In this document: positions 1 through 63,157 of the stretch, one piece after another | Numbering within the stretch: position 1 is the first letter of the stretch | Layout: every line of letters begins with the position of its first letter | DNA from: a virus | Taxonomy: Duplodnaviria; Caudoviricetes | DNA: 63,157 nucleotides | IMG/VR virus record: IMGVR_UViG_3300027804_000072 | Span: 1-63,157 of that record | Direction: 5' to 3' (one strand) | The notes under the pieces: generated by a model | Databases searched by the model: none | Seen by the model: the letters and a program-made list of their open reading frames with translations, nothing else | Told to the model about the DNA's origin: nothing | Program-made: the position numbers and the translations under genes

Positions 1-660
1 GTGCGAGGGCAGGGCCGACCTGCCAAGGCCTGCGCGGGTGGCAGGGCAGGCAGGCAGGGCAGGCAGGGCAGGCAGGGCAGGCAGGGCAGGCAGGTAGGCG
101 GCGGCCAGTGTCGGTCGGTCGGTCGGGGCCTGCCTGTATGGGCAGGCAGGGCTGTCAGGCAGGGCTGTCAGGCAGGCAGGCAGGAAGGCAGGTGCACAGG
201 CATGGCCATGGTGGGCTATGGCCATGGTAGGGCAAGGCCATGGTAGGGCAAGGCCATGGCAGGCAGGCAGGCAGGCAGGCAGGCAGGCGGTCACAGAGGC
301 CTGCCCGCATGATCGAGGCGGCCATTGACCACGGTAGTGGGCGGGCAGGCCAGGCGGCCACGGTCGGGCATGGCCATGGCAGTGGGCGGCCATGGTCGGG
401 CAGGGCAATGGCCAAGGCGGGCCAGGGCCATGGCAGGTAGGCAGGGCCAGGGCCAGGCCAGGGCGTGGAGGCTGTGGAGGCCTGCCCGCATGAACCACAG
501 GCAGGCAACGGCCATGGCCATGGCAGTCGGGCCATGGAGGCCAGGGCCAAGGCCAGGGTGTGGTCCGGGGTGGCCCTGGCATGGTAGGCAGGGTGGCCAT
601 GGCAGGATCGTGGTCAGGTGGCCAGAGCGTCGTGGCTCACCGCGCCTAGGGTCGTGTGGT
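1..660. repeat. G-rich low-complexity repeat tract (GGCA/GGCAGGGCA units and GGCCATGG palindromic words)
   Basis: Tandem ggcagggca at ~40-95; about 10 GGCCATGG; GGCCTGCCCGCATGA twice (~298, ~479); no credible ORF. Confidence 0.85.
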
Positions 661-722
661 CCACCGCGCCTGGGCGCATTCCCCCTGATCAGAAGGAAGT
701 TTGTGAAATAATGAAGAAAGGC

Positions 723-792
723 TGTACATTCTGACATCGTTGATGTTATAATGAATCTGTCAGCCACGGTGGCTGGCAAGGACGAAAGGACA
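723..792 (+). promoter_or_regulatory. SigA-type promoter and RBS for 798..986
   Basis: TGTACA(723-728)-N18-TATAAT(747-752) within GATGTTATAATG; SD ACGAAAGGACA at 782-792, the same as in the cassette array. Confidence 0.7.
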
Positions 793-797
793 GAACA

Positions 798-986
798 ATG
801 ATCGGACTGGCAGTCAAGGTGGCCAAGAGCAAGACAGCTCGAAAGGTCGCGAAGGCAGCGGCGAAGAAGGCGGCTGAGCACGTCGAGGTCAAGCGGGTCG
901 GGACCGACGTCGAGGTGACGGTTGCTGGTCGCCGGTTTTCGGCCAAGGAAATGATCGAGGCGGCAAAGGATCGTCGCGGTCGGTGA
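798..986 (+). CDS. small basic hypothetical protein
   Basis: ORF with strong SD and promoter; Lys/Ala-rich. Confidence 0.75.
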   Translation: MIGLAVKVAKSKTARKVAKAAAKKAAEHVEVKRVGTDVEVTVAGRRFSAKEMIEAAKDRRGR

Positions 987-997
987 CGATGGCGACC

Positions 998-1027
998 AGC
1001 GGGTGGCCCTGCTAGGGGCCACCCGCT
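998..1027. terminator. hairpin between convergent genes
   Basis: AGCGGGTGGCCCT-gcta-GGGGCCACCCGCT. Confidence 0.7.
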
Positions 1028-1032
1028 AAGGG

Positions 1033-1500
1033 TCAGGCGGTGACGGTCACGTTGGCGTCGTCGTGGAACAGGGCCTCGAGTGTAGCCATGTCGACGAGGC
1101 CTGTAGCCTCAAGTCCTTCGGCGGCCTGAAATGCAGTGACCGCAATAACTGTCAGGTCGCCGTACCAGCCGTCCTTGTCGGACGCGGCGTCGTGGTATCC
1201 GAGTTCGGCGAGGCGTCGCTGAAGGTGGTGGACGGACAGTGACTTGCGGGCGAACATGTTCTTGACGACGCAGGCTGCCAACGAAACGTTGTCGCGTTCG
1301 TTGCCACTGACCACCGCACCTAGTGGCGACGGTGCACGGCCGGCTTTCTTAGCCTTCGACGGCGCGGTAGGCTGTTCCACTGGTGGTGCTGGTTCGACCG
1401 CAACTGGAGCTGTCTCAGGTACCACATCTGCAACTGCCTCGGGCTCGTGTTCGGTGTGTTCGGTATTCATTGGGCTATCCTGTTCTGTTGGTTGATTCAA
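1033..1500 (-). CDS. peptidoglycan-binding domain protein
   Basis: LQRRLAELGY...DGWYGDLTVIAVTAFQAAEGLEATGLVD, a PG_binding_1 signature. Confidence 0.75.
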   Translation of the reverse strand: MNQPTEQDSPMNTEHTEHEPEAVADVVPETAPVAVEPAPPVEQPTAPSKAKKAGRAPSPLGAVVSGNERDNVSLAACVVKNMFARKSLSVHHLQRRLAELGYHDAASDKDGWYGDLTVIAVTAFQAAEGLEATGLVDMATLEALFHDDANVTVTA

Positions 1501-2918
1501 CGGGGCGAGAAGATCTTACCACCACCGCGACCATTGCCACCATTGCCACCGCGGAACGGAGGCAACTTGCGTGACCCCATCGACCGCGCAGTGATCTGCC
1601 CGCCGACAAATCCCGGCGGTGGTTTGATCAGCAGTGCGGTCAGCGCGTGAACAAGGGCGTCTACACGGTCGGGCGACTTACCCTCGCCCGGGATCCACGA
1701 GATCATCTGTGACTCGAGGTCTGGTAGGTAGTTGAGGTGATGGACTCGGTTCTGTTCGTAGGCGAGCGTGATGGGTTCAGCCCGCAAGGCCTTGCCATGC
1801 TTCGAGTGAACCTCAAGGACCTTGACCGACGGGTCGATGGCGTTGATCGCGTTGCGCACGAGCGCGCCGCCTTGGTTGACTTCAGCAACGACAGGGCACG
1901 AATACTTCCGCGCCATCGACACTACGGCGTTGGCCCAAACTTCAGGCGAACCATGTACGGTCGCGTCCTCGAGAACCCAGGAGTGACGTTTGTATAGGTC
2001 GCGGTCGCCTGTCGAAGCGCAGACGACGATACCGCACTCGTCGCGAGGGTTCTCTGCTACTGATGGGTCAACTCCGACGACCCTAAGTGGCGCGCCGTGA
2101 GGGAATCCGGTTTCACGGCTTCTGGCGATGAGTTCTTCGTTCCACAGCGCGCCTTCAGCGTCCTCGAGCATCTCACCGTACAATTCCTGCGACGCCAACC
2201 GCGTCCCAGCGTACACGCCAGTGATCGCCTCAAGATAGGTCGACGAGAGGTTGCCCGCATTGTCAAGTGTTGAACCGCGTGACACGACGACACGGCCGGT
2301 CTTCGCCTCACTGAGCAGCGCGTATAGCATGGGGACCCGCTTGGGTGTCGTGGTCGCGATGATCTGCGGAGCGTTTCCAAGACGGCAGGCAACGCGAAGG
2401 TTGTCCCACGACGTCATTCCCGCGGCGTCAGGCGACTGCCTCCACGCCGCAACCTCGTCTGCCCAAGCGTAGTGAAACTGAGGACCGCGTAGACCGTCTG
2501 GTTCATCGGCGGTGAAGCACGTTGCCGTATTGCCGTTCGGCCAGGTCAGTCTTCTCTTTGACGGTTCGTAGAGTGGTCGTTCAGACGGCGGCGAAACGCT
2601 GATGATGCCTGACTCGCCCTCGACGATGACGTCACGGACGTCCGCGGCTGTACGGGCGACTAGGGCGAACCGCAGTTGCCCCTGTGAAGTGTCCTTCGCC
2701 TTCTCGCGAACCCACTCGGCTGCTGATCTAGTCTTTCCCGCACCTCTTCCCGCCATGTATAGCCAGATCGACCAGTCGTTCCCCGGTGGGGGCATCTGCT
2801 CTGGTCGTGCCCACGCCTTCCAGTCCCAGACGAGTTGTTCCATGTCGACGTCGCGGAGAACCGCATCACGTTCAACCTCCGACAGCATCGCGAGGTGTTC
2901 CATCATGCTCTTTCCCAT
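1497..2918 (-). CDS. terL: terminase large subunit
   Basis: Walker A AGRGAGKT, Walker B AWADE, nuclease motifs VGVDP and SPDRVDAL. Confidence 0.93.
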   Translation of the reverse strand: MGKSMMEHLAMLSEVERDAVLRDVDMEQLVWDWKAWARPEQMPPPGNDWSIWLYMAGRGAGKTRSAAEWVREKAKDTSQGQLRFALVARTAADVRDVIVEGESGIISVSPPSERPLYEPSKRRLTWPNGNTATCFTADEPDGLRGPQFHYAWADEVAAWRQSPDAAGMTSWDNLRVACRLGNAPQIIATTTPKRVPMLYALLSEAKTGRVVVSRGSTLDNAGNLSSTYLEAITGVYAGTRLASQELYGEMLEDAEGALWNEELIARSRETGFPHGAPLRVVGVDPSVAENPRDECGIVVCASTGDRDLYKRHSWVLEDATVHGSPEVWANAVVSMARKYSCPVVAEVNQGGALVRNAINAIDPSVKVLEVHSKHGKALRAEPITLAYEQNRVHHLNYLPDLESQMISWIPGEGKSPDRVDALVHALTALLIKPPPGFVGGQITARSMGSRKLPPFRGGNGGNGRGGGKIFSPR

Positions 2919-3114
2919 GACGGTAATAATACACGGTGTCTAGGAGATGGGTCGCATGACCACTGACTCTGACCAGTGGGTCATCAGACACTGAGTGCGC
3001 CCGCACCATTCGTCTGAACCTGAGCAACCGCAGGAGCAGACGGCGGCGTCGTTGGTCGGACCACACACGCTGACGTTCGACGCGTCTTGATAGCGAAAAA
3101 ACCAAGACGAGGAG

Positions 3115-3423
3115 TCAGTCGTCGTCGTGAGCTGTTCCGTATCTTCGCTTTTCATCCCGCAATGGTATCTTGTAGATGACGTCTATTCCAAGCGTCGTGA
3201 TCGAGTACTTTCCAGCCGCGTCGACGGTCACCATTCCATGTTTCCGCAGATGTTCAAGGTACGACTTGCGGTTCGCTGTCGAAAGAAGTTTCGGACTGAC
3301 GTGGGTCAGTTCATCGAGACTCATCGGCCTCCGCATGACCTTGAGTATTTCAAGGGCGGTGTGCGATCCGCCACCGCTACGAACCTTCCTAGCGACGTCC
3401 GCTACAGAAGTCAGTTTCGCCAT
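3115..3423 (-). CDS. putative winged-helix DNA-binding protein
   Basis: MSLDELT...YLEHLRKHGMVTVDAAGKYSITTLG wHTH-like pattern; start adjusted to MAKLTS. Confidence 0.5.
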   Translation of the reverse strand: MAKLTSVADVARKVRSGGGSHTALEILKVMRRPMSLDELTHVSPKLLSTANRKSYLEHLRKHGMVTVDAAGKYSITTLGIDVIYKIPLRDEKRRYGTAHDDD

Positions 3424-3707
3424 TTGTTTGTCTTTCTCTTGCCTCTGTACTTGATCGCTACCGTGTAGTTCCACGAGTCTTCACCTGGGTTTGCCGGTGC
3501 TTCCCACACCGCGTCCCAGTGATCGTCGGCGCAGAGACCAGCGATGCCGATGGGCTTCTTACGCCGATGCGACGATCGAATGTCACAGGCCAGCGACTGT
3601 GCTGTCCTCTTCGTGTATCGACGAGGGACAACCGTCCACATCCCACTCATCTTCGCCGCGTCAAACGTCCGCACCCAAAACGTCGAAGTCTTCGGTCTAT
3701 TTCTCAT
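3411..3707 (-). CDS. hypothetical protein
   Basis: ORF, start adjusted to MRNRPK; TAATG coupling with the upstream gene. Confidence 0.55.
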   Translation of the reverse strand: MRNRPKTSTFWVRTFDAAKMSGMWTVVPRRYTKRTAQSLACDIRSSHRRKKPIGIAGLCADDHWDAVWEAPANPGEDSWNYTVAIKYRGKRKTNKWRN

Positions 3708-3877
3708 TACAACCACCAATCCTCCTCGCTGCTTTCTGGGTCGTTCATCTGCGTGATGAACACTCCGAAGCGGATCTGCTTTCGCTCGATCCACTCTTCG
3801 ATCGCCTGTAGAGAAGCGAACGGACCCCAGTAGACTGTCGATGATCCTGCCGCACGGTTTCGTCCGACGAACCACAT
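3707..3877 (-). CDS. hypothetical protein
   Basis: MWFVGRN start after AAAGGCGG. Confidence 0.55.
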   Translation of the reverse strand: MWFVGRNRAAGSSTVYWGPFASLQAIEEWIERKQIRFGVFITQMNDPESSEEDWWL

Positions 3878-3887
3878 ACCGCCTTTG

Positions 3888-4175
3888 TCACTGCTGTTCA
3901 CGTATTTCCTCACTCGGTTCAACAAACTGCGCCTTCGGCGGGAGGACAAAACCGCATTCGCAGCGGAACTGCCCATCCTCGCTTACAGGCATCTCTGTAG
4001 CACACCGCCAACATGACACGTTACGCAGGCGACGTTCGTGACGCTCGCGATAACCGCGGTCATGTTGACTCGACCAGTGGATGAGCTTGTCCGTAAGACG
4101 CTTGAACTTCATCCCGCAGTCGATGCACTCGTGCTTTTCACTTGCCAAAGATCGGAACCCTCTTCTTGTAGTCAC
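3888..4175 (-). CDS. zinc-finger protein (C2H2-like plus C4)
   Basis: CIDC..H...H and CWRC..CEC. Confidence 0.6.
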   Translation of the reverse strand: MTTRRGFRSLASEKHECIDCGMKFKRLTDKLIHWSSQHDRGYRERHERRLRNVSCWRCATEMPVSEDGQFRCECGFVLPPKAQFVEPSEEIREQQ

Positions 4176-4497
4176 GCTTGTCAGATACCTGGAGCATCAC
4201 ACCCCAGACTTCAGAACAGGCGTCGTGAAACACCTCTCCGCGAGACGACCAGACTCGGTTCTTGAAGTTTGAGTAGTCGAGCGTCTCAATGTTCATGGTC
4301 ATCCACTGGGTCAGTTCCTCACGGGTGACGTGAACACGGTACTCGTAGTCCGTGCCTTCGAACTCCTGAATCTCGGCGCCGGTCAGTTCGGCGAGAAGCG
4401 CGAGCGACTCCTTGTCCCGGGCGCGAACCGCAAGCTTGCCGGGCACCATGCCGTTGTCTACGGCACTGACGAAACCGTCCTGAGTAAAAATCCACAT
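4138..4497 (-). CDS. hypothetical protein
   Basis: ORF MWIFTQDGFVSAV with GAGGAG SD. Confidence 0.75.
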   Translation of the reverse strand: MWIFTQDGFVSAVDNGMVPGKLAVRARDKESLALLAELTGAEIQEFEGTDYEYRVHVTREELTQWMTMNIETLDYSNFKNRVWSSRGEVFHDACSEVWGVMLQVSDKRDYKKRVPIFGK

Positions 4498-4601
4498 GTC
4501 GTTATCTCCTCTGTCGTTATGTCTATCGTGTGCCCCCTATTGCACTCATTGACGCCGTTGTTGGCGCCTATGCATTCATTATACAAACTTTAGAAACCGC
4601 A

Positions 4602-4790
4602 TCACTCCTGCTCAGCGGCTGGCAGAACTCCCTCTGGGACGTCCGCGAGCATCATCGGCTCAACCTCGACGTTGCCGTGTTCCTCCGCCATGCTTCTGGA
4701 AACTAACCTCCGCATAGCCGGCATGACGTAGGCGACGATCGATCGACCATCGGCGTCGAACGACGTGACCTTGTAAATCTCTGGTTCCAT
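4602..4790 (-). CDS. hypothetical protein
   Basis: ORF with AGGAGG SD. Confidence 0.65.
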   Translation of the reverse strand: MEPEIYKVTSFDADGRSIVAYVMPAMRRLVSRSMAEEHGNVEVEPMMLADVPEGVLPAAEQE

Positions 4791-4998
4791 GATTCCTCCT
4801 GGTGTACTAATGGTATCAACAGTGCCGCGGTGTTATCTAGGCGTCAAGACCGCGAAGATAACACCGAGAACACCCAGACTGAGCGAAACCTGTGAGCTGG
4901 CGCCAAAGACAGCAGTAGTCACGGACAATCCGCCCATGACTACTGCCGCGATTGCTGTCCACACGAGGTCCCGCAGACGCGAGAACCGCGATGGCATA

Positions 4999-5328
4999 TC
5001 AGGCGCTCTTGCGAGTGCGGCCCTTCAGCCGGCTCGAAGCGTCGCGAATCGGTGTGCCGCTGGCGATGATGAGCTTCTTGGCCTGGGCGTAGGTAACGCC
5101 GTTGCTCTTGGCGACCTGGTCAACTGTCTGACCAGCCGCGTACAGCTCGCCCGCTCGCTGGGCGGAAAGTGTCGTCGTGGATTCCATCTTTGTTCTCCTG
5201 TTGTCTGTATTTGTATTTGCTTCCGCGGTTGGTTGTTCCGCGTTCTTTACGGCAGTTCTTGCCCTGTCGAGCAGGTCAGCCGCCTCTTCTATGAGAGATC
5301 TGTTGATGTTCGTCGTGTCCGTATTCAT
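4999..5328 (-). CDS. helix-turn-helix DNA-binding protein (alternative start 5187)
   Basis: ELYAAGQTVDQVAKSNGVTYAQAKKLIIASGTPIR, an actinophage-type HTH. Confidence 0.7.
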   Translation of the reverse strand: MNTDTTNINRSLIEEAADLLDRARTAVKNAEQPTAEANTNTDNRRTKMESTTTLSAQRAGELYAAGQTVDQVAKSNGVTYAQAKKLIIASGTPIRDASSRLKGRTRKSA

Positions 5329-5528
5329 CTCTACTATCACTATACATTGTTTAGATCAAAAAGTACTGCTCTACCTCAAAACTCTCGGAAAACCCTGCTG
5401 CGCACGAACGACACCCAAAAGCGGCTGAAGTTCTGGCTCGGAGTCGATTTCTTTGTAGACCGTGTACGCAAGGTACGCGCCCATCACTACAGCGGCAACA
5501 CCGAGGATGAACGAAGTGTAGATGATCT

Positions 5529-5729
5529 TCACTTCACCAACTCCATCGCGATTCTCTTCGTGGTGTGCTTTGTTGGATTACCGCAGATCGGTGGGCCGTT
5601 CAACGGGACGTATGTCGTGACGCTCATTCCGCAGTTCGGACACCGCCACTTTTCGACGGGGTACTTCGGCGCTTTCTCGTCCTCTTGCTCTGTTTCTTCG
5701 ACTTCTTCCTCAGCCATGCTCGTGTACAA
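5529..5729 (-). CDS. small zinc-ribbon protein
   Basis: CPNCG...CGNPTKH. Confidence 0.55.
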   Translation of the reverse strand: MYTSMAEEEVEETEQEDEKAPKYPVEKWRCPNCGMSVTTYVPLNGPPICGNPTKHTTKRIAMELVK

Positions 5730-5731
5730 TA

Positions 5732-5992
5732 CTACAGAGACACGGGGCTAGTTTGCAGTTTTGCAGATTCTTTCTTGGCTTTCCGTATCATCTTCGCGCG
5801 TTCGTTGGTCGTCGTACCTGCCCAGACCCCAACCTCCCTGTTGGCGATCGCGTGATCAAGGCACTGAAACTTGACGGCGCATGACGCGCAGATCATTCGC
5901 GCTTCCCGCACTACCTTCAGGTGAGTTTCATCGAAAAACATCTCCTGATTCCCCTTGCAGGCTCCGTCGTTCATCCATTCCGTGTTCGTCAT
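5732..5992 (-). CDS. whiB: WhiB-family transcription factor
   Basis: W...AC..FF..C(ASC)..C..GVWAGTT; 4 Cys. Confidence 0.9.
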   Translation of the reverse strand: MTNTEWMNDGACKGNQEMFFDETHLKVVREARMICASCAVKFQCLDHAIANREVGVWAGTTTNERAKMIRKAKKESAKLQTSPVSL

Positions 5993-6009
5993 TTCCCCTC
6001 CGCTTATGT

Positions 6010-6603
6010 CTATGGTGATACTTGGTGAGTCACGTGAAGCGGACCACCCGACTGATTGTCTAGCTTCACCGCAATGGCTAGACAGTCCTTGACTATCTTC
6101 TTCGTTCTGTCGAGACCGATCTCGTCGAAGCTTTGTTCGTTGGTCATCGCGTACATCGCTCCAAGAGCAACGTCACCGCCGGTGCCAACCGCGTATACTC
6201 CAGAGCTACCGCGAACCCACGAGTAGTCCTCGTCGATCTCGTAGATCGTACCGTTGACTACAACGAGTACCACCGAACCGTGTTGCGCACCTTGATCCTT
6301 CGTGTCACGAGGCGCGTAGCCTTGATCTTCAAAGCACGCACGAAGCGCCGGCACGAACTTGCTCGTGACGAACTTGTCCAACCGCGTTCCGGTGAGTTCG
6401 TTTGGCTTGGGAGGTGTGAACACGTGAGCCAGAATGTTGATCGCTCGAACATCGCCGGCTGCGCCAAGAAGATACTGACCGTTCTTCACGACCTTCGACG
6501 ATCCGCGTCCTAACGTAAATGATCTACCACTTTCATCCGAGACCAGTGAGTCGTATCCGACCACTGCCCAGTTTTCTCCCTGCGCCGCGACGATCGTTGT
6601 CAT
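6010..6603 (-). CDS. HslV/proteasome-beta-like Ntn (Thr) protease
   Basis: N-terminal MTTIVA (Thr nucleophile), DS motif, K..GAAG, AVGTGG, D..SGG. Confidence 0.8.
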   Translation of the reverse strand: MTTIVAAQGENWAVVGYDSLVSDESGRSFTLGRGSSKVVKNGQYLLGAAGDVRAINILAHVFTPPKPNELTGTRLDKFVTSKFVPALRACFEDQGYAPRDTKDQGAQHGSVVLVVVNGTIYEIDEDYSWVRGSSGVYAVGTGGDVALGAMYAMTNEQSFDEIGLDRTKKIVKDCLAIAVKLDNQSGGPLHVTHQVSP

Positions 6604-6608
6604 TGGAG

Positions 6609-6938
6609 CTACATTACTAGGTCAACTGCCGTTGGCCGCGTCATGATAGTGCTTCGATACGCGATTCCGTCGACGACTTCGTAGTGCTTTCCGACTGGTC
6701 TGTCGAGTTCTACCCAGACCTTTACTCCACCGACGGCGACGACGGTAGCGAACGTCCCGTAAAGATGTTGATCTTCGCAGAGTTCGTTGAACCGTACTCT
6801 GTCCCCGACGTTGAAGTCTCGGGCAGTCCTGCTCCTCCGCGTGGCCTCAAGGCGATGTCTTGCCGCTAGTTCAATCGTCGCTAGGTGTCTGTCTAGATAC
6901 CCGGCGTCTACGGCGTTCTTGATGTGTTCTACCATCAT
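6609..6938 (-). CDS. hypothetical protein (SH3-like pattern)
   Basis: FNVGDRVRF...GTFATVV...VWVELD. Confidence 0.65.
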   Translation of the reverse strand: MMVEHIKNAVDAGYLDRHLATIELAARHRLEATRRSRTARDFNVGDRVRFNELCEDQHLYGTFATVVAVGGVKVWVELDRPVGKHYEVVDGIAYRSTIMTRPTAVDLVM

Positions 6939-7175
6939 GATTAGTTCTTTCGTGTTTCATTTTCGTCCTTTGTCTTTGTTAGTTGCCCTTATCGCCTTCT
7001 GAGTCCGGGCCAGACTCGTTACAACGGTGACGACTACCGCTAACCTGTACCGCGAGACGAACTCCGTACACATTGGACCTACAGCGTTTTTGATCAACCT
7101 AAATTGAGTTGCATCCGCTTTCTGCTAAGTGCAGCCGTAGACTCAACTAAATAATCTATTAGTGTGAACTCGGTC

Positions 7176-7280
7176 TTAGCGACCGCGTTTGTTTGTAATC
7201 TTCATTCCACCGAGGAGGAACACTACAATCGCCCAGGCGATCGCCGCAACTGAGTTCGTTATTTCTATGTCAAAACGCAT
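7176..7280 (-). CDS. small membrane peptide
   Basis: MRFDIEIT... with hydrophobic core; AGGAG SD. Confidence 0.45.
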   Translation of the reverse strand: MRFDIEITNSVAAIAWAIVVFLLGGMKITNKRGR

Positions 7281-7288
7281 TTTCTCTC

Positions 7289-7501
7289 CTATCGTTGTTC
7301 GTACTGCACGAGCTGATCGGTTTCTACACCGAGCCAGTTCGCAAACTTCTCTTCCTGATCGCTGTCGACCGTAACACGAATGACATCGTATTCTCCGGTC
7401 TTTTCTCCGATTTCCCACTTCATGTCCGTGGGCAGAGTTTCGGCGATGTCTTCTGCCGTGGACGATCCCATCGGCTTCATCTCGACGACGTAGGTCTTCA
7501 T
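7289..7501 (-). CDS. hypothetical protein
   Basis: MKTYVVEMK start after AAGGAG SD. Confidence 0.65.
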   Translation of the reverse strand: MKTYVVEMKPMGSSTAEDIAETLPTDMKWEIGEKTGEYDVIRVTVDSDQEEKFANWLGVETDQLVQYEQR

Positions 7502-7503
7502 TT

Positions 7504-7662
7504 CTACTCCTTGCCTTCTGAGGCGCCACCCGCAAGCCGGGCGGCCGCAAGATTCGTCTCGATGATGTGACGAGCGCAGTAGTTGTCGCGCCAGGTCCCG
7601 GTTGTCCCGATGATGGCGTTCTTCCCGCAGCGCTGGCATTTTCTGTCGTGTGTCTTGCTCAT
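7504..7662 (-). CDS. leaderless small Zn-binding protein
   Basis: MSKTHDRKCQRC..YCARH; ATG 6 nt below the -10 of the degenerate repeat at 7668-7685. Confidence 0.55.
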   Translation of the reverse strand: MSKTHDRKCQRCGKNAIIGTTGTWRDNYCARHIIETNLAAARLAGGASEGKE

Positions 7663-7680
7663 GTTGTAATTATACCTGCT

Positions 7681-7869
7681 TTAGATCTCGTTGGTAGTTG
7701 ATTCTTGGACGAGCGGGTTGAGAAGCGACCGCAGGTCGAGAAAGAAGTCCGCCATCTCACTCGCCGACACGATCGATCGGTTCGACGTCTGATCGAGGGC
7801 CTCATCGATGATGCGCATCGCTTCGATGACCGCGGATGATTCCTGAAGCGAAAGTTGATCCGTATCCAT
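7681..7869 (-). CDS. hypothetical protein
   Basis: ORF whose stop lies within the repeat. Confidence 0.6.
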   Translation of the reverse strand: MDTDQLSLQESSAVIEAMRIIDEALDQTSNRSIVSASEMADFFLDLRSLLNPLVQESTTNEI

Positions 7870-8040
7870 GTCTACACTATACAATCTCTCAGATCCTCCC
7901 CGTAGCGCAGTACGTCTTCAGCATCAAGTATCGCCAAACTGTCGTACGACTCGTCGATGAACTGCTGGCAGTCTTGCGCGGTGCCAGCGTACACTATGAC
8001 CATGTCACTGAAGTTGACTACAAAGTATTCGTCGTGCTCG

Positions 8041-8232
8041 TCAGGAGACATCGATTCCCCAGACCGTACGCCATCTGCCGGCGATCTCGATCGCCTGCGA
8101 ATGGGTCACGCACGGAATGTCGACGACGTGCGAGTCACTCGAGTCTCCGGTGGGCGACGCCAGCCAGATCCGCACGTTGTTCATGATCACCTCGACCGCG
8201 ATGCAGTCGCCCTTTGTTCGTTGTAGTTGCAT
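8041..8232 (-). CDS. hypothetical protein
   Basis: ORF with GAAAGGA SD. Confidence 0.55.
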   Translation of the reverse strand: MQLQRTKGDCIAVEVIMNNVRIWLASPTGDSSDSHVVDIPCVTHSQAIEIAGRWRTVWGIDVS

Positions 8233-8261
8233 TGTGTTTCCTTTCGTCGTTTCCTCTGTTG

Positions 8262-8567
8262 TTATTTTACGATCTTTAGTTTGCCCGCCGGATGCAGATC
8301 CATGCTCTGCTGCAACGCCGCAGACCAGCCGACGTCGAGGTCGATGATCTTCTCGCGGATGAGCGTCATCAACCGCGAGAGATGCTCGAACGACGAGAAG
8401 TAGACGACATCCTCGTCGACCTCCGGGTCGAACCGGACGAACTCATCGTTGTCGTCGAGAAGCGCGATCTCGTTGAGGCGACCGTTCGACACGATCGACA
8501 CCGTGTACTTTCGACCACGAGGCGACGTTGCTGTTGTCTGGACTCTGTTGTACTGCGTCATTTCCAT
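8262..8567 (-). CDS. leaderless hypothetical cassette protein
   Basis: ATG 6 nt below the repeat -10 (8573). Confidence 0.7.
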   Translation of the reverse strand: MEMTQYNRVQTTATSPRGRKYTVSIVSNGRLNEIALLDDNDEFVRFDPEVDEDVVYFSSFEHLSRLMTLIREKIIDLDVGWSAALQQSMDLHPAGKLKIVK

Positions 8568-8645
8568 GTTGTCATTGTACTTTCTTTAGTTCGTAGCCGC
8601 TGAGGTTGCGCCGACCCGGCCGTGAGGCCGAGCCGGCGTTTGCCG

Positions 8646-8798
8646 TCAGTAGCTCGAGTTCGAGAACTCGCGGCCGACGGCGATGACGCCCTTGATGAAC
8701 CGCGGTCCGGAGATGCGGCCGGAGCGGCGCTGCTTGTTGAGCGCCCTGAGTCGCTTGCCGGCGCGGATGATGTTTTTTGTGGTCAGTTTGGTTTCCAT
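8646..8798 (-). CDS. leaderless basic peptide
   Basis: METKLTTKN..., 50 aa; ATG 6 nt below the -10. Confidence 0.6.
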   Translation of the reverse strand: METKLTTKNIIRAGKRLRALNKQRRSGRISGPRFIKGVIAVGREFSNSSY

Positions 8799-8822
8799 GA
8801 GTTCATTATAACTTCTTTAGAA

Positions 8823-9509
8823 CTACGGAGCAACCTTCCCGTTGGCGATCCACGCTGCGTATGTGATCGGCATCTTCTCGGCGAACGACTTCTCGACCTC
8901 GAGCGCCAGATCACGGATCTCACGCTGCGCCGCTTCGTGCGTCCGCAACGACAAAAAGTTCATCAACGCCCGTGCGTTCACGGTCCAGTAGAACTCGGTG
9001 TACGTTCCGACCGGGACCGCTAGTCGAGCAAGTTCCTTGGCGATTCCCATCTCCACGAGTTTGGCGTACGCCGTGAACGCCGCGTCATACGCCTCCGCGA
9101 GGATCTCCTGTGCGTCAGCCGCGGTAGAAGCATCGACGGCCTCGAAGGTGTACGCGCCGGGTTTTCCAGTCTGCGTGCGCCAGTTACTCTCGGGCGGCAG
9201 ATACGCTTCAGCCGGCATCTCGGAGTAGCGACCGGAGAACTCGTTGAACGATCCGATTCGATGACGAAACCACTCGCGAGCGACGAAGATCGGGCAGCGA
9301 ACGTGAAAGCGAAACGAGTTGTGTTCGAACGGCGTCCCGTGGCGTTCCCGCATCAAGAAATTGATAAGACCCTTGTCAGCCTCGTTGATGAAGTCACGTC
9401 GCTTCCCGAACGACACGCGCGCTGAATTGACGACCGAAAGATCGTCTGCCATCGCCGCGTCGAGCGCGACAAAACTGCCGGCGTAGCTGAGTCCGTATTG
9501 TGTTTCCAT
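8823..9509 (-). CDS. thyX: flavin-dependent thymidylate synthase
   Basis: RHGTPFEH and ThyX motif RHRIGSFNEFSGRY. Confidence 0.95.
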   Translation of the reverse strand: METQYGLSYAGSFVALDAAMADDLSVVNSARVSFGKRRDFINEADKGLINFLMRERHGTPFEHNSFRFHVRCPIFVAREWFRHRIGSFNEFSGRYSEMPAEAYLPPESNWRTQTGKPGAYTFEAVDASTAADAQEILAEAYDAAFTAYAKLVEMGIAKELARLAVPVGTYTEFYWTVNARALMNFLSLRTHEAAQREIRDLALEVEKSFAEKMPITYAAWIANGKVAP

Positions 9510-9653
9510 TGTTTCCTTGCGTAGTAGTTATTGCACAGTCTTTAGTCGTTCAGTAGATGCCACGACCGAGCGCCGATCGTGTGGCACCACCGATGACCAG
9601 TGGCACGGCACACGGCGTCGAGTGCGTATCCGCCGGCGAGGCGAAGCAGGCGT

Positions 9654-9890
9654 CTAGCCCGCATACTCGAGATCCCACTGGCTCTCGAGGAATGACCAAA
9701 GTTCCGGCACAACTCCGTCGCGATCGCGGTAGAACGGGTCGAGTTGACCGCCGCGAATCTCTTCTGCGAGCTGTGGGCGTACCTTGGAGAGTACGTTGAA
9801 CAGCGCCTGTCCGTACCGCCACTCGTGGTAGCGCGCGATCTCTGGGACCGTACGCAGAAACTTCTCGTATGTGATGTTTTCGTTGGTCAT
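9654..9890 (-). CDS. leaderless hypothetical cassette protein
   Basis: WRYGQALFNVL...DPFY; starts 6 nt below the -10. Confidence 0.75.
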   Translation of the reverse strand: MTNENITYEKFLRTVPEIARYHEWRYGQALFNVLSKVRPQLAEEIRGGQLDPFYRDRDGVVPELWSFLESQWDLEYAG

Positions 9891-9908
9891 GTTATCATTA
9901 TACTTTCT

Positions 9909-10100
9909 TTAGATACCTAGTCGGCGTCGGATCTGTGACTTCAATCCGCGTTGTGGGATGTCGCGCAGTATCGCCTCGGCAATGTCCTTGACGATGTCGC
10001 CTCGAGACAGCTCTGGGTTCTCCTCGAGAGCCCAGGCGATCTCTTCCTCGATGTCCGCAAGCACGTCGTCCGCTTTTGCTTCGTGGATGTATTCGCTCAT
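9909..10100 (-). CDS. leaderless hypothetical cassette protein
   Basis: Runs repeat to repeat; stop TAA lies inside the next repeat. Confidence 0.75.
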   Translation of the reverse strand: MSEYIHEAKADDVLADIEEEIAWALEENPELSRGDIVKDIAEAILRDIPQRGLKSQIRRRLGI

Positions 10101-10131
10101 GGGTTCATTGTACTTTCTTTAGATGAGCGGA

Positions 10132-10269
10132 TCAGCCGCCCACTCGACCGCGACAGGCGCGCTTGTCGGCGAGACGCTTTTTGTTCGGGATCCGCTGTGC
10201 GCGAAGCCGGTTACCGTCGGCGAACGCCTGCCGCTCGAGTTCGTTCCACTTGTTCTTGATCTTTGTCAT
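10132..10269 (-). CDS. leaderless basic peptide (paralog of 19658..19804)
   Basis: MTKIKNKWNELERQAFADGNRLRAQRIPNKKRLADKRACRGRVGG. Confidence 0.7.
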   Translation of the reverse strand: MTKIKNKWNELERQAFADGNRLRAQRIPNKKRLADKRACRGRVGG

Positions 10270-10287
10270 GAAGTCATTATAACTTCT

Positions 10288-10482
10288 TTAGACTTCAGTG
10301 AAGTGTCCCTCGATCTCGACGACCTCGACAGAGTCGGGTTCGATCGAGCGATCGTTACGAAGGTCTGCCGCGACGCGGTACGCCTTCGCCTCGTTGTTGG
10401 TGTAGAACGACACCGGCCCTCCGACCGTATGACGATCGTCGTGGCGGCGATACCGCACCGCATATGTGATGTGAGTGGTCAT
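10288..10482 (-). CDS. hypothetical cassette protein
   Basis: SD GAAAGGACA; stop within repeat. Confidence 0.7.
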   Translation of the reverse strand: MTTHITYAVRYRRHDDRHTVGGPVSFYTNNEAKAYRVAADLRNDRSIEPDSVEVVEIEGHFTEV

Positions 10483-10548
10483 GTTTCTGTCCTTTCGTTA
10501 TGAGATGATTGTACTTTCTTTAGACTTCGCCGCTCGAGTGAGCGAGCG

Positions 10549-10680
10549 TCAGTCGGCGGTGACGAGCGCGTCGTAGCGATCGGCGGCGCAGTCGCAGCAG
10601 ATCGTTCGTTCGTCGTCGAGCGCGATCGTTTCGTTGACGGGAGTGGGCGCGTAGCAGTCGGTGCAGTTGATCGTTTCCAT
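10549..10680 (-). CDS. leaderless Zn-ribbon peptide
   Basis: METINCTDC...ICCDC. Confidence 0.6.
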   Translation of the reverse strand: METINCTDCYAPTPVNETIALDDERTICCDCAADRYDALVTAD

Positions 10681-10698
10681 GAGATCATTATAACATCT

Positions 10699-10908
10699 TT
10701 AGAATGGTTCGGACACGGGGACGTCACCGATGAACACGATCTCTGTCCAACCGCGTTCTAGGTTGAGTTCAGCGAACGTGTTTGCGTCGACGCGCGCTGA
10801 CCCGACGCTGTTCGCGACGATCTGAATCTTCACGACGTGGTCGGCGTGATCGAGATCGTCACCATAGACCGCGGCGAAGACGAAGTTGTATTGATCGTCG
10901 ATCTTCAT
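10699..10908 (-). CDS. hypothetical cassette protein
   Basis: MKIDDQ start overlaps the upstream stop (ATGA). Confidence 0.6.
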   Translation of the reverse strand: MKIDDQYNFVFAAVYGDDLDHADHVVKIQIVANSVGSARVDANTFAELNLERGWTEIVFIGDVPVSEPF

Positions 10909-11147
10909 GCGGCAGTCCTCGAGACGACGATCTCCTCCGCGGGGAACCATCCAGTCCAATTGGTCGTGGTTGAACTCACGAGAACAGCGTTGACGTGTTG
11001 ACCGATGTGCGGGAACAACGACACCGAGTCGATCTTCGTCACGATGAACGTCGGACCGTTCTCTTTCACTCGGTTCCGCGTCCGCTTCGACGCTGTCTGA
11101 CCGTTGATCTTCACGGTGATCGTTTCACCGATCTCGAGAGCGATCAT
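10905..11147 (-). CDS. hypothetical cassette protein
   Basis: ORF with ATGA-coupled start. Confidence 0.65.
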   Translation of the reverse strand: MIALEIGETITVKINGQTASKRTRNRVKENGPTFIVTKIDSVSLFPHIGQHVNAVLVSSTTTNWTGWFPAEEIVVSRTAA

Positions 11148-11251
11148 CGTTGATCGCCCTCTCGTCGCCCGCAGTCGACGCAGCGTCGGCAGTCGTCGTC
11201 GTTCGTGAAGATGTGGTCGTGGTTTTCGGTGTTGTTGTTCGTCGTTTCCAT
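11144..11251 (-). CDS. leaderless Cys-containing peptide
   Basis: METTNNN...CRRCVDC; ATG 6 nt below the -10. Confidence 0.5.
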   Translation of the reverse strand: METTNNNTENHDHIFTNDDDCRRCVDCGRREGDQR

Positions 11252-11274
11252 GAGTACATTATAACTTCTTTAGA

Positions 11275-11490
11275 TTACGACCACACCTCAGTCACCAACC
11301 AACCTTTCTTGGCGCAGTGATTGCGAAGGTTCGACCAGGTCGTCTCTTCGCACACCTCACCGGGAATGTCTCCGTACCATCCGGCGATGTATTCGTGGAT
11401 GTACTTTCCGGTCCGCGTATCGGTGATCGTCCAATACGGTTCTTCGGTCGTCGTGTGAATCGTTATCGTTACGTCTCGTGTCGTTTCCAT
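11275..11490 (-). CDS. leaderless hypothetical cassette protein
   Basis: ORF fills the inter-repeat interval. Confidence 0.7.
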   Translation of the reverse strand: METTRDVTITIHTTTEEPYWTITDTRTGKYIHEYIAGWYGDIPGEVCEETTWSNLRNHCAKKGWLVTEVWS

Positions 11491-11532
11491 GATGTCATTA
11501 TAACTTCTTTAGATCATCCCCGAAGGAGGGGG

Positions 11533-11733
11533 TCAGATGACCCCCACCTCGGCGAGAACTTCCTGCGCCATCTCGACGCCGAACTCCGCGGTCAGTTCCT
11601 CCGCGAGGTCGACCGAGTCGTCATCGAGACCCGTGTAGTAGAAGACGTCGTTGTTGTCCTCGTAGACCGCGTACACCGAATCCTCTGTGACCCAGATCGT
11701 TGCGGGACGGTTGTTGTGGGTTGTCGGGAACAT
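11533..11733 (-). CDS. acidic hypothetical cassette protein
   Basis: Repeat + SD + ORF. Confidence 0.7.
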   Translation of the reverse strand: MFPTTHNNRPATIWVTEDSVYAVYEDNNDVFYYTGLDDDSVDLAEELTAEFGVEMAQEVLAEVGVI

Positions 11734-11781
11734 TTTGTTTTCCTTTCGTCGCTGGTAAGATCATTATAACTTCTTTAGATC

Positions 11782-12159
11782 TCAGTTTTCGTTCACGATC
11801 GAACGGAACAGATCGTCCTCGACCGCTCGCTCTTCGACCCGCTCCTTCACGAACGCGATGAAGTCGTTGACCAGGTCTTCGTCGACCTCTTCGTCGACAT
11901 CCGCATCGAGATCGATCGGTCCCTCGACGATGTCCGCTCCCTGTGACCAGAGTTCCGCAAGACGTTCGGGGTCAATGGAGAACTCGAAGGCAAGACGACT
12001 GCTCACCGTATTGTACGGAATCATCTCGTTGGTCTCGGTGAAGTGCTGGATGATCTCGTATCGCAGCGCGTTCCAGTAGTGGTACAACTTCACCTTGTTC
12101 TCGTCCGCGAGCAGATCGCTCGAAGGAAGGAGGTCGAAGTCACTCATCGTCGCTTTCAT
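11782..12159 (-). CDS. acidic hypothetical cassette protein
   Basis: Repeat + SD + ORF. Confidence 0.75.
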   Translation of the reverse strand: MKATMSDFDLLPSSDLLADENKVKLYHYWNALRYEIIQHFTETNEMIPYNTVSSRLAFEFSIDPERLAELWSQGADIVEGPIDLDADVDEEVDEDLVNDFIAFVKERVEERAVEDDLFRSIVNEN

Positions 12160-12210
12160 GTTGTTTCCCTTCGTTGTGGTAAGATCATTATAACTTCTTT
12201 AGAACTGGAG

Positions 12211-12435
12211 TCAGTCCCTCCAGTCCTCGCGTTCGAAGTCGATCGATGCGGTGAACTCCTTACCGCAGTGTTCGCAGGTCCACTCGACCTCACCGCCGTA
12301 CCGCGAGTCGACGTCTGCCTCGATCTCGTTCGGACCGTCGCAGTGAGTGCAGCAGTCTTCCCAGGTGTGTGTGATGTCGTTCCACCCAGGGATGTCGCTC
12401 TCGTAGACTCCAGGGGGCATGTTGTATCCGCTCAT
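12211..12435 (-). CDS. Zn-ribbon cassette protein
   Basis: CTHC...CEHC. Confidence 0.7.
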   Translation of the reverse strand: MSGYNMPPGVYESDIPGWNDITHTWEDCCTHCDGPNEIEADVDSRYGGEVEWTCEHCGKEFTASIDFEREDWRD

Positions 12436-12530
12436 CGTGTTTCCTTTCGTATTGGTAAGATCATTATAACATCTTTAGAACGTTGGTTGGTCGATCGCTC
12501 TCTCAGGAGACGATTATCGACCGCACCGCG

Positions 12531-12794
12531 TTATTCAGCCCACTGCCAGGTTCCGTCCTCGAGAAGCGTGACGTTCGTCGGCGCAGAACACGAGTAGACG
12601 TTGACGATCTCTCCCGTGGCTGAATCCCACGTGAAGTCGCGGTTGAGGACGATGTTGCAGTCCTCGCGGTCGTCCTCGAGCGCAGCGACGACGTCCTGGA
12701 GAGCGATCACGCCGAGCGTCGCGAGAAACAGCGCCGCTGACCAGAAGACGAATCGCACTGCCGTGCGGACTCGGTAGTAAGTTTCGGTGTGCAT
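12531..12794 (-). CDS. membrane-anchored cassette protein
   Basis: N-terminal hydrophobic helix FVFWSAALFLATLGVIAL. Confidence 0.7.
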   Translation of the reverse strand: MHTETYYRVRTAVRFVFWSAALFLATLGVIALQDVVAALEDDREDCNIVLNRDFTWDSATGEIVNVYSCSAPTNVTLLEDGTWQWAE

Positions 12795-12833
12795 GTTTGT
12801 CCCTTCGTTGTTGGTAAGTTCATTATACTTTCT

Positions 12834-13019
12834 TTAGAAGTCGACTTGGTGGAGGACTTCAGCCTTCACCTCGTCGTCCTCGAGAGTCTCGAGAACGCCT
12901 GCGACGACCGCACGGTAATCTTCCATGTTGAATCCGTAAGGATCCTTGTCCGCAGCCACGCTCAACGCTTCTGCGATCTTCATCAGCGCCTCGACTGCCT
13001 CGTTTGACTGAATCTTCAT
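12834..13019 (-). CDS. hypothetical cassette protein
   Basis: Repeat + SD; stop within the next repeat. Confidence 0.7.
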   Translation of the reverse strand: MKIQSNEAVEALMKIAEALSVAADKDPYGFNMEDYRAVVAGVLETLEDDEVKAEVLHQVDF

Positions 13020-13081
13020 CGTTGTGTCCTTCCTTCGCTTGTAAGTACATTATAACTTCTTTAGTTCTGCGGCGCAGGACG

Positions 13082-13237
13082 TCAGTCGTAGATGTCTGCC
13101 TGCCACTGACGCTTCTCGATGGAGCGAAGCATGCGGTGGTAGTTATTCTTCCGCTTGCGTCGTCCCTTGGAGCGAAGCGAAGAGCAGCAGCTGTACGGGC
13201 AGTCCACGATCGCTCGGTTGTTGAACATCATTCCCAT
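13082..13237 (-). CDS. basic Cys-containing peptide
   Basis: MGMMFNNRAIVDCPYSCC...; preceded by a 12-codon leaderless uORF carrying AGAGGAAG. Confidence 0.5.
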   Translation of the reverse strand: MGMMFNNRAIVDCPYSCCSSLRSKGRRKRKNNYHRMLRSIEKRQWQADIYD

Positions 13238-13296
13238 CGCTATCTTCCTCTCTGTGTGAGTTCGTTGTACATGTTCATGAGTACATTATAACTTCT

Positions 13297-13881
13297 TTAG
13301 AACGGTTCGCACTCACGGACGAGGTCAGCCCACGACTTGCGTTGCGTCGACAGCCGCGCGCGAATCGTCGAGAGCAGAGGGACATCCGCACGCTCCCGCG
13401 ACCACGAATCGTACGCTGCCGGCGTAGGCGTCTCGTAGTTGCTGTACGCGCATCTGATGAAGTCTGTGAACGACGACCGCATCGACTCATCTGACCACTG
13501 CTTGAGGTCTCCACGCGCGAATCGCTTCTTTGTGGCGTAACCCGCTTCTTCTCGAGCGGCGTTCCACGAACCGAAGCGACGTATGATGAGAGCGAGTGAC
13601 GGCGTGTCTTCGCCCGACGCGGTTCGCCATTCGCGGTAACCCGCGGCTGTCGTGACTCTTGCGGTTTCTGCTGCTGTGACCGCGTTGATGATACTGGCGT
13701 CGTCGAACTTCTGCTGTCTCGAGCGGACGATGATCTGCTCATGTCGTCGAGAGCGGAGCAGGTCCTTGACTGTCTTGCTCGGGATCACGCCGGCGAAACT
13801 CTTCACCACCGCTCCGATGTTGCGTAGCGAGTTGAACTCCGCGTGTACCTTACTGATTGTTTCTTCGTCTGTGTGTTTCAT
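13297..13881 (-). CDS. homing-endonuclease-associated repeat-like DNA-binding protein
   Basis: Two repeats: Y..W.......PS...I.RRFGSWNAAREEAG and Y..W......P...I..R....SW. Confidence 0.65.
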   Translation of the reverse strand: MKHTDEETISKVHAEFNSLRNIGAVVKSFAGVIPSKTVKDLLRSRRHEQIIVRSRQQKFDDASIINAVTAAETARVTTAAGYREWRTASGEDTPSLALIIRRFGSWNAAREEAGYATKKRFARGDLKQWSDESMRSSFTDFIRCAYSNYETPTPAAYDSWSRERADVPLLSTIRARLSTQRKSWADLVRECEPF

Positions 13882-13910
13882 GTCTTTCCTTTGTTGTCAT
13901 TATACTTTCT

Positions 13911-14123
13911 TTAGTTGGCTGGCGGCGTCGACATCTCGTTGACCGCGTCCTTGATCTTCTTGATGTCGGAGTTCTTCGACGCCATGACGTCGTTGAGAAA
14001 CCTCCGCACGATGGTCGGTTTCACTCCTGCCTTCTTCGCGACTGCCTCGACGCCGAGCGTGCGAATCTTGTCCGCGTAGTCGTCGAGCGAGTTCGTCACG
14101 ATGTTGGGGTTGAGTCCCTTCAT
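13911..14123 (-). CDS. XRE-like HTH protein
   Basis: GVEAVAKKAGVKPTIVRRFL. Confidence 0.6.
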   Translation of the reverse strand: MKGLNPNIVTNSLDDYADKIRTLGVEAVAKKAGVKPTIVRRFLNDVMASKNSDIKKIKDAVNEMSTPPAN

Positions 14124-14221
14124 TGGTTTTCCTTCCTTGTTGGTAAGAACATTATAACTTCTTTAGAACTCGAGGCCGGCCGGCTGGCGCGTGAGCGCGC
14201 AGCCGGACGGTGGTGAGCCGG

Positions 14222-14401
14222 TCAGTCGGCCGGATCGTAGTCGTAGTCGATGCAGTCGAGACAGAGGTCGATGCTGAGGGGGCCGAAGTCGGAGTCGCAG
14301 GTGAAGACGTTGGCGACGGTGTCGCAGTTTTCGCAGCGAGCGTCGGCGTCGGCGAGGACGGAGTTGAATTTGGCGTTTTGGAGTTTTGCTGGCTTGGTCA
14401 T
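14222..14401 (-). CDS. leaderless Zn-ribbon peptide
   Basis: MTKPAK...CENC...CLDC. Confidence 0.6.
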   Translation of the reverse strand: MTKPAKLQNAKFNSVLADADARCENCDTVANVFTCDSDFGPLSIDLCLDCIDYDYDPAD

Positions 14402-14487
14402 GTTTATTATTATAACATCTTTAGATTTCTCAGGCGGCGGCCGTAGGCCGGCCGGCTGGCTGTTGAGCCAGTCGGCCGGCAGATCGG

Positions 14488-14847
14488 TCAGATTGCCGGA
14501 TAGAACGGCACGTTGAGGATTTCGCAGGCGTCGGCGATGAAGTCGATGATCGGCTGGCCGAAGGCGTATGCGGCGTCGTCGAGCGTGTCGTAGGTGTCGC
14601 CGGAATGGTCGCCGGAAATGATGGCGTAGAGGCCGTCGGCGTGGCGAGAGGCGACGTTGAAGCGCCAGTCGATCGAGTCGGCGTCGTCGAGTGCGTCGAG
14701 TGCGTCGTCGGCGCAGTCGAGTGTCGCGATGTAGGCGCGGGACAGGCTGGCGTCGAAGGTGAGTTCGAAGCGGGTCGGGTCGTCGAAGTCGGGAGCGATT
14801 TCGGCGAGACGGATGGTGAATGTTTGGGTGTTTTGTTGGGTTTCCAT
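14488..14847 (-). CDS. leaderless acidic cassette protein
   Basis: METQQN; Asp/Ala-rich. Confidence 0.7.
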   Translation of the reverse strand: METQQNTQTFTIRLAEIAPDFDDPTRFELTFDASLSRAYIATLDCADDALDALDDADSIDWRFNVASRHADGLYAIISGDHSGDTYDTLDDAAYAFGQPIIDFIADACEILNVPFYPAI

Positions 14848-14907
14848 AAGTACATTATAACTTCTTTAGATTCTCGATCGGCAGGCCGTAGGCGGGATGG
14901 CCGGCTG

Positions 14908-15087
14908 TCAGCCGGCGACCGCGCCCAAGATCCAGAGCCTGAACACCTCTGCTGCTTCCGCAGCCACCGTCTCGAGGTCTGCCGGCGTGAGGTCCGCGAA
15001 GTCAAATTCCTCGGTGAGGTCGATGACGTCGAGGTATCGATCGATGACCGCGTCAGCGATTTCGTCGGCGAGAAGTTTGGTGTCCAT
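14908..15087 (-). CDS. acidic cassette peptide
   Basis: MDTKLLADEIAD...; SD GAAAGGACA. Confidence 0.6.
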   Translation of the reverse strand: MDTKLLADEIADAVIDRYLDVIDLTEEFDFADLTPADLETVAAEAAEVFRLWILGAVAG

Positions 15088-15219
15088 TTGTGTCCTTTCG
15101 TTGTTGGTAAGTACATTATAACTTCTTTAGATTCCACCGCACGCACTAAGACCGCAGTCTGCTATTGGTGACCATAGGTAGACCGCCTGGAGGTGACCAG
15201 GCGGCCTCCTAGGCCACTC

Positions 15220-15462
15220 TCACACGGTGTAGGCGACCGTGTACCCTCTGTCGACCTTCGACCAGACCTTTTCCTGGGCGAACCGCAGGGCAGACTGCGC
15301 CGAACCGAAGTAGTGGCGACTCGACTGGCGACTGGTCTTCTCAGCCATTCCCCACTCGCAGTAGACCACGTTGTCCGCGATGCGGACCTCGTACACCTTC
15401 TTCTTGCCGGCGTCGCCACGCGCGCCGTCGCTCTGCTTCAGCAGACACCACTTCTTTTCCAT
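15220..15462 (-). CDS. WGR-domain-like protein
   Basis: KKVYEVRI...VYCEWG...F.S...A...A.EK...K..RGY. Confidence 0.65.
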   Translation of the reverse strand: MEKKWCLLKQSDGARGDAGKKKVYEVRIADNVVYCEWGMAEKTSRQSSRHYFGSAQSALRFAQEKVWSKVDRGYTVAYTV

Positions 15463-15566
15463 TTCCTTGTCCTTTCGTCGTTCCAGCCTCGCTGGCTGGT
15501 AAGTACATTATAACTTCTTTAGAAACCGCTGCCTGCCGGCCCGGTTAGGGCCAGCAGGCAGGCGAC

Positions 15567-15722
15567 TCAGACTGCCAGCCGCTCGAGGGCGAGTCGCTGG
15601 ATCTCGTCGGCGACAGGGCGATCGAAGTCGGTGTCGTCGAATGCGTACATGATCAGCTCGCCCGGCGTCGCGTCTGCGACGACTTGCTTGCACCACTCGA
15701 GGGTTTCTTGGCTGAGGTTCAT
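15567..15722 (-). CDS. hypothetical cassette peptide
   Basis: MNLSQET after SD. Confidence 0.6.
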   Translation of the reverse strand: MNLSQETLEWCKQVVADATPGELIMYAFDDTDFDRPVADEIQRLALERLAV

Positions 15723-15785
15723 TTTGTGTCCTTTCGTTGCTGGTAAGTACATTATAACTTCTTTAGAACGGGCTGGAGCCGCCGG

Positions 15786-15929
15786 TCATCGACCGGCGAC
15801 CCGAACCTCGAACCGGGGATCGTGCTGGCGCTGGGCGACCCAGGCGATGCACTTGCTGCGAGGACCACAGACCACGACCAGGCGGTACTTGCTGTCGTAG
15901 ACCTCGTGCATTCTCGTTGAACCCTTCAT
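15786..15929 (-). CDS. hypothetical cassette peptide
   Basis: MKGSTRMHEV after SD. Confidence 0.5.
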   Translation of the reverse strand: MKGSTRMHEVYDSKYRLVVVCGPRSKCIAWVAQRQHDPRFEVRVAGR

Positions 15930-16001
15930 TTCGTTGTCCTTTCGTCGTTGGTAAGAACATTATAACATCTCTAGATTCGACGACCAGCCGCCGGCGAGCT
16001 C

Positions 16002-16247
16002 TCACCAGTGGGCGTCGGCCCCACCGGCCCAGGACGGGTAGAGCATGAGGAGCTCGTCGAGGTCCATTTCGAACCACTTGGCGAAGGCCTCCACGTCGGC
16101 CTCGTCCATCTCGACTCGAACGATCGGCCAGCCACTCGGGCCTTCCAGCTCGAGCACCTTCACTCGAGCGGATGGCACGGCCTCTCCAAGGAGCATGAGC
16201 CCCTCGGCAAAATCGTCGGCTGCAAAGTCAATTTCGAATGCCTTCAT
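16002..16247 (-). CDS. cassette protein (paralog of 18389..18628)
   Basis: VPSA.V......GP.GWP...V..DE...EAFA. Confidence 0.75.
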   Translation of the reverse strand: MKAFEIDFAADDFAEGLMLLGEAVPSARVKVLELEGPSGWPIVRVEMDEADVEAFAKWFEMDLDELLMLYPSWAGGADAHW

Positions 16248-16300
16248 TTCGGTGTCCTTTCGTTTGGGTATGAGTACATTATAACTTCTTTAGAATCGAC

Positions 16301-16450
16301 TCAGCTCAGCTCCTGCTCGATCTCATCCAGCAACTCGCCGACAAACTCACGCACGATCTCGATCGCCTCGTCGAGAGTGGTCGGGTAGTCCATGTACTCT
16401 CGACCATACTCGCTCTTCACTGCACTCTTCAACGCTGACTTGAGGTCCAC
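16301..16450 (-). CDS. hypothetical cassette peptide
   Basis: GTG start after SD GAAAGGACA. Confidence 0.55.
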   Translation of the reverse strand: MDLKSALKSAVKSEYGREYMDYPTTLDEAIEIVREFVGELLDEIEQELS

Positions 16451-16492
16451 TGCTTTGTCCTTTCGTTTGGGTATGAGTACATTATAACTTCT

Positions 16493-16693
16493 TTAGATCT
16501 GCTCGAGTCCAGGTAGAACGAGCTGATCGTCGTTCGCGAGACTCGAGATCTCGCGAGCGATTCTGACTCGTTGCGAGTCGGGCGCGCTCAGGATTAGATC
16601 CCACTCGTCCTCTGTCCAGTCACTCGTGTCGAGAATCACGAGTCCTTCTGCGTCTCCACAGTTTCCGTCGCTTGCGAAGTATGTCATTGCCAT
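16493..16693 (-). CDS. hypothetical cassette protein
   Basis: Repeat + SD; stop within the next repeat. Confidence 0.7.
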   Translation of the reverse strand: MAMTYFASDGNCGDAEGLVILDTSDWTEDEWDLILSAPDSQRVRIAREISSLANDDQLVLPGLEQI

Positions 16694-16792
16694 TGCGTGT
16701 CCTTTCGGGTTGCTTGTAGGTACATTGTATCTTCTTTAGATCGACTAGGGGCCGACCCGTCTGCATCGCCAACTCTCCCCCAGGCCGGACTC

Positions 16793-16897
16793 TCAGTCTT
16801 CGTATGCGTCGGCCAGCATCGACTCGATGAGCGCGTACACCTCGTCCCACTCGAGACCTTCAGCCTCGAGATCTGCGATCTCTTCTTCAATCCACAT
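16793..16897 (-). CDS. acidic cassette peptide
   Basis: MWIEEEIAD..., 34 aa, after SD. Confidence 0.5.
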   Translation of the reverse strand: MWIEEEIADLEAEGLEWDEVYALIESMLADAYED

Positions 16898-16992
16898 ACT
16901 CTGTCCTTTCGTCGTGTGTAGATACATTATAACTTCTTTAGATCAGTGGAGGAGAGCCCGTCTGCTGCTCGAGACTCTCCCCCAGGCCGGGC

Positions 16993-17277
16993 TCAGCGAC
17001 CGCGCTCTTTTCGGAGGCGCTCGGCGTACGCCTCGGCAGAGGTCGGCGCGTCGATGCCGTTGCGCAGCATCGCGGCGACCGCGCAGGAGACCGCGCCGGA
17101 GTAGTTCCCGCCGGCGCAGTTCATCGTGTACATCGCGTCGCGGCGTGCCCGTACGCGGTGTTCGATCGTCGGCAGCTGCTGAAAGTACGGAGCCGAGTTC
17201 TTCTCGCCGGGGGCGCCGTGGGCCAGCGCCCATTCGAGCCACTCGTCCGAGAGCGGGGTGAGGTCTGTCGTGTTCAT
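16993..17277 (-). CDS. hypothetical cassette protein
   Basis: Repeat + SD + ORF. Confidence 0.7.
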   Translation of the reverse strand: MNTTDLTPLSDEWLEWALAHGAPGEKNSAPYFQQLPTIEHRVRARRDAMYTMNCAGGNYSGAVSCAVAAMLRNGIDAPTSAEAYAERLRKERGR

Positions 17278-17324
17278 CGTGTGTCCTTTCGTCGTGCTTG
17301 TAAGATCATTATAACTTCTTTAGA

Positions 17325-17598
17325 AGCATCAGCCCTACGGTAAGTGCCAGCGGAGGGAGCGACCCTCACTGCTGTGCGGACCCTGGCCGGGATCCGCAGG
17401 ACTTCACATCACCCGCTTACGGATGCGTCGCGAGAGGAGGACGGTCGCTTCGGCGGAGGGAGCCGGATGATCGCCTAGGTCGATCAGAGCCGCTATCGCG
17501 CGTCGGCGGAGCCTTATCTTCGGAGAGGCTTGTGCTGACGGTATGTTCTTCGTCCCAGCAGCTTGCTGGCACTTGCCGCGGGGCTGATGCTCCGTGAC
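17325..17598 (-). ncRNA. candidate structured ncRNA cassette (~270 nt)
   Basis: No SD/ORF; 27-bp terminal inverted repeat (17325-17351 / 17565-17591, 3 differences) encloses several hairpins; directly below promoter repeat 17604. Confidence 0.7.
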
Positions 17599-17622
17599 AA
17601 GATCATTATAACATCTTTAGAT

Positions 17623-17808
17623 TCAGAGCCCGCAGAACTCCCGGAGGAGTTCGGCTTCCCAGCGGGAGAACCCTTCGGCGCAGATCACGGCCTCACACAT
17701 GTCCGAGACCACCTCGTCGTAGACCTCGGCAGGGTACTCCTCGCGGCACTGAGCGAGGATGTCGCTCGCCACTCCCTTGAGGTCAGCCTTTGTGAATCGA
17801 TCTTCCAT
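17623..17808 (-). CDS. cassette protein (paralog of 24529..24702)
   Basis: DILAQCREEY...DEVVSDM..AVI..EG.S...A..LR...GL. Confidence 0.75.
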   Translation of the reverse strand: MEDRFTKADLKGVASDILAQCREEYPAEVYDEVVSDMCEAVICAEGFSRWEAELLREFCGL

Positions 17809-17855
17809 TGTCGTCCTTTCGTTTTGTTGACAAGATCATTATAACATCTTTAGAA

Positions 17856-18044
17856 TCAGCACTCGGCGGCGCTGAGTGCCTTCGCCTTCTCGAGGCGATC
17901 GGCGATGTACTTGATGCTCTGGCTCAGATAGCCGACGGCGTAGTGAGCGGTGAACTCCTCGATCCGCGCGTCCATCTCGCCGCTCGTGATGAAGTCGATG
18001 GCGCGCTTGACCTCGTCCTCGATGTCTCGGATGTGGTGGTTCAT
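17856..18044 (-). CDS. hypothetical cassette protein
   Basis: Repeat + SD + ORF. Confidence 0.7.
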   Translation of the reverse strand: MNHHIRDIEDEVKRAIDFITSGEMDARIEEFTAHYAVGYLSQSIKYIADRLEKAKALSAAEC

Positions 18045-18108
18045 TTGGTGTCCTTTCGTTTTGTTGATAAGATCATTATAACTTCTTTAGATTACCGCTC
18101 CGGCCGGG

Positions 18109-18288
18109 TCAGGAGACCCGGTCGAAGCGACGATCCGCCTCGGCGGTGGCGAGCAGGTACAGCGCCTCGCGCAGCTCGCGATCGCCGTCGCCCTCGCGCT
18201 CGATCATGAGCACGAGCTCCTCGAGCGACACGCTCCGCACGTACTCGCGGAACTGGTCCATCAGGTCTTCGATCACTCCGACGTTCAT
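18109..18288 (-). CDS. hypothetical cassette protein
   Basis: MNVGVIEDL after SD. Confidence 0.6.
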   Translation of the reverse strand: MNVGVIEDLMDQFREYVRSVSLEELVLMIEREGDGDRELREALYLLATAEADRRFDRVS

Positions 18289-18388
18289 TTTGTGTCCTTT
18301 CGTTTTGTTGGTAAGATCATTATAACATCTTTAGATTCGACCAAAGCCGCTGCCAGCCGGCGCCTGCGCGCCAGCCGGCGAGCGACTG

Positions 18389-18628
18389 TCAGACGAAGAG
18401 GTCCTCGAGATCGTACATGTCTCGGTCGACGCCCCAATAATGGACCGCAAACGCCTCGAGCTCGCTCTCGTCCAGCATCACCGACGCCAGCGGCCAGCCA
18501 CCGGCCGGCCCTTGCGCCCGCTCGATGCGCACCCATGCCGAGGGCACGCTCTTGCTCAGCCGCTCCAGCGCGTCGGCGAGCTCCTCGTCGTCGTTCCAGC
18601 ACAGGTCCACGCTCAACTTCACAATCAT
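18389..18628 (-). CDS. cassette protein (paralog of 16002..16247)
   Basis: Shared GP.GGWP motif. Confidence 0.75.
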   Translation of the reverse strand: MIVKLSVDLCWNDDEELADALERLSKSVPSAWVRIERAQGPAGGWPLASVMLDESELEAFAVHYWGVDRDMYDLEDLFV

Positions 18629-18691
18629 GCTTTTTGTCCTTCCTTCGTTGGTAAGATCATTATAACATCTTTAGAATTGCAGCGCGGCAGA

Positions 18692-18904
18692 CTACCAAGG
18701 GCGCTCTGCGCCCTCGGAGTTCGCGTACCGCACCTCGGCGATGAATCCGCGCACGCGGACCAAGATCGCCCACGGGTTCCAGAGCCAGACGGCGCGGCGG
18801 ACGGCGCCCATGTGCTCGGCTTCCATGCGCTCGTAGCCGTTGGGTCGCCACGGGCTCCCGGCTCCCCACGCCTTCGCCTTCTTGATCTTCTGCTGAATGC
18901 TCAT
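18692..18904 (-). CDS. hypothetical cassette protein
   Basis: MSIQQK after SD. Confidence 0.65.
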   Translation of the reverse strand: MSIQQKIKKAKAWGAGSPWRPNGYERMEAEHMGAVRRAVWLWNPWAILVRVRGFIAEVRYANSEGAERPW

Positions 18905-19001
18905 CTGTGTCCTTTCGGTTGGTGGTAAGATCATTATAACTTCTTTAGAATGCTCCGGCTCCTCCGGCTCGGCCGGCAGACGCCGACCGAGCCAGAACCG
19001 A

Positions 19002-19232
19002 TCAGATTCCGTAGGGGAATCCGTAGGTCTCGAAGTAGTAGGTCTCCATCCACTTCAGAGCGCCGGCCTTGGTCTTCTTGGGGCAGCCCCAGTTCATCTC
19101 GCACGCCTTCACGAGGCTGTACCGAGCGGCCTTCATTCCGGTGTTCACCTCGAGGCGGAGCATCGAGATCGCGGAGGCGACTCGCCAGTGCTCGATTCCG
19201 TCGGGGGTGTCGATGATGATTGTTTGAGTCAT
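19002..19232 (-). CDS. hypothetical cassette protein
   Basis: MTQTII after SD. Confidence 0.7.
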   Translation of the reverse strand: MTQTIIIDTPDGIEHWRVASAISMLRLEVNTGMKAARYSLVKACEMNWGCPKKTKAGALKWMETYYFETYGFPYGI

Positions 19233-19303
19233 TGCTGTGTCCTTTCGTTTGGTTGATGAGATCATTATAACATCTTTAGAAAGCCGGCTAGGCCGACGAT
19301 CGG

Positions 19304-19612
19304 TCAGAGGAGAACCTCCTCGTCCTCGTCCTCCTCGTCTTCGTCGAGGCCTTCAGGGGCCTCGACACTGGGCCAGTAGACCACGATCCCCAGACCCATG
19401 CTATCGAAGCGCGGGCTGCTGAGCGCGAGGCTCAGATCGTTGTCGCCCCCGACGCACAGAGCGAAGCGGAACGCGTCGCTCATGCTGTCGAAGGTGATGC
19501 CGAGGCACTGCCTTCCGTACATGCCGCGACCGCTGTACGAATCGATCTCGGCGTTGTCGAAGTACCCGACGGCGTCCTCGAGCTCCCAGAGCTGTTCTTC
19601 GGTGAGTTTCAT
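19304..19612 (-). CDS. hypothetical cassette protein
   Basis: YSGRGMYGRQCLG...DSMGLG.VVYWP; resembles a recurrent phage protein family. Confidence 0.75.
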   Translation of the reverse strand: MKLTEEQLWELEDAVGYFDNAEIDSYSGRGMYGRQCLGITFDSMSDAFRFALCVGGDNDLSLALSSPRFDSMGLGIVVYWPSVEAPEGLDEDEEDEDEEVLL

Positions 19613-19657
19613 TGATGTGTCCTTTCGTTGTTTGCTGATGAGATCATTATAACTTCT

Positions 19658-19804
19658 TTAGAAGTCCACCTTGCCGCGACCGCGGCAGGCGTTCTTCCGA
19701 GCCAGCGCCTTCTTGTTCGGCATCGTCGTCGCTCGCAGGCGAGACGTCGCGAATGCGAACTTGTCGGCGTCGTTCCACTTTTGGGTGATCTTGTTCTTCG
19801 TCAT
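19658..19804 (-). CDS. leaderless basic peptide (paralog of 10132..10269)
   Basis: MTKNKITQKWNDADKFAFATSRLRATTMPNKKALARKNACRGRGKVDF; stop within repeat. Confidence 0.7.
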   Translation of the reverse strand: MTKNKITQKWNDADKFAFATSRLRATTMPNKKALARKNACRGRGKVDF

Positions 19805-19836
19805 GTAGTCATTATAACATCTTTAGAATAGCGAGG

Positions 19837-20001
19837 TCAGCAGTCGCTGTCCTCGTATTCGACGATCGCCTTCTCGATGAGATCGAACGCGGCCATCAGA
19901 TTGGCGAACCCGGGAGTGCTCTCGTCGAGATTGCGCAGAACCGCCTCGATCGACGCGGCCGCTCCATAGACCTGCGTCATGCGCTGTTCGGTCAAGTTCA
20001 T
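19837..20001 (-). CDS. hypothetical cassette peptide
   Basis: MNLTEQ after SD. Confidence 0.6.
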   Translation of the reverse strand: MNLTEQRMTQVYGAAASIEAVLRNLDESTPGFANLMAAFDLIEKAIVEYEDSDC

Positions 20002-20050
20002 TGTGTGTCCTTTCGTTGTTGGTTGACGAAGTCATTATAACTTCTTTAGA

Positions 20051-20135
20051 ATTGCTGGTTGCCCTGAGTCTATTCACCCGGGCCAGGCGTCCTCAGCTCA
20101 TCTTCGGCTGCTGCTCGACTCAAGCACGTCTTGTA
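20051..20135 (-). ncRNA. candidate small structured RNA cassette
   Basis: ORF-less unit below repeat 20141; TGAGTC/GACTCA closing stem with two inner hairpins. Confidence 0.4.
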
Positions 20136-20158
20136 GAAGCTATTGTATCTTCTTTAGA

Positions 20159-20311
20159 TCAGAGGTCGTCATCGTCATCATCGTCGACCTCTTCGTCTGA
20201 CTCGACGAGCCGATCGATTCGATCGTCGTCGTAGAGGCGATCGATCTCATACTGCTCCTTGTCGTCGATCTCGTAGTAGTCTGCCCACAGGCTGTCGTCG
20301 TCTTCCCACAT
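20159..20311 (-). CDS. extremely acidic peptide
   Basis: MWEDDDSLWADYYEIDD...DDDDDDL. Confidence 0.65.
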   Translation of the reverse strand: MWEDDDSLWADYYEIDDKEQYEIDRLYDDDRIDRLVESDEEVDDDDDDDL

Positions 20312-20431
20312 TGTCTTGGTCCTTTCGTTTTGCTGATAGTGCCATTGTAACATCTTTAGAAAGGCTGCCCGTCTGCAAGGCAAACCTTCCACCAGGCCGG
20401 ATCGCTCTCTTGAGCGACCCGGCCCGACGCA

Positions 20432-20773
20432 TCAGCGCTTGTAGAGGTAGCTTCCGTACGGATCCCACTTCGCCTTCAGCTCGGCGAAGCTCTCCTCGTC
20501 GAGGAGGTTGTACCGCTCGCCGTTCAGCGCCGGCGCCTTCCAGCTCGCGGCCTTGTAGACGCCACCCGTCTGGGCGTCGATGAAGCAGTGGACGTGTCTG
20601 TTCAGTCCGCAGGTGACGATGCGGATGTACTTGCGTCCGCCGTCCATCTCGAACGTCTCCGGCGTGAGTCCGGGGTGCCGCTCGGCGAGGAACGTCACGT
20701 TTCTCGCGTTGATGAACTCGATGAACTCGGCGATGGCTTCGAGCACCGCCACCTTGTTATCCTTGGTGATCAT
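20432..20773 (-). CDS. conserved phage hypothetical protein
   Basis: GRKYIRIV...VHCFID..TG.VYKAASWKAPA. Confidence 0.8.
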   Translation of the reverse strand: MITKDNKVAVLEAIAEFIEFINARNVTFLAERHPGLTPETFEMDGGRKYIRIVTCGLNRHVHCFIDAQTGGVYKAASWKAPALNGERYNLLDEESFAELKAKWDPYGSYLYKR

Positions 20774-20835
20774 TGTTGTGTCCTTTCGTTTGTGCCAGCG
20801 GTCGCTGACAAGATCATTATAACTTCTTTAGAAAG

Positions 20836-21132
20836 TCAGATCCCCTCGTTCACAAACTTGCGGTGGTGATCGATGTGTTCGCGAGATGAATGGGCGAATC
20901 CGAGTTCCCACCCGGAATACATGCACTCGAGAAGAAGAGCGCAACGCGTGAACGCCTCGGCAAGGGTGTCGAAGACCTCGGACCAATCATTGGCCACGTA
21001 GTCTGTCCACCAAAGTTCGACCTTGTCTCCCTCGTGGATGTATCGGATGATGATCTGGACGTCTTCGTACTTTGCGTTGAAGACCTCGAGTTCGGTAACG
21101 TACTTCAGTTCCATGTTGTGTCCTTTCGTCAT
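20836..21132 (-). CDS. hypothetical cassette protein (leaderless start plus in-frame SD start)
   Basis: MTKGHNMELK. Confidence 0.7.
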   Translation of the reverse strand: MTKGHNMELKYVTELEVFNAKYEDVQIIIRYIHEGDKVELWWTDYVANDWSEVFDTLAEAFTRCALLLECMYSGWELGFAHSSREHIDHHRKFVNEGI

Positions 21133-21155
21133 GTGTACATTATAACTTCTTTAGA

Positions 21156-21211
21156 AATGCCGGGCGCACCACAGTGTCGTTTGAGACGCGCTAGACGCGC
21201 TGTCCCCGGCA
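21156..21211 (-). ncRNA. candidate ~55-nt hairpin RNA cassette
   Basis: TGCCGGG...CCCGGCA closing stem between two repeats; no ORF. Confidence 0.35.
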
Positions 21212-21229
21212 GATCCAATTGTATCTTCT

Positions 21230-21463
21230 TTAGACTGTCGTCTGGGGTCGCACGTCGACCGAGTGGCCGATGAACCGATCGAGGATTCGCATGCGGGTGT
21301 CCGACGGAGTCTCGCCCTCGCGGCAGGGAATGAAGTAGTTGATGCAGTGTCCATTGACCCTGATCTCGAGGGTGATTCGGCTGCCCTCCCACTCAGTCAT
21401 CTCGATCTTGAAGTCGATGTCTCGTGAGGTATGGACGTTTGTGGTTGATGATGTGCTGTACAC
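21230..21463 (-). CDS. hypothetical cassette protein
   Basis: GTG start after SD; stop within repeat. Confidence 0.6.
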   Translation of the reverse strand: MYSTSSTTNVHTSRDIDFKIEMTEWEGSRITLEIRVNGHCINYFIPCREGETPSDTRMRILDRFIGHSVDVRPQTTV

Positions 21464-21555
21464 GTTTCGTGTCCTTTCGGTTGGTTGTATTGTCATTATA
21501 CATTGTTTAGAATCCGACCCGTCTGCTAAGCAGATGTCCTACCAGGCCGGACTTT

Positions 21556-21610
21556 GAAAAATGCGCGAGCGCCGGAAGAGAAAGGACATTATCTCCCGGC
21601 GCTCAAGCGC
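21556..21610 (-). terminator. intrinsic terminator with anti-SD loop
   Basis: 13-bp stem 21567-79/21592-604; minus-strand loop UAAUGUCCUUUC; U-tract follows. Confidence 0.7.
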
Positions 21611-21621
21611 TCATGTTCTCT

Positions 21622-22041
21622 TCACTTTGCAGCGGCGTTGAGTCTTTCGATCAACACCGTGGTGAAGAGAGTAGTTGCGCCGGTATCGACGTTGATACCG
21701 ACGATGGGATACTTACGACGCTTGGCAGCGATGCCACCGAACACGTAGGTCTCGCCACGAGACTCGAACGTCGTACCGAGCGGCGCCGTCAACGTGACAG
21801 GCTTCCCAGACACGACGTCACTGAACCCGAACTTGGTGTAGTACTGCGCCTCCTGGCTCTTGAGGTTGACGCCACCCGCGCCGAGTTCGACGGGGGACGA
21901 CTCGATCTTGAGTTGGTAGACGTCGCCGTACCCAGTTCTGCACGTCGGCTCTGCCATTCCGTGCTTCCTGAAGATGTCCTCGATCGCCGCCTTGATCTCA
22001 GCGGTGATCTCGGTTGCCTTGTCTCTTTCGACCGTTGCCAT
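21622..22041 (-). CDS. hypothetical cassette protein
   Basis: Repeat + SD + ORF. Confidence 0.8.
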   Translation of the reverse strand: MATVERDKATEITAEIKAAIEDIFRKHGMAEPTCRTGYGDVYQLKIESSPVELGAGGVNLKSQEAQYYTKFGFSDVVSGKPVTLTAPLGTTFESRGETYVFGGIAAKRRKYPIVGINVDTGATTLFTTVLIERLNAAAK

Positions 22042-22100
22042 TGCTTGTCCTTTCGTTTGGTTGTAAGTACATTATACTTTCTTTAGATTCCAGACCTGCG

Positions 22101-22616
22101 TTAGCAGATCTGGAACCCGCCGCACGACGAAAGAAACTTAGCGAACTCTCGCACGTTCTCTTCCGTGAACGGATAGTTGGCCTCCCACGAGGGAGACTTG
22201 CCATAGCCCTGGCAACCGTTGCACCATCCGTGGGCTCTGCCCACGACGATGGCGACGTCGTTGCCGAGCACCTTGTCAGGCATGTGCATGCCGACACCCA
22301 CCTCATCCGAGCGAATCCCGGTGGCGTTGCAGTACGCGCAGTCGTCCATCGGAATCGAGGCGATGCGCTCGTTGTACGCCTTCTCATACGCGGCGACCTC
22401 ACCCGAAGCGAGCTGATCGAAGAGCACGAGAGCGAGAGCCTCGGCGCCTTCAGCGTTCAGTCCTTCGCCATCGTTGTAGTGCCCATTGACGCCGGCGGTG
22501 AGCTCCGGTGCTGCTGCGCAGCAGAAGTCCCACAGTGGTCGCCAGTACCACACGTTGTTGCGGAAGTACTCCCCAGCCTCGTCGACCGGAGCGACTCCAT
22601 ACACGTCCATTCCCAT
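22101..22616 (-). CDS. hypothetical protein with CxxCxGxG-type zinc motifs
   Basis: CAYCNATG and CNGCQGYG. Confidence 0.75.
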   Translation of the reverse strand: MGMDVYGVAPVDEAGEYFRNNVWYWRPLWDFCCAAAPELTAGVNGHYNDGEGLNAEGAEALALVLFDQLASGEVAAYEKAYNERIASIPMDDCAYCNATGIRSDEVGVGMHMPDKVLGNDVAIVVGRAHGWCNGCQGYGKSPSWEANYPFTEENVREFAKFLSSCGGFQIC

Positions 22617-22806
22617 TGTTGTTTGTCCTTTCGTTTGGTTGTAAGTACATTATACTTTCTTTAGAAAGTCGCGGCCGCAAGACCACCCCTAGCCCAGGCA
22701 TCCCTGCCGCGTTGTTATACACGGTTTCGGCCGACGGGACTTATAGCGGTTCTGCCTAGCTTAGCCAGCGCCTCAAAGAGGCAACGTCTGGCACCGCGGA
22801 GCTCTC

Positions 22807-23199
22807 TTATCGATACGTCGTCGGCATCATCGAGCAGACGTGCTCGAACGTGAGCGTCACGAGCGGGCGCGAGAGCCTGTTGTGTCGAAGCTCGCCGTAG
22901 TTGTACACCTCGACGACTCGGTCGAGCCACGACACGATGAGCACGTCGTCGTAGTCCGGCATCGTCATCTCATCGAGGTCTGCGCTGAGACCAAAGCCGG
23001 TCTCGTTCGACCACTGGCTACCGACGATCGTCGAGACGGCGATGCGCGTCGCGTAGGTCGTATCGTCCCAGCGATTCTCCGCTGCCTCGATTGCTCGAGC
23101 GGCGTCGATGTATCGCTCCGATCCGCCCCAGTGCGCGTACAGGAAGACCGGCATGCTGTCCTTGCTCTTCTTGAAACCGATGATTGCTCTGTCACCCAT
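22807..23199 (-). CDS. conserved phage hypothetical protein
   Basis: MGDRAII...FLYAHWGG...RWDD..YATR. Confidence 0.8.
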   Translation of the reverse strand: MGDRAIIGFKKSKDSMPVFLYAHWGGSERYIDAARAIEAAENRWDDTTYATRIAVSTIVGSQWSNETGFGLSADLDEMTMPDYDDVLIVSWLDRVVEVYNYGELRHNRLSRPLVTLTFEHVCSMMPTTYR

Positions 23200-23243
23200 G
23201 ATGTTGTCCTTTCGTAGTTGGTGATAAGTACATTATACTTTCT

Positions 23244-23648
23244 TTAGATTGCTGCCGCGGCCGGAGCCCAGCCATCGGCCTCGCACAGGAGCAGCCCGGC
23301 AAGCCCTCCGAAGCCTGGCTCGGCTGTCAGCTGATCGCATTCATTGAGAACCTCGGACTCGAAGAGCGCGAGACCGTTCTCGCTGAATCGTCCTGCCGGC
23401 TTCTTCATGAACCGCGCGGCCGGAGATTCGAAGACGCTGAACATCGTCATGGTGTATCCTCGCGGATCCCTGCGTGCGGCGAGCTTGTAGACCGTCGCCG
23501 TGTAGCACTTCGCGTTCTTGACGTGCTCGATGACGAGGTCAATGCGGGTATTCCAGCCCGGGTCCTTCGCGTCTTCGATGGCGGGGCCATCCCACGAGTA
23601 GGTGACCTTTCGGTCGCGGGCGATGCGTGTTGCGTTCTTGGTGATCAT
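23244..23648 (-). CDS. hypothetical cassette protein
   Basis: Repeat + SD; stop within repeat. Confidence 0.75.
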   Translation of the reverse strand: MITKNATRIARDRKVTYSWDGPAIEDAKDPGWNTRIDLVIEHVKNAKCYTATVYKLAARRDPRGYTMTMFSVFESPAARFMKKPAGRFSENGLALFESEVLNECDQLTAEPGFGGLAGLLLCEADGWAPAAAAI

Positions 23649-23702
23649 TGATTGTCCTTTCGTTGTAGTTGTATGATCATTATACTTTCTCTAGAAACGA
23701 AG

Positions 23703-23735
23703 CTGCCCGGGTGGGAAACTCATCCACCCGGGCAG
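23703..23735 (-). terminator. GC-rich hairpin
   Basis: CTGCCCGGGTGG / CCACCCGGGCAG. Confidence 0.6.
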
Positions 23736-23741
23736 TCGATC

Positions 23742-23993
23742 TCAGACGAGCTCGAGTTCGCGCGAACGCAGCTCGGCTGCGTACACATCTCCGCGCCACG
23801 AGTTCGAGCCGAAGGCGATGTCGCCCTTGGCGAGCAGGTCGACGGACAGGACCGCGACGCACTCCGGATTACCGTCGAACACGATCGCGACCTTGACGTC
23901 TCCACAGTCGTGGTCGTCGATGAGATGCACGGTGAACGGGCAGCCCCAGATTCCGTTGCGATGGTGATCGCTGTTGATGATGTCGATGTTCAT
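23742..23993 (-). CDS. hypothetical cassette protein
   Basis: HHRNGI.G.PF...NSWRGD. Confidence 0.75.
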   Translation of the reverse strand: MNIDIINSDHHRNGIWGCPFTVHLIDDHDCGDVKVAIVFDGNPECVAVLSVDLLAKGDIAFGSNSWRGDVYAAELRSRELELV

Positions 23994-24052
23994 TGATTGT
24001 CCTTTCGTTGTGGTGAGATCATTATAACTTCTTTAGAAAGACTCAGTTCGCG

Positions 24053-24466
24053 CTACACGAGCGCGAACCGAGCCTCCTTCGTCTCGTCGACGCTGGGCGC
24101 GCCCTCGAGCGTCACCCAGACGTCGAAGTGGCGGAACACCTCGCCGGCGATCTCGATCGTCTGATGATTCAGGACGAACGCCGGCGAGCAACCGCAACTG
24201 CATCCGGCAGTCTGCGACCAAGGCATGGCCTCGAGATCGATGCCGAACCCGGCGAGGTTCTCGCGGATCGCCTTGCGCCACACCTTGAACGGCCGACGGC
24301 GACGATTCATCAGGTCCTCGACGCAGTCGAACTCGTTGCTTGCGTGGACGTACATGCGCGGCTTAGAGTGGTAGCCACGATTGTCGCGCCAATCGTATTG
24401 CCGCTCGATGACGGTGATCTTTCCGTCGGCGATCGGCGTCTCGATGCGCTTGCGTGTGTCTTTCAT
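24053..24466 (-). CDS. hypothetical cassette protein
   Basis: WSQTAGCSCGCSPAF. Confidence 0.75.
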   Translation of the reverse strand: MKDTRKRIETPIADGKITVIERQYDWRDNRGYHSKPRMYVHASNEFDCVEDLMNRRRRPFKVWRKAIRENLAGFGIDLEAMPWSQTAGCSCGCSPAFVLNHQTIEIAGEVFRHFDVWVTLEGAPSVDETKEARFALV

Positions 24467-24528
24467 TTGGTGTCCTTTCGTTGTGGTGGTGAGATCATTA
24501 TAACTTCTTTAGAAACCGCTACCCTGGG

Positions 24529-24702
24529 TCAGAGACCCAGGGCGGCGCGAAGGCGACGGGCGTCGTTCGGCGAGAGGCCGTCGACGAAGATGACGGCGGC
24601 CGCCATGTCCGCCACTGTCTCGTCCAGTGCCTCTCCGGAGTACTCCTCTTTGCACTGACTGATGATGTCTCGGGCGAGTCGTTTGATGTCGTTGTTGGTC
24701 AT
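24529..24702 (-). CDS. cassette protein (paralog of 17623..17808)
   Basis: DIISQCKEEY...DETVADM. Confidence 0.75.
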   Translation of the reverse strand: MTNNDIKRLARDIISQCKEEYSGEALDETVADMAAAVIFVDGLSPNDARRLRAALGL

Positions 24703-24750
24703 TGCGTGTCCTTTCGTTGGTGGTGAAGTCATTATAACTTCTTTAGAAAC

Positions 24751-25053
24751 TCAGACTGCGGCTCCATCGATCCGACGTGCATTGGCCGGCAGCGCGATCC
24801 CACGCTGAGTCATGCCGGCGATCTCCTCGTCGTCGAAGTACTCGGCGCCGTAGAAGTGGGAATGGCCAGCGGCGCATTCCCAGCCTTCGTCGGTGCGAGT
24901 GACATCGGCGCCACATTCGCTGATCAGATCGCTGGGCGAATCGGGGTACCACCCGAAGTCGGGGTCAGAGGCGTAGGCCTCGTCCACCCAGCGCGGGGTT
25001 CCGTGGATGAGCCACGTGCAGGCGTTCATTTGGTGTCCTTTCGTTGTTTCCAT
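24751..25053 (-). CDS. hypothetical Cys/His cassette protein
   Basis: Leaderless MET start plus internal SD start MNACT; ECG...WECAAGH. Confidence 0.7.
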   Translation of the reverse strand: METTKGHQMNACTWLIHGTPRWVDEAYASDPDFGWYPDSPSDLISECGADVTRTDEGWECAAGHSHFYGAEYFDDEEIAGMTQRGIALPANARRIDGAAV

Positions 25054-25124
25054 GAGTGCATTATAACGTCTTTAGAACGGTACCCGTCTGCTAGGAATCA
25101 ACTGCCTAGCAGGCCGGACATCGC

Positions 25125-25301
25125 TCAGGGACATCTATAGAAGTTCTGCCGCTTATGCTCGACGTAGGGGCGATGGCAACGGAAGCATCGATCGGCTTGC
25201 TGCTTACGAGTCAATCGCTCGTCACGCTCCTGCTGCACCTCGTCTTTGTTGTTGCGCCGCTTGCCAAGTTTGTAGGCAGCTATGATAGTTAGTAGTCCCA
25301 T
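25125..25301 (-). CDS. leaderless small protein
   Basis: MGLLTIIAAY...CFRC. Confidence 0.55.
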   Translation of the reverse strand: MGLLTIIAAYKLGKRRNNKDEVQQERDERLTRKQQADRCFRCHRPYVEHKRQNFYRCP

Positions 25302-25376
25302 GCAGTCATTATACATTCTTTAGAAAGGCATCCGTCTGCAACTCTGGTCTTCTACCAGGCCGGACTTGAGATTGGA

Positions 25377-25425
25377 GCCGGTCCGGGGCGCGGAAAGGAC
25401 AAGAATACGCTAACCCCGGACCGGC
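25377..25425 (-). terminator. hairpin with anti-SD loop
   Basis: GCCGGTCCGGGG / CCCCGGACCGGC; loop contains plus-strand GAAAGGACAA. Confidence 0.65.
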
Positions 25426-25440
25426 GAACCCAGGCCTCTC

Positions 25441-27243
25441 TCAGCTTGCCGCTGAGAGGGCCTTCACAGCCGCTGCACCGATAGCCTTGGCTGAACCCTT
25501 GAGGTCCAGGTCAAGGATCTCCATGGCGGCCTTGGTGTTCTTCAGCAGGCTCGCCGCTGTGGGCTGGGCACCGTACGTACTCGGGAACGACAGCCACACG
25601 ACGGCGACACCGTTCTGCTCGCACGCGGCGACCCACTTGCGGACAGCCGACTTCTCGTGATCGGGGTACTCGCCGTCGCTGACGACGACGAGCAACCGAG
25701 CACCCGAGCCGTTGAGCAGATTGAGCCCACCGTCAAGTGCCTTGAACGCTCGGTCGAACTTCTCGGTCATGTCCGGCGCGGTGAACACGCGAACGCGGTC
25801 GAGATGCTGACCAGGCTTGAGCGTCGGGAAGACGTCGTTGCCGAAGTACACCATCGCTGAACGACCCTGCACTCGACGCGTCGCCTCGCTGAGCACCCAC
25901 GCGAGTGAAGCCATCGGCTCCATCGCGCCGCCCATCGAGCCGCTGATGTCGACCATCACGCCGATGTTGAGCGTCGGGTCGTCGACGTGCTTGCGCTTCG
26001 TCTGACGCCACGGCTCGCTCTTCGTCATGATGCCCTTGCTCTTGAGAGCGACACCCTGCACCGCAGCGCGAGTGCGCAGACGCCCGGGAGGGATCTCCGA
26101 GGTGACTTCGGTCTCGTCACGATCGCGATACTTCGCCTTCTCGAGAAGCTGCGCGAGCTGCACCGCAGCGACTCGTTCGTCGCCGCGCGGTGCGCGCTCT
26201 TCGTTCAGCCTCGAGTACGACGTCGTTGTCGGCATCTCGGATGTCCCTGAACCGAACACCTTCACTGCCTCGTTGCGTGCCTCCTGCGCAGTCTTCGCCG
26301 CGTTCTGCTTGGCGCTGACCTGCTCGGCCCACTCCTCAGACATCTGAACGTCTGCGAGGTCGCCGAACGCTCCGATGAGAGCGGATTCAGCACCTTCCTC
26401 GAGAGCCTTGGCAAGCGCCTCGGCGAACTCGGACGGAGTCATGCCTGCGCCGTCTCCGCCCTGCGCCTGGTCGGGCGTAGGGTCGCCGTTCTCTTCAGCA
26501 GCCTCGGTGACGATGCGCACCCACTCCTTAGCGAGCGGGTACATACCTTCAGCGACGCTGTGCTGATCGTAGCGCTGCGCCTCGAGCCAGACCTGACGGA
26601 GCGCCTCGAGACGAGAAGCACCGAGCTTCGACTCGATGACGTCGTGCAGTTCGCACACGTCGCTCTCGTCGCAGGACCCGGCGTCGACGCGGGCAAGCGT
26701 CAGAGCAGCGATGTCGGCTGCCATGACGGTGTCCGAGTCTGACTGAACGTTCGCCACATCTGAGATGACGAGGTCGAGCACGGTCGATCGCAGGAACGCC
26801 GCGTTGTTCGGGAAGCGCTCGAGACCGTGACTCTCGATGCGACCTTCCTCGAGCATGACGAGTGCACGGAACTCAGCAGGCGACAGGTCTTTCTGCGCCG
26901 GCTCGAGTTCCCACTGCGAGAAGCGTGCGTGCATCGCCTCGTGGAAGATTGCTCCGGTAGCACGAGGAAACTCGTACTGCACTTCGCGGTCCGAGATGTC
27001 GCCGACCTCCGCCGGCGAGACGTCGTCGCCAAAGCACTTCTCGACGTTGACCTCGACCTCCGCGGTGTGCGGATTGAAGAACGCAGGGTGACCCTCGGCG
27101 GCGTTCGGACCAGCGAACGCTGCGACGTCGAAGCGACCTGCCCACGAGTTCACCATCTTGCCGATGGCTGCACTCACGCCAAGCCACTCGGGGTGGCTGA
27201 CGCTCGGCGTGGTCTTCTTCTTAGAATAGTTGAATTGTCCCAT
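25441..27243 (-). CDS. VWA-domain protein with N-terminal HExxH motif (CobT-like MoxR partner)
   Basis: MIDAS DISGSM...T...VVSDG; HEAMH..E. Confidence 0.85.
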   Translation of the reverse strand: MGQFNYSKKKTTPSVSHPEWLGVSAAIGKMVNSWAGRFDVAAFAGPNAAEGHPAFFNPHTAEVEVNVEKCFGDDVSPAEVGDISDREVQYEFPRATGAIFHEAMHARFSQWELEPAQKDLSPAEFRALVMLEEGRIESHGLERFPNNAAFLRSTVLDLVISDVANVQSDSDTVMAADIAALTLARVDAGSCDESDVCELHDVIESKLGASRLEALRQVWLEAQRYDQHSVAEGMYPLAKEWVRIVTEAAEENGDPTPDQAQGGDGAGMTPSEFAEALAKALEEGAESALIGAFGDLADVQMSEEWAEQVSAKQNAAKTAQEARNEAVKVFGSGTSEMPTTTSYSRLNEERAPRGDERVAAVQLAQLLEKAKYRDRDETEVTSEIPPGRLRTRAAVQGVALKSKGIMTKSEPWRQTKRKHVDDPTLNIGVMVDISGSMGGAMEPMASLAWVLSEATRRVQGRSAMVYFGNDVFPTLKPGQHLDRVRVFTAPDMTEKFDRAFKALDGGLNLLNGSGARLLVVVSDGEYPDHEKSAVRKWVAACEQNGVAVVWLSFPSTYGAQPTAASLLKNTKAAMEILDLDLKGSAKAIGAAAVKALSAAS

Positions 27244-27301
27244 GATTTGTCCTTTCGATATGTGGTGGTGAGTTCATTATACTTTCTTTAGATTCTGCAT
27301 T

Positions 27302-27332
27302 GGCGGGCCAGCCCACCACAGACTGGCCCGCC
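27302..27332 (-). terminator. hairpin after the AAA gene
   Basis: GGCGGGCCAG / CTGGCCCGCC. Confidence 0.6.
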
Positions 27333-27341
27333 GCAGGGCTG

Positions 27342-28352
27342 TCAGACCTTGGAAGGCAGACAGGGCTCGCCGAACACTCGAGAGAGCACGTCGGCGACGA
27401 CCGGACGATCGATCTCCGGCGCGGCCGCCAGCAGATTGCTGATGGCGAACTTGGTGCCGAAGGTCGTCGAGATGTCGCGGAACGCCAGGAGCTCGCGCAT
27501 CTGCGGGGCCCACGAGACCTCGCTGGACTGCTGCTTCTTGCTCAGGTTCTGAGCTGCGGTCACGACGGTGGTCGGAGCACCGAGCTTACGCGCCAGCGCC
27601 CAGTCGGTCGTCCACTCGGTGTGGATGGCGAACCGAGACAGAAGAGCCTCGGACAGCCGCACGCCGGGAGCGTTCGGGTTGGTCGCCGCGATGACGTAGA
27701 AGCCAGGCGCCGCCTTGACGGTGCCACGCTCCGGATTCGCCGTCACGGTGTACTCCTGACGACCGTCCATGAGGCCGTACACGATGGAGAGCACCTTCGT
27801 GTCGATGAGACCGATCTCGTCGATGAGCAGCGTGCCGCCGGCTTCCGCCGCCTTGAGCAGCGGCCCATCTTCCCAGATGAACGAGCCACTCGGCGTCTGA
27901 ACGTAGCCGCCGACCAGGTCGGACACCTCGGTGTCGCCCGAGCCGAGCACGGTGAAGAACCCGCCGGGCTGGTCGCAGAACGCTGCCTCGACGGCAGCAG
28001 TCTTGCCGCAGCCGGGAGCTCCGTAGAGAAGAGCGTACTGGCGCTTCTCACGAGCGGTGCGAAGAACCTGGATGTCGTCGTGCTCGCCCCACTTGCGGGT
28101 GTAGTACACGTCGCCGTTGGGTCGGACGAACTTGGCATCTGCCTTCATCGCATCGGTGGTAGTCATCGGCACGGGCTTCTTCTCCTTGGCCTTGCGCGGC
28201 GCGACTGCGCGACCGGCAGCATTTGTCATCGCTGACATTCTACCGTACGCTTCGGAGTCGAAAGACTGCGACATGACGTCGGCAAGCGCCGGCATGATTC
28301 CGGGCCCGAGCTTCGAAACTGTGGCACTGACTGAGTATGTGGTGGTGGTCAT
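27342..28352 (-). CDS. MoxR/CbbQ/CobS-type AAA+ ATPase
   Basis: GAPGCGKT, LLIDEI, IAATNP, EALLSRF. Confidence 0.9.
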   Translation of the reverse strand: MTTTTYSVSATVSKLGPGIMPALADVMSQSFDSEAYGRMSAMTNAAGRAVAPRKAKEKKPVPMTTTDAMKADAKFVRPNGDVYYTRKWGEHDDIQVLRTAREKRQYALLYGAPGCGKTAAVEAAFCDQPGGFFTVLGSGDTEVSDLVGGYVQTPSGSFIWEDGPLLKAAEAGGTLLIDEIGLIDTKVLSIVYGLMDGRQEYTVTANPERGTVKAAPGFYVIAATNPNAPGVRLSEALLSRFAIHTEWTTDWALARKLGAPTTVVTAAQNLSKKQQSSEVSWAPQMRELLAFRDISTTFGTKFAISNLLAAAPEIDRPVVADVLSRVFGEPCLPSKV

Positions 28353-28402
28353 TTGTTTAGTCCCTTCGTTGTGGTGGTAAGTTCATTATACTTTCTTTAG
28401 AA

Positions 28403-28930
28403 TCAGAGCACGGTCGTGGCCGGATGAGGCCGAAGCTCGGCGACGTACTCCGTCGGAAAGCCGAGAGCCTTGCGCGCCTTCCAGATGCGACCCAGCAACT
28501 TGTACGGGGTCTTTCCCGCGGCGATGTCGTCCATGTCGGTGGCGACGACCTCGACGGAGACCGGGACCTTGAACAGCGTGTACGAGTTCTTAGCCAGCGA
28601 CTCGAAGACCTTGTCGATCGAGTTCAGCATCGAGTCCGTCACGATGCGATTCTTATCGCTGGTCGAAAGCGAGCTCATGACCGTGCCGGCGGGGACGGCG
28701 GAAGCGTAGACGGACGCCAGCCGGGTAGCGCGTATCTGCGCCCACTGCTTGCGAAGAGCGCCGGTAGCAAGACGACGACGGTAGACGCACACGGGCACGG
28801 TGTTGCCGTTGCTGACTTCAGCCTCCGGAGTGATGATGAGTTGTGTGGTGTAGTTGTGGGTCGCAGTCGTGCGAACGAACTCGAAGTAGAGCGCGTGGCC
28901 GACGACCATGGGGTTGTTTGTAGATGTCAT
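28403..28930 (-). CDS. hypothetical protein
   Basis: MTSTNN after SD. Confidence 0.75.
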   Translation of the reverse strand: MTSTNNPMVVGHALYFEFVRTTATHNYTTQLIITPEAEVSNGNTVPVCVYRRRLATGALRKQWAQIRATRLASVYASAVPAGTVMSSLSTSDKNRIVTDSMLNSIDKVFESLAKNSYTLFKVPVSVEVVATDMDDIAAGKTPYKLLGRIWKARKALGFPTEYVAELRPHPATTVL

Positions 28931-29061
28931 TTGGTTTGTCCTTTCGGTTTGTGGTGGTGAAGACATTATAACGTCTTTAGAAATGAAGCCGGCGGGAGGA
29001 GGTGTATAGGGACACCTCGCTCCCACCGACGTCTCACAGCGCGAACGCTCGGGGGCTTGAG

Positions 29062-29391
29062 CTACTTCGTCTGGAGAATGGTGTACGGCGTCTGCACGTA
29101 CGTCGCCTCGAAGGCTTCGGGGAAGCCGGTCTTGAGAAGATCGCGGTCGATCTTGCTCGTGACCCTCGAGACGATGCGCACGCGCTCGACACCGTTGATC
29201 GTGCCGACCTCGGCGTCACCGAGCATCTCGCGGAGAGCTGCCTCGGCTTCGGCCTTCTTGCCTTCGAGGGCCTTGATCGCTGCCTTCGCGTCGTTGAACG
29301 CGACGATCAGCGCCTCGGCCGACTCATCGAGCAGGGCGGTTTCTTCGGTGACGGCGACCTTGGTCGTCGTGGTGGTGGTGGCGGTAGCCAT
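29062..29391 (-). CDS. hypothetical coiled-coil phage protein
   Basis: Repeat + SD + ORF. Confidence 0.75.
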   Translation of the reverse strand: MATATTTTTTKVAVTEETALLDESAEALIVAFNDAKAAIKALEGKKAEAEAALREMLGDAEVGTINGVERVRIVSRVTSKIDRDLLKTGFPEAFEATYVQTPYTILQTK

Positions 29392-29454
29392 TGTACTGTC
29401 CTTTCGTCGTTCCAGCGGTTGCTGGTGAGTTCATTATAACGTCTTTAGATTTGA

Positions 29455-29715
29455 CTACATCTGCCCATCGACCCAGAGTCCTGGGAAGATCAGAGGCGCG
29501 ATGCAGTCGATACAAACCGGCCATACCTCTTCTTCAAGAGACATGGTAGATCCGTATAGGACAGCACACGGGACGAACACGTCGTCCAGTGGCCCAACGC
29601 TCAGACCACAGTTTTCACACTCAGTAGCGCCAATGGCGAAGTCAAAGATTCCGGCATTGGCGCTCTTGAGCGCGTCTTCTGCTGACTCGATCATGTAGAG
29701 GTCGTATGACTTCAC
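29455..29715 (-). CDS. Zn-ribbon protein
   Basis: CENC...CIDC; GAGG SD. Confidence 0.6.
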   Translation of the reverse strand: MKSYDLYMIESAEDALKSANAGIFDFAIGATECENCGLSVGPLDDVFVPCAVLYGSTMSLEEEVWPVCIDCIAPLIFPGLWVDGQM

Positions 29716-29738
29716 GACCTCAATCTATCAGGGTCGTC

Positions 29739-30260
29739 TCAGCTAAGGATCTTCTTGATCGAGGAAAGCTGCGCCTCGAGCTCGGCGATTCGGAGCTTGA
29801 GATTGAACACCTCGAGGCTGTCCGTCTGCATCGTCGTTGCCTTACCAGGCCGGACAGTCTTCTTGGTGCTCTTCTTTCGCTGCTGGTACGCGTTGTATCC
29901 GGCGCGGCGTGCTGCCTTTCCAAGCGAGCTGACGTCGATTCCGGAGAACACGGCAGACGACTTACGAGCCGGAAGCTCGGGACCGCCGGCCCAGTACAGG
30001 CGAACGCCGTAGTGATACGCGATCGCTCCACGGGCAACCGTATCTTCCTTGTTCTCGAGACGTGAGAACACTGTTCCCTGACTCTCGAGTAGCTGCAGCA
30101 CGGAGTGCACGTGAGACGTCGTGTACTTGACTCCACGCTTCGCGTTGATCTGCTCGGCGATCTCTCGAGCCGTCACGGGCTCGGTCGCTCCACGAAGAGC
30201 GTCGAGGATGATCTTTCGAGTCGCCTCGCCTTTGTGCAGAATTGCATTCTGGTATGTCAT
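29739..30260 (-). CDS. winged-helix DNA-binding protein
   Basis: IILDALRGATEPVTAREIAEQI...VHSVLQLLESQGTV. Confidence 0.7.
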   Translation of the reverse strand: MTYQNAILHKGEATRKIILDALRGATEPVTAREIAEQINAKRGVKYTTSHVHSVLQLLESQGTVFSRLENKEDTVARGAIAYHYGVRLYWAGGPELPARKSSAVFSGIDVSSLGKAARRAGYNAYQQRKKSTKKTVRPGKATTMQTDSLEVFNLKLRIAELEAQLSSIKKILS

Positions 30261-30377
30261 TGTTTTCCGTCCTTTACGGTGTTGGTAAGTTCATTATAAC
30301 CGCTTTAGATTCGGTTGTCATGAACTATTATAAATTTCCCGGTGAGCCGGTAAGTTCATTATAATTGCTTTAGAAAC

Positions 30378-31229
30378 TCAGTCGACGACGCTAAATACGC
30401 CGGACTCGGCACCAAGCCTCTCGAGGTTGTTCCGGTTGGGAATTCCGTTCGCGTCATCACCGACGTGGCCGGTTAAACGCTGCCATCGGGCAAAGGCGAC
30501 ACGGGTCGAGTCATCGAAGAGCGCCGGTACGTGATCGTCGAGATCGACGACCCGCTGAAGAGCGAGCTGGACGTTTAAGATATCTCGTCCACGCGCTCCA
30601 GGTTTTACCTTCATGGCACTGACGAAAACGATGCCCGTCTGCGCTCCGAAGGTCCTCCCAGGCCGGGCATTGAAATCTGGCCGACAGAACGCGGATACGT
30701 CGTGATGTGACCGAACAAGCCGGCGGATCTCGCCGTTCACCGCCTCGATCGAGACAAAACGCTTTCGATTACGCCACTCGGACGTGTCGACGACGATACC
30801 GAGATGAGGCATCGAGAACGGATCGGACGAGATCGTCGAGAACGAGAAGAACACGACGTCTCCAGGCATCGGCTCTTTCCTTGCCCGTCTGCGTCTCAGT
30901 AGTTCTGCCAGGCCGGAAGGTGAGTAGACGCACGCCGGCAGGCTGTGAATCGTCAAACCAGAGTCAAACGCGACGCAGTCGACGAACGCACCGGACCATG
31001 GAGCTGAATGGCTATTATAACCTGCCCGTCTGCCAAACTCAGACAGCCCACCAGGCCGGGCCTTGTAGCCAACGTATTTTTCAGCCGTGGTGATGAATCT
31101 ATTCGTAAGCTCTAGTCGACGCTGTCTTCGAGAGAGCTTGCGTCGAACATCTGGTTCAACTCCTGAAGTAGGAGCGTCGCCTCGTTCGCTCTCGCCGTCG
31201 TCCGAATGTGATCTTCTCTCGTCGTGCAT
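30378..31229 (-). CDS. CHAP-like cell-wall hydrolase with C-terminal PG-binding domain
   Basis: AEKYVGY..PWSGAFV..PGDVVFF..HLGIV..SIE; VQLALQ...TRVAFARWQ...GIP. Confidence 0.65.
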   Translation of the reverse strand: MHDERRSHSDDGESERGDAPTSGVEPDVRRKLSRRQRRLELTNRFITTAEKYVGYKARPGGLSEFGRRAGYNSHSAPWSGAFVDCVAFDSGLTIHSLPACVYSPSGLAELLRRRRARKEPMPGDVVFFSFSTISSDPFSMPHLGIVVDTSEWRNRKRFVSIEAVNGEIRRLVRSHHDVSAFCRPDFNARPGRTFGAQTGIVFVSAMKVKPGARGRDILNVQLALQRVVDLDDHVPALFDDSTRVAFARWQRLTGHVGDDANGIPNRNNLERLGAESGVFSVVD

Positions 31230-31299
31230 TTTTCAATGTCTTCCTTCAGGCGCTCGATCAACTGCTCGGTCATCGCCGTGACGTTGGTTCTGTTCACTT

Positions 31300-32256
31300 C
31301 TACTCTCCTTGAAGCTCAACATCACTCTCGTCACTTTCCGGTACGGCAACTCCAAGTTCGGCCATGCGAGCAGACGCCTCGATGGCGCCGGCAGCAAGCC
31401 GGTTCAGACGTTCGGCGACGATCTGCGCCGGCGAACGCCCATCCGTTACCTCGATCCGTGCGTCAAACTCGACGCCGCCGCGCACGCCGGCGCGATCAAG
31501 GATCTCGGTAGATGCCTTCAGGCGAACCGGCTCGGACGCCGCGTTCTCCATAAGATCTTCTAGGACGTCGACCGCGTACGGAGCGGCCTGGGTCAACTTT
31601 GCGCGCGCACGTTCGACGTCCTCGCCAGGCTTGCGCTGTAGGGACCCGAGATGAACGCGGCACAGTCCGTCGTCCTTCGGCCGTCCCGAGCTCCACATCA
31701 TGCACCGGATTCCGTCGTCCTTGACGGCGCGGCAGCGAACCGGCATGGACTTGGGTTCGCGTCTCGAGGAGGTCGGTCCGCCCTCGTCCTGTTCCTTGAG
31801 ATACGCGCGCGTCGATGCGATTACCCACGCCGGAACGAGGTGATCGGACGCGCTCTCAGCGATGAGATCAAGGCCGGTGATGTAGTCACTGTTATAATAG
31901 TCCGGATTCGTGAGAATCGGCTTCTTCTCCGTGAGGGAGATGACGCGACGCGCCTTGTCCATTTCTGGAGAGCGTGCGGCGATGAGACCTGTAGGCACGC
32001 CGTTGCTTGCGTAGACCGGGTCCCAGCCCATCTTCGCGCGGCGAAGGATCGAGCGGTTGCCGTAGGTATCCTGACAGATACCTTTCTCCACCTCGTCGAT
32101 CCCGAGAGCCGCGAGATCCGGGCGCATGCTGATCGGTTCGTCAACCTCGACGATCGGCCGCTCGGCCTTTGACTCGTCGCCGTCACTGAGTTCTAGGTAT
32201 GACATGCGGATCTCTTTTCGATTTGGTGAGGAGCCCGCCGCACGGGGAGAGGGCAA
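31300..32256 (-). CDS. hypothetical protein, possible terminase small subunit
   Basis: C..KDDG.RC...CRVHLG zinc motif and VRLKASTEILDRAG motif; probable start MSYLEL. Confidence 0.45.
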   Translation of the reverse strand: MPSPRAAGSSPNRKEIRMSYLELSDGDESKAERPIVEVDEPISMRPDLAALGIDEVEKGICQDTYGNRSILRRAKMGWDPVYASNGVPTGLIAARSPEMDKARRVISLTEKKPILTNPDYYNSDYITGLDLIAESASDHLVPAWVIASTRAYLKEQDEGGPTSSRREPKSMPVRCRAVKDDGIRCMMWSSGRPKDDGLCRVHLGSLQRKPGEDVERARAKLTQAAPYAVDVLEDLMENAASEPVRLKASTEILDRAGVRGGVEFDARIEVTDGRSPAQIVAERLNRLAAGAIEASARMAELGVAVPESDESDVELQGE

Positions 32257-32285
32257 CTAGCGACGGGCCCCTCGAGCCTTGCAGC

Positions 32286-32582
32286 TCAGGACTTCCGGCC
32301 GAACAGACGCTTCCAGATAGAAAGCTTCTTTACCTCGGCGGTGATCTCCTGCGCGGCTGTGTCCGCCCAGATCAGCGCGTCGGTGACCTCGTCAAAGGTG
32401 TCCACGACCTCGGCCTTGGCCTCGGCCACCTTTTCGGCGACGGGCTTCTTGGCTGCGGTCTTCTTGGCCGGAGTCGCTTTCTTCGCTGCTGTCTTCTTTG
32501 CCGGCGCGGCCTTCTTGACGGGGGTCGCCTTCTTGGCGGCCGCCTTCTTGACAGGCTCGGTGGCTTTCTTCTTTGCTGCCAT
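32286..32582 (-). CDS. histone-H1-like PAKK/AAKK-repeat protein
   Basis: KKAAAKKATPVKKAAPAKKTAAKK. Confidence 0.75.
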   Translation of the reverse strand: MAAKKKATEPVKKAAAKKATPVKKAAPAKKTAAKKATPAKKTAAKKPVAEKVAEAKAEVVDTFDEVTDALIWADTAAQEITAEVKKLSIWKRLFGRKS

Positions 32583-32793
32583 GTTGTGTGTTTCTTTCTC
32601 TCCTAGGGAGCGGTCGCTCCATGTCTAGAACTTGAGGCGTACGGTAATGGTTTCACATCGCCATCTCGGGCGATTTTCGCGAGAGTGGGCTCAGAAGCGT
32701 ACCTCTCGGAGGCTTCTTGTAAAAACAATGGTACTTTGTAAGTTTTATCAGGTTTGCTGAAGTGCTTCTGCACTAAACGTCAATTTCTTGCTT

Positions 32794-33081
32794 TCAGCCT
32801 GGGCACAGCCAAAGAGAAGCTTGGTGAAGAATGACGTGCTCAAGCTCTTTTTCTTCTCTCGGTCTGTTCATTCCGTTGATCGTGATGTGCATCTGTCCGT
32901 GAGAGACACCGTTCTTTATAATGTTGCAATACTGCTGGCCACGCGCGATCATGGCTTCTGAGTTCATGAGTTCACTCGCTCCAGGTATCGCCATGTTCAC
33001 CTGCTCTATAAAAGAAGAAATGTCTGACTTGGACGAAGCGCAGGACGCTACAAGAGCTAACGATAGAATAATGCGCTTCAC
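32794..33081 (-). CDS. DUF732-like lipoprotein
   Basis: Signal peptide + Cys; G.QYC...G...A...LCP. Confidence 0.55.
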   Translation of the reverse strand: MKRIILSLALVASCASSKSDISSFIEQVNMAIPGASELMNSEAMIARGQQYCNIIKNGVSHGQMHITINGMNRPREEKELEHVILHQASLWLCPG

Positions 33082-33506
33082 GGCAGTGGCATGTTCAACG
33101 CGATGTACTCTGCCTTAGCAGATTGATCTGGGCAAAGATTGATGATCCCAGAAAGAACGACCGAGAAGTGCATCTTCCGATCTTCGTTGTCTGTTCCACC
33201 CTCGTTGATCCTCTCGACCACATCGGTGTCGTTCATTCCTTCTGTCATGAGTTCACACCAAAGTCTGCCGTACTCAAGCATCGAGTCATTATCTAGCGTC
33301 AGGTTTCCGTGAAAGAAGTAGCGGACGTCATCGAAGAAAGCAAACTCTTCTTGGGTATAGATCTTTTCACTAGGCAAGGTGTTGAACTGCGGGATGACCG
33401 TAGTCGTGACAAGCGGCGTAAGTGTCGTAGTCGTATTTGAGTCTGCTGCGGAACAGCCGACAGCGACAAGTAGAAGTAGAGGTGCAAGCTTCAAGATTTT
33501 CTCCAT
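33078..33506 (-). CDS. DUF732-like lipoprotein
   Basis: Lipobox AVGC; GRLWCE...G...NLCP. Confidence 0.65.
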   Translation of the reverse strand: MEKILKLAPLLLLVAVGCSAADSNTTTTLTPLVTTTVIPQFNTLPSEKIYTQEEFAFFDDVRYFFHGNLTLDNDSMLEYGRLWCELMTEGMNDTDVVERINEGGTDNEDRKMHFSVVLSGIINLCPDQSAKAEYIALNMPLP

Positions 33507-33721
33507 AGTTTGGCGTTTTTTGTGTATACGGCGATGTACGCTATAGATCCGACAATGAATCCGTAGGTCTTAGTTTGGATAGCGAAAACGATCCAGAGGC
33601 ATTCCATGACGATCAGCCACAGGAACGCCTCCCAGCGCTTCTTGCCTACAAAGTACATCCCAAGGATACCCATTGAGGCAAGAAGCCACGACCATTGGAG
33701 TTCCGTCAAGCGAACTTCCAT
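33491..33721 (-). CDS. small multi-TM protein (PnuC-like fragment)
   Basis: Three hydrophobic segments, Trp-rich. Confidence 0.6.
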   Translation of the reverse strand: MEVRLTELQWSWLLASMGILGMYFVGKKRWEAFLWLIVMECLWIVFAIQTKTYGFIVGSIAYIAVYTKNAKLWRKS

Positions 33722-34104
33722 TGCTGTTCGGGGCAGAAGTTGATGACTGCCGATGCAACGATAGCTGTCGCAAAGGTCGGATCATCCAACGTCAGCAGAG
33801 CTGCGAACACGTCACGAGAGGTTGCGCCACCTTGAAGAGTCTGGCACACGAGGTACCCGGCGTCGATCACGTCGGAGTCCGGAATGAGAATCGGACCGTA
33901 CGAGTACTCGATGTCAGCGATGAACTCATCTTCGTCAGACCAATAGTCCGTCGGCGACGTGGCGATGGGAGCGTCTGTCGTCTTGACCACGTTTGTGGTC
34001 GTGTCAGGGGCATCGGTGCTTACGACATAGACCGTCTTGGTCCCACCGCAAGCAGCAAGAGAAACGGTTGCTGTAGCAGCAATAGCAATTTTTCTAAACA
34101 TCAT
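33706..34104 (-). CDS. DUF732-like lipoprotein
   Basis: Lipobox LAAC; GYLVCQTLQGG...AVINFCP. Confidence 0.7.
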   Translation of the reverse strand: MMFRKIAIAATATVSLAACGGTKTVYVVSTDAPDTTTNVVKTTDAPIATSPTDYWSDEDEFIADIEYSYGPILIPDSDVIDAGYLVCQTLQGGATSRDVFAALLTLDDPTFATAIVASAVINFCPEQQWKFA

Positions 34105-34158
34105 CTTGTACTTCTTTCTGTGTTTGGTTCTAGCAATATAACAACTCTAGAACTTGAG

Positions 34159-34230
34159 AGCCGGATGTCAGGATTGAACTGACGACCTACCGCTTACAAG
34201 GCGGTTGCTCTACCGCTGAGCTAATCCGGC
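34159..34230 (-). tRNA. tRNA-Thr(UGU)
   Basis: GCCGGAT acceptor; ACCGC-CTTGTAA-GCGGT; GTTCAAT T-loop. Confidence 0.93.
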
Positions 34231-34322
34231 TAGCGACGACGATGTGGTGCGGATACTTGATTGTGTTCCCGTAGTAGATGCTCAACAAGCGTCCTAGTTT
34301 TTTGGTTCCACATCGTCGCCAG

Positions 34323-34395
34323 CGCCGAGAGCAGGAATCGAACCTGCGACCAAGAGATTAGAAGGCTCTTGCTCTATCCACTGAGCTACCTCGGC
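34323..34395 (-). tRNA. tRNA-Arg(UCU)
   Basis: GCCGAGG acceptor; anticodon loop CTTCTAA; GTTCGAT T-loop. Confidence 0.92.
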
Positions 34396-34402
34396 AATGG
34401 CT

Positions 34403-34606
34403 TTAGTCTTTTTGTATTAGTTCCCGCGCCTCCTGTAGAAACTTCCCATAGAGAAATCTGTTGTCCAGAAGATAACATGAGATGAAACTTTCGCCGGCGG
34501 TCTTCATCTGTTTTCTGATCTCACGGAAGTTCATGAGGTCTGTTGGGTGAGCCTTGATGTACTCGGCTAGCCAGGTCACAGCGCGTTCGTGTGTTGTCTC
34601 CGTCAT
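34403..34606 (-). CDS. hypothetical protein between tRNAs
   Basis: ORF with AAAGGT SD. Confidence 0.55.
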   Translation of the reverse strand: MTETTHERAVTWLAEYIKAHPTDLMNFREIRKQMKTAGESFISCYLLDNRFLYGKFLQEARELIQKD

Positions 34607-34624
34607 TTCTTACCTTTGTCTTGT

Positions 34625-34701
34625 TGGTACCGGGTGCAGGAATTGAACCTGCTCAAGGACTTTATAAGAGTCCCTCCGTCAAACCGTCCGGACCACCCGG
34701 C
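34625..34701 (-). tRNA. tRNA-Ile(UAU)
   Basis: GGACT-CTTATAA-AGTCC; GTTCAAT; encoded ACCA end. Confidence 0.85.
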
Positions 34702-34723
34702 ATTATTTATATCATCTTTAGAA

Positions 34724-35389
34724 TCAAACTTCGTAGACGGTCTCTTTATGATGCCGAACTTTTACGTTTGGATCTACCATGATCTTGTGTCCGGCACGTT
34801 GGGCACGTCCACACCAGGAATAGTCCTCCCCGACGTTGACCCGCATCTCGCTTTCTGGAGTCCATTGAACTTTCCCAATGAGAAACCAGGGGCGTTCGAT
34901 GCTCTCGAAAACACCTCTCTTCACACATAGAAAACCAAACCCAACTCCTCCAACCTCTACAGGATCTTCGTGAAGTAGAAACTCTACCTTGTTGACCCTC
35001 GTCGGAACTCCTCGCTCGTTCGGGTAGTTCACAGCGACGGTCCCTGCTGGGTCTAGAGCGTAGAGACCAGAGATGACGCAGTGATCAGAGAGGTAGAGTC
35101 TCATGAAGTCTTCGGGAGTCCACTCGATGTCAGAGTCGATCCAGAACAACTTATTATAAAGGTACTTACCTTCAGCGATCTCGTTACTCTCGTAGTTGTG
35201 GTCCCAACGGTCGATCGCGGTAAGCTCTCTGGCCGTAGGGACGAACGACGAGTACTTATTCAGAAAGCCGACGCGCATTCCGTGATTGCAGCAGTAGTTC
35301 ACGGTCTTCATGAGACTCGAGACATACTCGGCATGGAACATGCGTCCAGGGGTAGCGATCAGTACATCGTAGAACTCAGTCATTGTCAT
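34724..35389 (-). CDS. GT-A fold glycosyltransferase-like protein
   Basis: FWIDSDI (DxD), GFGF, GEDYSWC, H. Confidence 0.75.
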   Translation of the reverse strand: MTMTEFYDVLIATPGRMFHAEYVSSLMKTVNYCCNHGMRVGFLNKYSSFVPTARELTAIDRWDHNYESNEIAEGKYLYNKLFWIDSDIEWTPEDFMRLYLSDHCVISGLYALDPAGTVAVNYPNERGVPTRVNKVEFLLHEDPVEVGGVGFGFLCVKRGVFESIERPWFLIGKVQWTPESEMRVNVGEDYSWCGRAQRAGHKIMVDPNVKVRHHKETVYEV

Positions 35390-35449
35390 ACTTCGAGACT
35401 ATGAACAGTATCGCGAGCATCGCGAGTAAGAGCAAGAAGTGATCCATCA

Positions 35450-35950
35450 TTATACCTCCACACGACACTTAGGGCAAAGTAGAGCATCGAACCCGGTAGC
35501 GTAAGCAACAGACGTCCCTTGCTGAGTTACAGGGACCGGGACTACGTCCTTCGTCTCTGCTCCACAGCGATCACACTTTGGAGGATCGATCCACTTCACC
35601 CACAAACCTTCCTTGACGTGCGACAGCATACCAAGAGCTAGAGCGTGAAACGGTCCAGCGCCCGAGGTCTTTCTCAGAAACTTTCTTGTGTCCTGCGCCG
35701 TGATCACCGGTCTACACTTCTTGCACGGGCATTCCATTCTCGATGGCTTACAGTACACGATACCGTTCGTTACCGTATGCCGCGTTACGGCGTGACCACA
35801 TACGCAGATCCGACCGTCTGACTCCTTGTATCTCCGAGATCCCAGAGACTCAAGACGCTCCTCGGCAGCGATCACGTCATCTACAGAAAGACCCATCGCG
35901 GCAAGCGCGTCCTCTGCGCTTCCGACACTCTCTTCTTCGTCTTTCTTCAT
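35450..35950 (-). CDS. Cys-rich zinc-binding protein
   Basis: CVCGH..H..C..CPC..C; CDRC..CPKC; start MKKDEE after AGGAG. Confidence 0.6.
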   Translation of the reverse strand: MKKDEEESVGSAEDALAAMGLSVDDVIAAEERLESLGSRRYKESDGRICVCGHAVTRHTVTNGIVYCKPSRMECPCKKCRPVITAQDTRKFLRKTSGAGPFHALALGMLSHVKEGLWVKWIDPPKCDRCGAETKDVVPVPVTQQGTSVAYATGFDALLCPKCRVEV

Positions 35951-36019
35951 TTTGTCTCCTTGTACAGATCGTTGTGTACAACCGCGTTGTGTACAACTTT
36001 CAGATTGATTATACAGCAT

Positions 36020-36460
36020 TCTCTCTTTGATTGACTACCAATACATAAAAAGTTGCCTAATTTTCTTTGTAGCCGATTTTCCGACCTTTCTTTTATAAGG
36101 TGCATGCGTACACGTATACGCGTATTAGAAGAAGGATCGTTAATTCAGTTTTATGTATTTATATTCTCCTCTTACTAAGCACTTTTTTCTCTCTGCTCTT
36201 TCATTCTGTCTTAGTATCTTCTCGAAGGCTCTAACCCTCTCTTTTTTCTGCGCGCTACTTTTTTGACTTAGTATCTTTTCGTAGCCTCTCTCTGTCTCTC
36301 TCCCGAGCGTCTTTACTTTGTACATTAACTTCCCTCTTTTCCTCTTTTTCTCCCTCTCTTTCTTCCTCTTTTTCCTTGCTTTGTACAATAGGGACGGGCT
36401 GAAAAACTCACTCTTTCTCCTACTCTCTATAGTCACCTCCTCACCTCTATGTGTAGAATG
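36020..36460. other. AT-rich, pyrimidine-skewed non-coding region at the strand switch (candidate origin/control region)
   Basis: C/T tracts; imperfect direct repeat CTTAGTATCTT at 36210 and 36267. Confidence 0.45.
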
Positions 36461-36465
36461 ATCGC

Positions 36466-36702
36466 ATGTCGGTCTTCGATGCTTCACTGTACGAGCACAC
36501 GATGCGCAAGCTCAACTCGTGCGTTCACACGCTCTACAGAATCGCCGACACGTTACCAGACATCGACGAGATCTCCGACCCGGACGAGAGAGCCGATCTC
36601 TTGATCCTCGCCGAGAACCTCATTGACGTCGCCTCGTTTGTCACCGACACCGCCAGGGACATCGCCTGGCTTCACACTCCGGTTCCTGAACCAGAAGAAT
36701 AA
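36466..36702 (+). CDS. hypothetical protein (leaderless)
   Basis: TAGAAT 6 nt before ATG. Confidence 0.65.
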   Translation: MSVFDASLYEHTMRKLNSCVHTLYRIADTLPDIDEISDPDERADLLILAENLIDVASFVTDTARDIAWLHTPVPEPEE

Positions 36703-36708
36703 GGTAAA

Positions 36709-38988
36709 ATGCAAAACCACGGACACCGCACGGGAGAGCGGTTTCGGGGCAAAAGAATCGGATACCGAAGAGGATCCTGGATCATTCTCCCGCTAGCGGT
36801 TGTAGCCTGGGTTCTACCTACGGCTCCCGCTCAGGCGAATAGCAATCTACTGACCAACGGCGGCTTTGACGGTTCGACCGGGTGGACGGTACTACAGAAC
36901 GGCGGCTCTGGAGTGCTGTTCAACGGAGCTCTCCGCTTCTCCTACGACACCGGTCTTGTCTCGCAGACCGTGAGTGTTTCCCCTGGAAGAACCCTAAATG
37001 TATCATTTACGGTTGACAACAGCCAGTCTAACCGTATTGGTCCCGGAGATCCGATCTCAGATACCTGGACGGCAACCCTCTCATCAGGGGAAACGGCTTC
37101 ATCCGTCACTAGATCCGTCGCTCACGGCCTCGAGACCTTTAGCCTTTCCATCACCACCCCGGCAGGCTCATCGGACGCCACGTTGACATTTAGCGGCATC
37201 GACAACGGCTACTGGGCGGGTCACTACGGCCCGGTTGTTGACAGTGTAACACTTATTTCTACCCTACCCTCAACTCCCGCCAATAACGGTTGTGGCCCGT
37301 ATCCAGCCATTTCGGTGACCGGGAACACGGGAGGGCCGGTCTGGGGATCTAATCCGTATACCGACGACTCAAACTTTGGAACCGCCGCCGTTCACGCTGG
37401 TCTCATCGCGGTTGGTGAAACGGCGATCATCGAGCCCTACGCCGTCGACAACTACCCAAGCTACTCCGGAAGCGCGGCGAACGGAGTCACGACATACGAC
37501 TGGGGCGGCGCGTGGTGCGGATACTACATCAAGATTCTAGGTGAACCTCTTCCCGGAACTACCACAACGACTACGACAACTCTGCCAAAGGTTCTTGGTG
37601 CTCCAACAAATCTTAGCGTTGAGAACACAGAGAGTGGAGTGCTTATCGACTGGGAAGCGTCACAGAGTGATTCTGGAGTTTCTCCCGAGCGATACGCAGT
37701 TTCATGGAGCACTGGATCAGCGGGTTGGGGAGTCGCAACAGGCAACGTTGGAGACGCAAACGCGCTAAACACACAGATACTTCTTGGCTATCAACTATTC
37801 GAGTCAACGGGAGGTTTGAACACTGAATACACGTTCACCGTTCGTGCCGACAACGACACGCACGGAGTCTACTCACAAGTTTCTCAGAGCGTTACGTTAA
37901 CTATAGACACACCGGAGGTTCCAACAACATGGCCAGAATCGACCAGCACGACCACCTCATCGACAGATGCCCCGACCCCTTCTGTGGATGTTCCTACGAC
38001 AACTGCACCTGTCACTTCGACGGATCCTACACCGACAACGATCTCTGCACCTGCGCCTGTCACGACGACGAGTTCGACATCGACAACGACTGATGCGCCC
38101 GCCGAGGAAACTACACCGCCGGAAACAACCGTGGCTGAGCCCGAGACAACTGACCCGGCACCAGAAACAACAGACCCAGAACCAGATCCAGGACCAGGAG
38201 ACGATGTAACCGAGCTCTCTCCTGAAGAGCTTAGTGACATTGAAGAACCAGAGCAACTCGAGGCTCTCATCGACTCAGGCAACATCGACGCGCTCGACTC
38301 TGAGCAGTTGTTGTCGATCGTTGAAAACGATGCGTTCACCGAGCTTTCAGCAGAGGCGTTTGGTGAAGTTCTCGATGCAGTGTTCGACGAATCTCTTTCC
38401 GATGAAGAGTTTCAAGATGTTTTAGACTCTGTTCTCAGTGCGCCTATCTCAGACGAACAGTTTGATGAACTTGTTGACGCGCTAGGCAGTGACTCCGTCA
38501 CAGATGAGCAGGTACAGGAAGCCGTTGATCAGATCATTGAAAACGGTATCACCGAGGAATTTGCTACGTCCCTCGCGTCAAGTGCCGACATTCTTACCTC
38601 GATCGACGGCGACGCAGCGTCTGAGATCTTTGCCGAGGTTCCGGTGTCTGACCTAACTGACGAAGAAGCAGAGCAGATTGTCGCCGCCGTCCAGGACGCA
38701 AGCGAAGAAGTTCGTGAGTCATTCGAGACCGAGATCAACATCTTTGGCGCCGGAAGCCTTGACACGTATGTTCCGATCGGCTCGGCTGTTGACGTCGGAA
38801 CCCGCCGAGTCGTCATCGCCGCAACGACGGTAGTATCTGTATTGACGGTTGCTTCTCCCCCCTCTTCTCCCGCCCCCTCCTCACCAGGAGGTAGCGGTTC
38901 AGGAAGCGGTGGCCCGTCAGGAAGTGGTGGCGGTACTAGTGCTGAGCCCAGTTCCGAGAGGCGAAGAAGACTTCCCGGAGGCCGCTAA
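36709..38988 (+). CDS. large exported/surface protein: beta-sandwich, LCCL-like, FN3-like, Thr-rich linker, acidic helical region
   Basis: Signal peptide; NLLTNGGF; VWGSNPYTDDSNFGTAAVHAGLI (LCCL); APTNL..W..Y..L..YTFTVRA (FN3). Confidence 0.75.
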   Translation: MQNHGHRTGERFRGKRIGYRRGSWIILPLAVVAWVLPTAPAQANSNLLTNGGFDGSTGWTVLQNGGSGVLFNGALRFSYDTGLVSQTVSVSPGRTLNVSFTVDNSQSNRIGPGDPISDTWTATLSSGETASSVTRSVAHGLETFSLSITTPAGSSDATLTFSGIDNGYWAGHYGPVVDSVTLISTLPSTPANNGCGPYPAISVTGNTGGPVWGSNPYTDDSNFGTAAVHAGLIAVGETAIIEPYAVDNYPSYSGSAANGVTTYDWGGAWCGYYIKILGEPLPGTTTTTTTTLPKVLGAPTNLSVENTESGVLIDWEASQSDSGVSPERYAVSWSTGSAGWGVATGNVGDANALNTQILLGYQLFESTGGLNTEYTFTVRADNDTHGVYSQVSQSVTLTIDTPEVPTTWPESTSTTTSSTDAPTPSVDVPTTTAPVTSTDPTPTTISAPAPVTTTSSTSTTTDAPAEETTPPETTVAEPETTDPAPETTDPEPDPGPGDDVTELSPEELSDIEEPEQLEALIDSGNIDALDSEQLLSIVENDAFTELSAEAFGEVLDAVFDESLSDEEFQDVLDSVLSAPISDEQFDELVDALGSDSVTDEQVQEAVDQIIENGITEEFATSLASSADILTSIDGDAASEIFAEVPVSDLTDEEAEQIVAAVQDASEEVRESFETEINIFGAGSLDTYVPIGSAVDVGTRRVVIAATTVVSVLTVASPPSSPAPSSPGGSGSGSGGPSGSGGGTSAEPSSERRRRLPGGR

Positions 38989-39158
38989 TGTTTAAGAAAC
39001 TCATCAACGAGATTCACGCTCTTGCCTGGACCCTCGCCGGTGCTGGCACTGTTCTTATCACTCTCTCCGGCGACACGCGTACCCAAGGCATCTGGATCAC
39101 CGTCGCCGCTCTCATTGTTCACCTAATCGGAACGCTCATCAAAAAGGATTCGGAATAA
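38988..39158 (+). CDS. small two-TM protein
   Basis: MFKKLINEIHALAWTLAG..., 56 aa; TAATG coupling. Confidence 0.65.
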   Translation: MFKKLINEIHALAWTLAGAGTVLITLSGDTRTQGIWITVAALIVHLIGTLIKKDSE

Positions 39159-39160
39159 AA

Positions 39161-40444
39161 ATGAAAAAGCTATTGCTCGCGTTGTTGTTCACTCCGCTTA
39201 TTGCGGTGTTCGCTTCAGGCTCTCCTGTCGCTCCCGTTAGCGCAAGCGGAGGCGGACCGATCGTTCTTGACGGTATGGACCCTGTTTGCCACTCGGGATG
39301 GGAAGGAACCGGTGCATACATCGGCAACGTGCTCAAGAAAGTGCACGACGGCTCGAGTATTCCGAGCAACGGTCACATCGCGATCATCGGTTCAAACGCT
39401 ACAACGACCTCGTGCGGCGCGAACTGGGCGACACAGTTGAGCACACAGTTCCTCGCCGGTTTCACGACGGCTCCTGTTGTAGATTTCTACACCACCGACG
39501 CTCAGATCAACACGTTTTTCTCGACGACCATCGTGTCTAATCCTCCCGCGGTGATCTGGATTCCCGACAACTGGAACCGTTCATCAGCAACAGAAGCGAT
39601 CTTTACTGCAAACGCCGAGAAGATTGCTGACTTCGTCAATAGCGGCGGCGGTCTCTTTGCGAACATGGGATCGTACGGTTGGCTGACTGCGCTACTTCCG
39701 AACGCTGTCTATAACGACGGTGGTTGCAACGGCGGACCCGAGGCGACAACAGACGGAGCAGCAGATTTCAACCTGACAAACGCTCTCGTTGCAGCGTGCT
39801 GGCACGGTTACTTCACCGGAAACGTTGGCACGCTGAAGACGCTCGTTGACTATCCGTACCCTACAGCGTCTGACACTCGCAAGGCAGTATCTATCGGCGG
39901 CGGTTCCGTTGCTCTTCCGAGCTCGTTCACTCTGGCTGTTAGCCCCGAGAACCCTCGAGCAGGCGAACCGTTGACCATCACTGCAACCGCTCAGACGCTG
40001 GCTGGAGTGCCGCAGGCTGGCGTCACGGTGACAATTACGGTTTCCGCCGGTCCCGACGCTGGACAGGTTCTCACGGCCACTACAGACGCTAGTGGTGTAG
40101 CAACGATCACTGTTAACACAGCCTCACAAGGCACCGCTGTCTACACCGCGACAGCTACGGTGAACGGCGTATCGAAGACAGTGTCAAAGACAGTGACGTG
40201 GGATCCGCCGGCTCCAACTACAACAACCACACCGGCCCCTACAACTACGACTGAGCCGACAACAACTACTACTGAACCTGTGCCCACCACGGCGGCTCCT
40301 ACAGTGACTGAGCCACCAACCACGGTCACTCCTTCGCCTGAACCAGAGCAACTTCCAGTTACCGGGTCTGATTACTCTGGGCTTATCGCGTTCGGTCTGC
40401 TTCTTGTTGTTCTTGGCGTATACTCGGTGAGAAAAGGCAAGTAA
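39161..40444 (+). CDS. LPXTG-anchored surface protein with bacterial Ig-like (Big_1) domain
   Basis: Signal peptide; TTDASGVAT; PT-rich linker; LPVTG + TM + RKGK. Confidence 0.85.
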   Translation: MKKLLLALLFTPLIAVFASGSPVAPVSASGGGPIVLDGMDPVCHSGWEGTGAYIGNVLKKVHDGSSIPSNGHIAIIGSNATTTSCGANWATQLSTQFLAGFTTAPVVDFYTTDAQINTFFSTTIVSNPPAVIWIPDNWNRSSATEAIFTANAEKIADFVNSGGGLFANMGSYGWLTALLPNAVYNDGGCNGGPEATTDGAADFNLTNALVAACWHGYFTGNVGTLKTLVDYPYPTASDTRKAVSIGGGSVALPSSFTLAVSPENPRAGEPLTITATAQTLAGVPQAGVTVTITVSAGPDAGQVLTATTDASGVATITVNTASQGTAVYTATATVNGVSKTVSKTVTWDPPAPTTTTTPAPTTTTEPTTTTTEPVPTTAAPTVTEPPTTVTPSPEPEQLPVTGSDYSGLIAFGLLLVVLGVYSVRKGK

Positions 40445-40536
40445 TTTTCTCTCTGCCGCACATTATTTTGCCTTCACATGTATAATCACTGAAGCGGCTC
40501 AACGCCGTGCAGTAGACTACACATGGAGAAAGCAAA

Positions 40537-41022
40537 ATGACAGAGATCACCTCTGAAGATCTTATTGAAACGTACGCAAGTTTGATCGAGCCTCACCTTG
40601 AGCTCGCGAAGCGCGCGTACGGAGCAAAGACCCAGAACACGCCGGCCCACCATGCCAGTCGTGAGTACACCCGTCTTCTTGTTGAGTTTCACGAGAACGG
40701 CGGAAGTTTGATTAAGCTCGCGAAGAGGATCGGTGTTTCGTACTCTGGAGTGCGCCGCCGTGTCTTTACATCAAACGTTCCGTCCGTGAAGACAACAAGA
40801 AAGCAGCGGTCACTGATCGACCAAAAGATGATCGATGACGCGGCGGCTCGAGTGACAAACGCTAAGATCGTCAGCATCGAGAAGTATCACGAGCAGCTTC
40901 ACAACGAGTACTACAGCGGTATCCCGATGAACGTTCTTGCCAAGGCTCTTGGTATCTCGAATGCTGCGCCGTTGTATTACGGAATTCAGCGTCACTACAA
41001 GCGCGTGCACGAGACTGCCTGA
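40537..41022 (+). CDS. double HTH DNA-binding protein
   Basis: SLIKLAKRIGVSYSGVRRR; PMNVLAKALGIS. Confidence 0.65.
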   Translation: MTEITSEDLIETYASLIEPHLELAKRAYGAKTQNTPAHHASREYTRLLVEFHENGGSLIKLAKRIGVSYSGVRRRVFTSNVPSVKTTRKQRSLIDQKMIDDAAARVTNAKIVSIEKYHEQLHNEYYSGIPMNVLAKALGISNAAPLYYGIQRHYKRVHETA

Positions 41023-41033
41023 GTCTACCGGCC

Positions 41034-41234
41034 TTGGACTTTCAACAGGAATACGACGCGTCGTACGAAGAAACGTTACGGGTCATCGCGGACGTTCTTG
41101 ATTCAGGAGTCGCAAGCGTAACTTTTAGTCCCGACTTTCTAAGAGACCTTGCTGACGAGTTGTCACGTCTTCGGACGGTCAACGAGGAGTCCAGTTCGAC
41201 AATCGCGACTCTTCAGCAATACACTAAATACTAG
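41034..41234 (+). CDS. hypothetical protein
   Basis: ORF with TTG start. Confidence 0.45.
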   Translation: MDFQQEYDASYEETLRVIADVLDSGVASVTFSPDFLRDLADELSRLRTVNEESSSTIATLQQYTKY

Positions 41235-41347
41235 ATACAGCATTGAACGGAAAGACGAGATGATTAGAACTATCATTGTCACTACTATTCAAACCGTTGT
41301 TGGCTTTTCAACAGGGTTGATGCTAGCAAGATACCAGTCAAGAAGGT

Positions 41348-41557
41348 TTGGCAATGACCGATGACATCGTGATCCGACTACGCGATATTGCCCAGTTGCG
41401 TGGCGACATAAGTGGTCGTATTATCCCCATCGCGTGCACGGAAGCCGCCGACGAGATTGAACGACTACGACAAGTAGGCGATGCCCTTGCTAAAGGTGTC
41501 CGTACTGGCAGGTGGGACGATGCGCTAGACGCATGGGCTGAGGCACGCGGTACGTGA
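41348..41557 (+). CDS. hypothetical phage protein
   Basis: DDIVIRLR...EAADEIERLR. Confidence 0.65.
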   Translation: MAMTDDIVIRLRDIAQLRGDISGRIIPIACTEAADEIERLRQVGDALAKGVRTGRWDDALDAWAEARGT

Positions 41558-41598
41558 CGCCATCGTGTTGCTACAATGATGAATGAAGTCAAACTCTA

Positions 41599-41928
41599 TT
41601 AAGAGTTCGTCTTCTGTCGCTCGTCGAATTGATCTAGGATTTCCTGCGAGTACTCTGTACCTTTGTACTTACGGCGTCGCAGGAACTTATCGTTGCGCAG
41701 ATACCCGGCAAGATATCTAGACTCTTCGTTTTCTCCACCCCAGAAACCAAGTTCGTTGTTTTCACGAGCGTGCTGTCTGCACTGCATCTTGACCGGGCAC
41801 TGGTTACATACGACCGCCGCTAGTCTTTCTCGCTTGAGCTTAGTAGCTCTCTTTTCAACCTGCGCCGGAAAGAATAACTCCGTCTTACCAGCGCAGATAG
41901 CCTGGCTAAACCAAGTGATGTCTTTCAA
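41599..41928 (-). CDS. whiB: WhiB-family transcription factor
   Basis: W...AIC..LFFP..CNQCPV..C..GFWGG. Confidence 0.88.
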   Translation of the reverse strand: MKDITWFSQAICAGKTELFFPAQVEKRATKLKRERLAAVVCNQCPVKMQCRQHARENNELGFWGGENEESRYLAGYLRNDKFLRRRKYKGTEYSQEILDQFDERQKTNS

Positions 41929-41949
41929 TGTCCCTCTCCTGTTATGTGT

Positions 41950-42213
41950 TCAGCTCTTAGGCTGTGGTTTTGGTCTTGGTGTCGGTTTCTTTTTTCCGTT
42001 GAATACTTCGTTGATCTCGGCTGTTGTTAGCTTGCCGTCATCCATGTAGGCGTTTGCTAGTCCCTCGACCACGAACGCTACACCACCGATTCCGGCCATC
42101 AGCACTGCCTTCCACAAAGGAATTCCAGCAACTGCTCCGGCGCCGATTACTCCAAGACCGCTGGCAGCGAACTTGGCGACTATTCTTGTAACGATATGCG
42201 TGAACTGTTCCAT
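41950..42213 (-). CDS. membrane protein (holin-like)
   Basis: Two TM segments; DDGKLT..EI; basic tail. Confidence 0.55.
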   Translation of the reverse strand: MEQFTHIVTRIVAKFAASGLGVIGAGAVAGIPLWKAVLMAGIGGVAFVVEGLANAYMDDGKLTTAEINEVFNGKKKPTPRPKPQPKS

Positions 42214-42264
42214 GAGAGGGCTCTCCTAAGTTGTGTGCCCTCCCCAGGACAGTTACATCATATC

Positions 42265-44310
42265 TCACTTGGAGTTATCCTTCACGAACTTGATTTCACA
42301 GGCATCTGTAGTGCAGTACGACTCGCCGATAGCATCGGCGGCCATTCCAGCATAGACCCCCGAGAAGTCGATCGGAAAGAGGTTCATTGCCGCCTTCTCG
42401 TACTCCTCCTGAGTGATCTGAGTGTATGGCATCTGCGGATAGGTGAAGTTACCCGATGGCAGGAACGACACCGTCTTGAGCTGACCGTCATACATGTGTA
42501 GCACGGTTCCAACGTGGTCGGACTCGGTCTCCGGATCAAAGGAGATCGTGACCGATACCGAGTTGTCGGACCAGTATCTCTGAGCGGTAGCGGCCAGTGA
42601 CATCTTCTCAAAGATGGTGACGTCTCGTTCAGCACGCTCGGCTCTTGACTTGATCGGAAAGAATACGACCGACGTCGTGTCCGGAGACTCGCTTGCCGGC
42701 TCAACCTTGTAGTTCGCCATCTTGAATAGCTGAACCATCGGGTCGTCGTTCGAGAAACGAATAGCACGCATGAAGAACTTTCCACCAGGAGTCCAGTGCA
42801 CTCCAGGAGACTCGCCGGCAAGAATCGACACGGTGCCTGACGGCTTCACTGTCGTCATCTTGATCGACTCACGGATTCCTAACCACTCGGAGTACGTAAC
42901 GTCGTAGTTCTTGATCGTGTTATATCCGGCGTCCATCCACTCACGAAGAACTGGCATTCCGACACGGTCAGCAAAGTTAGCGACACCCGACATCGACGTT
43001 CCGATGCGACGGTTGCGCTGCATGATCGCGTTTGTCTCCTCCCAGTGCGTCGGGAGAAGTGTGACGGTCTTCGCATAGAGATACGCAAACTTGAGCGTGC
43101 GCTTGTAGTCCTCGAGACTGTCGTGACGATTTAGATATGTCTCGACAAGCGTGCAGCACTCGTACGACTCGAGCGACTGTTCTGCGCACGGGTTGTATCC
43201 GGCTACTCGATGGTCCTTGTTGTTGATCGGATCAGCAAGACGACCATACTTGCGCGACATGTCTAGCCAGATGACGCCAGGCTCTCCATTCAGCGCGATG
43301 CCTTCTACGATTCCGCTCAGGTCTTCACCGACGCTTGTCGTCACGGAGTTGTTTGACATCCAACCCCAGCCTGGTGCAGCAGGGTCGTATGAGTTACGCT
43401 CGGGAAACTTCTCGGCGTTCTTGAGGTTAAGGAAGTTCTCATCGTCAAGACGACCGAGCAACAGCTCGGCTGAACGGCGCACGTTGCCAGACACTACACA
43501 GACGCCGATGAGATTTCCGATGTCGGCGATATCAACACGCGTAAGCTTTTCGCCACCGCGTCCATTGAATAGTCTGCGGATGTGATTATGTAGTTTCTCG
43601 AGTGGCTCGTGCCCGGCGGCTGTACCGCCAAACGTCTTGATCGGTGCACCTGCTGGGCGCACAAGGCTGTAGTCAAAATCGATGATGTTCTGGTCTGGCT
43701 TTAGATATGAGTTCAACAGCAACGTCGTTGACTCGACCCAACCTTCACGGGTGTCCGGAACTTCGTAGACGTGATTGTTAGGGCCAGGCTTGTAGATCGC
43801 AAAGTCCTTGTCTGCGCCAAGATCGTCGAACCCTACACCGACACCGAGCATCGACGCTTCCATAAGAAACGCGAATGGTTTAGCAGGATTTGCCTTTGTC
43901 ATCTCGCCGGTTGAAACGAATGCGCAGTTCTGCAACGCAGCCGAGTTGCGATGTCTGTTCACAAGCTCGGTACCCATCACCCAAAGACCGCGTCCGGGTG
44001 GTGTCCACTTCAGATTGAATAGACGATCAAACGCGTCCTTGGCGCTTGCCTGCGCCTTCGAGTCGTTCCACGGCAGACGGTTTGTCTTACAGTGATCCTT
44101 TTGAAGCGAGTACATTCCGTTGATCACTCGCTCGCAGACGTCAACCCAGGTTTCCTTTGTCCCGTCTTCCTTTAGACGAGAATACGTGCGCAGAAACGTG
44201 ATCTCACCCACGGAGTTGCCGGCGGCGTCTGCGTAACCAAACGGCGCTTTCTTTTCTCTATAGCCGGCAACGAAGTCCTCACTGATGCGGAAAGAGAAAA
44301 TGCTAGACAC
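42265..44310 (-). CDS. nrdJ: adenosylcobalamin-dependent (class II) ribonucleotide reductase
   Basis: PPGRGLW, NCAF, GNVRRSA, NPCAEQ, TVKPSGT, C-terminal CTTDAC. Confidence 0.93.
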   Translation of the reverse strand: MSSIFSFRISEDFVAGYREKKAPFGYADAAGNSVGEITFLRTYSRLKEDGTKETWVDVCERVINGMYSLQKDHCKTNRLPWNDSKAQASAKDAFDRLFNLKWTPPGRGLWVMGTELVNRHRNSAALQNCAFVSTGEMTKANPAKPFAFLMEASMLGVGVGFDDLGADKDFAIYKPGPNNHVYEVPDTREGWVESTTLLLNSYLKPDQNIIDFDYSLVRPAGAPIKTFGGTAAGHEPLEKLHNHIRRLFNGRGGEKLTRVDIADIGNLIGVCVVSGNVRRSAELLLGRLDDENFLNLKNAEKFPERNSYDPAAPGWGWMSNNSVTTSVGEDLSGIVEGIALNGEPGVIWLDMSRKYGRLADPINNKDHRVAGYNPCAEQSLESYECCTLVETYLNRHDSLEDYKRTLKFAYLYAKTVTLLPTHWEETNAIMQRNRRIGTSMSGVANFADRVGMPVLREWMDAGYNTIKNYDVTYSEWLGIRESIKMTTVKPSGTVSILAGESPGVHWTPGGKFFMRAIRFSNDDPMVQLFKMANYKVEPASESPDTTSVVFFPIKSRAERAERDVTIFEKMSLAATAQRYWSDNSVSVTISFDPETESDHVGTVLHMYDGQLKTVSFLPSGNFTYPQMPYTQITQEEYEKAAMNLFPIDFSGVYAGMAADAIGESYCTTDACEIKFVKDNSK

Positions 44311-44338
44311 GATTACACCTCATTGTTGTTTGTAGCGA

Positions 44339-44584
44339 TTAGTGAATTAGTTCGCCCGAAAGGCTTCCAAGTATTTCAAGGCACGTCGGGCACATCGGAA
44401 AGCCAGCCTCGTCTCTTGACGGAACCCATATCTTCCCGCAGAGAGACGCTACAGCGGAGCCGTTGTTGTACGACTCTACAGCGTCTTGAAGCTCTACAAA
44501 ATGAGAAAAGAGATCGTGATCGCCCGGTTCAGATCCAATTGAGTGGATCTTTACGTGGTTAACTAAATCTGACATTCTGGACAC
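44339..44584 (-). CDS. DUF3039-like protein
   Basis: H.V...SLCGKIWVPSRD...PMCPTC. Confidence 0.75.
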   Translation of the reverse strand: MSRMSDLVNHVKIHSIGSEPGDHDLFSHFVELQDAVESYNNGSAVASLCGKIWVPSRDEAGFPMCPTCLEILGSLSGELIH

Positions 44585-45357
44585 CAGTAGAGCTTTCTTC
44601 CATCAACGTTTGACTGTTCAATCTTAGTATTGCATATTCTACACGGAAGTCCGGTACGCTTATAAACGTAGCTGAACTGCGCGTGACCGCCAATTGCCGC
44701 TTCTTCACTGGTTAAGTACTGCGGGTTTACGGTCTTTATGACGCCGTCAACTGCTCCAATACGCAAGAGCGCTCGAGCGTCGCACCAGATCTCATCAAAC
44801 TCGTCTCGACTTAGTTTATTGCCCGGCATCATCGGATCGATCTGAGCCCTAAAAAGCAGTTCGGCTCTGTACACGTTTCCGACGCCAGCAATGACTGCCT
44901 GGTTCATCAATAGAGACGCGATGCTCTTCTTACTCTTGGAAATATTATTCCAAGCCTGATCAGCATCAGCGTTCTCGTGTATCGGGTCAGGCCCAAGCTT
45001 TGCAGTGATAAGATGCATCTGCTCTTCCGTGATCAGCTCACACTTTGTAGGACCAACGAGATCAGATGTATATTCGTCGTTTTGCAGTCGTAGCCGTGTT
45101 GTATGCGTTGGCTGCTCTTGTGCTGCTTTCGTTAAAGTAAACCAACCATAGAGACCGAGATGCACGTGAACGATCGGTCTGCCAAAGTGAAGAAAAAGAT
45201 GTTTTCCGTGAGCGCTCGCGTGCGTCATAACCTGGTCGTCGATCTGACGAGCGTACAGTGCGAATCTTCCCTGTGGACTTGACGCCTTGACTTTTTTCCC
45301 GGCAAACCACTTTTCGTGGACGGTGGCAAGATGTCGTATCGTGTGTCCTTCAGGCAT
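44563..45357 (-). CDS. nei: Fpg/Nei DNA glycosylase
   Basis: MPEGHT, HGKHLF, HLG, H2TH AGVGNVY, C-terminal zinc finger. Confidence 0.9.
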   Translation of the reverse strand: MPEGHTIRHLATVHEKWFAGKKVKASSPQGRFALYARQIDDQVMTHASAHGKHLFLHFGRPIVHVHLGLYGWFTLTKAAQEQPTHTTRLRLQNDEYTSDLVGPTKCELITEEQMHLITAKLGPDPIHENADADQAWNNISKSKKSIASLLMNQAVIAGVGNVYRAELLFRAQIDPMMPGNKLSRDEFDEIWCDARALLRIGAVDGVIKTVNPQYLTSEEAAIGGHAQFSYVYKRTGLPCRICNTKIEQSNVDGRKLYWCPECQI

Positions 45358-45411
45358 TGCTCATATCATACAATAACGACGCGCAAAAATGTATGACGGG
45401 CAGTCAACTTT

Positions 45412-46341
45412 CTAAACTTTCTTGAGAAGTTTCAACGCTTTTTTCTGGTCAATAATCGCCAGATAAGACGACGCATCATCCTTACCAAATGAAATAACAA
45501 AGTTCCCGTCTTTCTCGATGATTCCTGCAGCGAACTCGATTCCCTTTGAGATGAAGCGAAACGGCTCACTCATCTCGATGACCCAGCCGTTGCGATCAAT
45601 TCTTACAAAGTAGTGATAGTAGTCTTTCTGTACGTCGTCTACGTATATCTGTCTTTCAACAAGAAACTTTTGATGACCTCTTGAGATAAGCAACTTGTGC
45701 ATGATCGCGATGTACGTCCCGTCCTCAAGTTCAAGCAGATGAGTGTTTCCTCGAAGACCAGCAAGGTTCTTGTTGTCTAGGAGACGCATGATGACCTTAC
45801 CGTCTTTGACTATTCCGTTTCCGTTGTAAACGTAGTCAAAGTGTGGAGACTTGTAGTTTGCTGTCATCCAGTTCTTCTCAGGCTTCATCGCGTTGACGCC
45901 TTCGTATAGAACTACTTTCTCAACATAGGTTGCCTTGTCGTTGAGGTAGCACTCACAGTATCTTGCTATCGGTATGTTTCGCTCCATAGCGACGGCGGTA
46001 AACATCCACCTGCCGTCACGACAAAGCAACTTAGCGTCTTCAACACCGCGGTACAGATCTACTCCACATCTAGAGAAGTCGATCGGTCTTAGGTTCTGCA
46101 GCTCGAGATCGTCGCTGAGCTCAGCAAACCAGACGTTGTTTCTAATCTTGTCTCCATATGTCACGCTAAGTTCGCCGTGCGGCAGAATAACATAGTTACT
46201 CGAGCGAAACGTAATCGCGTATCCCTTGAAGGGATTGATTCCAATAGACGGGTTGAACGCAGACCAAAGCTTGTCTTCCTTGTCAACCAATCTTCTTAGA
46301 TAGCGAATCTCGCCTCCGAGCTTTTCAAACGTAGAGTCCAA
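45412..46341 (-). CDS. putative beta-propeller glycan-modifying protein
   Basis: AFNPSI, GVEDAKL, EKNW, IEFAAG..ISFG..D. Confidence 0.6.
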   Translation of the reverse strand: MDSTFEKLGGEIRYLRRLVDKEDKLWSAFNPSIGINPFKGYAITFRSSNYVILPHGELSVTYGDKIRNNVWFAELSDDLELQNLRPIDFSRCGVDLYRGVEDAKLLCRDGRWMFTAVAMERNIPIARYCECYLNDKATYVEKVVLYEGVNAMKPEKNWMTANYKSPHFDYVYNGNGIVKDGKVIMRLLDNKNLAGLRGNTHLLELEDGTYIAIMHKLLISRGHQKFLVERQIYVDDVQKDYYHYFVRIDRNGWVIEMSEPFRFISKGIEFAAGIIEKDGNFVISFGKDDASSYLAIIDQKKALKLLKKV

Positions 46342-47119
46342 GAGGATACCGATCTATGACAGGAGATGTTTTCTTCGCTAGCGCGAGTATGTTATCGCCG
46401 ACGTCTTCTATCTCAAACCCGGCGTCTCGCAGCGCGTTGACAGCCTGGGTCAACCCGTCTTCAAAAAGATCCTCCGTCCACACCTTTGGAGTGAATCCAG
46501 CACTCTTTAGAACTTTTATAAGACTCGTCACCGAGTACTCATAGTTGTGACGATGGTACTCTCGGCTTCGATGATAGTGCATAAAGAAGTACGGCTCAAG
46601 ACCGCTAAGCATCTTTGTGATCCCTCGAGAACTTACGACGTTTGGTGTTGTCAAAAGAAGAGTGCCGCCGGTCTTGAGAACTCTGTTTACCTCGGCAAGC
46701 ATGAACATCGGGTCGATCTCCATGTGCTCGAGAACTTCACAGCACAGAACCGAGTCAAACGTCTCGTCCTTAACTGGCACTATTGAGTGCTCGAGGTCGA
46801 CGTTGTAGCAGCGGACCGTCGTGTTGTAGCGCCCCAGCGCAAACTCAACGTCGCTCGTTCCAGCCGTCTGCTCAGAATGATCGCGTAGACGAGTGCCGTG
46901 GATTTCTAGGTTTGGCAGAAGATGTTTGGCGACCATCGGGATAAATCCGCTTGTTCCGATCTCGAGCATCTTTCCACTTAGGTTTTCCCTAAAAAGCAGA
47001 TCCGCCGTCCTGGCCAATCTCGCGGTATGAACGCTGTGGTACTCATCGGCACCCTGAAGAACGTCCCGAACCACACTCTCCACACGTTCATGTATCTCAT
47101 TGTACGGATCCGTTTTCAT
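46325..47119 (-). CDS. class I SAM-dependent methyltransferase
   Basis: MLEIG, FDSVLCCEVLEH, RVLKTGG.LLLTTPN. Confidence 0.85.
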   Translation of the reverse strand: MKTDPYNEIHERVESVVRDVLQGADEYHSVHTARLARTADLLFRENLSGKMLEIGTSGFIPMVAKHLLPNLEIHGTRLRDHSEQTAGTSDVEFALGRYNTTVRCYNVDLEHSIVPVKDETFDSVLCCEVLEHMEIDPMFMLAEVNRVLKTGGTLLLTTPNVVSSRGITKMLSGLEPYFFMHYHRSREYHRHNYEYSVTSLIKVLKSAGFTPKVWTEDLFEDGLTQAVNALRDAGFEIEDVGDNILALAKKTSPVIDRYPLGLYV

Positions 47120-47246
47120 TTTTCTATCCTATCCTCTTCGTCCTCTCCCTCGTACACAACAATAACTGCGGCTGAAAAGTGACGGTTTTCATCATGGATT
47201 ATGATGTTGATTAACCGTTCACCGCCTTCCATAGGAGCGACTACAA

Positions 47247-48071
47247 ATGAGTCTGCCTTTCATCAAACTAGTAGTGCCAACCGCGCTGAAGCAGTACAAG
47301 AACGGGCAGTTGCCCGACTCTGTTCTGGCAAAGGTAAAGACCGGCGGACGCATGTATGCTCCGGTCGCCGAGCAGTTCAACGCTATGTATGACGCCGCTC
47401 TTGCGGCCGGCTTCAAGTTGAAGAACATCGGAGACTACCGCGGTTTTGAAGATCAACTCAAGATGTTCATGGATCGCTACACGACCACAGATCAAGGCCG
47501 TAGCCCACAGGTTACGCGCCAGTACGAGGGCAAGACCTGGTACCTCAAGCCAGGCAAGGCTCCAAGCGCCGCTCCCGATCCCACCGGCGTCAAGGGTTCC
47601 AATCACGGTTGGGGACTCGCCATCGACCTTGGTTACGACCAGGGCGGCAAGTTGACAGCGATGGGTGGAGCGTGCTTCGACTGGATGTGTGCGAACGCTC
47701 CTAAGTATGGTTTCTATCTTCAGACAGCAGACAAGAACTCCAAGGAGTACGAGGCGTGGCACTGGCAGTACTGCCTCGGCGACGCAACACCTAGCGGCGC
47801 GCCTGCTGCAGCACCCGCCGCGGCCGCTGCGCCAGCACCAGCCGCTGCGCCCGCCGGCGGTGGAATGAAGTTTGACTACCCCGGTTCGCCAGTGCAAAAG
47901 GGTTCAACAGGCGCGGCCGTTAAGCTCGTGCAGGCGGTCGTTGGCGTAACCCTCGTTGATGGTCAGTTTGGCAACGTTACAGCCGCTGCCGTCAAGGCAT
48001 GGCAGAACGCGAACGGCCTCAAGGGCGATGGTGTCGTTGGACCCGTCACCTGGAAGAAGATGTTCGGCTGA
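47247..48071 (+). CDS. endolysin: M15 (VanY-like) peptidase + PG-binding domain
   Basis: YR..Q, SNHGWGLAID, EAWHW; DGQFG...WQ..NGL..DGVVGP.TW. Confidence 0.88.
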   Translation: MSLPFIKLVVPTALKQYKNGQLPDSVLAKVKTGGRMYAPVAEQFNAMYDAALAAGFKLKNIGDYRGFEDQLKMFMDRYTTTDQGRSPQVTRQYEGKTWYLKPGKAPSAAPDPTGVKGSNHGWGLAIDLGYDQGGKLTAMGGACFDWMCANAPKYGFYLQTADKNSKEYEAWHWQYCLGDATPSGAPAAAPAAAAAPAPAAAPAGGGMKFDYPGSPVQKGSTGAAVKLVQAVVGVTLVDGQFGNVTAAAVKAWQNANGLKGDGVVGPVTWKKMFG

Positions 48072-48262
48072 TGGAAGCGATCATCGTCGCTATCATCGCC
48101 GCCGTCGGTGGTGTTCTTGCTGCTCTTGTTCAAAAGGGTCGCAAGGAAAACGTTCGCGATCACGCGATGGTCGTCGACGCACTTGGTCGAATTGAAGAAA
48201 AGATCGACGGCCATATCAACGACCATGCTGTCGGAAAGTTCCGTGCTAGAAAGGTAAGCTGA
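48071..48262 (+). CDS. putative holin / membrane protein
   Basis: MEAIIVAIIAAVGGVLAALV immediately after the lysin. Confidence 0.6.
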   Translation: MEAIIVAIIAAVGGVLAALVQKGRKENVRDHAMVVDALGRIEEKIDGHINDHAVGKFRARKVS

Positions 48263-48264
48263 CG

Positions 48265-48453
48265 ATGGGCAAGCAGAAGAAGTCAAGTGGCAGCAGCGGT
48301 TCGCGCACTAGAGTGAATCCGCTGACAGGTGCGACAGAAACTGTCCCTGGCACAAAGGCTGGAAAGAAGAGAACGCGCACGGCTCCTGGCGACCCCTTGC
48401 GCACTCACGTCTCTCTTGAAAAGAAGGGCAGCAAAAAGTCTAAGTCTAAATGA
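48265..48453 (+). CDS. small basic protein
   Basis: Lys-rich ORF. Confidence 0.55.
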   Translation: MGKQKKSSGSSGSRTRVNPLTGATETVPGTKAGKKRTRTAPGDPLRTHVSLEKKGSKKSKSK

Positions 48454-48564
48454 CGCAGTGAAAATGATTTATCCGCTGTAACTTCGAAAGGAGACTCTTT
48501 AATAGGGACGGCTGAAAAATCAAATTCTAGCGTCTTAGTTCTAAGCGCTACCTTAGGGGGATAC

Positions 48565-48591
48565 GGCCGCGGCTCGGAGGTGACCGCGGCC
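48565..48591. terminator. hairpin between convergent genes
   Basis: GGCCGCGG-ctcggaggtga-CCGCGGCC. Confidence 0.55.
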
Positions 48592-48614
48592 TATCTCGTT
48601 TCTACGTTAGTTGT

Positions 48615-49184
48615 TCAGTCGTCGCAGGGACGAGTCCATGGCTTGAAGCCACAGCGACCTCTTTGGTCAAGTTCGATGTACAACCGCCACGCAAAACCAA
48701 AACACGCTACAGGATCGTTTGCAAGTACGACCATCGGACCGTAGACCATCGCTACGTAGTCACGGTGCACCGCTGCGTTAATCTGCATAGCACAGTGATC
48801 TGTTCCGTTGTATTGCGGATGGCCAGGCTGCAACGTATTGTCGCAACGAGACTCCTTCCACGCTTCATCAAGAACGTCAGCCATCAGCTCGGGCGGCCAG
48901 CCGCCTGCGCGCGCTGCGTCGAACAGTTCAACACACCGCCCGTTTGCGATTACCTCAAGCCGAGCCGCGTCGTACGCAAGCTCCACAGGGTCAGGTGGAA
49001 GAGTCGTCGTGGTGGGTGGGAGAGTTGTCGTTGTTGTCGTTGTTGTCGTTGCATAGTCTATAGCGTCAACTCGCACTGGCTGTACGGGCGCTGTCTCTGT
49101 AGATGAATCTGTATTATTGACTACTCCAATAATTGCAGCTATCAATAGCGTAGGAACTACCAATATAGCTTTAATTGCTGACAT
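48615..49184 (-). CDS. secreted lytic transglycosylase (SLT-like)
   Basis: Signal peptide, Thr linker, KESRC, MQIN, GFKPW. Confidence 0.7.
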   Translation of the reverse strand: MSAIKAILVVPTLLIAAIIGVVNNTDSSTETAPVQPVRVDAIDYATTTTTTTTTLPPTTTTLPPDPVELAYDAARLEVIANGRCVELFDAARAGGWPPELMADVLDEAWKESRCDNTLQPGHPQYNGTDHCAMQINAAVHRDYVAMVYGPMVVLANDPVACFGFAWRLYIELDQRGRCGFKPWTRPCDD

Positions 49185-49198
49185 TTTTACTCCGTTCT

Positions 49199-49699
49199 CT
49201 AGTTAGTGCAACGGGTAGCCCAGGGACGCCACCCACACTTGTTTTTTACTTTGCTATAGTTAAACATCGCTAGTCCGGCACGAAGGTTGACTTCAGGGTT
49301 AAATAAGTCCTCGCATGTATTGAGGATTCCCTGGTCCTGAAGCCAGCCATTTTTGTTGTACCGGCTTGGGCGACACCAATAGCCGTTGATTTGTATGAGC
49401 CCGCGGCTTCCGCCGTTAGGGTCTTTCTTGTTGAAAGAACTTGTGTTGCATCTGCTTTCGCGATACATGACTCGGCTGAGAGTCTTCCACTCTTTTTCCG
49501 GCCAACCGACGTTGATAGCAAGATCTCGATATTCGCCACATGGCCCGTACACTAGACGAGCAAGCCCAACCCAGTCAACGCCTGAAAGATCTATCGGAGG
49601 CGCCGGCGGTGCGCTCTGAGCGGACACCGTCGACAACTGAACTGCGCCTCCTGAAAGCATCAGACCTGTAAAAAGTAAAAAGGTACCTACAATTTTCAT
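49199..49699 (-). CDS. secreted lytic transglycosylase (SLT-like)
   Basis: RESRC, GLIQIN, LFNPEVN, GWRPW. Confidence 0.8.
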   Translation of the reverse strand: MKIVGTFLLFTGLMLSGGAVQLSTVSAQSAPPAPPIDLSGVDWVGLARLVYGPCGEYRDLAINVGWPEKEWKTLSRVMYRESRCNTSSFNKKDPNGGSRGLIQINGYWCRPSRYNKNGWLQDQGILNTCEDLFNPEVNLRAGLAMFNYSKVKNKCGWRPWATRCTN

Positions 49700-49822
49700 G
49701 GCGGGGGCAGTCCTCTCAAAGGGAGCGTATGGGGGCTGTTAACTAGACCTTACCACAATTATTACGGAAATGTAACTATTGACGGTAAATAATGACATCA
49801 CGCCTAGGTGCACCGTCAAAAA

Positions 49823-50620
49823 TTAGATCAAACTGTTTCTCTTTCGCCACATTTTGTGTGATTTTCCGTGAGAGTTTACCGACCATGGTTTGGTTGGCCC
49901 AATGAAGTGAAGAATGGCTGGATCAATCTTTTTAGGATCCCAGTCCTTGTCTCCACAGTCTTCTATGTATGGATTTGCTCTCGTGCTCATCATAAAGTTG
50001 TACTCAATTGGCAGCTCTTCATTTTCATCGTCAAATGCAACCGCGAAGACATCTTGATCATTGTACTTGAACCTATCCGAGTAGGTTCTAATTGCCTCTT
50101 TAAACATCTGCACGGCGTTGATTGAATTCCACCTTGGCAGATTGGCAACAATGATTCCAGTGTTTATATAACGGCCTTCAGTGCCGTGAAGTCTAAGGTG
50201 ATGCTCGGGCTCTCTGTGATCAACTACTGCAATTGCCTTCTTTGGCTCGATGGCAAAGAGCTCGGTAAGATCTCGAAGAACAAGAATGTCAGCGTCAAAG
50301 TAGTAGGCGAAGTTGATGCCCTCCCAAAGAAGGTCCCCTAAAAGAAGCTTCGCGTACGCGATGATAGAAACATGGTTGTGTGTCGTAAGATCTTTAAGAA
50401 GTTCGCCCTTGGCACTTACATCGTAGAACCTAAGGTCTATCCCATGGGTGTCGGCAAGCTTTCTGATCTTAAACTTTGGATTCTGGCTAAGGTTTGCCCC
50501 GTGCATAATGTAAACCGGGTACTTCTTACCCGAGAACCCCCACACGTCCAAAATCGCCGGAAGAGCCTTGCCCGCGTACCCATCATCAAGCACGAACACA
50601 ATTGCCTTTTTCTCATTCAT
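49823..50620 (-). CDS. glycosyltransferase family 8
   Basis: YFDADILV, YINTG, DQD, YN, ILHFIG.TKPW. Confidence 0.88.
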   Translation of the reverse strand: MNEKKAIVFVLDDGYAGKALPAILDVWGFSGKKYPVYIMHGANLSQNPKFKIRKLADTHGIDLRFYDVSAKGELLKDLTTHNHVSIIAYAKLLLGDLLWEGINFAYYFDADILVLRDLTELFAIEPKKAIAVVDHREPEHHLRLHGTEGRYINTGIIVANLPRWNSINAVQMFKEAIRTYSDRFKYNDQDVFAVAFDDENEELPIEYNFMMSTRANPYIEDCGDKDWDPKKIDPAILHFIGPTKPWSVNSHGKSHKMWRKRNSLI

Positions 50621-50727
50621 CGCTTCCTCCTCTGGCTATACTACAATAACCGCGGCTGAAAAAATGAACCTAGACGGTACCAATTAGAATCTTCCTATTA
50701 AGTGCAGATTAGCTGAAGGAAAATAAA

Positions 50728-51453
50728 ATGGCAGCACAAAAAGGTATCGGAGTTGTTTTTCATTGCTCAGACTGTGACCCCTATGAAGTACGGTCTTACG
50801 GCTGGGGCGGTGAATGGCCCGGTTCGGACTGTGGCTATCACCTACTTACTGAAAATGCCAGAAAGTACATCCACGCTCATCCTGAAGAGAATCATACGTG
50901 GGAAGACATGATTTCCAAGGAGTGGGATGAAGAAGTAGTACCAGTACTTGCGCCCATAATAGATTTAATAGGCTCTAACATAAAAGAAGGTTATGAAGTA
51001 GTAAAAGATGGTGTAGTAGACGCATACAATTGGGTAGATGAAAATGCTTGTAACATAGCGGTGACTGCAGCAGTCTCAGCCGGGGTTGTTGCCTTCTTTA
51101 CACCAGCACAACCTGAAGGTGCGGCAACGTCATCTGCTCTATCAATTATGGCACAGCCGCTTCTTTATGTTGCAGATATGGCAACCAAAGCCGCGGTAGT
51201 AGCGGCAATGAGCGAAATCGTAACGGAGGGATTTCTACTAATACCATTCGTTAGCGAGAGCATTGACCACACGCTATTGAAAAACATAATCTCAAACTGT
51301 TTAGCCAAAAGCTTAGATTCAGCAGCTTTGTGGGCAACACCAGCGGGTGTTGGTATTGCAATCGGAGCAGCGGTTGCGCCTGTTATTGCAGATTTGATAT
51401 GCACAAAAACCTGCCCCGAGGGATTTACTAAAGCGTTTGATGCACATGTATGA
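50728..51453 (+). CDS. hypothetical protein with hydrophobic C-terminal half
   Basis: 241-aa ORF, AT-richer codons. Confidence 0.65.
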   Translation: MAAQKGIGVVFHCSDCDPYEVRSYGWGGEWPGSDCGYHLLTENARKYIHAHPEENHTWEDMISKEWDEEVVPVLAPIIDLIGSNIKEGYEVVKDGVVDAYNWVDENACNIAVTAAVSAGVVAFFTPAQPEGAATSSALSIMAQPLLYVADMATKAAVVAAMSEIVTEGFLLIPFVSESIDHTLLKNIISNCLAKSLDSAALWATPAGVGIAIGAAVAPVIADLICTKTCPEGFTKAFDAHV

Positions 51454-51856
51454 GTACCATGTCAAGAGGGTTACAAAGGTCGTAGACGGCGACACGATCG
51501 ACGTCGACATCGATCTAGGGTTTGATATCACTTTCTCGTCTCGAGTCCGTCTGGCAGGGATAGACACGCCCGAGTCACGGACGACAGATAAGGCAGAGAA
51601 GGTTCTGGGCCTCGAGTGCAAGGATTACCTCAAGAAGGCCATCGACTCGGCGAAGTCGATCGTCATCAAGACCGAGAAGCTCGACAGTTCTGAGAAGTAC
51701 GGCAGAATCCTCGGCTGGCTGTATCTCGACGGAGCGGACAAGTCTGTGAACGAGGCTCTTATCGCCGGCGGATACGCCTGGGAGTACATGGGCGACACCA
51801 AGGTGAAGGATTTTGACCTTCTTCGTCAGCGCAGAGCGGCAAAACCAGCCAACTGA
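51446..51856 (+). CDS. thermonuclease (SNase-like)
   Basis: VVDGDT, RVRLAGIDTPE, KYGRIL, N..L...GYA. Confidence 0.88.
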   Translation: MYEYHVKRVTKVVDGDTIDVDIDLGFDITFSSRVRLAGIDTPESRTTDKAEKVLGLECKDYLKKAIDSAKSIVIKTEKLDSSEKYGRILGWLYLDGADKSVNEALIAGGYAWEYMGDTKVKDFDLLRQRRAAKPAN

Positions 51857-51987
51857 CGTCGCGATCTATCCACCCTACAAAGTGCCTGGGTGTGGCCATT
51901 GATGTGATACGGTATTTCATACATCCTTAACCTTAAGGTTGTATACTTTAAATTGTACAAAAGACCGCCTCTAGGAGCGCAAAGACC

Positions 51988-52680
51988 GTGGATACAGGGC
52001 CAAAAAGTAAGGTAGCTTTATTATACGCCCGAGTTTCGACGTCGATGCAGGTAAACGACGGAATGTCCCTCGATGCGCAGGAGCGCGACTTAAAAAGGGC
52101 CGCCGCGTTGTCTGGATACGACGACGTAGAGCTTCTTCGTGAAGAAGGCCGGTCTGGCAAGAGCATCAAAGGTCGTCCGGTTCTTCGCGAGGCTCTCGAT
52201 CGTCTCGACCGTGGAGACGCCGAAGCGCTGTTCGTCACCAGAATCGACCGTCTCGCTAGATCAACCCAGGACTTCCTCTCGATCATCGACAGAGCCGGGG
52301 CCAACGGATGGAGAATCGTGATGCTCGATCTCAACCTCGACACCTCCTCGTATCAAGGCAGATTCGTCGTCACGATCATGTCAGCCCTCGCCGAGATGGA
52401 ACGTGCCATCATCGCCGAACGGCAGAAGGACGTTCATCGAGATCGCAGAGAAAAAGGTCTCAAGTGGGGAGTAGACCTAGGGCCTAAGCAGAATCTTCCC
52501 ACAGACGTCGTGAGCCAGATCTTTGAATGGCGCGATGCTGGAATGTCCTACGGGAAGATTGCCGATAAACTCAACAAGACAGAGACGCAGACGGCGCAAG
52601 GTAAGAAGTGGTACGCGTCCACGATCAAGTACGTGGTAACTAACTACAAAAAGGAGGGACCGGGAGAGCAATCTACATAG
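51988..52680 (+). CDS. serine recombinase (resolvase catalytic domain + short recombinase/HTH domain)
   Basis: YARVST..Q, SG....RP, V.RIDRLAR, AEMER..I.ER. Confidence 0.92.
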   Translation: MDTGPKSKVALLYARVSTSMQVNDGMSLDAQERDLKRAAALSGYDDVELLREEGRSGKSIKGRPVLREALDRLDRGDAEALFVTRIDRLARSTQDFLSIIDRAGANGWRIVMLDLNLDTSSYQGRFVVTIMSALAEMERAIIAERQKDVHRDRREKGLKWGVDLGPKQNLPTDVVSQIFEWRDAGMSYGKIADKLNKTETQTAQGKKWYASTIKYVVTNYKKEGPGEQST

Positions 52681-52708
52681 CCGTGCGTCATGCTCAATCC
52701 CGGTCCCT
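52655..52708. terminator. inverted repeat at the convergent junction
   Basis: AGGGACCGGGA / TCCCGGTCCCT. Confidence 0.5.
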
Positions 52709-52765
52709 GTGGCCTCGCTCTCTCCCAAAAGCGTTGCCAGGCTTAGTTCAAATGTACATTAAGAT

Positions 52766-53044
52766 CTACTGCTCAGGCGTCATTTCTCCGTCTTTTTTGC
52801 ACGGTCCGTCGAACATTATGATGCCTCGATGAGTCTCCGGCGGAACGTGATCTCCACACTCAATTTGCTCTACGTAGTCAGATCTTAGTGTCACCTTGAG
52901 GTTTGTTCCGTCAAGTCTTGTAGTGTCTGGGATCCCAAGTTTTTCAACTTCATCAAGCCACTTTCTAACGTCGGCGATCGTAGCATCGCTGCTGTTGATC
53001 ATGTATACGCTAGCGGTTCCCGTGACTCTTACTACGGCGCTCAT
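52766..53044 (-). CDS. hypothetical protein
   Basis: ORF with ATGA coupling to the primase gene. Confidence 0.65.
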   Translation of the reverse strand: MSAVVRVTGTASVYMINSSDATIADVRKWLDEVEKLGIPDTTRLDGTNLKVTLRSDYVEQIECGDHVPPETHRGIIMFDGPCKKDGEMTPEQ

Positions 53045-55668
53045 CGAGCAAACCTCGATGCGATCCCCCAGTCAACCTCACCGGTTGACACGGCTCGTGG
53101 CATAAGCATTCTTCCAACGATCTCAGCTCGAGAACCAAAGCCGTTGATCTCCATTCCGCGCTCTGAGATCTTGCGCTGGAACGCAATCTGTGTCATCGGC
53201 TTTTCGCCACGCTCCTCGCTCCACACGCGGTACACTGCGTACAGAGACTTGATCGGTGTCGTCGCGCCTTCAGACTCCTTTGTCTCTTCTTGGAAGAAGA
53301 AACCGATGCGGTCTTCGTTCTTGCGATAGATCTCCGCGGCTTCGCTAACAACAGAGCACCAACCAAGAGCGTCTCTCGCACTCGAGCCGAGAAGTTTGAT
53401 CGCACCTTCGACGGCCCACGAAAGAACAGCAGGCAACCCGCCTTCGGGGTCGAACAGATAGTGCTTGAGATCTGGGTCAGGATTTTCTGGCACGTTAGTA
53501 AGAGGCACGGGACGAATACGTCGCCACATCGCGTCGTCGCTGATGATCGGTCTGTGGTTCGTCGTGATCCACAGTTTTGCGCGTGACTGGAACGTAAACG
53601 GCTTTTCTCCAGGTGAACGTGCTGAGATTTCAGACGAACCCGTAAGTTTCTTAACCGAGTTTTCCTTCATGCGCTCTGACTCTGGCAATTCGTCAACCCA
53701 TACGAGACGTCGTCCACGAAGCTCAGCCCAGTGATACAGATCAGATCCGTGCGACTGACCATCGCCTTGCGCGAGAATGCTTGAGTCAAGTGGCCATGCA
53801 TACTGTGACGTGCCCATCGCTTTGACGAGCGCTTCAACCATCGTGTTTTTACCGGACCCGGGAGGACCGTACACCAAGAACATGATGTCGTATGTGCGAA
53901 GACCAGTCAGTGAGTATCCTGCTGCTTTTTGCAACCACTCCTGCAACTCTCTGTCGCCTCCGGTTGCGAAGTCGATGAACTGTTCCCAGCGAACATTCCT
54001 AATACCAGGGTTGTAAGCGACAGGAGCGCGACGAGTGATGTAAAGATCTGGACGACCACGAAGTAGCTCTCCTGTTCTCAGGTCAATAACTCCGTTTGCT
54101 ACGCCGAGAAGCGTTTCACCGCTGTCCCACGTGTCAACACCGACAAGCACTCTAGGGTCTGATGTTGCGCTTTCAATAGCGTTACCGATACGTGCATTTG
54201 ACTTCGCTTGCTGCGCCCACTTAATCACTTCTGATTGCTTGTCTGCGTCGTCAAGGTAGTGAACTACCTCGCTCGCGATGATCGGCGCAAGCTTCTTTGA
54301 TAGCTCGCGCATTTCTAGATTTTCAACGTCAGGCTTCCAGTACCCGCCGTCCCAGTGAAACCAACCTAGTCCTGGAGTGTATCGAACAGCAGGACCAAAC
54401 GAATCAATGAGTCGTCGTCCATTTCCGGTATCAGTGAGAGTTCGCTTACCAGGTTCGCCACCTTCGTCTTCTCCCAACGCGTCGGGGTCAAGAGGAACAT
54501 CAATGTTTGTAAGCTTACTCGCAGACGAGAGCGAATCACCGTCAACGACAGCGCTATGAACAGAGCCCCCGATAGTACCAGGGAGAGCTTCAATGCTGTA
54601 CGAAGACGACGCTGTAGTAGAAGATTTCGTTTGTTGCTTCTTAGGAGCAGATGTTGAAGTTTCACGCGTCTCCTCCTGAGATTTCTTCGCCCACTCTTGA
54701 AGACCGGGCCACAGTCTTTCGGTCTTCGGATTGTCAAGAACAAACTGAATAGCACGCCGAACGTGCATCAACAATCCACCAGGGCCTTCGAGCTCGAGAG
54801 GAGGACGCACCTTTTCGGCGTTGAATCGAATCATCATCGTCTCGACAGCGAGCTTTCCGGCTTCTGTGTCGACGGGAAACTTGTTTGCAAGAGCGCACGT
54901 CAGCGCGTAGATATCAACTGCACGAGAACCCTCGTCGATACCGTCTGACAAGAGTCTGTCGATGTCAATTTTCTGACCACCAAACTCGATGCCATCGAGG
55001 AAGCCCCAGTCGCCTTCAGACAACGCTGTCTCAAGACGACGAGATCTCTTTCTAAGCGATGCTAGAAGCTCTTCAGGCGCTTCAGCGATGGGGACCTCCC
55101 ACGGCGCCTTGCCTTGAACCCATTCGTAGCACACACCGGAGAAATGTCGCGACGGCGCGATAAGCACGTAACCGTTGTGTTTGATGTCGACGCCAGGAAG
55201 ACCTGACTTCTTGAGGTTGCCGACGAGCGCTTCTGACTCGTCACAGCGATAGAACAGGTGCCGACCACGAATAAGCTTTCCACCCATCGAGTACTCACCA
55301 GTAATCGCTTCAACGGTCGGAGGCAACGCGCCTTCAACAAGCGCCTCAAACTTTTCAAACGAGTCTGGCCCGCCTGAGCGTGGATCGATGTCGATGACAA
55401 AGAAACCGCTTGGGCGACAGAAAACACTGACGTTATTTTGACTGCTTTCTGGCCACCACGACTTGACTGTTTCAACATCGCTCGTTGCATGAATATTCCA
55501 TTCCGGAATGCTCGGATGCTTGCCGACGTCTTTCGGCTCGAGGTGCGTGCCGCCGCACGTGCACTTACCGTTAATGATTCCGTAGCAAGGCATGACCTTC
55601 CAGCCTTGCTGAGCATACCAGAGAGCTGCTGGTCCGAGACGCCCCTCGGCGTTCTCCCAACTACTCAT
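53041..55668 (-). CDS. bifunctional primase-polymerase fused to a D5-like SF3 helicase
   Basis: GKHP, VIDIDPRSGG, RHLFY, GYVLIAPS.H; TDTGNGRR; GPPGSGKNT; WVDE; TNHRP. Confidence 0.92.
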   Translation of the reverse strand: MSSWENAEGRLGPAALWYAQQGWKVMPCYGIINGKCTCGGTHLEPKDVGKHPSIPEWNIHATSDVETVKSWWPESSQNNVSVFCRPSGFFVIDIDPRSGGPDSFEKFEALVEGALPPTVEAITGEYSMGGKLIRGRHLFYRCDESEALVGNLKKSGLPGVDIKHNGYVLIAPSRHFSGVCYEWVQGKAPWEVPIAEAPEELLASLRKRSRRLETALSEGDWGFLDGIEFGGQKIDIDRLLSDGIDEGSRAVDIYALTCALANKFPVDTEAGKLAVETMMIRFNAEKVRPPLELEGPGGLLMHVRRAIQFVLDNPKTERLWPGLQEWAKKSQEETRETSTSAPKKQQTKSSTTASSSYSIEALPGTIGGSVHSAVVDGDSLSSASKLTNIDVPLDPDALGEDEGGEPGKRTLTDTGNGRRLIDSFGPAVRYTPGLGWFHWDGGYWKPDVENLEMRELSKKLAPIIASEVVHYLDDADKQSEVIKWAQQAKSNARIGNAIESATSDPRVLVGVDTWDSGETLLGVANGVIDLRTGELLRGRPDLYITRRAPVAYNPGIRNVRWEQFIDFATGGDRELQEWLQKAAGYSLTGLRTYDIMFLVYGPPGSGKNTMVEALVKAMGTSQYAWPLDSSILAQGDGQSHGSDLYHWAELRGRRLVWVDELPESERMKENSVKKLTGSSEISARSPGEKPFTFQSRAKLWITTNHRPIISDDAMWRRIRPVPLTNVPENPDPDLKHYLFDPEGGLPAVLSWAVEGAIKLLGSSARDALGWCSVVSEAAEIYRKNEDRIGFFFQEETKESEGATTPIKSLYAVYRVWSEERGEKPMTQIAFQRKISERGMEINGFGSRAEIVGRMLMPRAVSTGEVDWGIASRFAR

Positions 55669-55930
55669 TGGAACCTGCGACGACTAAACTAGTTGATTGC
55701 GAATACTCGCTCGACATGTGACACCTTGAATTGGGAGAAGTAATGATGCCGCTACGGACTACTGAAAAGACAACAGTTGAAATATAACCGGGCACAGTCT
55801 CTCTCCAAGGCATCGACTTAGTTTTTCTTTGAGAATTCGACAATATCACAAGCAAGACGCTTTAGTCGTGATAATGTTCAATACATCTTCTAGTACATGG
55901 TACCGTTACAGAAACTAGCGTGGAGGGTTC

Positions 55931-56179
55931 ATGGGTAGTCTTTTCGATGACATTCAAAAAGAAAAAGCGGCCGCTGGTAACAAATCCAGAATTGCAGAGA
56001 TCCTAGAAGATCTGAGCGACTCGGACAGAAAAGATTTGCTAAAGGCGCTCAATGATCACAGCATCCCCGCGTCTAACATCTCAAAAGCAATGGGAAAGCG
56101 TGGTTACAAACTAGCGATTAACGTGATTAGTCGCTACCGACGTGGAGAGCTGGTGACTAAGTTCGATGAGTCTATCTGA
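55931..56179 (+). CDS. small putative DNA-binding protein
   Basis: ORF with GGAGG SD. Confidence 0.65.
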   Translation: MGSLFDDIQKEKAAAGNKSRIAEILEDLSDSDRKDLLKALNDHSIPASNISKAMGKRGYKLAINVISRYRRGELVTKFDESI

Positions 56180-57182
56180 TGAAATCCGCAGTGAAGACGA
56201 GATTACTGAGCTTAAAAAAGCGCTGAAAAGAGCGCAGCAGGCTGAGTACAAGGCGAAAAGAGCAAGTGAGGACATCGTCGAGGCTGTCTATACAGCAGCT
56301 CGAGACGCGGCTCTGGCTTCTCATAAGCCAAAGACCGTCGCAGCAAAGCCACCGGCTAAGGACACTCGAAAAGGTAAAGCAGAGCACGCCCTGATCCACC
56401 CAACGGACTGGCAGCTCGGCAAGAAGACCGCCGGGTACGACATCGAGACGTGCGGCCGCCGTATGGAGCAGTTTACTCAAAAGGTGATGGAGTTGACAGA
56501 ACTTCAGCGCGCTCATCACCCAGTACGTGAATGCACCATCATGTTCGGTGGCGACATGGTCGAAGGCATTACGATCTTCCCGGGACAGGCCTGGGAGGTT
56601 GAAGCTCACCTTTTCGAGCAGCTCTTTGAGACAGTTCGCATCGAAGAGATGATCGTTCGGTCTCTTGCGCAGTTCTTCGAAAAGGTCAACGTCGTGTGTG
56701 AATACGGCAACCACGGACGTCTGGGCCGCAAGGGTGAACTGCCGGCGAATGATAACATAGACGCCATTTCATACAGAATTGCCTCAGAAAGAACCCGCGA
56801 CCTCAAAAACGTCTCGTGGCAGCTCTCGTCTGACTGGTATCAGATCGTGACGATCGGAAACTATCGAGCACTTCTTGTTCATGGTGACGAGATCAAGTCT
56901 TTCGGCGGAAACACACCCGCATTTGGTATTCTAAGAAAGTGCAACGCGTGGGCGACAGGCGTAGTTCCTGACTTCCACGACGTGTACATGGGCCATTTCC
57001 ACACGCCGATGAGTCTTACGATGGCGAACGGCGGGCGCATCTTTGTTACCGGGTCTCCAGAATCCGAAAGCGTCTATGCCGCTGAGTTTATTGCTGCAAA
57101 GGGTAAGCCGTCGCAACGGCTTCACTTCATCGACCCAGACAAGGCACGAGTAACAGCAGAGTACGTCATCTGGCTTGACTAA
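56166..57182 (+). CDS. metallophosphoesterase
   Basis: TDWQ, GGDMVEG, GNHG, HGD, GHFH. Confidence 0.85.
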   Translation: MSLSDEIRSEDEITELKKALKRAQQAEYKAKRASEDIVEAVYTAARDAALASHKPKTVAAKPPAKDTRKGKAEHALIHPTDWQLGKKTAGYDIETCGRRMEQFTQKVMELTELQRAHHPVRECTIMFGGDMVEGITIFPGQAWEVEAHLFEQLFETVRIEEMIVRSLAQFFEKVNVVCEYGNHGRLGRKGELPANDNIDAISYRIASERTRDLKNVSWQLSSDWYQIVTIGNYRALLVHGDEIKSFGGNTPAFGILRKCNAWATGVVPDFHDVYMGHFHTPMSLTMANGGRIFVTGSPESESVYAAEFIAAKGKPSQRLHFIDPDKARVTAEYVIWLD

Positions 57183-57207
57183 GTTGCACAGAGTGCCATA
57201 GAGTAAT

Positions 57208-57603
57208 ATGAAGTTGATGGCACTCAAGCGAAAAAAGACCACGGTACGGCGCTCGCACGTCCTCGAGCTCGCTGACGAGATATCATCTCGACAGATAGAA
57301 GATGACTCGTTAGACGAGCTTACCCGGGTCGGGCTTCTCTGGGCTGGAGTTCTCGGTCTCGATGAGCCTGTAGAAGCAACAGAGGTCGCTGCCATGCTAT
57401 GTGCATACGAGCTCATTAGAGCAACCCGTCTTGTCGACGCCGAACCTCACTGGGTAAATGTTGCGTCTTTCGCCGCTATCGGCGCCTCCTGCGAAAGACC
57501 GGAGGTCGGTATCGACCCGCTCATTGACGAAGATTTTGATGATAAAATATCTGGTAGCCCTATAGGCTTTTCTCCTGGGCATACAACCTCACCACGCAAC
57601 TAA
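57208..57603 (+). CDS. DUF6378-like hypothetical protein
   Basis: VL..A..I...R..LW...LG...VA.ML...R...W...A.FA. Confidence 0.5.
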   Translation: MKLMALKRKKTTVRRSHVLELADEISSRQIEDDSLDELTRVGLLWAGVLGLDEPVEATEVAAMLCAYELIRATRLVDAEPHWVNVASFAAIGASCERPEVGIDPLIDEDFDDKISGSPIGFSPGHTTSPRN

Positions 57604-57641
57604 TTTGATAGAATATCGGCAAGTGTCCGATTGGAGTCTGC

Positions 57642-58802
57642 GTGTCTTGGCCTAACTACGTGCTTACTAGAGTTGTCACCGGCAACTACGTAACAGCCTC
57701 GGGTTCTGCTGCGAGCGGCCGTGTCATTTTCACCCCTACGTCGCGCGTTATTGATGAGAATAATGCAGTCATAGTTGAAGACTCGATCACAGCAACTCTT
57801 GATGCAAACGGCGAATTCAGCATTGCTCTCCCAACTACAGACAACACGGCTCTTAATCCGGTCGGTTGGGCGTACGAGGTCAGCGTACGCATACATGGTC
57901 TTCGTCCACGAAAGTTCTTCGCGTTTCTTCCGTACGGAGACGGATCTGCTGTAAATATAAATAATGAAATCAGCACTCAACCGACGCCTGTGACGTCTTC
58001 TCCGTTTGCAAATTACGAGATAGTTCCGGAGCAGTCAGGGCCCGCAGTCGAGTGGCCAAGCGACGTTCTTACAAGGGCTATCACGGCAACCTACGTGACA
58101 GCTACAGGAGCAGCCGCAAAAGGTAGAGTCACCTTCACCCCGACCGCCAGAGTCGTTGATGAAAGAGACTCGGTCATCATCGAAGACACCATCGTCGCAA
58201 ACCTAGACGCGAACGGTTCGATCTCGCTGAGCCTTCCGACGACTGACAACACTCTTCTAAAGCCAGAAAACTGGGCCTATGAGGTAAACGTTCGTCTGTA
58301 CGGTGTCAAGCCGCTTAAGTTCTTCATTCTTCTTCCATACGGAGACGGTACCGCCGTAGACCTGATCAATTCCGTCAGCACCGTATCAACCACGATCGCG
58401 GATTCCACAATTCAGACCTCTACTCTCCGCGGCCCTGTCGGCCCAAGAGGTCCAGGAACTATCGTGGGATCTGGAGCTCCAGGGGCGCTAGTTGGCTTCG
58501 ATGGAGATATCTACATAGATGAAGACCTAGGCGAATATTACGGGCCAAAGGCCAACGGCGTGTGGCCAGCTTCTCCGTTCTTTTCAATCACAAGTGTCTC
58601 AAATCTTACCCAAAGACACGTGCACACTCAGACCGTAGCTTCAGCTACGTGGAACATCACTCATGCTCTTGGCGGAAGGCCTTCTGTGACAGTCGTAGAC
58701 ACCGGCGCAACTGTCGTCGTTGGAGACGTGGCCTATAATAGTGATACATCGGTGACAGTTTCATTCGCCGCGCCCTTCTCAGGCTACGCGTATCTCACAT
58801 AG
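57642..58802 (+). CDS. putative minor tail/virion protein with an internal duplication
   Basis: Two ~105-aa repeats; G.DGDIYID; W.ITH.LG..PSV.V.D. Confidence 0.65.
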   Translation: MSWPNYVLTRVVTGNYVTASGSAASGRVIFTPTSRVIDENNAVIVEDSITATLDANGEFSIALPTTDNTALNPVGWAYEVSVRIHGLRPRKFFAFLPYGDGSAVNINNEISTQPTPVTSSPFANYEIVPEQSGPAVEWPSDVLTRAITATYVTATGAAAKGRVTFTPTARVVDERDSVIIEDTIVANLDANGSISLSLPTTDNTLLKPENWAYEVNVRLYGVKPLKFFILLPYGDGTAVDLINSVSTVSTTIADSTIQTSTLRGPVGPRGPGTIVGSGAPGALVGFDGDIYIDEDLGEYYGPKANGVWPASPFFSITSVSNLTQRHVHTQTVASATWNITHALGGRPSVTVVDTGATVVVGDVAYNSDTSVTVSFAAPFSGYAYLT

Positions 58803-58814
58803 GAGTTCTCTTCC

Positions 58815-60152
58815 ATGGCACAGAAGTTTCTCACAAACATAGATCTCAACAAGAACCAGCTCCTTAACGCTGTCATTCAGAAGCTTGGCGCCGATCCTAC
58901 CACCGGTCTAGTTGAAGGCTGGATCATTTATCGCACAGATCTAGACGTTCTTAAGATCTGCGATGGCACCGCATGGCACGTCCTAATCGAGAACGTTCAG
59001 TCAGGTGGCACTCACTCAAGCGCTCTTAGCATCACTGAGAGCGGCGGAGTAATAACGATCACTCCTAACCTTGCAGATGGCTCAAACGCCGGTCTGCTTT
59101 CGTCTACTTTCTACTCAGATCTAAACTCTGCAACATCAACGAACACGAACGGAACTCTCGCTAAGCGAGACGGCAGCGGCCGTCTACAGGTGACATCACC
59201 ATCTGCGGATCTTGACGCGGCAAACAAGGCGTACGTTGACGCGGCTCGCTCCGGTCTTGACGTTAAGGCCTCTGTAAAGTATGCGACAAACGCGGCTTTA
59301 GCGACGTACACTCATAGCTCTGGAGTCTTGACAGCTTCTACAAACGGCGCGTTCTCGATCGACGGCGCGACGTTTACTTCAGGTGACAATGGAACTCGCG
59401 TTCTTGTAAAGAACGAGACATCAAGCAACGCTCCGTATAACGGTATCTACACAGTCACTGACGCCGGCGGCGCAGGCGCGCCCTGGGTGTTGACTCGAGC
59501 CACCGACGCTGACTCGAACACCGAGGTCACCCCTGGACTGTTCACATTCGTTGAACAAGGCACCGCGTGGGCTGACTCCGGCTGGATTCTTACAACAGAC
59601 GGGGCGATCACACTTGGTTCTACAAACCTAACCTTCGTTCAGTTCTCCGCTGCCGGTCAAAGCATTGCTGGTAACGGTCTTACAAAGACCGGTAACACGA
59701 TTGACGTAGTCGGGACAGCAGATCGCATCGTGGCTAACGCTGACTCGATCGACATCGCGAGTACGTACGTCGGTCAGTCAAGCATCACTACATTAGGCAC
59801 AATCACCACCGGCACATGGAACGGTGTTGACATCGCAGTGGCCGACGGCGGTACGGGCTCATCTACAGCGTCTGGCGCACGAACAAACCTTGCCGGAGAT
59901 ATTACCGGAGGGTCCACAAGTACACCCGCTCTTGCTAAGGTAGCTTCTCAGACAATCGGCGACAACAGCAGCACTTCATTCACTGTCACTCACAACTTCA
60001 ACACAAGAGATGTTGTTGTTCAAGTCTATGAAGTTAACTCACCATACGACACCGTGCACGTAGACGTTGCTCGCGCAACTGTAAACACGGTAACAGTCAC
60101 GTTTGCGTCAGCTCCGTCGACAGATTCGTATAGAGTAGTAGTTACAGGTTGA
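58815..60152 (+). CDS. tail-fibre-like virion protein
   Basis: AANKAYVD, RVLVKN...NGIY..W.LTRA.D, GGTG, VTHN.NT.DV.V. Confidence 0.75.
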   Translation: MAQKFLTNIDLNKNQLLNAVIQKLGADPTTGLVEGWIIYRTDLDVLKICDGTAWHVLIENVQSGGTHSSALSITESGGVITITPNLADGSNAGLLSSTFYSDLNSATSTNTNGTLAKRDGSGRLQVTSPSADLDAANKAYVDAARSGLDVKASVKYATNAALATYTHSSGVLTASTNGAFSIDGATFTSGDNGTRVLVKNETSSNAPYNGIYTVTDAGGAGAPWVLTRATDADSNTEVTPGLFTFVEQGTAWADSGWILTTDGAITLGSTNLTFVQFSAAGQSIAGNGLTKTGNTIDVVGTADRIVANADSIDIASTYVGQSSITTLGTITTGTWNGVDIAVADGGTGSSTASGARTNLAGDITGGSTSTPALAKVASQTIGDNSSTSFTVTHNFNTRDVVVQVYEVNSPYDTVHVDVARATVNTVTVTFASAPSTDSYRVVVTG

Positions 60153-60202
60153 TAGTTCGCCTCGAGGGGCAAACATAAAAAACAGCGCAGAGTTGAGGCT
60201 CT

Positions 60203-63157
60203 ATGTCATTCAAACTATTTAATCTATTGCGTGCTCGCTATTTCAATAGTGAAAGCAACGCCGCGATCGAGGTTGGTATCGCAGGCGAGCCAAACCCTCG
60301 GCTAGCTGTTGACGCCGGCGGCCGTATTACTTGGGGAGATGGCACCAACGCAACAGACACTAATCTCTATCGAGATTCTGCAAACACGCTTAAGACCGAC
60401 GATACACTTAAGGTTCCCGCTCTCTACGTAGACAGTATTGAGGTAGACACGACAGGTGCCGCTACTGGAAATACTTTTGTCTACAATGGAACAAAATTTG
60501 CGCCAGGGACAGCTACCGTCAACATCCCAGGTGGCGAGCCGATCGGACACACGGACAAAACACAGAGTGTCATTTCCTTTGATGAAGGCAACCGTAGATT
60601 TTCTATTGCCCCAGTATCTGGGTCATTCGAAGTCTGGTGTAAGGGCGTCAAGTTTACAAAAACCACCACGGAAACAATAGACATTCCCGACACCAGTGGT
60701 CTTTACTATATTCACTATGACAATACTGGCGAACTTTCCTACAGCACGACGTTTTATGATTGGGAAAACGACACGCCTACCGCATATGTTTATTGGAACG
60801 AAGTCGATAACAAAGCATATTTCTTTGCGGATGAACGTCATGGAATTGTTCTTGACTGGGCAACACATGAGTATCTTCATAGAACCCGTGGTGCCGCAAT
60901 CGCCAATGGATTTGGTGCCAACAACTACACCACGACCGGCGACGGTTCACTAGATGCTCATGCAAAGATTGATATTGCCGACGGAACCTTCTTTGATGAA
61001 GACCTACAGGTAGATATCACGCACTCTGCATCCCCAACCGCGAATACATGGCAGCAGCGGCTACAGGGTGGCGCTTACATCCCAGTTTTTTATCGCCTCA
61101 ATAATCACTGGACAACGGACACAGCGACGCAGTTCCCAATGAAACAGGGGACATCTCTCGTTCAATACAACCGAAACACCGCGGGAACCTGGTCGACAAC
61201 CGATATCAGTAACAACAAATTCGGCATCACATGGATTACTGCCACAAATAATCTTGGTAACCCGATCATAGGTGTGCTGGGCCAGGCCGAATACAACAAT
61301 CAAGGTGAAGCCGAAGCGATCACATGGGAGCAGATGGACCTTGGTGGATTTCCTGTTTTTGAGTTTAGACCTCTCTATAAGATCATTTACCAAACAGCCA
61401 ACGCTTATGCGAATACACCAAATGCTCGCATTATCTCGGTTGTCGATAAGCGAGTATCTATTCCTCTTGGTGGTGTTCCTGCAACACCAGTCTCTGACCA
61501 CGGCTCACTCACCGGTCTTTCTGACGACGATCACACACAATATCTACTCGCCGATGGCACCCGCAACGCTTCGTCACTGAACGTGACCGGCGCATTGTCG
61601 TCATCAACTCTTACAGTTGACAGCATCGAGATCGACACGACGGGCGCTACAACTGATCAGGCGCTTGTTTTCAATGGGACAAAGTTTGCGCCATCGACTG
61701 CTGTGGGACCGCAAGGTGCTCAGGGGGCGCAAGGGCCACAGGGCGCTACCGGCCCGCAAGGAGCTACCGGCGCTCAGGGTGCTACCGGCCCACAAGGCGC
61801 CACTGGGCCACAAGGACCACAAGGTGACGTCGGCGCTCAAGGAGCGCAAGGTCCGCAAGGCGCAACTGGCGCTCAGGGAGCAACAGGTGCTCAAGGCGCT
61901 ACAGGAGCACAAGGTCCGCAAGGTGACACAGGCGCACAGGGCCCGCAGGGAGACACTGGACCTCAAGGCGCGACTGGTCCTCAAGGTGCGCAGGGCGCTC
62001 AGGGCGCTACAGGAGCAACTGGTAGTCAAGGCCCGCAGGGTTCAATCGGACCACAAGGAGATACCGGTCCGCAGGGTTCAACGGGTCCACAAGGTCCGCA
62101 AGGTGCAACAGAAGCTCAGGGTGCAACCGGTGCGCAGGGTGCCACGGGCGCTCAAGGTGCCCAGGGCCCGCAGGGAGACACTGGACCTCAAGGTCCGCAG
62201 GGTGATATCGGGGCGCAGGGTGCCACCGGAGCACAGGGCGCGACGGGTGCTACCGGAGCACAGGGTGCGCAGGGTGCTACCGGCCCGCAAGGTGATGTTG
62301 GTCCGCAAGGTGCAACAGGAGCACAGGGGCCGCAAGGTGCTGTCGGTCCACAGGGAGCAACTGGAGCACAAGGCGCGCAAGGCGCAACAGGGGCACAGGG
62401 GCCGCAAGGCGATGTTGGTCCACAAGGAGCAACTGGAGCAACTGGGGCACAAGGTGCACAGGGGCCGCAAGGTGACACTGGACCACAAGGCCCACAAGGA
62501 GCACAAGGTGCAACTGGAGCGCAAGGTGCCACGGGTGCTCAAGGAGCAGCAGGAGCGCAAGGTGCTCAAGGCGCACAAGGAAACTTTGGCGGAGTCACAT
62601 TTGACTACACCTTTGATTCCAATACCGACCAGACAGACCCCGGCACTGGAAAACTTAAGTTTGACAATGCGTCGCTAAACTTATCAACAGAGCTCGTCAT
62701 CGACGACGTAGACGACAACTCAACAGACATTCAATCGTATCTGCGCACAATTGATGATTCAACAAGCGCCATCAAGGGACACTTTAGGGTCTCCAAGAAA
62801 ACAGATTCATCAGCATTTGCACTCTTTACAGTTTCATCGGTAGTCGAGGAAACTGGATTTTTCAGAGTTATTTCGTCTTATGTGACAGGGTCTAGTGCGA
62901 CTCCGTTCGCTAACAACGATGACGTGATCATTACCTTTGCACGCACTGGCGATGTTGGTGCGCAAGGTGCGCAAGGAGCAACTGGAGCGCAAGGTGCCAC
63001 TGGTGCTCAAGGTGCTACGGGTGCGCAGGGTCCGCAAGGTGATGTTGGCACTACAGGAGCGCAAGGACCGCAAGGCGCGACGGGACCGCAAGGCGCAACC
63101 GGTGCGCAGGGTGCAACTGGAGCAACTGGGGCACAAGGTGCACAGGGGCCGCAAGGT
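60203..63157 (+). CDS. collagen-like tail fibre protein (partial, runs off the window)
   Basis: ATG at 60203 (MSFKLFN) is in frame with Gly-X-Y (GPQ/GAQ/GAT) tracts at ~61706-62580 and ~62948-end; absent from the ORF track because no stop is reached. Confidence 0.85.

What the first reader, a model, noticed from the sequence alone, without database searches (positions are those of the whole stretch)
8573..30374. ~22-kb array of ~59 self-promoted mini-gene cassettes delimited by one 18-bp direct repeat
Seen: TCTAAAGAAGTTATAATG (variants ...GATGTTATAAT, ...AAAGTATAAT, ...AGATACAAT) recurs about 59 times, all in one orientation. Nearly every interval holds one ORF, mostly 35-170 aa and unrelated to its neighbours. 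The repeat is followed either by a conserved leader (ACC-A/C-rich-ACGAAAGGACA-N-ATG) or directly by ATG. Known precedents for repeat-headed phage genes are the T4-type PeSL cassettes and the SAS/ESAS motifs of cluster K mycobacteriophages, but this motif is different and very dense. Inference: a modular host-takeover/anti-defence gene library in which the repeat is both promoter and recombination homology for cassette gain, loss and shuffling, i.e. an integron-like array without IntI.
Basis: partly seen in the sequence, partly recalled or inferred. Interest (0 to 1): 0.93.

Follow-up and report, generated by a model that had tools for sequence, protein, structure and literature searches.

The report
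Promoter-per-gene shuffling array in an actinophage
An uncultured phage of freshwater actinobacteria carries about 60 tiny genes, each behind its own copy of one 17-base promoter-like repeat, and comparison with relatives shows that these repeats are where genes are gained, lost and moved.

Summary
The motif TCTAAAGAAGTTATAAT occurs 59 times within 8573-30374 and 64 times in the window, always on the minus strand (chance about 0.01).

It looks like an actinobacterial -10-only promoter:
- the hexamer is TATAAT or TACAAT;
- nothing is conserved at -35;
- an A sits 7 nt downstream in 51 of 58 copies.

In 57 of 64 copies an ORF starts at a fixed place. It follows either a GAAAGGA leader or an ATG exactly 6 nt after TATAAT (leaderless). 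The ORFs are real genes (pN/pS 0.18) and mostly orphans.

The motif is conserved in relatives, including Actinomycetia phage DSL-LC01, where 34 of 35 forward-strand hits lie in the 21 kb before the terminase gene.

Against close relatives, 22 of 24 indel junctions fall in the repeat. Recombinant copies are left/right chimeras, crossover points differ, and one cassette has changed slot. Distant relatives share cassettes in scrambled order.

This is an analogue of the T4-type PeSL regulatory cassettes in an actinophage. It works by homologous recombination, not integron-like site-specific recombination. Promoter activity and any host-takeover role remain untested.

By-products: a covarying 274-nt non-coding RNA cassette and a second oriented bipartite repeat.

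The parts
4578..30374 (-). The whole array of motif-headed cassettes. The dense part is 8574-30374. Transcription runs towards the terminase gene.
   Evidence: First base of each 17-mer on the minus strand: 30374, 30309, 29449, 28981, 28401, 27292, 25324, 25076, 24747, 24513, 24037, 23695, 23248, 22665, 22087, 21511, 21234, 21155, 20832, 20360, 20158, 20050, 19827, 19662, 19280, 18949, 18675, 18335, 18091, 17854, 17621, 17324, 16942, 16740, 16497, 16294, 15975, 15767, 15523, 15131, 14870, 14425, 14167, 13915, 13301, 13065, 12838, 12479, 12203, 11779, 11513, 11274, 10703, 10524, 10292, 10123, 9913, 8821, 8590, 7685, 5355, 4594. There are 0 hits on the plus strand.
18075..18091 (-). Example of the leadered class. 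The motif is followed by GATCTTATCAACAAAACGAAAGGACACCAA and then an ATG (62-aa ORF, 17859-18044).
   Evidence: In all, 42 of 64 copies have GAAAGGA (up to 1 mismatch) and a start codon 17-47 nt after TATAAT.
8805..8821 (-). Example of the leaderless class. TATAAT is followed by 6 nt and then an ATG (50-aa ORF, 8649-8798).
   Evidence: There are 13 leaderless copies, and 12 of them have the start codon exactly 6 nt after the hexamer.
23679..23695 (-). Chimeric motif copy TCTAGAGAAAGTATAAT, left at the site where relative G001 carries an extra 253-bp cassette.
   Evidence: G001 has TCTAGAGAAGTTACAAT and TCTAAAGAAAGTATAAT flanking the cassette. The window copy has the left copy's position 5 and the right copy's positions 10-11 and 14, so the crossover lies within motif positions 6-9.
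19828..20050 (-). A 223-bp cassette (54-aa ORF) that is present in the window and absent from four relatives.
   Evidence: The same deletion allele is seen in G001, L133, L135 and L179, with junctions 0 to +20 from a motif start.
13066..13301 (-). A cassette that occupies a different slot in relative L188.
   Evidence: In L188 this cassette sits between the sequences that correspond to window 16720 and 16502, where it replaces the window's 16740 cassette. It is missing from its window position. All four junctions are within 21 nt of a motif start.
25441..28352 (-). CobT-like (600 aa) and CobS-like AAA (336 aa) genes. Each is headed by the motif, and both belong to the syntenic upstream block.
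29742..30374 (-). The first cassette: tandem promoters at 30374 and 30309, then a 173-aa winged-helix protein that is conserved in all three lineages.
   Evidence: HTH_12, E 6e-5.
17325..17598 (-). A cassette that holds a structured non-coding RNA in place of an ORF.
   Evidence: MFE is -129.4 kcal/mol with z -4.6. There is no Rfam match at E up to 1. The stretch is 100% identical in G001, while the flanking blocks are 95-97% identical. Compensatory changes occur at 14 of 78 pairs, and 94.8% of cells are paired against 34-48% when the partners are slid.
21156..21234 (-). An ORF-less promoter unit: an ATACAAT variant followed by a 55-nt hairpin transcript. Similar units lie at 20051-20158 and 30310-30374.
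   Evidence: The unit is conserved at 88-100% in 9 relatives.
16757..31059 (-). Ten copies of a second oriented bipartite repeat, CCGGCCTG-N16-18-GCAGACGG. They lie at 16757-16788, 16958-16990, 20369-20400, 21519-21550, 25084-25117, 25332-25363, 29822-29853, 30635-30666, 30885-30916 and 31026-31059.
   Evidence: Six copies end 5-15 nt before a promoter motif and four lie inside ORFs. Chance expectation is 0.
4605..7662 (-). The syntenic downstream block with few motifs. It includes an HslV-like peptidase (6013-6603) and WhiB (5735-5992).
1497..2918 (-). The terminase large subunit, which lies immediately downstream of the array.
   Evidence: Terminase_6N/6C; 83.5% identical to DSL-LC01 TerL.
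51988..52677 (+). A small serine recombinase (230 aa), the only site-specific recombinase found. It lies about 22 kb from the array.
   Evidence: Resolvase, E 8e-35. No tyrosine recombinase was found in 0 of 4 records.

Best explanation
The window is about half of the genome of an uncultured, DSL-LC01-like phage of freshwater actinobacteria.

How each cassette is expressed (inferred from geometry, not shown experimentally). In front of the terminase gene lies a hyperplastic region in which almost every small gene is its own transcription unit. The 17-bp repeat is a strong promoter read by the host's primary-sigma RNA polymerase. It has a -10 hexamer TATAAT, a G at -14 or TG at -15/-14, no -35, and an extra conserved block TCTAAAGA at about -23 to -16. 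Transcription would start at the conserved A 7 nt after the hexamer. That A is either the first base of an ATG (a leaderless mRNA) or the start of a roughly 25-nt leader carrying a strong GAAAGGA ribosome-binding site. About half of the units end in a GC-rich stem-loop just before the next promoter. These stem-loops probably insulate the units, but that is also inferred.

How the cassettes move (shown by comparison). The promoter plus leader forms 20-70 bp of near-identical sequence in direct orientation every 275 bp or so. General or phage-encoded homologous recombination between copies deletes, inserts, replaces and relocates single cassettes in register. Each cassette always carries its own expression signals. 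This is the mechanism proposed for PeSL cassettes of T4-type phages, here in an unrelated phage and host group.

The function of the cargo is unknown.
For: Promoter geometry:
- The hexamer is TATAAT in 52 and TACAAT in 6 of 58 copies. G follows it in 54 of 58 and A is at +7 in 51 of 58.
- Information content is about 0 upstream of the block, so there is no -35.
- In the leaderless class the ATG is exactly 6 nt after the hexamer in 12 of 13 copies, and these genes have no ribosome-binding site.
- In M. smegmatis a TANNNT motif lies 7-12 bp upstream of mapped start sites and no -35 is found (PMC5741613, passage).

Conservation:
- Strict-pattern copies are all on one strand: 45 in G001, 26 in G002, 22 in G003 and 18 in DSL-LC01.
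- In the complete DSL-LC01 genome, 34 of 35 forward-strand hits lie at 22.6-43.3 kb, before TerL.
- No sigma region 2 and no T7-type RNA polymerase were found in 4 records.

The ORFs are coding: in 39 ORF pairs, differences by codon position are 48/50/168 and pN/pS is 0.18.

Stem-loops: the 60 nt upstream of the motifs fold at -23.9 against -15.7 kcal/mol for controls, P 1e-13.

Recombination:
- 22 of 24 junction records have the left block ending +17 to +58 after a motif start and the right block starting -15 to +1 from one. By chance 20% of positions qualify, giving P 8e-14.
- In 14 of 15 events the single copy matches the left repeat upstream and the right repeat downstream. The informative crossover intervals need at least three different points.
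- The J3 allele is seen in 4 contigs and one insertion in 2 contigs.
- One cassette changed slot in L188.
- One slot has three alleles.
- Neighbouring copies are more alike than distant ones: 0.80 against 0.74, 0 of 5000 permutations.

Shuffling at depth:
- 389 motif-headed ORFs fall into 129 families.
- Window against G002: 16 shared families and 3 shared adjacencies. Window against DSL-LC01: 13 shared families and 0 shared adjacencies. The flanking blocks stay syntenic.

Recombination machinery: DSL-LC01 is annotated with a RecA-like recombinase, a RuvC-like resolvase and a PD-(D/E)XK nuclease.
Against: - There is no transcript evidence: no RNA run was listed.
- The consensus two-hexamer scan found only 6 minus-strand sites in the array (15 on both strands), against about 58 motif copies. 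Canonical U-tract terminators are not enriched (11 found, 18 expected). Terminator function of the stem-loops is therefore unproven.
- The conserved TCTAAAGA block sits where host sigma factors are not known to read sequence. This hints at an additional factor or a different polymerase.
- All relatives are metagenome assemblies. Events seen in one contig (for example the L188 relocation) could be assembly chimeras at 20-60-bp repeats.
- Selection for viable whole-cassette indels could enrich repeat-bounded junctions even if breaks were random.
- Two of 24 junction records are not at a motif: a 152-bp deletion at a 12-nt microhomology, and a 163-bp indel outside the array.
Confidence: 0.78

Rival explanations
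1. The 17-bp block is read by something other than the bare host holoenzyme. One possibility is a phage-encoded or virion-delivered RNA polymerase with a contiguous T7-style promoter that starts at the G after TATAAT. Another is the host enzyme redirected by a phage factor that binds TCTAAAGA. The recombination role would be unchanged.
For: - A contiguous, strongly conserved 17-18-bp block followed by G in 54 of 58 copies resembles single-subunit polymerase promoters (recalled).
- TCTAAAGA is as conserved as the hexamer, at about 2 bits per position, and is kept in all lineages.
- The motif is confined to one region of the complete genome, as expected for one temporal class.
- DSL-LC01 has a 3289-aa virion-module protein with no Pfam hit above its cut-off and no PDB hit.
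- WhiB and a winged-helix protein are conserved in or next to the array.
Against: - No PF00940 match in 4 records. However, the control genomes were also silent, so this is weak evidence.
- No sigma region 2.
- The right half is a perfect host-type -10, and its variation (T/C at position 3) is the kind tolerated by primary sigma factors.
- The 6-nt spacing to the ATG fits a start at the A of the ATG. A start at the G would leave a 6-nt leader with no ribosome-binding site.
Confidence: 0.12
2. The conserved left half is chiefly an operator for a phage repressor. It would resemble the asymmetric, one-orientation stoperators of cluster A mycobacteriophages and would silence the whole array at once.
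For: - The site is asymmetric, always in one orientation relative to transcription, and sits in short intergenic gaps that often overlap stop codons. The TAA of the motif is the stop codon of the upstream ORF in 9 of 57 cassettes.
- DSL-LC01 was called lysogenic by software (PMC10611076, passage).
Against: - Each site carries a -10 hexamer at a fixed distance from the start codon.
- Sites are confined to one region, not spread over the genome.
- No repressor or integrase was identified. There is no tyrosine recombinase, and the serine recombinase is only 230 aa.
- No array was found in 185,579 representative genomes: 56 hits, all single-copy.
- This role could coexist with promoter function.
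Confidence: 0.05
3. The repeat is a site for site-specific recombination. The array would be integron-like in the strict sense, with the small serine recombinase at 51988-52677 playing the part of IntI.
For: - Whole cassettes are exchanged in register at the repeat.
- A conserved resolvase-type recombinase exists in the window and in DSL-LC01.
Against: - Informative crossover intervals are motif positions 1-9, 6-9, 10 to +23, +20 to +25 and about +58. At least three different points are therefore needed.
- The 17-mer has no dyad symmetry (read directly from the sequence).
- The recombinase lies about 22 kb away.
- Every cassette has its own promoter.
- Junction homology extends into the leaders and the first codons.
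Confidence: 0.03
4. The cassette differences are assembly artefacts: short-read assemblers jumping between repeat copies or between co-occurring strains.
For: - All relatives are metagenome contigs.
- Many contigs end at or near repeats.
- Junction identities are 20-61 bp.
Against: - The same alleles recur in independent contigs: J3 in 4 and one insertion in 2.
- Inserted cassettes carry unique ORFs that are absent from the window.
- The scrambled order also holds against DSL-LC01, whose authors report PCR checking (PMC10611076, passage).
- The chimeric motif at 23695 needs a join inside 4 bases.
Confidence: 0.03

Closest known systems
PeSL (promoter-early stem-loop) regulatory cassettes of T4-type myoviruses. 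Sources: Arbiol et al. 2010, PMC2839356 (abstract and sections 13 and 16 read); Comeau et al. 2014, PMC4122927 (abstract read).
   Same: - A repeated promoter-containing motif, with a ribosome-binding site at its 3' end, lies in front of orphan genes in hyperplastic regions.
- Stem-loops accompany many copies.
- Differences between close relatives are whole-gene indels bounded by the motif, and the junction copies are chimeric.
- Homologous exchange is the proposed mechanism.
   Different: - The phage and host groups are unrelated: this is a siphovirus-like actinophage whose TerL is nearest to those of Microbacterium and Gordonia phages.
- The promoter has no -35 and no AT-rich upstream element, but has a conserved TCTAAAGA block instead.
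- There are two translation modes, including leaderless.
- Density is much higher: about 59 copies in 22 kb, against about 50 in a T4-type phage genome.
- Canonical terminators are not detected.
- Promoter and terminator activity and mini-circles have been shown for PeSLs but not here.
Start-associated sequences (SAS/ESAS) of cluster K mycobacteriophages (PMC3203893, passages) and of Microbacterium cluster EF phages (PMC7302621, passages).
   Same: - A conserved, one-orientation motif lies at the ribosome-binding site of many unrelated genes in actinophages.
- The EF consensus GGGAAAGGACCCC shares GAAAGGAC with the leader found here.
   Different: - SAS are 13 bp, occur in 10-19 copies, sit at the ribosome-binding site and have no assigned promoter.
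- Here the main repeat lies 17-47 nt upstream of the start, holds a -10 hexamer, heads about 60 genes, and also serves genes with no leader at all.
- No recombination role has been reported for SAS in the passages read.
Stoperators of cluster A mycobacteriophages (recalled; mentioned in a passage of PMC3203893).
   Same: They are asymmetric sites of about 13 bp, in one orientation relative to transcription, in short intergenic gaps.
   Different: Stoperators are repressor sites without promoter features and are spread over the genome (recalled). The sites here are promoter-shaped and confined to one region.
Integron cassette arrays (recalled).
   Same: They are a linear array of small, mostly unrelated single-gene cassettes in one orientation, with high turnover.
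   Different: - There is no IntI and no attC-like inverted repeats.
- There is no single shared promoter.
- Crossover positions vary.

Membership tests
PeSL cassettes (T4-type phages) | The repeated motif contains a host sigma-70-type promoter | tested here: inconclusive
   The -10 hexamer is perfect in 52 of 58 copies. No -35 or AT-rich upstream element is conserved, and the two-hexamer scan found only 6 minus-strand sites in the array. This fits actinobacterial -10-only promoters (PMC5741613) but not the E. coli-type consensus that defines PeSLs.
PeSL cassettes (T4-type phages) | A stable stem-loop is part of the motif and acts as a terminator or attenuator | tested here: inconclusive
   Upstream regions are more structured than controls, and 45% fall below the control 10th percentile. 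U-tract terminators are not enriched. Function was not tested.
PeSL cassettes (T4-type phages) | The motifs are concentrated in hyperplastic regions in front of orphan genes | tested here: met
   In DSL-LC01, 34 of 35 forward-strand hits lie in 16% of the genome. Of 60 array proteins, 54 have no Pfam family. There are 129 families, 53 of them singletons, among 389 ORFs.
PeSL cassettes (T4-type phages) | Indels between close relatives are bounded by the motif and leave a chimeric copy | tested here: met
   22 of 24 junction records qualify, and 14 of 15 events show left/right chimerism.
PeSL cassettes (T4-type phages) | The phage belongs to the T4 superfamily | tested here: not met
   The closest TerL matches are DSL-LC01 (83.5%), Microbacterium phages (about 61%) and Gordonia phages (about 49%). 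DSL-LC01 is annotated with a tape measure protein and a major tail protein.
PeSL cassettes (T4-type phages) | Excised mini-circles are formed | not testable with these tools
   No sequencing run was listed, so no reads could be laid.
Integron | An adjacent IntI tyrosine recombinase | tested here: not met
   PF00589 matched 0 of 4 records, while the control rang in 14 of 14 genomes.
Integron | Exchange at a fixed point in attC-type imperfect inverted repeats | tested here: not met
   At least three different crossover positions are needed. The motif has no dyad symmetry (read from the sequence).
Integron | Promoterless cassettes expressed from one common promoter | tested here: not met
   Each cassette carries its own promoter-like copy.
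SAS/ESAS (cluster K, cluster EF) | A conserved 13-bp motif at the ribosome-binding-site position a few bases before the start codon | tested here: inconclusive
   The leader element GAAAGGA(C) occupies that place in 42 of 57 cassettes that have an ORF. The defining 17-mer, however, is upstream and promoter-shaped, and 13 cassettes have no leader.
Stoperators (cluster A) | Repressor-binding sites dispersed through the genome with a cognate repressor | tested here: not met
   The sites are confined to the array. No repressor was identified, and binding was not testable.

The most novel reading that the evidence does not exclude
The array is a dedicated cassette-exchange platform rather than a passive by-product of strong promoters.

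On this reading, the TCTAAAGA half-site is read by a phage-specific factor or polymerase. That would make any incoming cassette that carries the repeat instantly expressible in this phage lineage only. Cassettes would move between slots and between co-infecting phages as excised repeat-bounded circles. The cassettes include non-coding RNA cassettes and the second bipartite hairpin element.

This would be a homologous-recombination analogue of an integron, at a density of one promoter per gene, which I found described nowhere in the searches run.
Probability: 0.15. Interest if true: 0.75.

Novelty: new variant of a known kind. Interest (0 to 1): 0.55.

Why it matters
Phage genomes hold huge numbers of small orphan genes, and how these are acquired and kept expressible is still poorly documented outside T4-type phages.

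This case offers an unusually clean natural record in an unrelated actinophage lineage. A single short promoter/leader repeat heads about 60 genes. The comparison with relatives maps repeat-bounded gains, losses and replacements, one three-allele slot and one relocation, with crossovers placed to within a few bases.

It suggests that promoter-mediated cassette shuffling is a convergent and general solution.

It also provides:
- a compact candidate strong promoter, with leadered and leaderless variants, for high-GC Gram-positive hosts;
- a defined set of fast-turnover genes to screen for host-takeover or counter-defence activity;
- two unexplained RNA-level elements.

Tried and rejected
RNA evidence. 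The look-up of sequencing runs (kind rna) listed no RNA holder for window 12000-21900. Read laying was therefore not used, and reads showing repeat-to-repeat deletions or circles could not be sought.

Consensus scans. The two-hexamer promoter scan and the U-tract terminator scan were of little use for this promoter type.

Cultured relatives. The left arms of Microbacterium phage A3Wally (27 kb) and Gordonia phage GodonK (23 kb) have similar runs of tiny genes before TerL but 0 motif hits. Their genes mostly overlap as operons.

Cellular genomes. Scanning 185,579 genomes gave 56 single-copy hits, about the chance number, and no array.

Tandem duplication as the origin of the array was rejected: there are only 3 paralogous pairs among 60 proteins.

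A recombinase inside the array was rejected. The PHROG 'RecE-like' hit is a 109-aa protein that matches only the last quarter of the profile.

A virion RNA polymerase was not supported. The 3289-aa DSL-LC01 protein has no Pfam hit above its cut-off and no PDB hit. This does not exclude one.

The structured RNA. There is no Rfam family. nhmmer found no further homologues in the held loci. A pattern scan of viral contigs found only G001. A covariance model was not built because its length would exceed the time limit.

Literature:
- The motif strings appear in no relevant paper: 8 papers were listed, none holds either 17-mer, and none concerns phages.
- The DSL-LC01 paper has 0 occurrences of 'promoter' or 'repeat'.
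- Among the listed papers that use 'PeSL' for phages, all concern T4-like myoviruses, cyanophage or Vibrio phages (30 of 536 listed, mostly unrelated acronyms).
- One broad search returned only primer matches.
S10 Fig of PMC7302621 and the PeSL supplements, which may show comparable repeats, were not seen.

Full report
**Observation**

The 18-mer TCTAAAGAAGTTATAATG with up to 3 mismatches occurs 58 times in the window. Every copy is on the minus strand, against 0.01 expected. With the 17-mer and up to 4 mismatches there are 64 minus-strand copies and none on the plus strand. The median spacing is 275 bp, and 53 of 58 spacings are 600 bp or less.

The window is a virus record estimated to be 47% complete.

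**Anatomy of a unit**

Information content is about 2 bits per position across t-TCTAAAGA and TATAAT, about 1 bit at the three bases between them, and about 0 upstream. No -35 element is conserved.

Among the 58 copies in the dense part:
- the hexamer is TATAAT in 52 and TACAAT in 6;
- the three bases before it are AGT, TGT, CGT or GGT in 41, so G sits at -14 in 41 copies, and TG at -15/-14 in 11;
- G follows the hexamer in 54;
- A is at the seventh base after it in 51.

In DSL-LC01 the consensus is TCTAAAGaTGTTATAaT, a classical extended -10.

Downstream, 57 of 64 copies have an ORF of 20 aa or more at a stereotyped place:
- 42 have GAAAGGA (up to 1 mismatch) and a start codon 17-47 nt after the hexamer;
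- 13 have a start codon directly after the hexamer, exactly 6 nt in 12 of 13;
- 2 fit both patterns.

In 9 cassettes the TAA inside the next motif is the stop codon.

The leaderless class is the strongest argument for a promoter. These genes have no ribosome-binding site and can only be translated if the mRNA begins at the ATG. That ATG is where a -10 hexamer ending at -7 would place the start. In M. smegmatis a TANNNT motif lies 7-12 bp upstream of mapped starts and no -35 is found (PMC5741613, passage).

**The ORFs are genes**

In 39 equal-length ORF pairs between the window and its 96%-identical relative G001, differences fall 48/50/168 by codon position, and pN/pS is 0.18.

Sixty array proteins have a median length of 76.5 aa and a median pI of 4.9. 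Only 3 pairs are paralogous. Only 6 hit a Pfam family: ThyX, WhiB, DUF7717, WGR, HNH_repeat and a winged helix. PHROGs adds an HslV-like peptidase. Nothing supports or excludes a host-takeover or counter-defence role.

**Stem-loops**

The 60 nt upstream of the motifs fold more stably than 500 control windows (-23.9 against -15.7 kcal/mol, P 1e-13), and 45% fall below the control 10th percentile. U-tract terminators are not enriched (11 found, 18 expected). Actinobacterial terminators often lack U tracts; this is recalled, not tested.

**Relatives and distribution**

The only hit in the phage collection is Actinomycetia phage DSL-LC01 (129 kb).

Exact-motif scans found three viral contigs with many copies and many metagenome contigs. 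Strict-pattern counts (forward/reverse) are G001 45/0, G002 26/0, G003 22/0 and DSL-LC01 18/0. G003 is 99.9% identical to G002 and was not used further.

In the complete DSL-LC01 genome, 34 of 35 forward-strand hits lie at 22.6-43.3 kb, just before TerL at 44,078. The motif therefore marks one region and probably one temporal class.

The paper describing DSL-LC01 does not mention promoters or repeats (PMC10611076).

By TerL, the closest cultured phages are Microbacterium phages such as A3Wally (about 61%) and Gordonia phages such as GodonK (about 48%). Their left arms also hold 60-70 tiny genes before TerL. Those genes are largely overlapping, and there are 0 motif hits.

No array occurs in 185,579 representative genomes.

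**Who reads the motif**

- No sigma region 2 was found in the window, G001, G002 or DSL-LC01.
- A region-4-like helix-turn-helix occurs only in G002.
- No PF00940 polymerase was found, but the control genomes were silent too.

The host primary-sigma holoenzyme is the simplest reader. The conserved TCTAAAGA block at about -23 to -16 remains unexplained. Candidates for a factor that binds it are the conserved WhiB (5735-5992), the winged-helix protein of the first cassette (29742-30260), or an unrecognised polymerase.

**Recombination test against close relatives**

Against G001 there are six indels of 150 bp or more in the aligned 25 kb. Five are whole cassettes with both ends in the motif plus leader.

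With further metagenome relatives, restricted to blocks at least 90% identical and at least 200 bp long, there are 24 junction records. In 22 the left block ends +17 to +58 after a motif start and the right block begins -15 to +1 from one. Such positions make up 20% of the array, giving P 8e-14 for the records.

By my hand count, records that share coordinates collapse to 19 events, 17 of them at a motif. The binomial was also run for 15 of 17 (P 3e-9).

The two exceptions are:
- a 152-bp deletion in the window near 13265, flanked by a 12-nt microhomology, which removes a CxxC mini-ORF that G001 keeps;
- a 163-bp indel outside the array.

**Crossover mapping**

For 15 events, one search compared the two flanking copies with the single copy in the genome that lacks the cassette. 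In 14 the single copy matches the left copy upstream and the right copy downstream. The fifteenth has a different upstream neighbour.

The informative intervals are:

| Crossover interval (relative to motif start) | Events |
|---|---|
| Motif positions 1-9 | three events |
| Positions 6-9 | J2, the chimeric copy at 23695 |
| Position 10 to +23 | J3 |
| +20 to +25 | one event |
| About +58, inside the first codons | J1 |

At least three different crossover points are needed. This fits homologous exchange, not a fixed-site recombinase.

No tyrosine recombinase is present. The only site-specific recombinase is a 230-aa resolvase-type protein about 22 kb away. DSL-LC01 is annotated with a RecA-like recombinase, a RuvC-like resolvase and a PD-(D/E)XK nuclease.

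**Particular cases**

- The slot at window ~24037 has three alleles: empty (window), a 347-bp cassette (G001), and a 243-bp cassette (L174 and L179) that is 82% like the window cassette at 16740.
- The 223-bp cassette at 20050-19828 is missing from four contigs.
- In L188 the cassette from window 13301-13066 sits in the slot of the 16740 cassette and is absent from its own slot.
- Adjacent motif-plus-13-nt segments are more alike than non-adjacent ones (0.80 against 0.74; 0 of 5000 permutations). This is as expected if copies spread or are homogenised locally.

**Deeper comparison**

One search collected 389 motif-headed ORFs from the window, G001, G002, the DSL-LC01 array and metagenome loci of 3 kb or more. 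Loci shorter than 3 kb and the duplicate pieces of G001 were left out. The ORFs form 129 families, 53 of them singletons.

| Comparison | Shared families | Shared strict adjacencies |
|---|---|---|
| Window vs G001 | 44 | 38 |
| Window vs L189+L123 | 23 | 9 |
| Window vs G002 | 16 | 3 |
| Window vs DSL-LC01 | 13 | 0 |

(Counts.) The flanking blocks (window 32205-25441 and 6938-1042) stay collinear.

**Caveats**

- All relatives except DSL-LC01 are short-read metagenome contigs. Single-contig events could be chimeras at the 20-61-bp junction identities.
- Selection against partial-gene indels would also enrich whole-cassette events, although it would not by itself produce in-register chimeric motifs.
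- Promoter and terminator activities are inferred.

**Comparison with known systems**

The closest precedent is the PeSL system. PeSLs are repeated early promoters with stem-loops and a ribosome-binding site, placed in front of orphan genes in hyperplastic regions. They show motif-bounded indels, chimeric junction copies and proposed mini-circles (PMC2839356, sections 13 and 16; PMC4122927, abstract).

The present array works like a PeSL system but is not a member of it:
- the phage is not T4-like;
- there is no -35 or AT-rich element;
- canonical terminators are not seen.

The leader resembles the start-associated sequences of Microbacterium cluster EF phages, whose consensus GGGAAAGGACCCC shares GAAAGGAC (PMC7302621, passage). 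It also resembles those of cluster K (PMC3203893, passages). Those are sites at the ribosome-binding site, of unknown role, in 10-19 copies.

Repeated intergenic regions are also mentioned for a cluster DR Gordonia phage (PMC9302106, search-listing abstract only).

I therefore rate this a new variant of a known kind.

**By-products**

1. The cassette at 17621 has no ORF but a 274-nt RNA (17325-17598, minus strand):
   - MFE is -129.4 kcal/mol, z -4.6;
   - there is no Rfam match;
   - it is 100% identical in G001 and L122, where the flanking blocks are about 95-97% identical;
   - homologues at 93% and 74% identity give 14 of 78 pairs with compensatory changes, and 94.8% of cells paired against 34-48% in slid controls.
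   - Only five sequences were available, and the structure was derived from them.

2. A bipartite repeat, CCGGCCTG-N16-18-GCAGACGG, occurs 10 times, all on the minus strand (0 expected).
   - Six copies lie just before promoters, and four lie inside ORFs in different frames.
   - It is kept in G002, including inside the orthologous genes, although those proteins are only 40% and 26% identical.

3. Three ORF-less promoter units are conserved in relatives.

Noticed in passing
window 17325-17598 (-): A promoter-headed cassette holds a 274-nt structured RNA with a roughly 26-bp closing helix instead of an ORF. It has no Rfam family. It is identical in G001, where the flanks differ by about 3-5%. 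Compensatory changes occur at 14 of 78 pairs across five sequences.
   Followed up: partly
window 16757-31059 (-), ten sites listed under parts: A second oriented bipartite repeat, CCGGCCTG-N16-18-GCAGACGG, has pairing flanks and often an inner GGCC-loop-GGCC hairpin. Six copies lie just upstream of promoters. Four lie inside the winged-helix and endolysin-like ORFs in different frames. It is conserved at the orthologous places in G002 despite 26-40% protein identity. In all, 44 distinct copies were seen in 9 sequences. Its function is unknown.
   Followed up: partly
window 21156-21234, 20051-20158, 30310-30374 (-): Promoter copies (two with the weaker ATACAAT hexamer) are followed by 41-84 nt without an ORF and then by the next promoter. 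They are conserved at 83-100% in relatives. The 21234 unit folds into a 55-nt hairpin with one apparent C-G to U-A change. They may be small RNAs or attenuators.
   Followed up: partly
window ~13230-13301 (-): A 152-bp deletion relative to G001, flanked by a 12-nt imperfect direct repeat just after a leaderless ATG, removed a CxxC mini-ORF and left a 12-codon stub. It is the only array indel that is not at the motif.
   Followed up: yes
window 34158-34701 (-): Three tRNA genes (Thr-TGT, Arg-TCT, Ile-TAT) lie just upstream of the array, with two degenerate motif copies at 34151 and 34722.
   Followed up: no
window 51988-52677 (+); DSL-LC01 2068-2754: A conserved 230-aa resolvase-type serine recombinase is present. 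It may be why software called DSL-LC01 lysogenic. It is too short for a large serine integrase (recalled). No array-bearing prophage was found in 185,579 genomes.
   Followed up: partly
L230 8801-18667 (DSL-LC01 52800-62669): A 3289-aa ORF lies between the portal/MuF-like genes and the capsid protease. It has no Pfam hit above its cut-off and no PDB sequence match.
   Followed up: partly
L049 (A3Wally 1-27000), L050 (GodonK 1-23000): Cultured relatives by TerL also have 60-70 tiny genes before the terminase. These are mostly overlapping, partly on the other strand, and lack the motif. The per-gene promoter therefore looks like an innovation of the DSL-LC01-like lineage.
   Followed up: partly
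window 8826-9509, 25441-28352, 42265-44310, 53041-55668: Recognisable genes in the window are ThyX (inside the array, without its own motif), a CobT/CobS-like pair, a class II ribonucleotide reductase and a primase-polymerase/D5 helicase.
   Followed up: no

Follow-up and report, generated by a model that had tools for sequence, protein, structure and literature searches.

The operators and stoperators of Cluster A mycobacteriophages, as described for L5 gp71 and the TipsytheTRex repressor, are many asymmetric sites oriented with transcription; the L5 site is a contiguous 13-mer, present in more than 20 copies genome-wide and mainly in the short intergenic spaces of a temperate phage, and the same account includes a solved precedent in which two separate DNA-binding modules recognize one asymmetric site (PMC9283540). 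The ESAS elements described in Cluster K mycobacteriophages are 17-bp inverted repeats with 4–13 bp spacers, and are tied to a 13-bp translation-start element (PMC3203893). Microbacterium phage Cece contains a GTTTAGTG-N8-CTTRCG repeat only in its 18-kb terminal repeat; the two D4 copies are ~12 nt upstream of a TTGACA-N17 promoter, and one copy is in the endolysin gene. We know of no earlier description of this repeat. Terminase recognition sites (the lambda cosB R sites and the pac sites of P22 and SPP1) each form one compact locus. In T5 and SPO1 the long terminal repeats carry pre-early/host-takeover modules of many small genes, each with its own strong host-type promoter and terminator; these genes are expressed as a single temporal class before being shut off, and to our knowledge no family of oriented bipartite sites is described for them.

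Here we describe ten copies of a two-box site in a 63,157-nt stretch of DNA, referred to below as the window. The site most likely serves to bind a putative gene regulator in a freshwater actinobacterial phage.

Ten two-box sites in the window

The initial annotation had noted ten sites in one orientation with invariant halves and spacers of 16 nt (seven copies), 17 nt (one copy) and 18 nt (two copies). A window-wide search for exact matches to CCGTCTGC-N14-20-CAGGCCGG recovered these ten sites at the same coordinates, all on the plus strand and with the same spacers (17 nt at 16958, 18 nt at 25084 and 31026), and gave no matches in 100 shuffled sequences. Within the window CAGGCCGG is confined to the ten sites, CCGTCTGC has four other occurrences, and the relaxed pattern GGCCYG-N12-22-GACGG finds the same ten alone, against 1.06 expected. 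Genes at the sites are transcribed from the minus strand, so the gene-sense form is TC(C/A)GGCCTG-N-GCAGACGG(G). In box 1, TC(C/A)GGCCTG precedes a purine-rich stretch (S-Y-R-G-R-G); box 2 has the sequence GCAGACGG(G/A)(C/T), and the spacer between them is variable in sequence and 12–19 nt long, with a mode of 16 nt. The element is asymmetric. The imperfect dyad with one bulged base that had been proposed is present in the window but is not conserved among relatives, whose CAGG and GGCCCG variants keep box 2 unchanged.

Six sites are intergenic, and all ten are given here on the minus strand. Site 1 (16757–16788) reads CCGGCCTG-N16-GCAGACGG in gene sense, with 27 nt from the end of its box 2 to the downstream TACAAT of the promoter at 16723–16739; an ortholog of the site is found in the close relative G001, and in phage DSL-LC01 the ortholog of the adjacent gene has five tandem copies ahead of it. 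At site 2 (16958–16990; spacer 17) the corresponding distance is 26 nt, to TATAAT (promoter 16925–16941), and at site 3 (20369–20400; spacer 16) it is 19 nt, to TACAAT (promoter 20343–20359), with a strong hairpin whose 3' arm includes box 1. The remaining three have box 2 ending 18 nt upstream of TATAAT: site 4 (21519–21550; spacer 16), which has a terminator-like hairpin and its U-run on one side and the promoter (21494–21510) on the other; site 5 (25084–25117; spacer 18; promoter 25059–25075); and site 6 (25332–25363; spacer 16; promoter 25307–25323), which comes after a 12-bp-stem hairpin downstream of a CobT-like gene. Orthologs of the gene downstream of site 6 (MGLL...) in related loci L139 and L140 likewise have a site ahead. 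At three of the six intergenic sites a strong hairpin precedes the site and the next promoter follows it. Measured distances to the CTAAAGA promoter repeat are 8, 8, 8, 9, 16 and 17 nt, close to the 7–16 bp noted initially.

The other four sites are within open reading frames, as had been noted. Site 7 (29822–29853; position D) is in the linker-coding part of a winged-helix gene, where it codes for ...RPGK...QTD..., and three sites are in an endolysin-like gene of 283 aa (30378–31229, minus strand): site 8 (30635–30666; position C) in a poorly conserved linker, site 9 (30885–30916; position B), and site 10 (31026–31059; position A), the most upstream site of the window. The latter gene had been called CHAP-like, a name that the searches support only partly: a Pfam search with its product gave no match, PHROGs gave endolysin families, and its DSL-LC01 ortholog is annotated as endolysin.

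Conservation and selection in related phages

Conservation in relatives had been proposed as a check, and the motif was found in 16 of 20 related loci from related freshwater phages; with the relaxed pattern, the window and these 20 loci together contain 64 copies (52 unique), all forward and none reverse. Five further records have forward/reverse counts of 8/0, 12/0, 7/0, 0/6 and 5/0, with 0 in controls. G001 retains all six intergenic sites, and 96 box bases are unchanged between it and the window, although this carries little weight given the overall identity of 95–98%. Box 2 differs by lineage, occurring as GCAGACGG, ATGACGGGTG, GACCGCTGCC or YTGACSG, and every site of one genome shares the variant of that genome, including the copy in the winged-helix gene. 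In each record the sites fill a single zone of ~10–14 kb, which starts beside a conserved 318-aa protein and is densest beside its gene. DSL-LC01 has five successive copies with starts 39–52 bp apart and one promoter downstream, and paired copies with starts 48–50 bp apart are present in L133, L134, L136 and L140. Intragenic sites make up 8 of 13 in DSL-LC01 and 4 of 10 in the window.

The intragenic sites of the window occupy differing reading frames. At positions A, B and C of the endolysin-like gene the full motif is present in 19 of 21 cases across seven lineages, with position C occupied in all seven lineages sharing GCAGACGG (spacers of 14, 16 or 19 nt); box 2 falls in each of the three frames, and the spacer differences are not multiples of 3. 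Outside the boxes this gene is 48–57% identical, and 33–43% at third codon positions. The positions are therefore held while both boxes change reading frame between lineages, and we conclude that selection acts on the nucleic acid at the intragenic copies. Position D likewise holds the lineage-specific motif variant in relatives, and is read in another frame in L124. The intragenic copies in the endolysin-like and winged-helix genes are the older ones, and are without promoters of their own.

Position relative to early promoters

A promoter-repeat array, CTAAAGAAGTTATAATG, extends from 4577 to 30373 on the minus strand with 63 copies, each driving a small gene that is leaderless or has GAAAGGA ahead of it, and the two-box motif is limited to the upstream half of this array (16.7–31.1 kb). 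In alignment the array promoters have no conserved -35 element of their own, and box 2 takes the -35 slot at a subset of these early promoters. A TAYAAT hexamer is present no more than 80 nt downstream in 18 of the 42 copies examined. Box 2 is 17–20 nt from this -10 hexamer in 11 of the 18, 26–27 nt in three, and 67–69 nt in two that are the upstream members of tandem pairs, judged against a null of uniform distance that is crude as the intergenic regions are short. The sequence between box 2 and the hexamer varies from copy to copy.

A possible regulator and candidate readers

We tentatively propose that a single sequence-specific protein would bind the ten sites as double-stranded DNA and control transcription of the module nearest the genome end, a reading whose likelihood we place somewhat short of even. 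At the promoter-proximal sites, with box 2 in the -35 slot, the bound protein would make an operator of the site, and the intragenic copies may block RNA polymerase coming from upstream in an orientation-dependent way, or serve as auxiliary sites against it; the genes so regulated would be the leading-end early genes. A single trans-acting reader per genome would fit the one box 2 variant common to all sites of that genome. The occurrence of ten sites where 0 are expected, their conservation in one orientation, the nucleic-acid selection at positions A–C with no accompanying fold (see below), the 17–20 nt distance to the -10 hexamer, the tandem arrays and the parallel in Cece, which has a different bipartite promoter-associated repeat, are all consistent with such a protein. 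However, a spacer range of 12–19 nt is wide for a rigid DNA-binding dimer, and the proportion of intragenic sites is unlike that of the mainly intergenic L5 stoperators. The patterns themselves are observed; from them we infer that a protein binds, that its effect would be repression or blockage rather than activation, and that the two proteins below are candidates for the reader. The initial annotation had listed four possible roles without choosing between them; an operator/roadblock with the analogy to L5 is the best fit to sites that are asymmetric, co-oriented with transcription, and located both at the -35 position and inside transcribed genes.

The first gene of the array encodes a winged-helix protein of 173 aa with a C-terminal helix (PadR/BlaI-like; 29739–30260, minus strand), which is a weak candidate for the reader. 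Its putative recognition helix varies among lineages with an identical motif, and its identity (25–36% among same-motif lineages versus 20–28% with others) does not track the box 2 variant, which counts against a regulator of this kind. The conserved 318-aa TerS-like protein (31300–32256, minus strand), with a Cys/His cluster and a small-terminase-like segment, is an alternative candidate. No gp71-like repressor was identified. A serine recombinase (51988–52680) had also been suggested for binding tests with the sites; it is 21 kb away, and nothing ties the two together.

Alternative explanations

An unlikely alternative is that the regulator is an activator, bound at -31 to -62 and supplying the missing -35 contact to weak early promoter variants, either by class II activation or by appropriating sigma in the manner of the T4 MotA box. 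The location of box 2 in the -35 slot of promoters that have no conserved -35 element would suit such a role, and five of the six motif-associated promoters depart from the main variants compared to 16 of the 57 others (P = 0.013), a pattern more typical of activator dependence than of the repressor-like protein proposed above; the motif-linked promoter of DSL-LC01 similarly has a weaker TATAGT hexamer. It leaves unexplained that the oldest and most conserved copies are intragenic, with no -10 hexamer at the right distance, and that 57 other promoters with the same core carry no site.

Equally doubtful is the possibility that the sites are end-associated signals, either for TerS recognition (pac/cosB-like) or as marks of a long terminal repeat or of the segment injected first, with the TerS-like gene 1 protein as their reader. 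Packaging or injection was among the roles listed initially, and it gains a lead from the 318-aa neighbor of the site zone. The two best PDB matches to a profile of this protein are small terminases (7joq, E = 0.006; 6w7t, E = 0.13), and its homolog is gene 1, 36–184 bp from the left end and twice per record, in eight records (seven phages) of cultured Microbacterium and Arthrobacter phages; in the cultured Microbacterium phages it is at the physical end, inside the terminal repeat, and in Cece it is annotated as TerS. No recognizable TerS was found beside TerL. The Cece terminal repeat is 18,079 bp, and its bipartite repeat occurs 12 times per terminal-repeat copy and is absent from ~150 kb of unique sequence; the zone of the present sites spans 10–14 kb, and begins and is densest beside the 318-aa gene. 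Nonetheless, the TerS similarity is marginal and local, the structure model is unusable (pLDDT 47), the phage ends and any terminal repeat are putative, and DSL-LC01 is a circular assembly. Nor would this model explain why sites as far as 14 kb from the cluster keep 17–20 nt between box 2 and the -10 hexamer.

Less probable again is a separate promoter class for an alternative sigma factor or modified RNA polymerase, in which GGCCTG and CAGACG, ~17 nt apart, would be the -35 and -10 elements; if true, the first 14 kb would be covered by a second temporal class of transcripts. The two-box form, with its hexamers most often 17 nt apart, the strict co-orientation with genes, and the lineage variability of one box, as if co-evolving with a sigma factor, are in its favor, but spacers range from 12 to 19 nt, tandem starts 39–52 bp apart are too close for independent promoters, and a fixed distance to a sigma-A-type -10 hexamer would be needless. 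Pfam searches with 30 larger and 61 small proteins found no sigma factor in the window, which is ~47% of the genome.

We think it improbable, slightly more so than a promoter class, that the element acts in the sense transcript, whether as a nut-like site for antitermination loading, as a processing site or as the target of an RNA-binding regulator. Co-orientation with transcription extends to the intragenic copies, RNA tolerates variable spacing more easily, and at 20369 the 3' arm of the terminator-like hairpin overlaps box 1. Folding nevertheless gave a mean z of -0.75 on either strand, with no fold above background and no strand preference, and local stems average 3.19 bp compared to 3.23 bp with shuffled spacers; hairpin models of the element failed these controls. 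Neither the box variants of relatives nor the G001 differences show compensation, the distance to the -10 hexamer is not predicted, and some sites, being past a U-run hairpin and upstream of the next start, would be poorly transcribed. Antitermination loading, one of the initial suggestions, is weakened accordingly by the lack of a conserved fold and by the several sites that follow a terminator-like hairpin and precede the next promoter.

It is very improbable that the sites serve in recombination or mark cassette boundaries and in this way shuffle small early genes, as integron attC sites or the promoter/stem-loop cassettes in T4-type phages would. Site pairs often flank one to three small genes (25332/25084, 21519/20369, 16958/16757), there are local tandem duplications, and a variable center lies between conserved ends, but intragenic copies hold position across deep lineages, no recombinase is nearby, no site-bounded presence/absence polymorphism was seen between the window and G001, and the promoter geometry is unexplained.

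Comparison with known systems

As in T5 and SPO1, many small genes with their own strong host-type promoters lie together, here in a probable leading segment, the terminal repeat of this phage being putative. The sites also resemble cosB and pac in forming a directional cluster of repeated putative protein sites by a TerS-like gene near the probable genome end, but unlike those loci they recur at fixed promoter distances many kilobases away. The similarities to Cece include the left-end order of gene 1 (TerS-like), endolysin, HTH protein and small-gene array, and a bipartite repeat confined to one end region, whose first copy is in the endolysin gene and whose other copies mostly lie between small genes. 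The Cece repeat differs in having an unrelated sequence, a fixed short spacer and three of 12 copies inverted, and it is upstream of a normal -35 element, whereas box 2 of the present sites replaces the -35.

With ESAS, as described for Cluster K, the sites share imperfectly related pairs of conserved boxes, a variable spacer, nearly one orientation, a consensus that varies by sub-lineage, and carriage by the same gene families in different phages, although ESAS is located at translation starts and the present sites are upstream of a -10 hexamer or inside genes (PMC3203893). Compared with the Cluster A system as it is described for L5, there are two boxes of 8–10 bp with a variable spacer of 12–19 nt in place of a 13-mer, and a zone of 10–14 kb beside the probable genome end, with four of ten sites intragenic and positionally conserved, in place of a genome-wide distribution; both have asymmetric, transcription-oriented sites, some at promoters and others in transcribed stretches, and it is the L5 operator/stoperator system that the proposed mechanism would resemble (PMC9283540).

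The two-box sites in the window

The initial annotation reported ten exact CCGTCTGC-N-CAGGCCGG sites between 16757 and 31059, all in one orientation; seven copies have a 16-nt spacer, two have an 18-nt spacer and in the remaining one it is 17 nt. A pattern search of the window recovers all ten on the plus strand, at the same coordinates and with the same spacers, and 100 shuffles give no match to the two-box pattern. Within the window CAGGCCGG is restricted to these ten sites, and a loosened pattern returns the same ten only, against about one expected. The genes from about 36 kb down to 1.5 kb are on the minus strand, so in gene sense the element (box 1, spacer, box 2) reads CCGGCCTG-N-GCAGACGG. 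The window is a whole viral record estimated to be 47% complete, with about half of the genome absent.

Six of the sites each lie between the end of a small gene and the next promoter repeat. The other four are intragenic, as had been claimed: one is in the winged-helix gene (29739–30260) and three are in the endolysin-like gene (30378–31229), where they occupy different reading frames. The endolysin-like gene is one of three separate cell-wall-binding or lytic genes in the window, the others encoding a PG_binding_1 protein that adjoins the terminase (1033–1500) and a VanY plus PG_binding_1 protein (47247–48071). The early array also contains genes for a CobS-like AAA_5 ATPase and a CobT-like VWA protein (25441–28352, minus strand), and this is the sole stretch of the window with nucleotide similarity to DSL-LC01, a related phage with a 129-kb record. 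A serine recombinase gene (51988–52680, plus strand; 230 aa) has a complete Resolvase domain and only half of a Recombinase domain, and its counterpart in DSL-LC01 is of about equal size; DSL-LC01 is termed lysogenic in its published description, from a software prediction (PMC10611076).

Conservation of the sites in relatives

A related record that is 95–98% identical (G001) keeps all six of the six intergenic sites, with unchanged boxes and five changes in 99 spacer bases, although at this overall identity the unchanged boxes carry little weight alone. Twenty more distant loci were gathered through the neighbouring 318-aa protein; the endolysin-like protein used as a query yielded no relatives, and an exact-pattern scan of viral contigs gave, among the matches listed, mostly single chance matches and two useful contigs. 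Across the window and the 20 loci the pattern GGCC[CT]G-N10-20-[AG][CT][AG]GACGG occurs 64 times in the forward orientation and never in reverse. At least one copy is present in 16 of the 20 loci (none in L127–L130), and the 52 unique copies have spacers of 12–19 nt with a mode of 16. Five further records likewise each show a single orientation. From position profiles the refined form of the element is T-C-(C/A)-GGCC(T/c)G-S-Y-R-G-R-G ... (T/A)-GCAGACGG-(G/A)-(C/T).

The initial annotation had proposed checking the conservation of the intragenic copies in relatives. Aligned by codon across 13 loci, the endolysin-like gene has its sites at three conserved positions (A, B and C), and the seven lineages having GCAGACGG carry the full motif at 19 of the 21 positions. 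The copies hold position while the frame shifts: box 2 falls in each of the three reading frames, and spacer differences are not multiples of three. The remainder of the gene is 48–57% identical (33–43% at third codon positions), and the site-hosting protein is just 38–49% identical across lineages. Selection on the intragenic copies is therefore on nucleic acid and not on protein, making them a clean example of regulatory sequence held inside coding DNA across diverged lineages.

Box 2 itself differs by lineage, being ATGACGGGTG in locus L124, GACCGCTGCC in L140 and L143, and YTGAC(G/C)G in DSL-LC01. Within a genome all sites share one variant. This holds also for the copy in the winged-helix gene, which lies in the stretch encoding the linker and in L124 is read in another frame. 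Such concerted change, seen in the compared sequences, points to a single trans-acting reader.

A bipartite sequence signal

The two halves had also been described as an imperfect dyad, and this does not extend to relatives, in which copies with CAGG or GGCCCG retain an unchanged box 2. With the same variants and no folding excess, a hairpin between the boxes is rejected. The folding z-score of the 52 unique copies averages -0.75 on both strands, no fold above controls. Two other structures were rejected: a local GCCU-loop-AGGC stem using box 1 (3.19 bp observed, 3.23 bp in shuffled spacers), and a stem of the purine-rich spacer with the flank after box 2, for which the changes in G001 are uncompensated (GGGGG/CCCC to GGAGG/CCACC). 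With the fold tests null and the dyad not kept, we regard the element as a two-part signal in the sequence itself, not a folded structure.

Two further candidates were also set aside. A mini-ORF, with a Shine-Dalgarno-like spacer and NUG before CAGACGG, has a start codon there at just four of the ten window sites. An antisense ECF-type promoter with CGTCT on the plus strand needs AAC from the complement of the promoter repeat, and fails at the intragenic sites.

Box 2 at the -35 position of early promoters

The small-gene array is served by a promoter repeat, CTAAAGAAGTTATAATG, with 63 copies between 4577 and 30373 on the minus strand, each preceding a small gene. These promoters are without a conserved -35 element and have CTAAAGA at about -22 to -16. 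Leaderless genes, with ATG 5–7 nt after the repeat, make up about a quarter of the array; in the others the ribosome site is GAAAGGA. Three tRNA genes (Thr-TGT, Arg-TCT and Ile-TAT; 34158–34701, minus strand) that lie upstream of the 318-aa gene are preceded by a degenerate copy of the repeat at 34705–34721.

We determined promoter distances for 42 copies of the element, from the window and six loci of four other lineages. A TATAAT or TACAAT hexamer lies within 80 nt downstream in 18 of the 42, and in 11 of these 18 the end of box 2 is 17–20 nt from the hexamer. The remaining seven have distances of 26–27 nt (three), 67–69 nt (two, both upstream members of tandem pairs), 9 nt (one) and 6 nt (one, intragenic). 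The intervening bases vary by copy, so what is conserved is the distance; under uniform placement P is about 1e-10, a crude value given how short the intergenic regions are. These promoters lack any other conserved -35 element, and box 2 takes up the -35 slot; in this geometry the bases from -35 to -30 are GACGG(G/A) and match TTGACA poorly. Of the six motif-linked promoters five are off-consensus, compared with 16 of the 57 others (P = 0.013).

The arrangement recurs in relatives. The gene after site 25332 (encoding MGLL...) has orthologs in L139 and L140 that are also preceded by a site, and the gene after site 16757 has five tandem copies ahead of it in DSL-LC01, the last of them 8 nt from CTAAAGA, as in the window. 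The starts of tandem copies are separated by 39–52 bp in DSL-LC01, and in four other lineages copies occur in pairs with starts separated by 48–50 bp.

A strong hairpin, in one case with a U-run, precedes the site in three of the six intergenic regions, so that such sites would be poorly transcribed. Sites 25332 and 21519 each have a terminator-like hairpin immediately upstream (25364–25440 and 21551–21621, minus strand), and the loops of both contain GUCCUUUC, which is exactly complementary to the array ribosome-binding sequence GAAAGGAC. A simple terminator scan gave fewer hits than its shuffles, and it misses long-loop hairpins.

The site zone and the genome end

Each record has one orientation and one zone of sites, at 16.8–31.1 kb in the window, 3.1–16.3 kb of 52.7 kb and 28.4–42.5 kb of 58.9 kb in two related records (G004 and G003 respectively), and 21.9–31.6 kb of the full 129-kb record of DSL-LC01. 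The DSL-LC01 zone holds 14 of the 18 forward matches, representing 13 distinct sites of which eight are intragenic; elsewhere in that record there are loose matches only, on both strands.

The zone starts beside the gene for the conserved 318-aa protein (31300–32256, minus strand). This protein is 63–73% identical among aligned lineages, and the protein collection contains over 2,000 relatives, none of them named. The two best PDB hits of its profile are small terminases (7joq, E = 0.006; 6w7t, E = 0.13), and it has a Cys/His cluster (DUF5763); its structure model (pLDDT 47) is too poor for a structure search. No recognisable small terminase is found beside the large terminase gene (1497–2918), directly upstream of which is a small winged-helix ORF (3115–3474, minus strand; HTH_45, E = 0.0024).

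In cultured phages homologs of the 318-aa protein are gene 1, which in the Microbacterium phages lies within the terminal repeat; they occur in Microbacterium phages Cece, Zooman, Big4, A3Wally, Pumpernickel and one further, and in Arthrobacter phage Atuin; they start 36–184 bp from the left end, and there are two per record. Cece annotates its homolog as a terminase small subunit, and its left end shares the gene order of the window: gene 1, endolysin, HTH protein and small-gene array. By analogy with these phages the zone of the window is probably the leading end of the genome and may also be its terminal repeat. The DSL-LC01 record is assembled as a circle. The contigs of seven of the 20 relatives (L126, L127, L131, L132, L133, L136 and L140) end near this locus: five stop no further than about 3.5 kb upstream of the gene for the 318-aa protein, another within the site cluster and the seventh just past tandem sites. 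A physical end, the boundary of a terminal repeat, or breaks in assembly at the tRNA genes nearby may account for these contig ends.

Cece has a different repeat, GTTTAGTG-N8-CTTRCG. Each copy of its 18,079-bp terminal repeat contains 12 of these (nine forward and three reverse), and the 150 kb of unique sequence contains none. The endolysin gene contains the first copy and the others are mostly between small genes; the two D4 copies precede a TTGACA-N17 promoter by about 12 nt. Cece (L147, 1–16950) has other repeat families as well, such as GGGAGAGAGGAACCCGAAATG at gene starts. The Cece host is a culturable Microbacterium, making a bench test possible for a terminal-repeat-specific promoter code.

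Candidate readers

The sole DNA-binding candidates are a PadR/BlaI-like winged-helix protein and the TerS-like 318-aa protein; no sigma factor or RNA-binding family is found among the 30 larger and 61 small proteins of the window, which covers about half of the genome. The winged-helix protein (173 aa, with a C-terminal helix) is encoded by the first gene of the array, which follows the endolysin-like gene in most relatives. It matches Pfam HTH_12 and Penicillinase_R and PDB 2g9w (E = 0.0025), and Foldseek returns PadR/LmrR-type folds (E about 1e-3, TM-scores 0.3–0.4). Its putative recognition helix varies among lineages with an identical motif, and we saw no co-variation of its identity with the box-2 variant; it is a weak candidate for the reader. 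The 318-aa protein is sufficiently conserved to match the conserved box cores, and is a putative alternative reader.

A proposed single regulator and the alternatives

Most of these features are explained at once if the sites are oriented DNA sites for one putative regulator. This reading accounts for the single orientation, the location of box 2 at the -35 slot and the conserved intragenic copies, as well as for the tandem arrays, the concerted change and the confinement to the leading module. Sites at some early promoters would then be operators, and those inside upstream genes would serve as polar roadblocks or auxiliary sites.

Among the possible alternatives activation comes first in likelihood, followed in falling order by a packaging or entry signal associated with the genome end, an independent class of promoters, an element acting in RNA, and cassette recombination. 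Activation would use the same oriented sites at the same promoter position. For an end-associated signal, a more specific proposal is that the sites mark the long terminal repeat or first-injected segment of widespread freshwater actinobacterial phages and are read by the gene-1 protein, small-terminase-like with a zinc-binding cluster. We consider this improbable; if true, one protein-site system would tie genome-end functions (packaging, terminal-repeat generation or stepwise DNA entry) to the on/off switching of the leading-end early genes, and the Cece repeat would be the same system with a different DNA word. Cassette recombination at the sites is the least likely of the five.

With the regulator reading preferred, the element offers a testable handle: a 30–35 bp DNA word with defined boxes, a defined promoter position and two candidate readers. 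Phages of this group are abundant in lakes, and their hosts are largely uncultured. The window stretch is present in DNA sequencing runs from 15 studies, and no RNA run is among the runs listed as containing it. We found no description of the motif in the literature on the motif itself, on Microbacterium phage terminal repeats or on DSL-LC01, and supplementary tables may hold some.

Comparison with known systems

Terminase pac and cosB sites form one compact locus near the small-terminase gene and the genome end. The protein neighbouring the zone resembles TerS at E = 0.006, and cultured phages have its homolog as gene 1 at their ends. Six of the sites are 5–14 kb from the cluster and each is at a promoter, so the sites do not form one compact locus. 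Sigma-dependent promoters have two hexamers 16–18 nt apart and a cognate sigma factor. As for an independent promoter class, the modal hexamer spacing is 17 nt, yet the box-to-box spacer ranges from 12 to 19 nt and the starts of tandem copies are 39–52 bp apart. In lambda-type nut sites, a conserved boxB stem-loop stands beside a linear box in the transcript. An RNA element of this kind fits poorly with sites that have no fold above controls and uncompensated changes, and some of which lie between a terminator-like hairpin and the next promoter.

The Cluster K ESAS elements are described as imperfect inverted repeats with a variable spacer and a sub-lineage consensus, tied to a start-associated sequence at translation starts and with no known function (PMC3203893). 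By that description the element resembles them in its two boxes, variable spacer and lineage-specific box 2, whereas its inverted-repeat character is weak and not kept by relatives, and its sites are upstream of the -10 hexamer or intragenic, with the ribosome-binding region 30–60 nt further downstream.

In the L5 system, as described, oriented sites at promoters and in transcribed regions are bound by a gp71-family repressor that blocks elongation according to orientation, and each site is a single contiguous 13 bp found genome-wide, mainly in short intergenic spaces (PMC9283540). Unlike these, our element has two boxes with a variable 12–19 nt spacer, is confined to about 10–14 kb with four of the ten window sites intragenic, and has no known gp71-type repressor for the window's sites. 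The analogy to L5 stoperators drawn in the initial annotation thus does not extend to membership in that family, the element being bipartite, in one zone and 40% intragenic. It stands as a likeness of proposed mechanism: the sites are asymmetric and oriented with transcription (10/10 in the window, 64/0 in the window and loci together), and they are found both at promoters (11/18 at 17–20 nt from the -10 hexamer) and in genes (4/10).

What the first reader, a model, noticed from the sequence alone, without database searches (positions are those of the whole stretch)
17325..17598. A cassette carrying a ~270-nt highly structured non-coding RNA instead of a gene
Seen: a full promoter repeat (17604) with no SD or ORF. 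The whole interval is closed by a 27-bp inverted repeat (AGCATCAGCCCtaCGGtAAGTGCCAGC ... GCTGGCACTTgCCGcgGGGCTGATGCT). It encloses at least 5 hairpins, e.g. GAGGG/CCCTC 17353-67, TGCGGA/TCCGCA 17375-98, TGATCG/CGATCA 17468-86, AGCCT/AGGCT 17510-30, TGCTG/CAGCA 17533-60. Two hairpins carry C(UUCG)G tetraloops on the PLUS strand, opposite to the promoter, so the functional strand is ambiguous. I do not recognise the family. Inference: an early phage RNA (decoy, anti-defence or scaffold RNA) or a captured small mobile/RNA element.
Basis: partly seen in the sequence, partly recalled or inferred. Interest (0 to 1): 0.82.

Follow-up and report, generated by a model that had tools for sequence, protein, structure and literature searches.

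The report
New structured RNA family in lake phages
The gene-less cassette encodes a roughly 270-base folded RNA that belongs to a previously undescribed family found in large freshwater phages, so it is a real non-coding RNA gene whose job is still unknown.

Summary
Window 17322-17598 has its own early promoter, no conserved ORF, and a 27-bp closing helix. It folds far better than shuffles (z -4.7).

It is not an orphan. Covariance models built here found 27 distinct homologues of 186-289 nt in 30 viral contigs. These include phages whose terminase is unrelated to the window's. Many genomes carry two diverged copies.

Covariation is strong: 53 of 54 modelled pairs change on both sides, and 89% of cells pair against 40-46% in slid controls.

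All members share a long terminal helix, a three-way junction, and the motifs AUAAGGCUC and CCGUCCUC. No Rfam 15 family matches, and no cellular genome copy was found.

The functional strand is the minus strand. The plus-strand UUCG loops are not conserved.

Function is inferred only. Most likely it is a stable trans-acting RNA that displays these motifs to bind a host or phage factor. No RNA-seq data were available.

The parts
17600..17622 (-). Own copy of the repeated early promoter. Extended -10 TGTTATAAT, with TATAAT at 17610-17605, preceded by TCTAAAG. The start of transcription is predicted near 17598.
   Evidence: The start site is inferred from the spacing only.
17322..17598 (-). Predicted non-coding RNA, about 275 nt. 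This is member 'A' of the new family.
   Evidence: R1 scores 360 bits on itself. R2, built without this sequence, scores 50.7 bits, E 7.9e-14.
17565..17593 (-). 5' arm of the terminal helix P1.
   Evidence: P1 covaries in 23 of 23 modelled pairs.
17323..17351 (-). 3' arm of P1. It ends about 10 nt before the -10 of the next cassette. The natural variant at 17345 (A to G in the RNA) keeps the pair as G.U.
17556..17562 (-). P2 5' strand (GCUGCUG). It pairs with 17368-17374.
   Evidence: P2 covaries in 6 of 6 pairs.
17368..17374 (-). P2 3' strand (CAGCAGU).
17353..17367 (-). 3' hairpin of the three-way junction (GAGGG-UCGCU-CCCUC).
   Evidence: Covaries in 5 of 5 pairs, 93.5% of cells paired.
17375..17398 (-). 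Hairpin with a CCC...GGG tip (UGCGGAUCCCGGCCAGGGUCCGCA). It corresponds to CCCGACGGG in the B-type members.
   Evidence: helix 6: 3 of 3 pairs covary.
17433..17446 (-). Motif M2: GACCGUCCUCCUCU. The core CCGUCCUC is present in 27 of 27 members.
17410..17426 (-). Degenerate second M2 copy (GCAUCCGUAAGCGGGUG).
   Evidence: Alignments.
17452..17464 (-). Motif M3: GGCUCCCUCCGCC. UCCCUCC is present in 12 of 27 members.
17469..17485 (-). Internal hairpin GAUCGACCUAGGCGAUC. Members I and J have CGACGACCAUGGCGUCG at the same place.
17486..17499 (-). M1-like motif GCGAUAGCGGCUCU.
17508..17531 (-). Motif M1, GAUAAGGCUCC (17508-17518), paired through AGGCU/AGCCU with AAGCCUCU (17524-17531). AUAAGGCUC is present in 27 of 27 members.
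17303..17320 (-). Promoter of the next cassette (the 94-aa gene at 16993-17277). It follows the RNA with no terminator between them.

Best explanation
Window 17322-17598 (minus strand) is a gene for a structured non-coding RNA of about 275 nt. It is transcribed from its own copy of the phage's repeated early promoter.

It belongs to a family of 186-289-nt phage RNAs that has no Rfam match and that I could not find described in print. The shared architecture is:
- a 20-31-bp terminal helix (P1) joining the 5' and 3' ends;
- a three-way junction made of P1, P2 and a short 3' hairpin;
- a distal domain carrying the invariant motifs (G)AUAAGGCUC(U) and CCG(U/C)CCUC, usually two copies of each, which have no covarying partners.

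Proposed mechanism:
1. P1 makes the RNA stable. In the window's lineage, where no terminator follows, P1 probably lets a double-strand-specific RNase cut the RNA out of read-through early transcripts.
2. In other lineages P1 followed by a U-tract acts as the terminator.
3. The mature RNA then works in trans by presenting its motifs to a partner. That partner could be G-rich mRNA regions, in the way the C-rich loops of actinobacterial 6C sRNA bind targets. It could instead be a protein that the RNA titrates.

What is shown: the family, its fold, the strand, the promoter context and the absence of a conserved ORF.
What is inferred: excision, stability, action in trans and the partner.

My odds: structured RNA gene on the minus strand, about 0.9. 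Trans-acting motif-display RNA, about 0.5. Any one named partner, 0.2 or less.
For: Family:
- Model R1, built from the window alone, found 245-253-nt homologues in 3 of 40 terminase-related contigs.
- Model R2, built without the window sequence, scored the window at 50.7 bits. It found members in 6 of 50 terminase-related records and in 24 hits among 63 loci fetched by motif scans.

Fold:
- On 22 distinct sequences, 53 of 54 pairs change on both sides. 89.1% of cells pair, against 40.5-46.3% when partners are slid and 55.9% in shuffles (0 of 500 shuffles reach the observed values).
- P1 covaries in 23 of 23 pairs, P2 in 6 of 6, the 3' hairpin in 5 of 5.
- The 15-sequence set gave 43 of 54 pairs.

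Strand and transcription:
- 12 of 12 members of the window's lineage have a -10 hexamer matching at least 5 of 6 positions, ending 0-9 nt before the element.
- 10 of 11 short-type members end in a T-rich tract.
- G.U cells number 66 against 31 A.C cells.
- The one natural variant in the RNA is A-U to G.U in the minus-strand RNA.

Non-coding:
- ORFs differ in frame, start and length among members.
- The ATG just after the -10 in B, D, G and E2 is ATA in B2, E and E3.
- The two M2 copies fall in different frames.

Motifs:
- AUAAGGCUC and CCGUCCUC occur in 27 of 27 members, always in that order.
- Neither motif is enriched elsewhere in the window.

Not a leader for the next gene:
- It is followed by a full promoter (window lineage) or a terminator-like tract (other lineages).

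Precedent:
Against: - No expression data. No RNA run holds the sequence, so the transcript, its ends and its stability are all unproven.
- The covariation counts were made on alignments fitted to the model, which favours the model. R-scape was not available.
- 15 of the 27 members were found by scans that required both motifs. '27 of 27' is therefore partly by construction. The 12 members of the window's lineage have both motifs; A, B, C and E were first reached by covariance model alone and H, I and J only by model, but D, B2, E2, E3 and G first turned up in scans that required GGCTCT and the CCGTCCTCCTCT motif.
- Thermodynamic folding gives the motifs only moderate accessibility (unpaired probability 0.3-0.7).
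- No complementary targets are enriched in the half-genome available.
- Low variation in the RNA is shared with the neighbouring 61-aa gene. It is not specific evidence of constraint on the RNA.
- The family is absent from 44 of 50 terminase relatives, including the complete (metagenome-assembled) genome DSL-LC01. It is therefore dispensable for this phage type.
Confidence: 0.55

Rival explanations
1. A cis-acting transcription element. The nascent RNA stays with the RNA polymerase that made it and makes that polymerase resistant to termination or pausing across the downstream early cassettes. This would resemble HK022 put RNA or lambda nut sites (both recalled from memory).
For: - It lies immediately downstream of a promoter and is followed by more genes on the same strand with no terminator in the window's lineage.
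- There are often two copies per genome at different points in the early array.
- M1 contains GCUCU, which resembles the boxA core (recalled from memory, not tested).
Against: - Every downstream cassette has its own promoter.
- Intrinsic terminators are fewer than chance in the region: 7 found against 15.5 expected. There is little termination to overcome.
- In the short-type members the RNA is itself followed by a T-rich, terminator-like tract, which fits a stand-alone RNA.
- A helix joining the 5' and 3' ends is not needed for a cis antiterminator.
Confidence: 0.12
2. A mimic of the 16S rRNA 3' tail (the anti-Shine-Dalgarno sequence). The CCUCCU inside M2 would soak up Shine-Dalgarno sequences or a factor that binds the 16S tail. 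That would shift translation toward phage messages, which carry a GAAAGGAC-type SD or are leaderless.
For: - M2 in the window reads GACCGUCCUCCUCU, and 15 of 27 members have CCG(U/C)CCUCCU.
- OLE RNA carries a CCUCCU anti-SD mimic that binds ribosomal protein bS21 (PMC12054373; passages read).
- The window's early genes use a GAAAGGAC-type SD.
- Related phages have leaderless cassettes.
Against: - CCUCCU is missing in 12 of 27 members, which have CCUCUUC or CCUCGCU instead. The invariant core is CCGUCCUC, not the anti-SD sequence.
- Actinobacterial ribosomes are, from memory, reported to lack bS21.
- Titrating cellular SD sequences with one RNA faces an unfavourable stoichiometry.
- M1 is left unexplained.
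Confidence: 0.1
3. Only an RNA processing or stability element. On this view the long helix is an RNase III site that separates or stabilises early transcripts, like the RNase III sites between T7 early genes (recalled from memory), and the RNA has no function of its own.
For: - P1 is 20-31 bp of nearly perfect duplex in every member.
- The window's early array lacks terminators.
- Shorter inter-cassette hairpins matched only the P1 part of model R1 (L006 32792-32858; window 15771-15811).
Against: - A processing site does not need 150-230 nt of conserved interior with invariant motifs and a covarying three-way junction.
- It does not need its own promoter.
- It would not be expected to spread between phages with unrelated terminases.
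Confidence: 0.1
4. A DNA-level element. This could be a miniature inverted-repeat mobile element, or a replication or packaging site with iteron-like direct repeats (M1 twice, M2 twice).
For: - A 27-bp terminal inverted repeat.
- Direct repeats of M1 and M2 with a period of 19-20 nt (sequences).
- Presence in unrelated phage lineages and in two copies per genome.
Against: - The arms differ completely between members while staying complementary, with G.U intermediates. Mobile elements keep their terminal repeat sequence.
- No target-site duplication flanks the element.
- Orientation and distance to a promoter are fixed.
- No copy was found in cellular genomes.
Confidence: 0.04
5. A small protein gene translated from a leaderless or non-canonical start.
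For: - Related phages have leaderless cassettes with ATG 6-7 nt after the -10.
- Members B, D, G and E2 have an ATG at that position.
- The window has a 51-aa GTG ORF.
Against: - The ATG is ATA in B2, E and E3 and is absent in A, C, H, I and J.
- The longest ORFs differ in frame, position and strand.
- Motif conservation is at the nucleotide level across frames.
- Helices change by compensatory substitutions.
Confidence: 0.02

Closest known systems
6C sRNA (Rfam 6C family) and other C-rich-loop regulatory RNAs of high-GC Gram-positive bacteria
   Same: Both are stand-alone structured RNAs that expose C-rich, G-poor segments. For 6C, those segments pair with G-rich mRNA regions without a chaperone (PMC6486639; abstract read). 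The probable hosts here are also high-GC actinobacteria: the nearest named phages infect Microbacterium, Gordonia and Arthrobacter.
   Different: The Rfam search gave no 6C hit. This RNA is 2-4 times longer. It has a terminal helix, a three-way junction and a second, purine-containing invariant motif (AUAAGGCUC). It is phage-encoded. No targets are known.
OLE RNA, P6 anti-Shine-Dalgarno mimic bound by bS21
   Same: Both are structured non-coding RNAs that carry the hexamer CCUCCU found in the 16S rRNA 3' tail (PMC12054373; passages read). The window member and 14 others have it inside M2.
   Different: OLE is about 600 nt, cellular and found in Bacillota. Its mimic lies inside a helix. Here CCUCCU is not universal (15 of 27 members) and has no proven partner strand. 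There is no sequence or model similarity.
Protein-sponge RNAs such as CsrB/RsmZ (recalled from memory)
   Same: Repeated short motifs are displayed on a structured scaffold, and the RNA is made from its own promoter.
   Different: Those RNAs carry many GGA loops for CsrA. Here there are only 2-3 copies each of two different motifs, and no binding protein is known. A 76-aa phage protein tends to co-occur with the RNA, but its three-helix model matches no solved fold.
Phage-associated orphan RNAs GOLLD, ROOL and HEARO (Rfam; function mostly unknown)
   Same: All are structured RNAs found by comparative analysis, enriched in phages and environmental sequence including lakes, and of unknown function.
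   Different: Those RNAs are about 300-800 nt with unrelated architectures. None matched in the Rfam searches.
RNase III sites between T7 early genes and HK022 put RNAs (both recalled from memory)
   Same: They sit in an early transcription unit. They share a long duplex (RNase III sites) or a promoter-proximal structured RNA (put).
   Different: Those elements are about 60-70 nt and lack a conserved motif-bearing interior. See the rival explanations.

Membership tests
Any Rfam 15 family (4227 models, including 6C, 6S, Y RNA-like, tmRNA, RNase P, group I/II introns, ToxI, GOLLD, ROOL, HEARO) | A covariance-model score at or near the family's gathering threshold. | tested here: not met
   - Whole window at gathering thresholds: only two tRNAs.
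- Window 17200-17700 at E up to 10: one 10.9-bit psbNH fragment.
- Six loci holding other members at E up to 0.1: no match.
Retron msr-msd RNA | Flanking inverted repeats plus an adjacent reverse-transcriptase gene. | tested here: not met
   Inverted repeats are present. Minus-strand ORFs within about 2 kb are all 105 aa or shorter, so there is no room for a reverse transcriptase. The reverse-transcriptase family itself was not searched across the whole window.
Miniature inverted-repeat mobile element | A conserved terminal inverted-repeat sequence, target-site duplication, and copies at unrelated sites. | tested here: not met
   The arms covary instead of being conserved. No duplication is seen at 17321/17599. 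The context is always a promoter in a fixed orientation.
tRNA / tmRNA | A cloverleaf or tmRNA fold detected by ARAGORN. | tested here: not met
   Only three tRNAs at 34158-34701 in the window. None in six loci holding other members.
New family defined here (model R2) | Terminal helix P1, P2 and a 3' hairpin forming a three-way junction, with AUAAGGCUC upstream of CCGUCCUC. | tested here: met
   The window scores 50.7 bits, E 7.9e-14, against R2, which was built from eight other members. All helices are present and both motifs are present.
Protein-coding small gene | A conserved reading frame and start codon across homologues. | tested here: not met
   no ORF is shared in frame, start or length among 12 members.

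The most novel reading that the evidence does not exclude
This is the founding example of a new class of phage host-takeover RNA. It would be a compact motif-display RNA exchanged between unrelated large actinophage lineages and usually kept as two diverged paralogues. It would reprogramme the host by capturing an essential RNA-binding activity or by masking ribosome-binding sites. Candidate targets are the factor that reads the 16S 3' tail, the main endoribonuclease, or Rho. Effectively, it would be an RNA doing a job that other phages give to early proteins.
Probability: 0.2. Interest if true: 0.85.

Novelty: new variant of a known kind. Interest (0 to 1): 0.7.

Why it matters
Phage early regions are usually read as arrays of tiny unknown proteins. 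Here one cassette is an RNA gene with strong comparative support. It is conserved in fold across phages that do not share a terminase.

That gives a well-defined new RNA class: a seed alignment, a consensus fold and two invariant motifs. It is suitable for Rfam and for experiment.

Large actinophages are poorly understood at the level of host takeover. An abundant early RNA with fixed single-stranded motifs offers a direct handle, because pull-downs could identify which host or phage factor it engages.

The finding also shows that ORF-less cassettes in such arrays should be screened as RNA genes. Other, unrelated ORF-less structured cassettes were seen in a relative.

Tried and rejected
Similarity searches
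- blastn of the element (361 nt, distant mode) and megablast of 8 kb against 50,697 phage records: no match.
- Local blastn with word size 7 and nhmmer against DSL-LC01 bases 1-46000: nothing significant.
- R2 over the whole DSL-LC01 record: no match.

Related contigs
- The flanking 94-aa and 61-aa proteins each led only to one near-identical contig. Its RNA is identical in 281 aligned columns.
- That identity lies in a block of about 500 nt with one difference, which also covers the 61-aa gene. It is therefore weak evidence of constraint on the RNA.

Expression
- No RNA holder was listed among the sequencing runs.

Targets and motifs
- Complements of M1 and M2 are not enriched in the window: 14 matches against 12.7 expected, and 7 against 7.1.
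- M1 and M2 themselves are not enriched elsewhere in the window.
- M1:M2 pairing, suggested by RNAalifold, was rejected. E-type changes in M1a and M2b are not compensatory (my reading of the alignment).

Cellular genomes
- The genome scan for the motif pattern returned 6 stretches. None matched R2 beyond an 11.6-bit fragment.
- Of the 32 metagenome stretches, 12 are members: 7 confirmed by R2 and 5 by sequence identity. The other 20 looked like chance matches in coding sequence when read. They were not run through the model.

Neighbouring proteins
- PHROGs and Pfam gave no informative function.
- The 76-aa protein at window 19002-19232 (minus strand) is present in 6 of 6 RNA-positive and 6 of 44 RNA-negative terminase relatives, and in 2 of 5 genomes of the other lineage.
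- Its homologues are all unnamed. Its AlphaFold model (pLDDT 87, three helices) has no PDB match at E 0.001 or better. It remains an untested partner candidate.
- The 47-aa neighbour was not found in the other lineage.

Other checks
- A third, broader model could not be built.
- The 5' arm of P1 can also fold into a local hairpin in most members. I could not decide whether this alternative fold is functional.
- Literature searches for the motifs and for phage structured RNAs found no description of this RNA. These searches cover only the held library. Supplementary files were not consulted, and motif tables in the supplements of comparative RNA surveys could bear on novelty.

Full report
**Observation.** The interval is as described.
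- On the minus strand a copy of the window's repeated early promoter ends about 8 nt before a 27-bp helix. The promoter repeat is AGATCATTATAAC at 17600-17612, one of 37 matches against 0.54 expected.
- The helix arms are 17565-17591 and 17325-17351, 89% complementary.
- Other cassettes continue with ...ACGAAAGGAC...ATG. This one has no SD and no credible ORF.
- About 10 nt after the helix, the next cassette's promoter begins.
- The 286-nt stretch folds at -133.7 kcal/mol on the minus strand (z -4.67) and -143 kcal/mol on the plus strand (z -4.09). None of 200 shuffles did as well on either strand.
- Rfam 15 gave nothing.

**Setting.**
- The window is a 63-kb viral contig estimated 47% complete.
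- It encodes a T4-type large terminase, a primase-polymerase/D5 helicase and a class II ribonucleotide reductase.
- The closest named record is Actinomycetia phage DSL-LC01, with 83.5% terminase identity. Next come Microbacterium, Gordonia and Arthrobacter phages. DSL-LC01 has the same promoter-per-gene early array.
- The phage sequence recurs in lake and freshwater metagenomes from 17 studies.

**Finding relatives.**
- Sequence searches failed.
- The flanking proteins led only to a near-identical contig.
- A covariance model built from the window alone (R1) was run over whole records of 40 terminase relatives. It hit 245-253-nt elements in 3 of them, two per contig in two cases.
- These elements share short invariant motifs with the window. 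Motif scans of the viral and metagenome collections then added variants.
- A second model (R2) was built from eight members, not including the window, with a hand-checked structure. It scored the window at 50.7 bits (E 7.9e-14).
- R2 found members in 6 of 50 terminase-related records, including second copies and two 288-289-nt relatives of the window's own type.
- After two looser motif scans, R2 gave 24 further hits among 63 loci.
- In total I hold 27 distinct sequences from 30 viral contigs, 186-289 nt long.
- None of 18 of the newly found contigs has a terminase like the window's. One of them is a complete 148-kb genome with terminal repeats. Its terminase is at most 42.5% identical to that of any phage record in the collection searched.
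- The family therefore crosses phage lineages.
- Two diverged copies, 1.6-5.5 kb apart, occur in at least 11 contigs.
- No cellular copy was found, and other members have no Rfam match.

**Architecture.** All members have the following, in order:
- a long terminal helix P1 (20-31 bp);
- a short linker, then P2;
- a variable stem region;
- one to three copies of (G)AUAAGGCUC(U), called M1. The first copy is often in a hairpin loop. In the window's type it is paired through AGGCU/AGCCU;
- an internal hairpin;
- in some types UCCCUCC, called M3;
- one to three copies of CCG(U/C)CCUC, called M2. The first copy usually reads AUCCGUCCUCCUCU;
- a hairpin with a CCC...GGG tip;
- the return strand of P2;
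- a 5-bp hairpin;
- the return strand of P1.

**Covariation.**
- On 22 distinct sequences, 53 of 54 modelled pairs show changes on both sides. 89.1% of cells pair, against 40.5-46.3% for slid partners. None of 500 shuffles reaches the observed values.
- P1 covaries in 23 of 23 pairs, P2 in 6 of 6, the 3' hairpin in 5 of 5, and the CCC/GGG hairpin in 3 of 3.
- The inner stems are weaker, with 65-76% of cells paired.
- The 15-sequence set gave 43 of 54 pairs.
- These alignments were fitted to the model, which inflates the figures somewhat. However, P1 has entirely different sequences in the A, I/J, B, C, E and short types while staying complementary, and this is visible by eye.

**Strand.**
- In the window's lineage 12 of 12 members have a -10 hexamer (at least 5 of 6 matches) ending 0-9 nt upstream on the gene strand.
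- In the short types 10 of 11 members end with a T-rich tract after P1, like an intrinsic terminator.
- G.U cells outnumber A.C cells 66 to 31.
- Contigs from four lake metagenome studies were laid on 16900-18100. The only variant inside the RNA is 17345 T>C. In the minus-strand RNA this turns an A-U pair of P1 into G.U. In a plus-strand RNA it would give a C-A mismatch.
- The plus-strand UUCG loops are not conserved in the closest relatives.
- The same laying showed 10 variant places in and near the neighbouring 94-aa gene and 22 in the 62-aa gene, but none in the 61-aa gene. Low variation is therefore not specific to the RNA.

**Not coding.**
- Related phages do have leaderless genes whose ATG lies 6-7 nt after the -10, so I checked this possibility.
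- Four or five members have an ATG there. Close variants have ATA, and others have nothing.
- The longest ORFs differ in frame, place and strand.
- The two M2 copies are read in different frames.

**Mechanism (inferred).**
- The element is not a leader for the next gene. A full promoter or a terminator-like tract follows it.
- The window's early array has fewer terminator-like sites than chance: 7 against 15.5 expected.
- A 27-bp end-joining helix is therefore the obvious way to define and protect a discrete RNA within read-through transcription, probably through RNase III. This step is inferred and not tested.
- The invariant motifs have no covarying partners, so the best reading is that they are recognition sites displayed by a stable scaffold.
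- Two precedents frame what might be recognised. [quoted passage not shown] The CCUCCU anti-SD mimic of OLE RNA binds bS21 (PMC12054373, passages).
- The anti-SD reading is weakened because only 15 of 27 members keep CCUCCU.
- No complementary targets are enriched in the window.
- A protein partner is equally possible. A 76-aa phage protein tends to co-occur with the RNA, but its fold is uninformative.
- The rivals, ranked lower for the reasons given in their entries, are a cis antitermination element, a bare processing site, a DNA element and a small ORF.

**Novelty and verdict.**
- No Rfam family matches, and no paper in the held library contains the motifs or describes such an RNA (supplements not seen).
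- I rate it a new, well-supported family within the known kind 'phage-encoded structured non-coding RNA'. Its function is open.

Noticed in passing
window 8800-30365 (minus-strand genes): There are 37 matches to the promoter repeat AGATCATTATAAC, nearly one per small gene. On the plus strand several repeats also read as near-consensus TTGACA-N18-TAGAAT promoters, for example at 17827-17856. This raises the possibility of antisense transcription across the early array.
   Followed up: partly
window 19800-20050 and 15520-15800, compared with L004: Whole cassettes are present or absent between the window and its 95-97% identical twin contig. Early genes appear to be gained and lost cassette by cassette.
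   Followed up: no
L140 about 2560-2680, and L100 upstream of 4808 (same element in L153, L156, L158): C-type and E-type RNA copies are preceded by a second ORF-less unit of about 85 nt with its own -10. It consists of hairpins CCUUCC-GAUUAU-GGAAGG and CCCUGG...CCAGGG enclosed by GUUGG/CCAAC. ARAGORN does not call it a tRNA, and it has no Rfam match.
   Followed up: partly
L191 (G005:22000-40000) at 7545-7749 and 9793-9942: A terminase relative that lacks this RNA has other ORF-less, structured cassettes on either side of its copy of the 76-aa gene. One is 149 nt and is closed by a 17-bp helix (z -3.2). The same array contains leaderless genes with ATG 6-7 nt after the -10.
   Followed up: partly
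5' arm of P1 in most members (window 17565-17593 only weakly): The 5' arm of P1 can fold on its own into a 5-7-bp hairpin. The loop is often of UNCG or GNRA type (UUCG, UACG, GCAA, GAAA), and the stem sequence covaries between subfamilies. This could be an alternative or co-transcriptional fold competing with P1. It remains unexplained.
   Followed up: partly
window 19002-19232 (minus strand): A 76-aa protein of unknown function is found in all 6 RNA-positive terminase relatives, in 6 of 44 RNA-negative ones, and in two genomes of the unrelated lineage that carries the RNA. It is predicted to be a three-helix protein with no PDB match.
   Followed up: partly
window 34158-34701 (minus strand): A cluster of three tRNA genes: Thr-TGT, Arg-TCT and Ile-TAT.
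   Followed up: no
window 60203-63157 and 36709-38988: There is a 985-aa open-ended protein with collagen triple-helix repeats and a 759-aa protein with an LCCL domain. They are probably tail-fibre or adhesion proteins.
   Followed up: no
L006 32792-32858; window 15771-15811 and 15524-15570: Short GC-rich hairpins between cassettes matched only the terminal-helix part of model R1, at 8-16 bits. They may be simple processing or termination hairpins of the early array.
   Followed up: no
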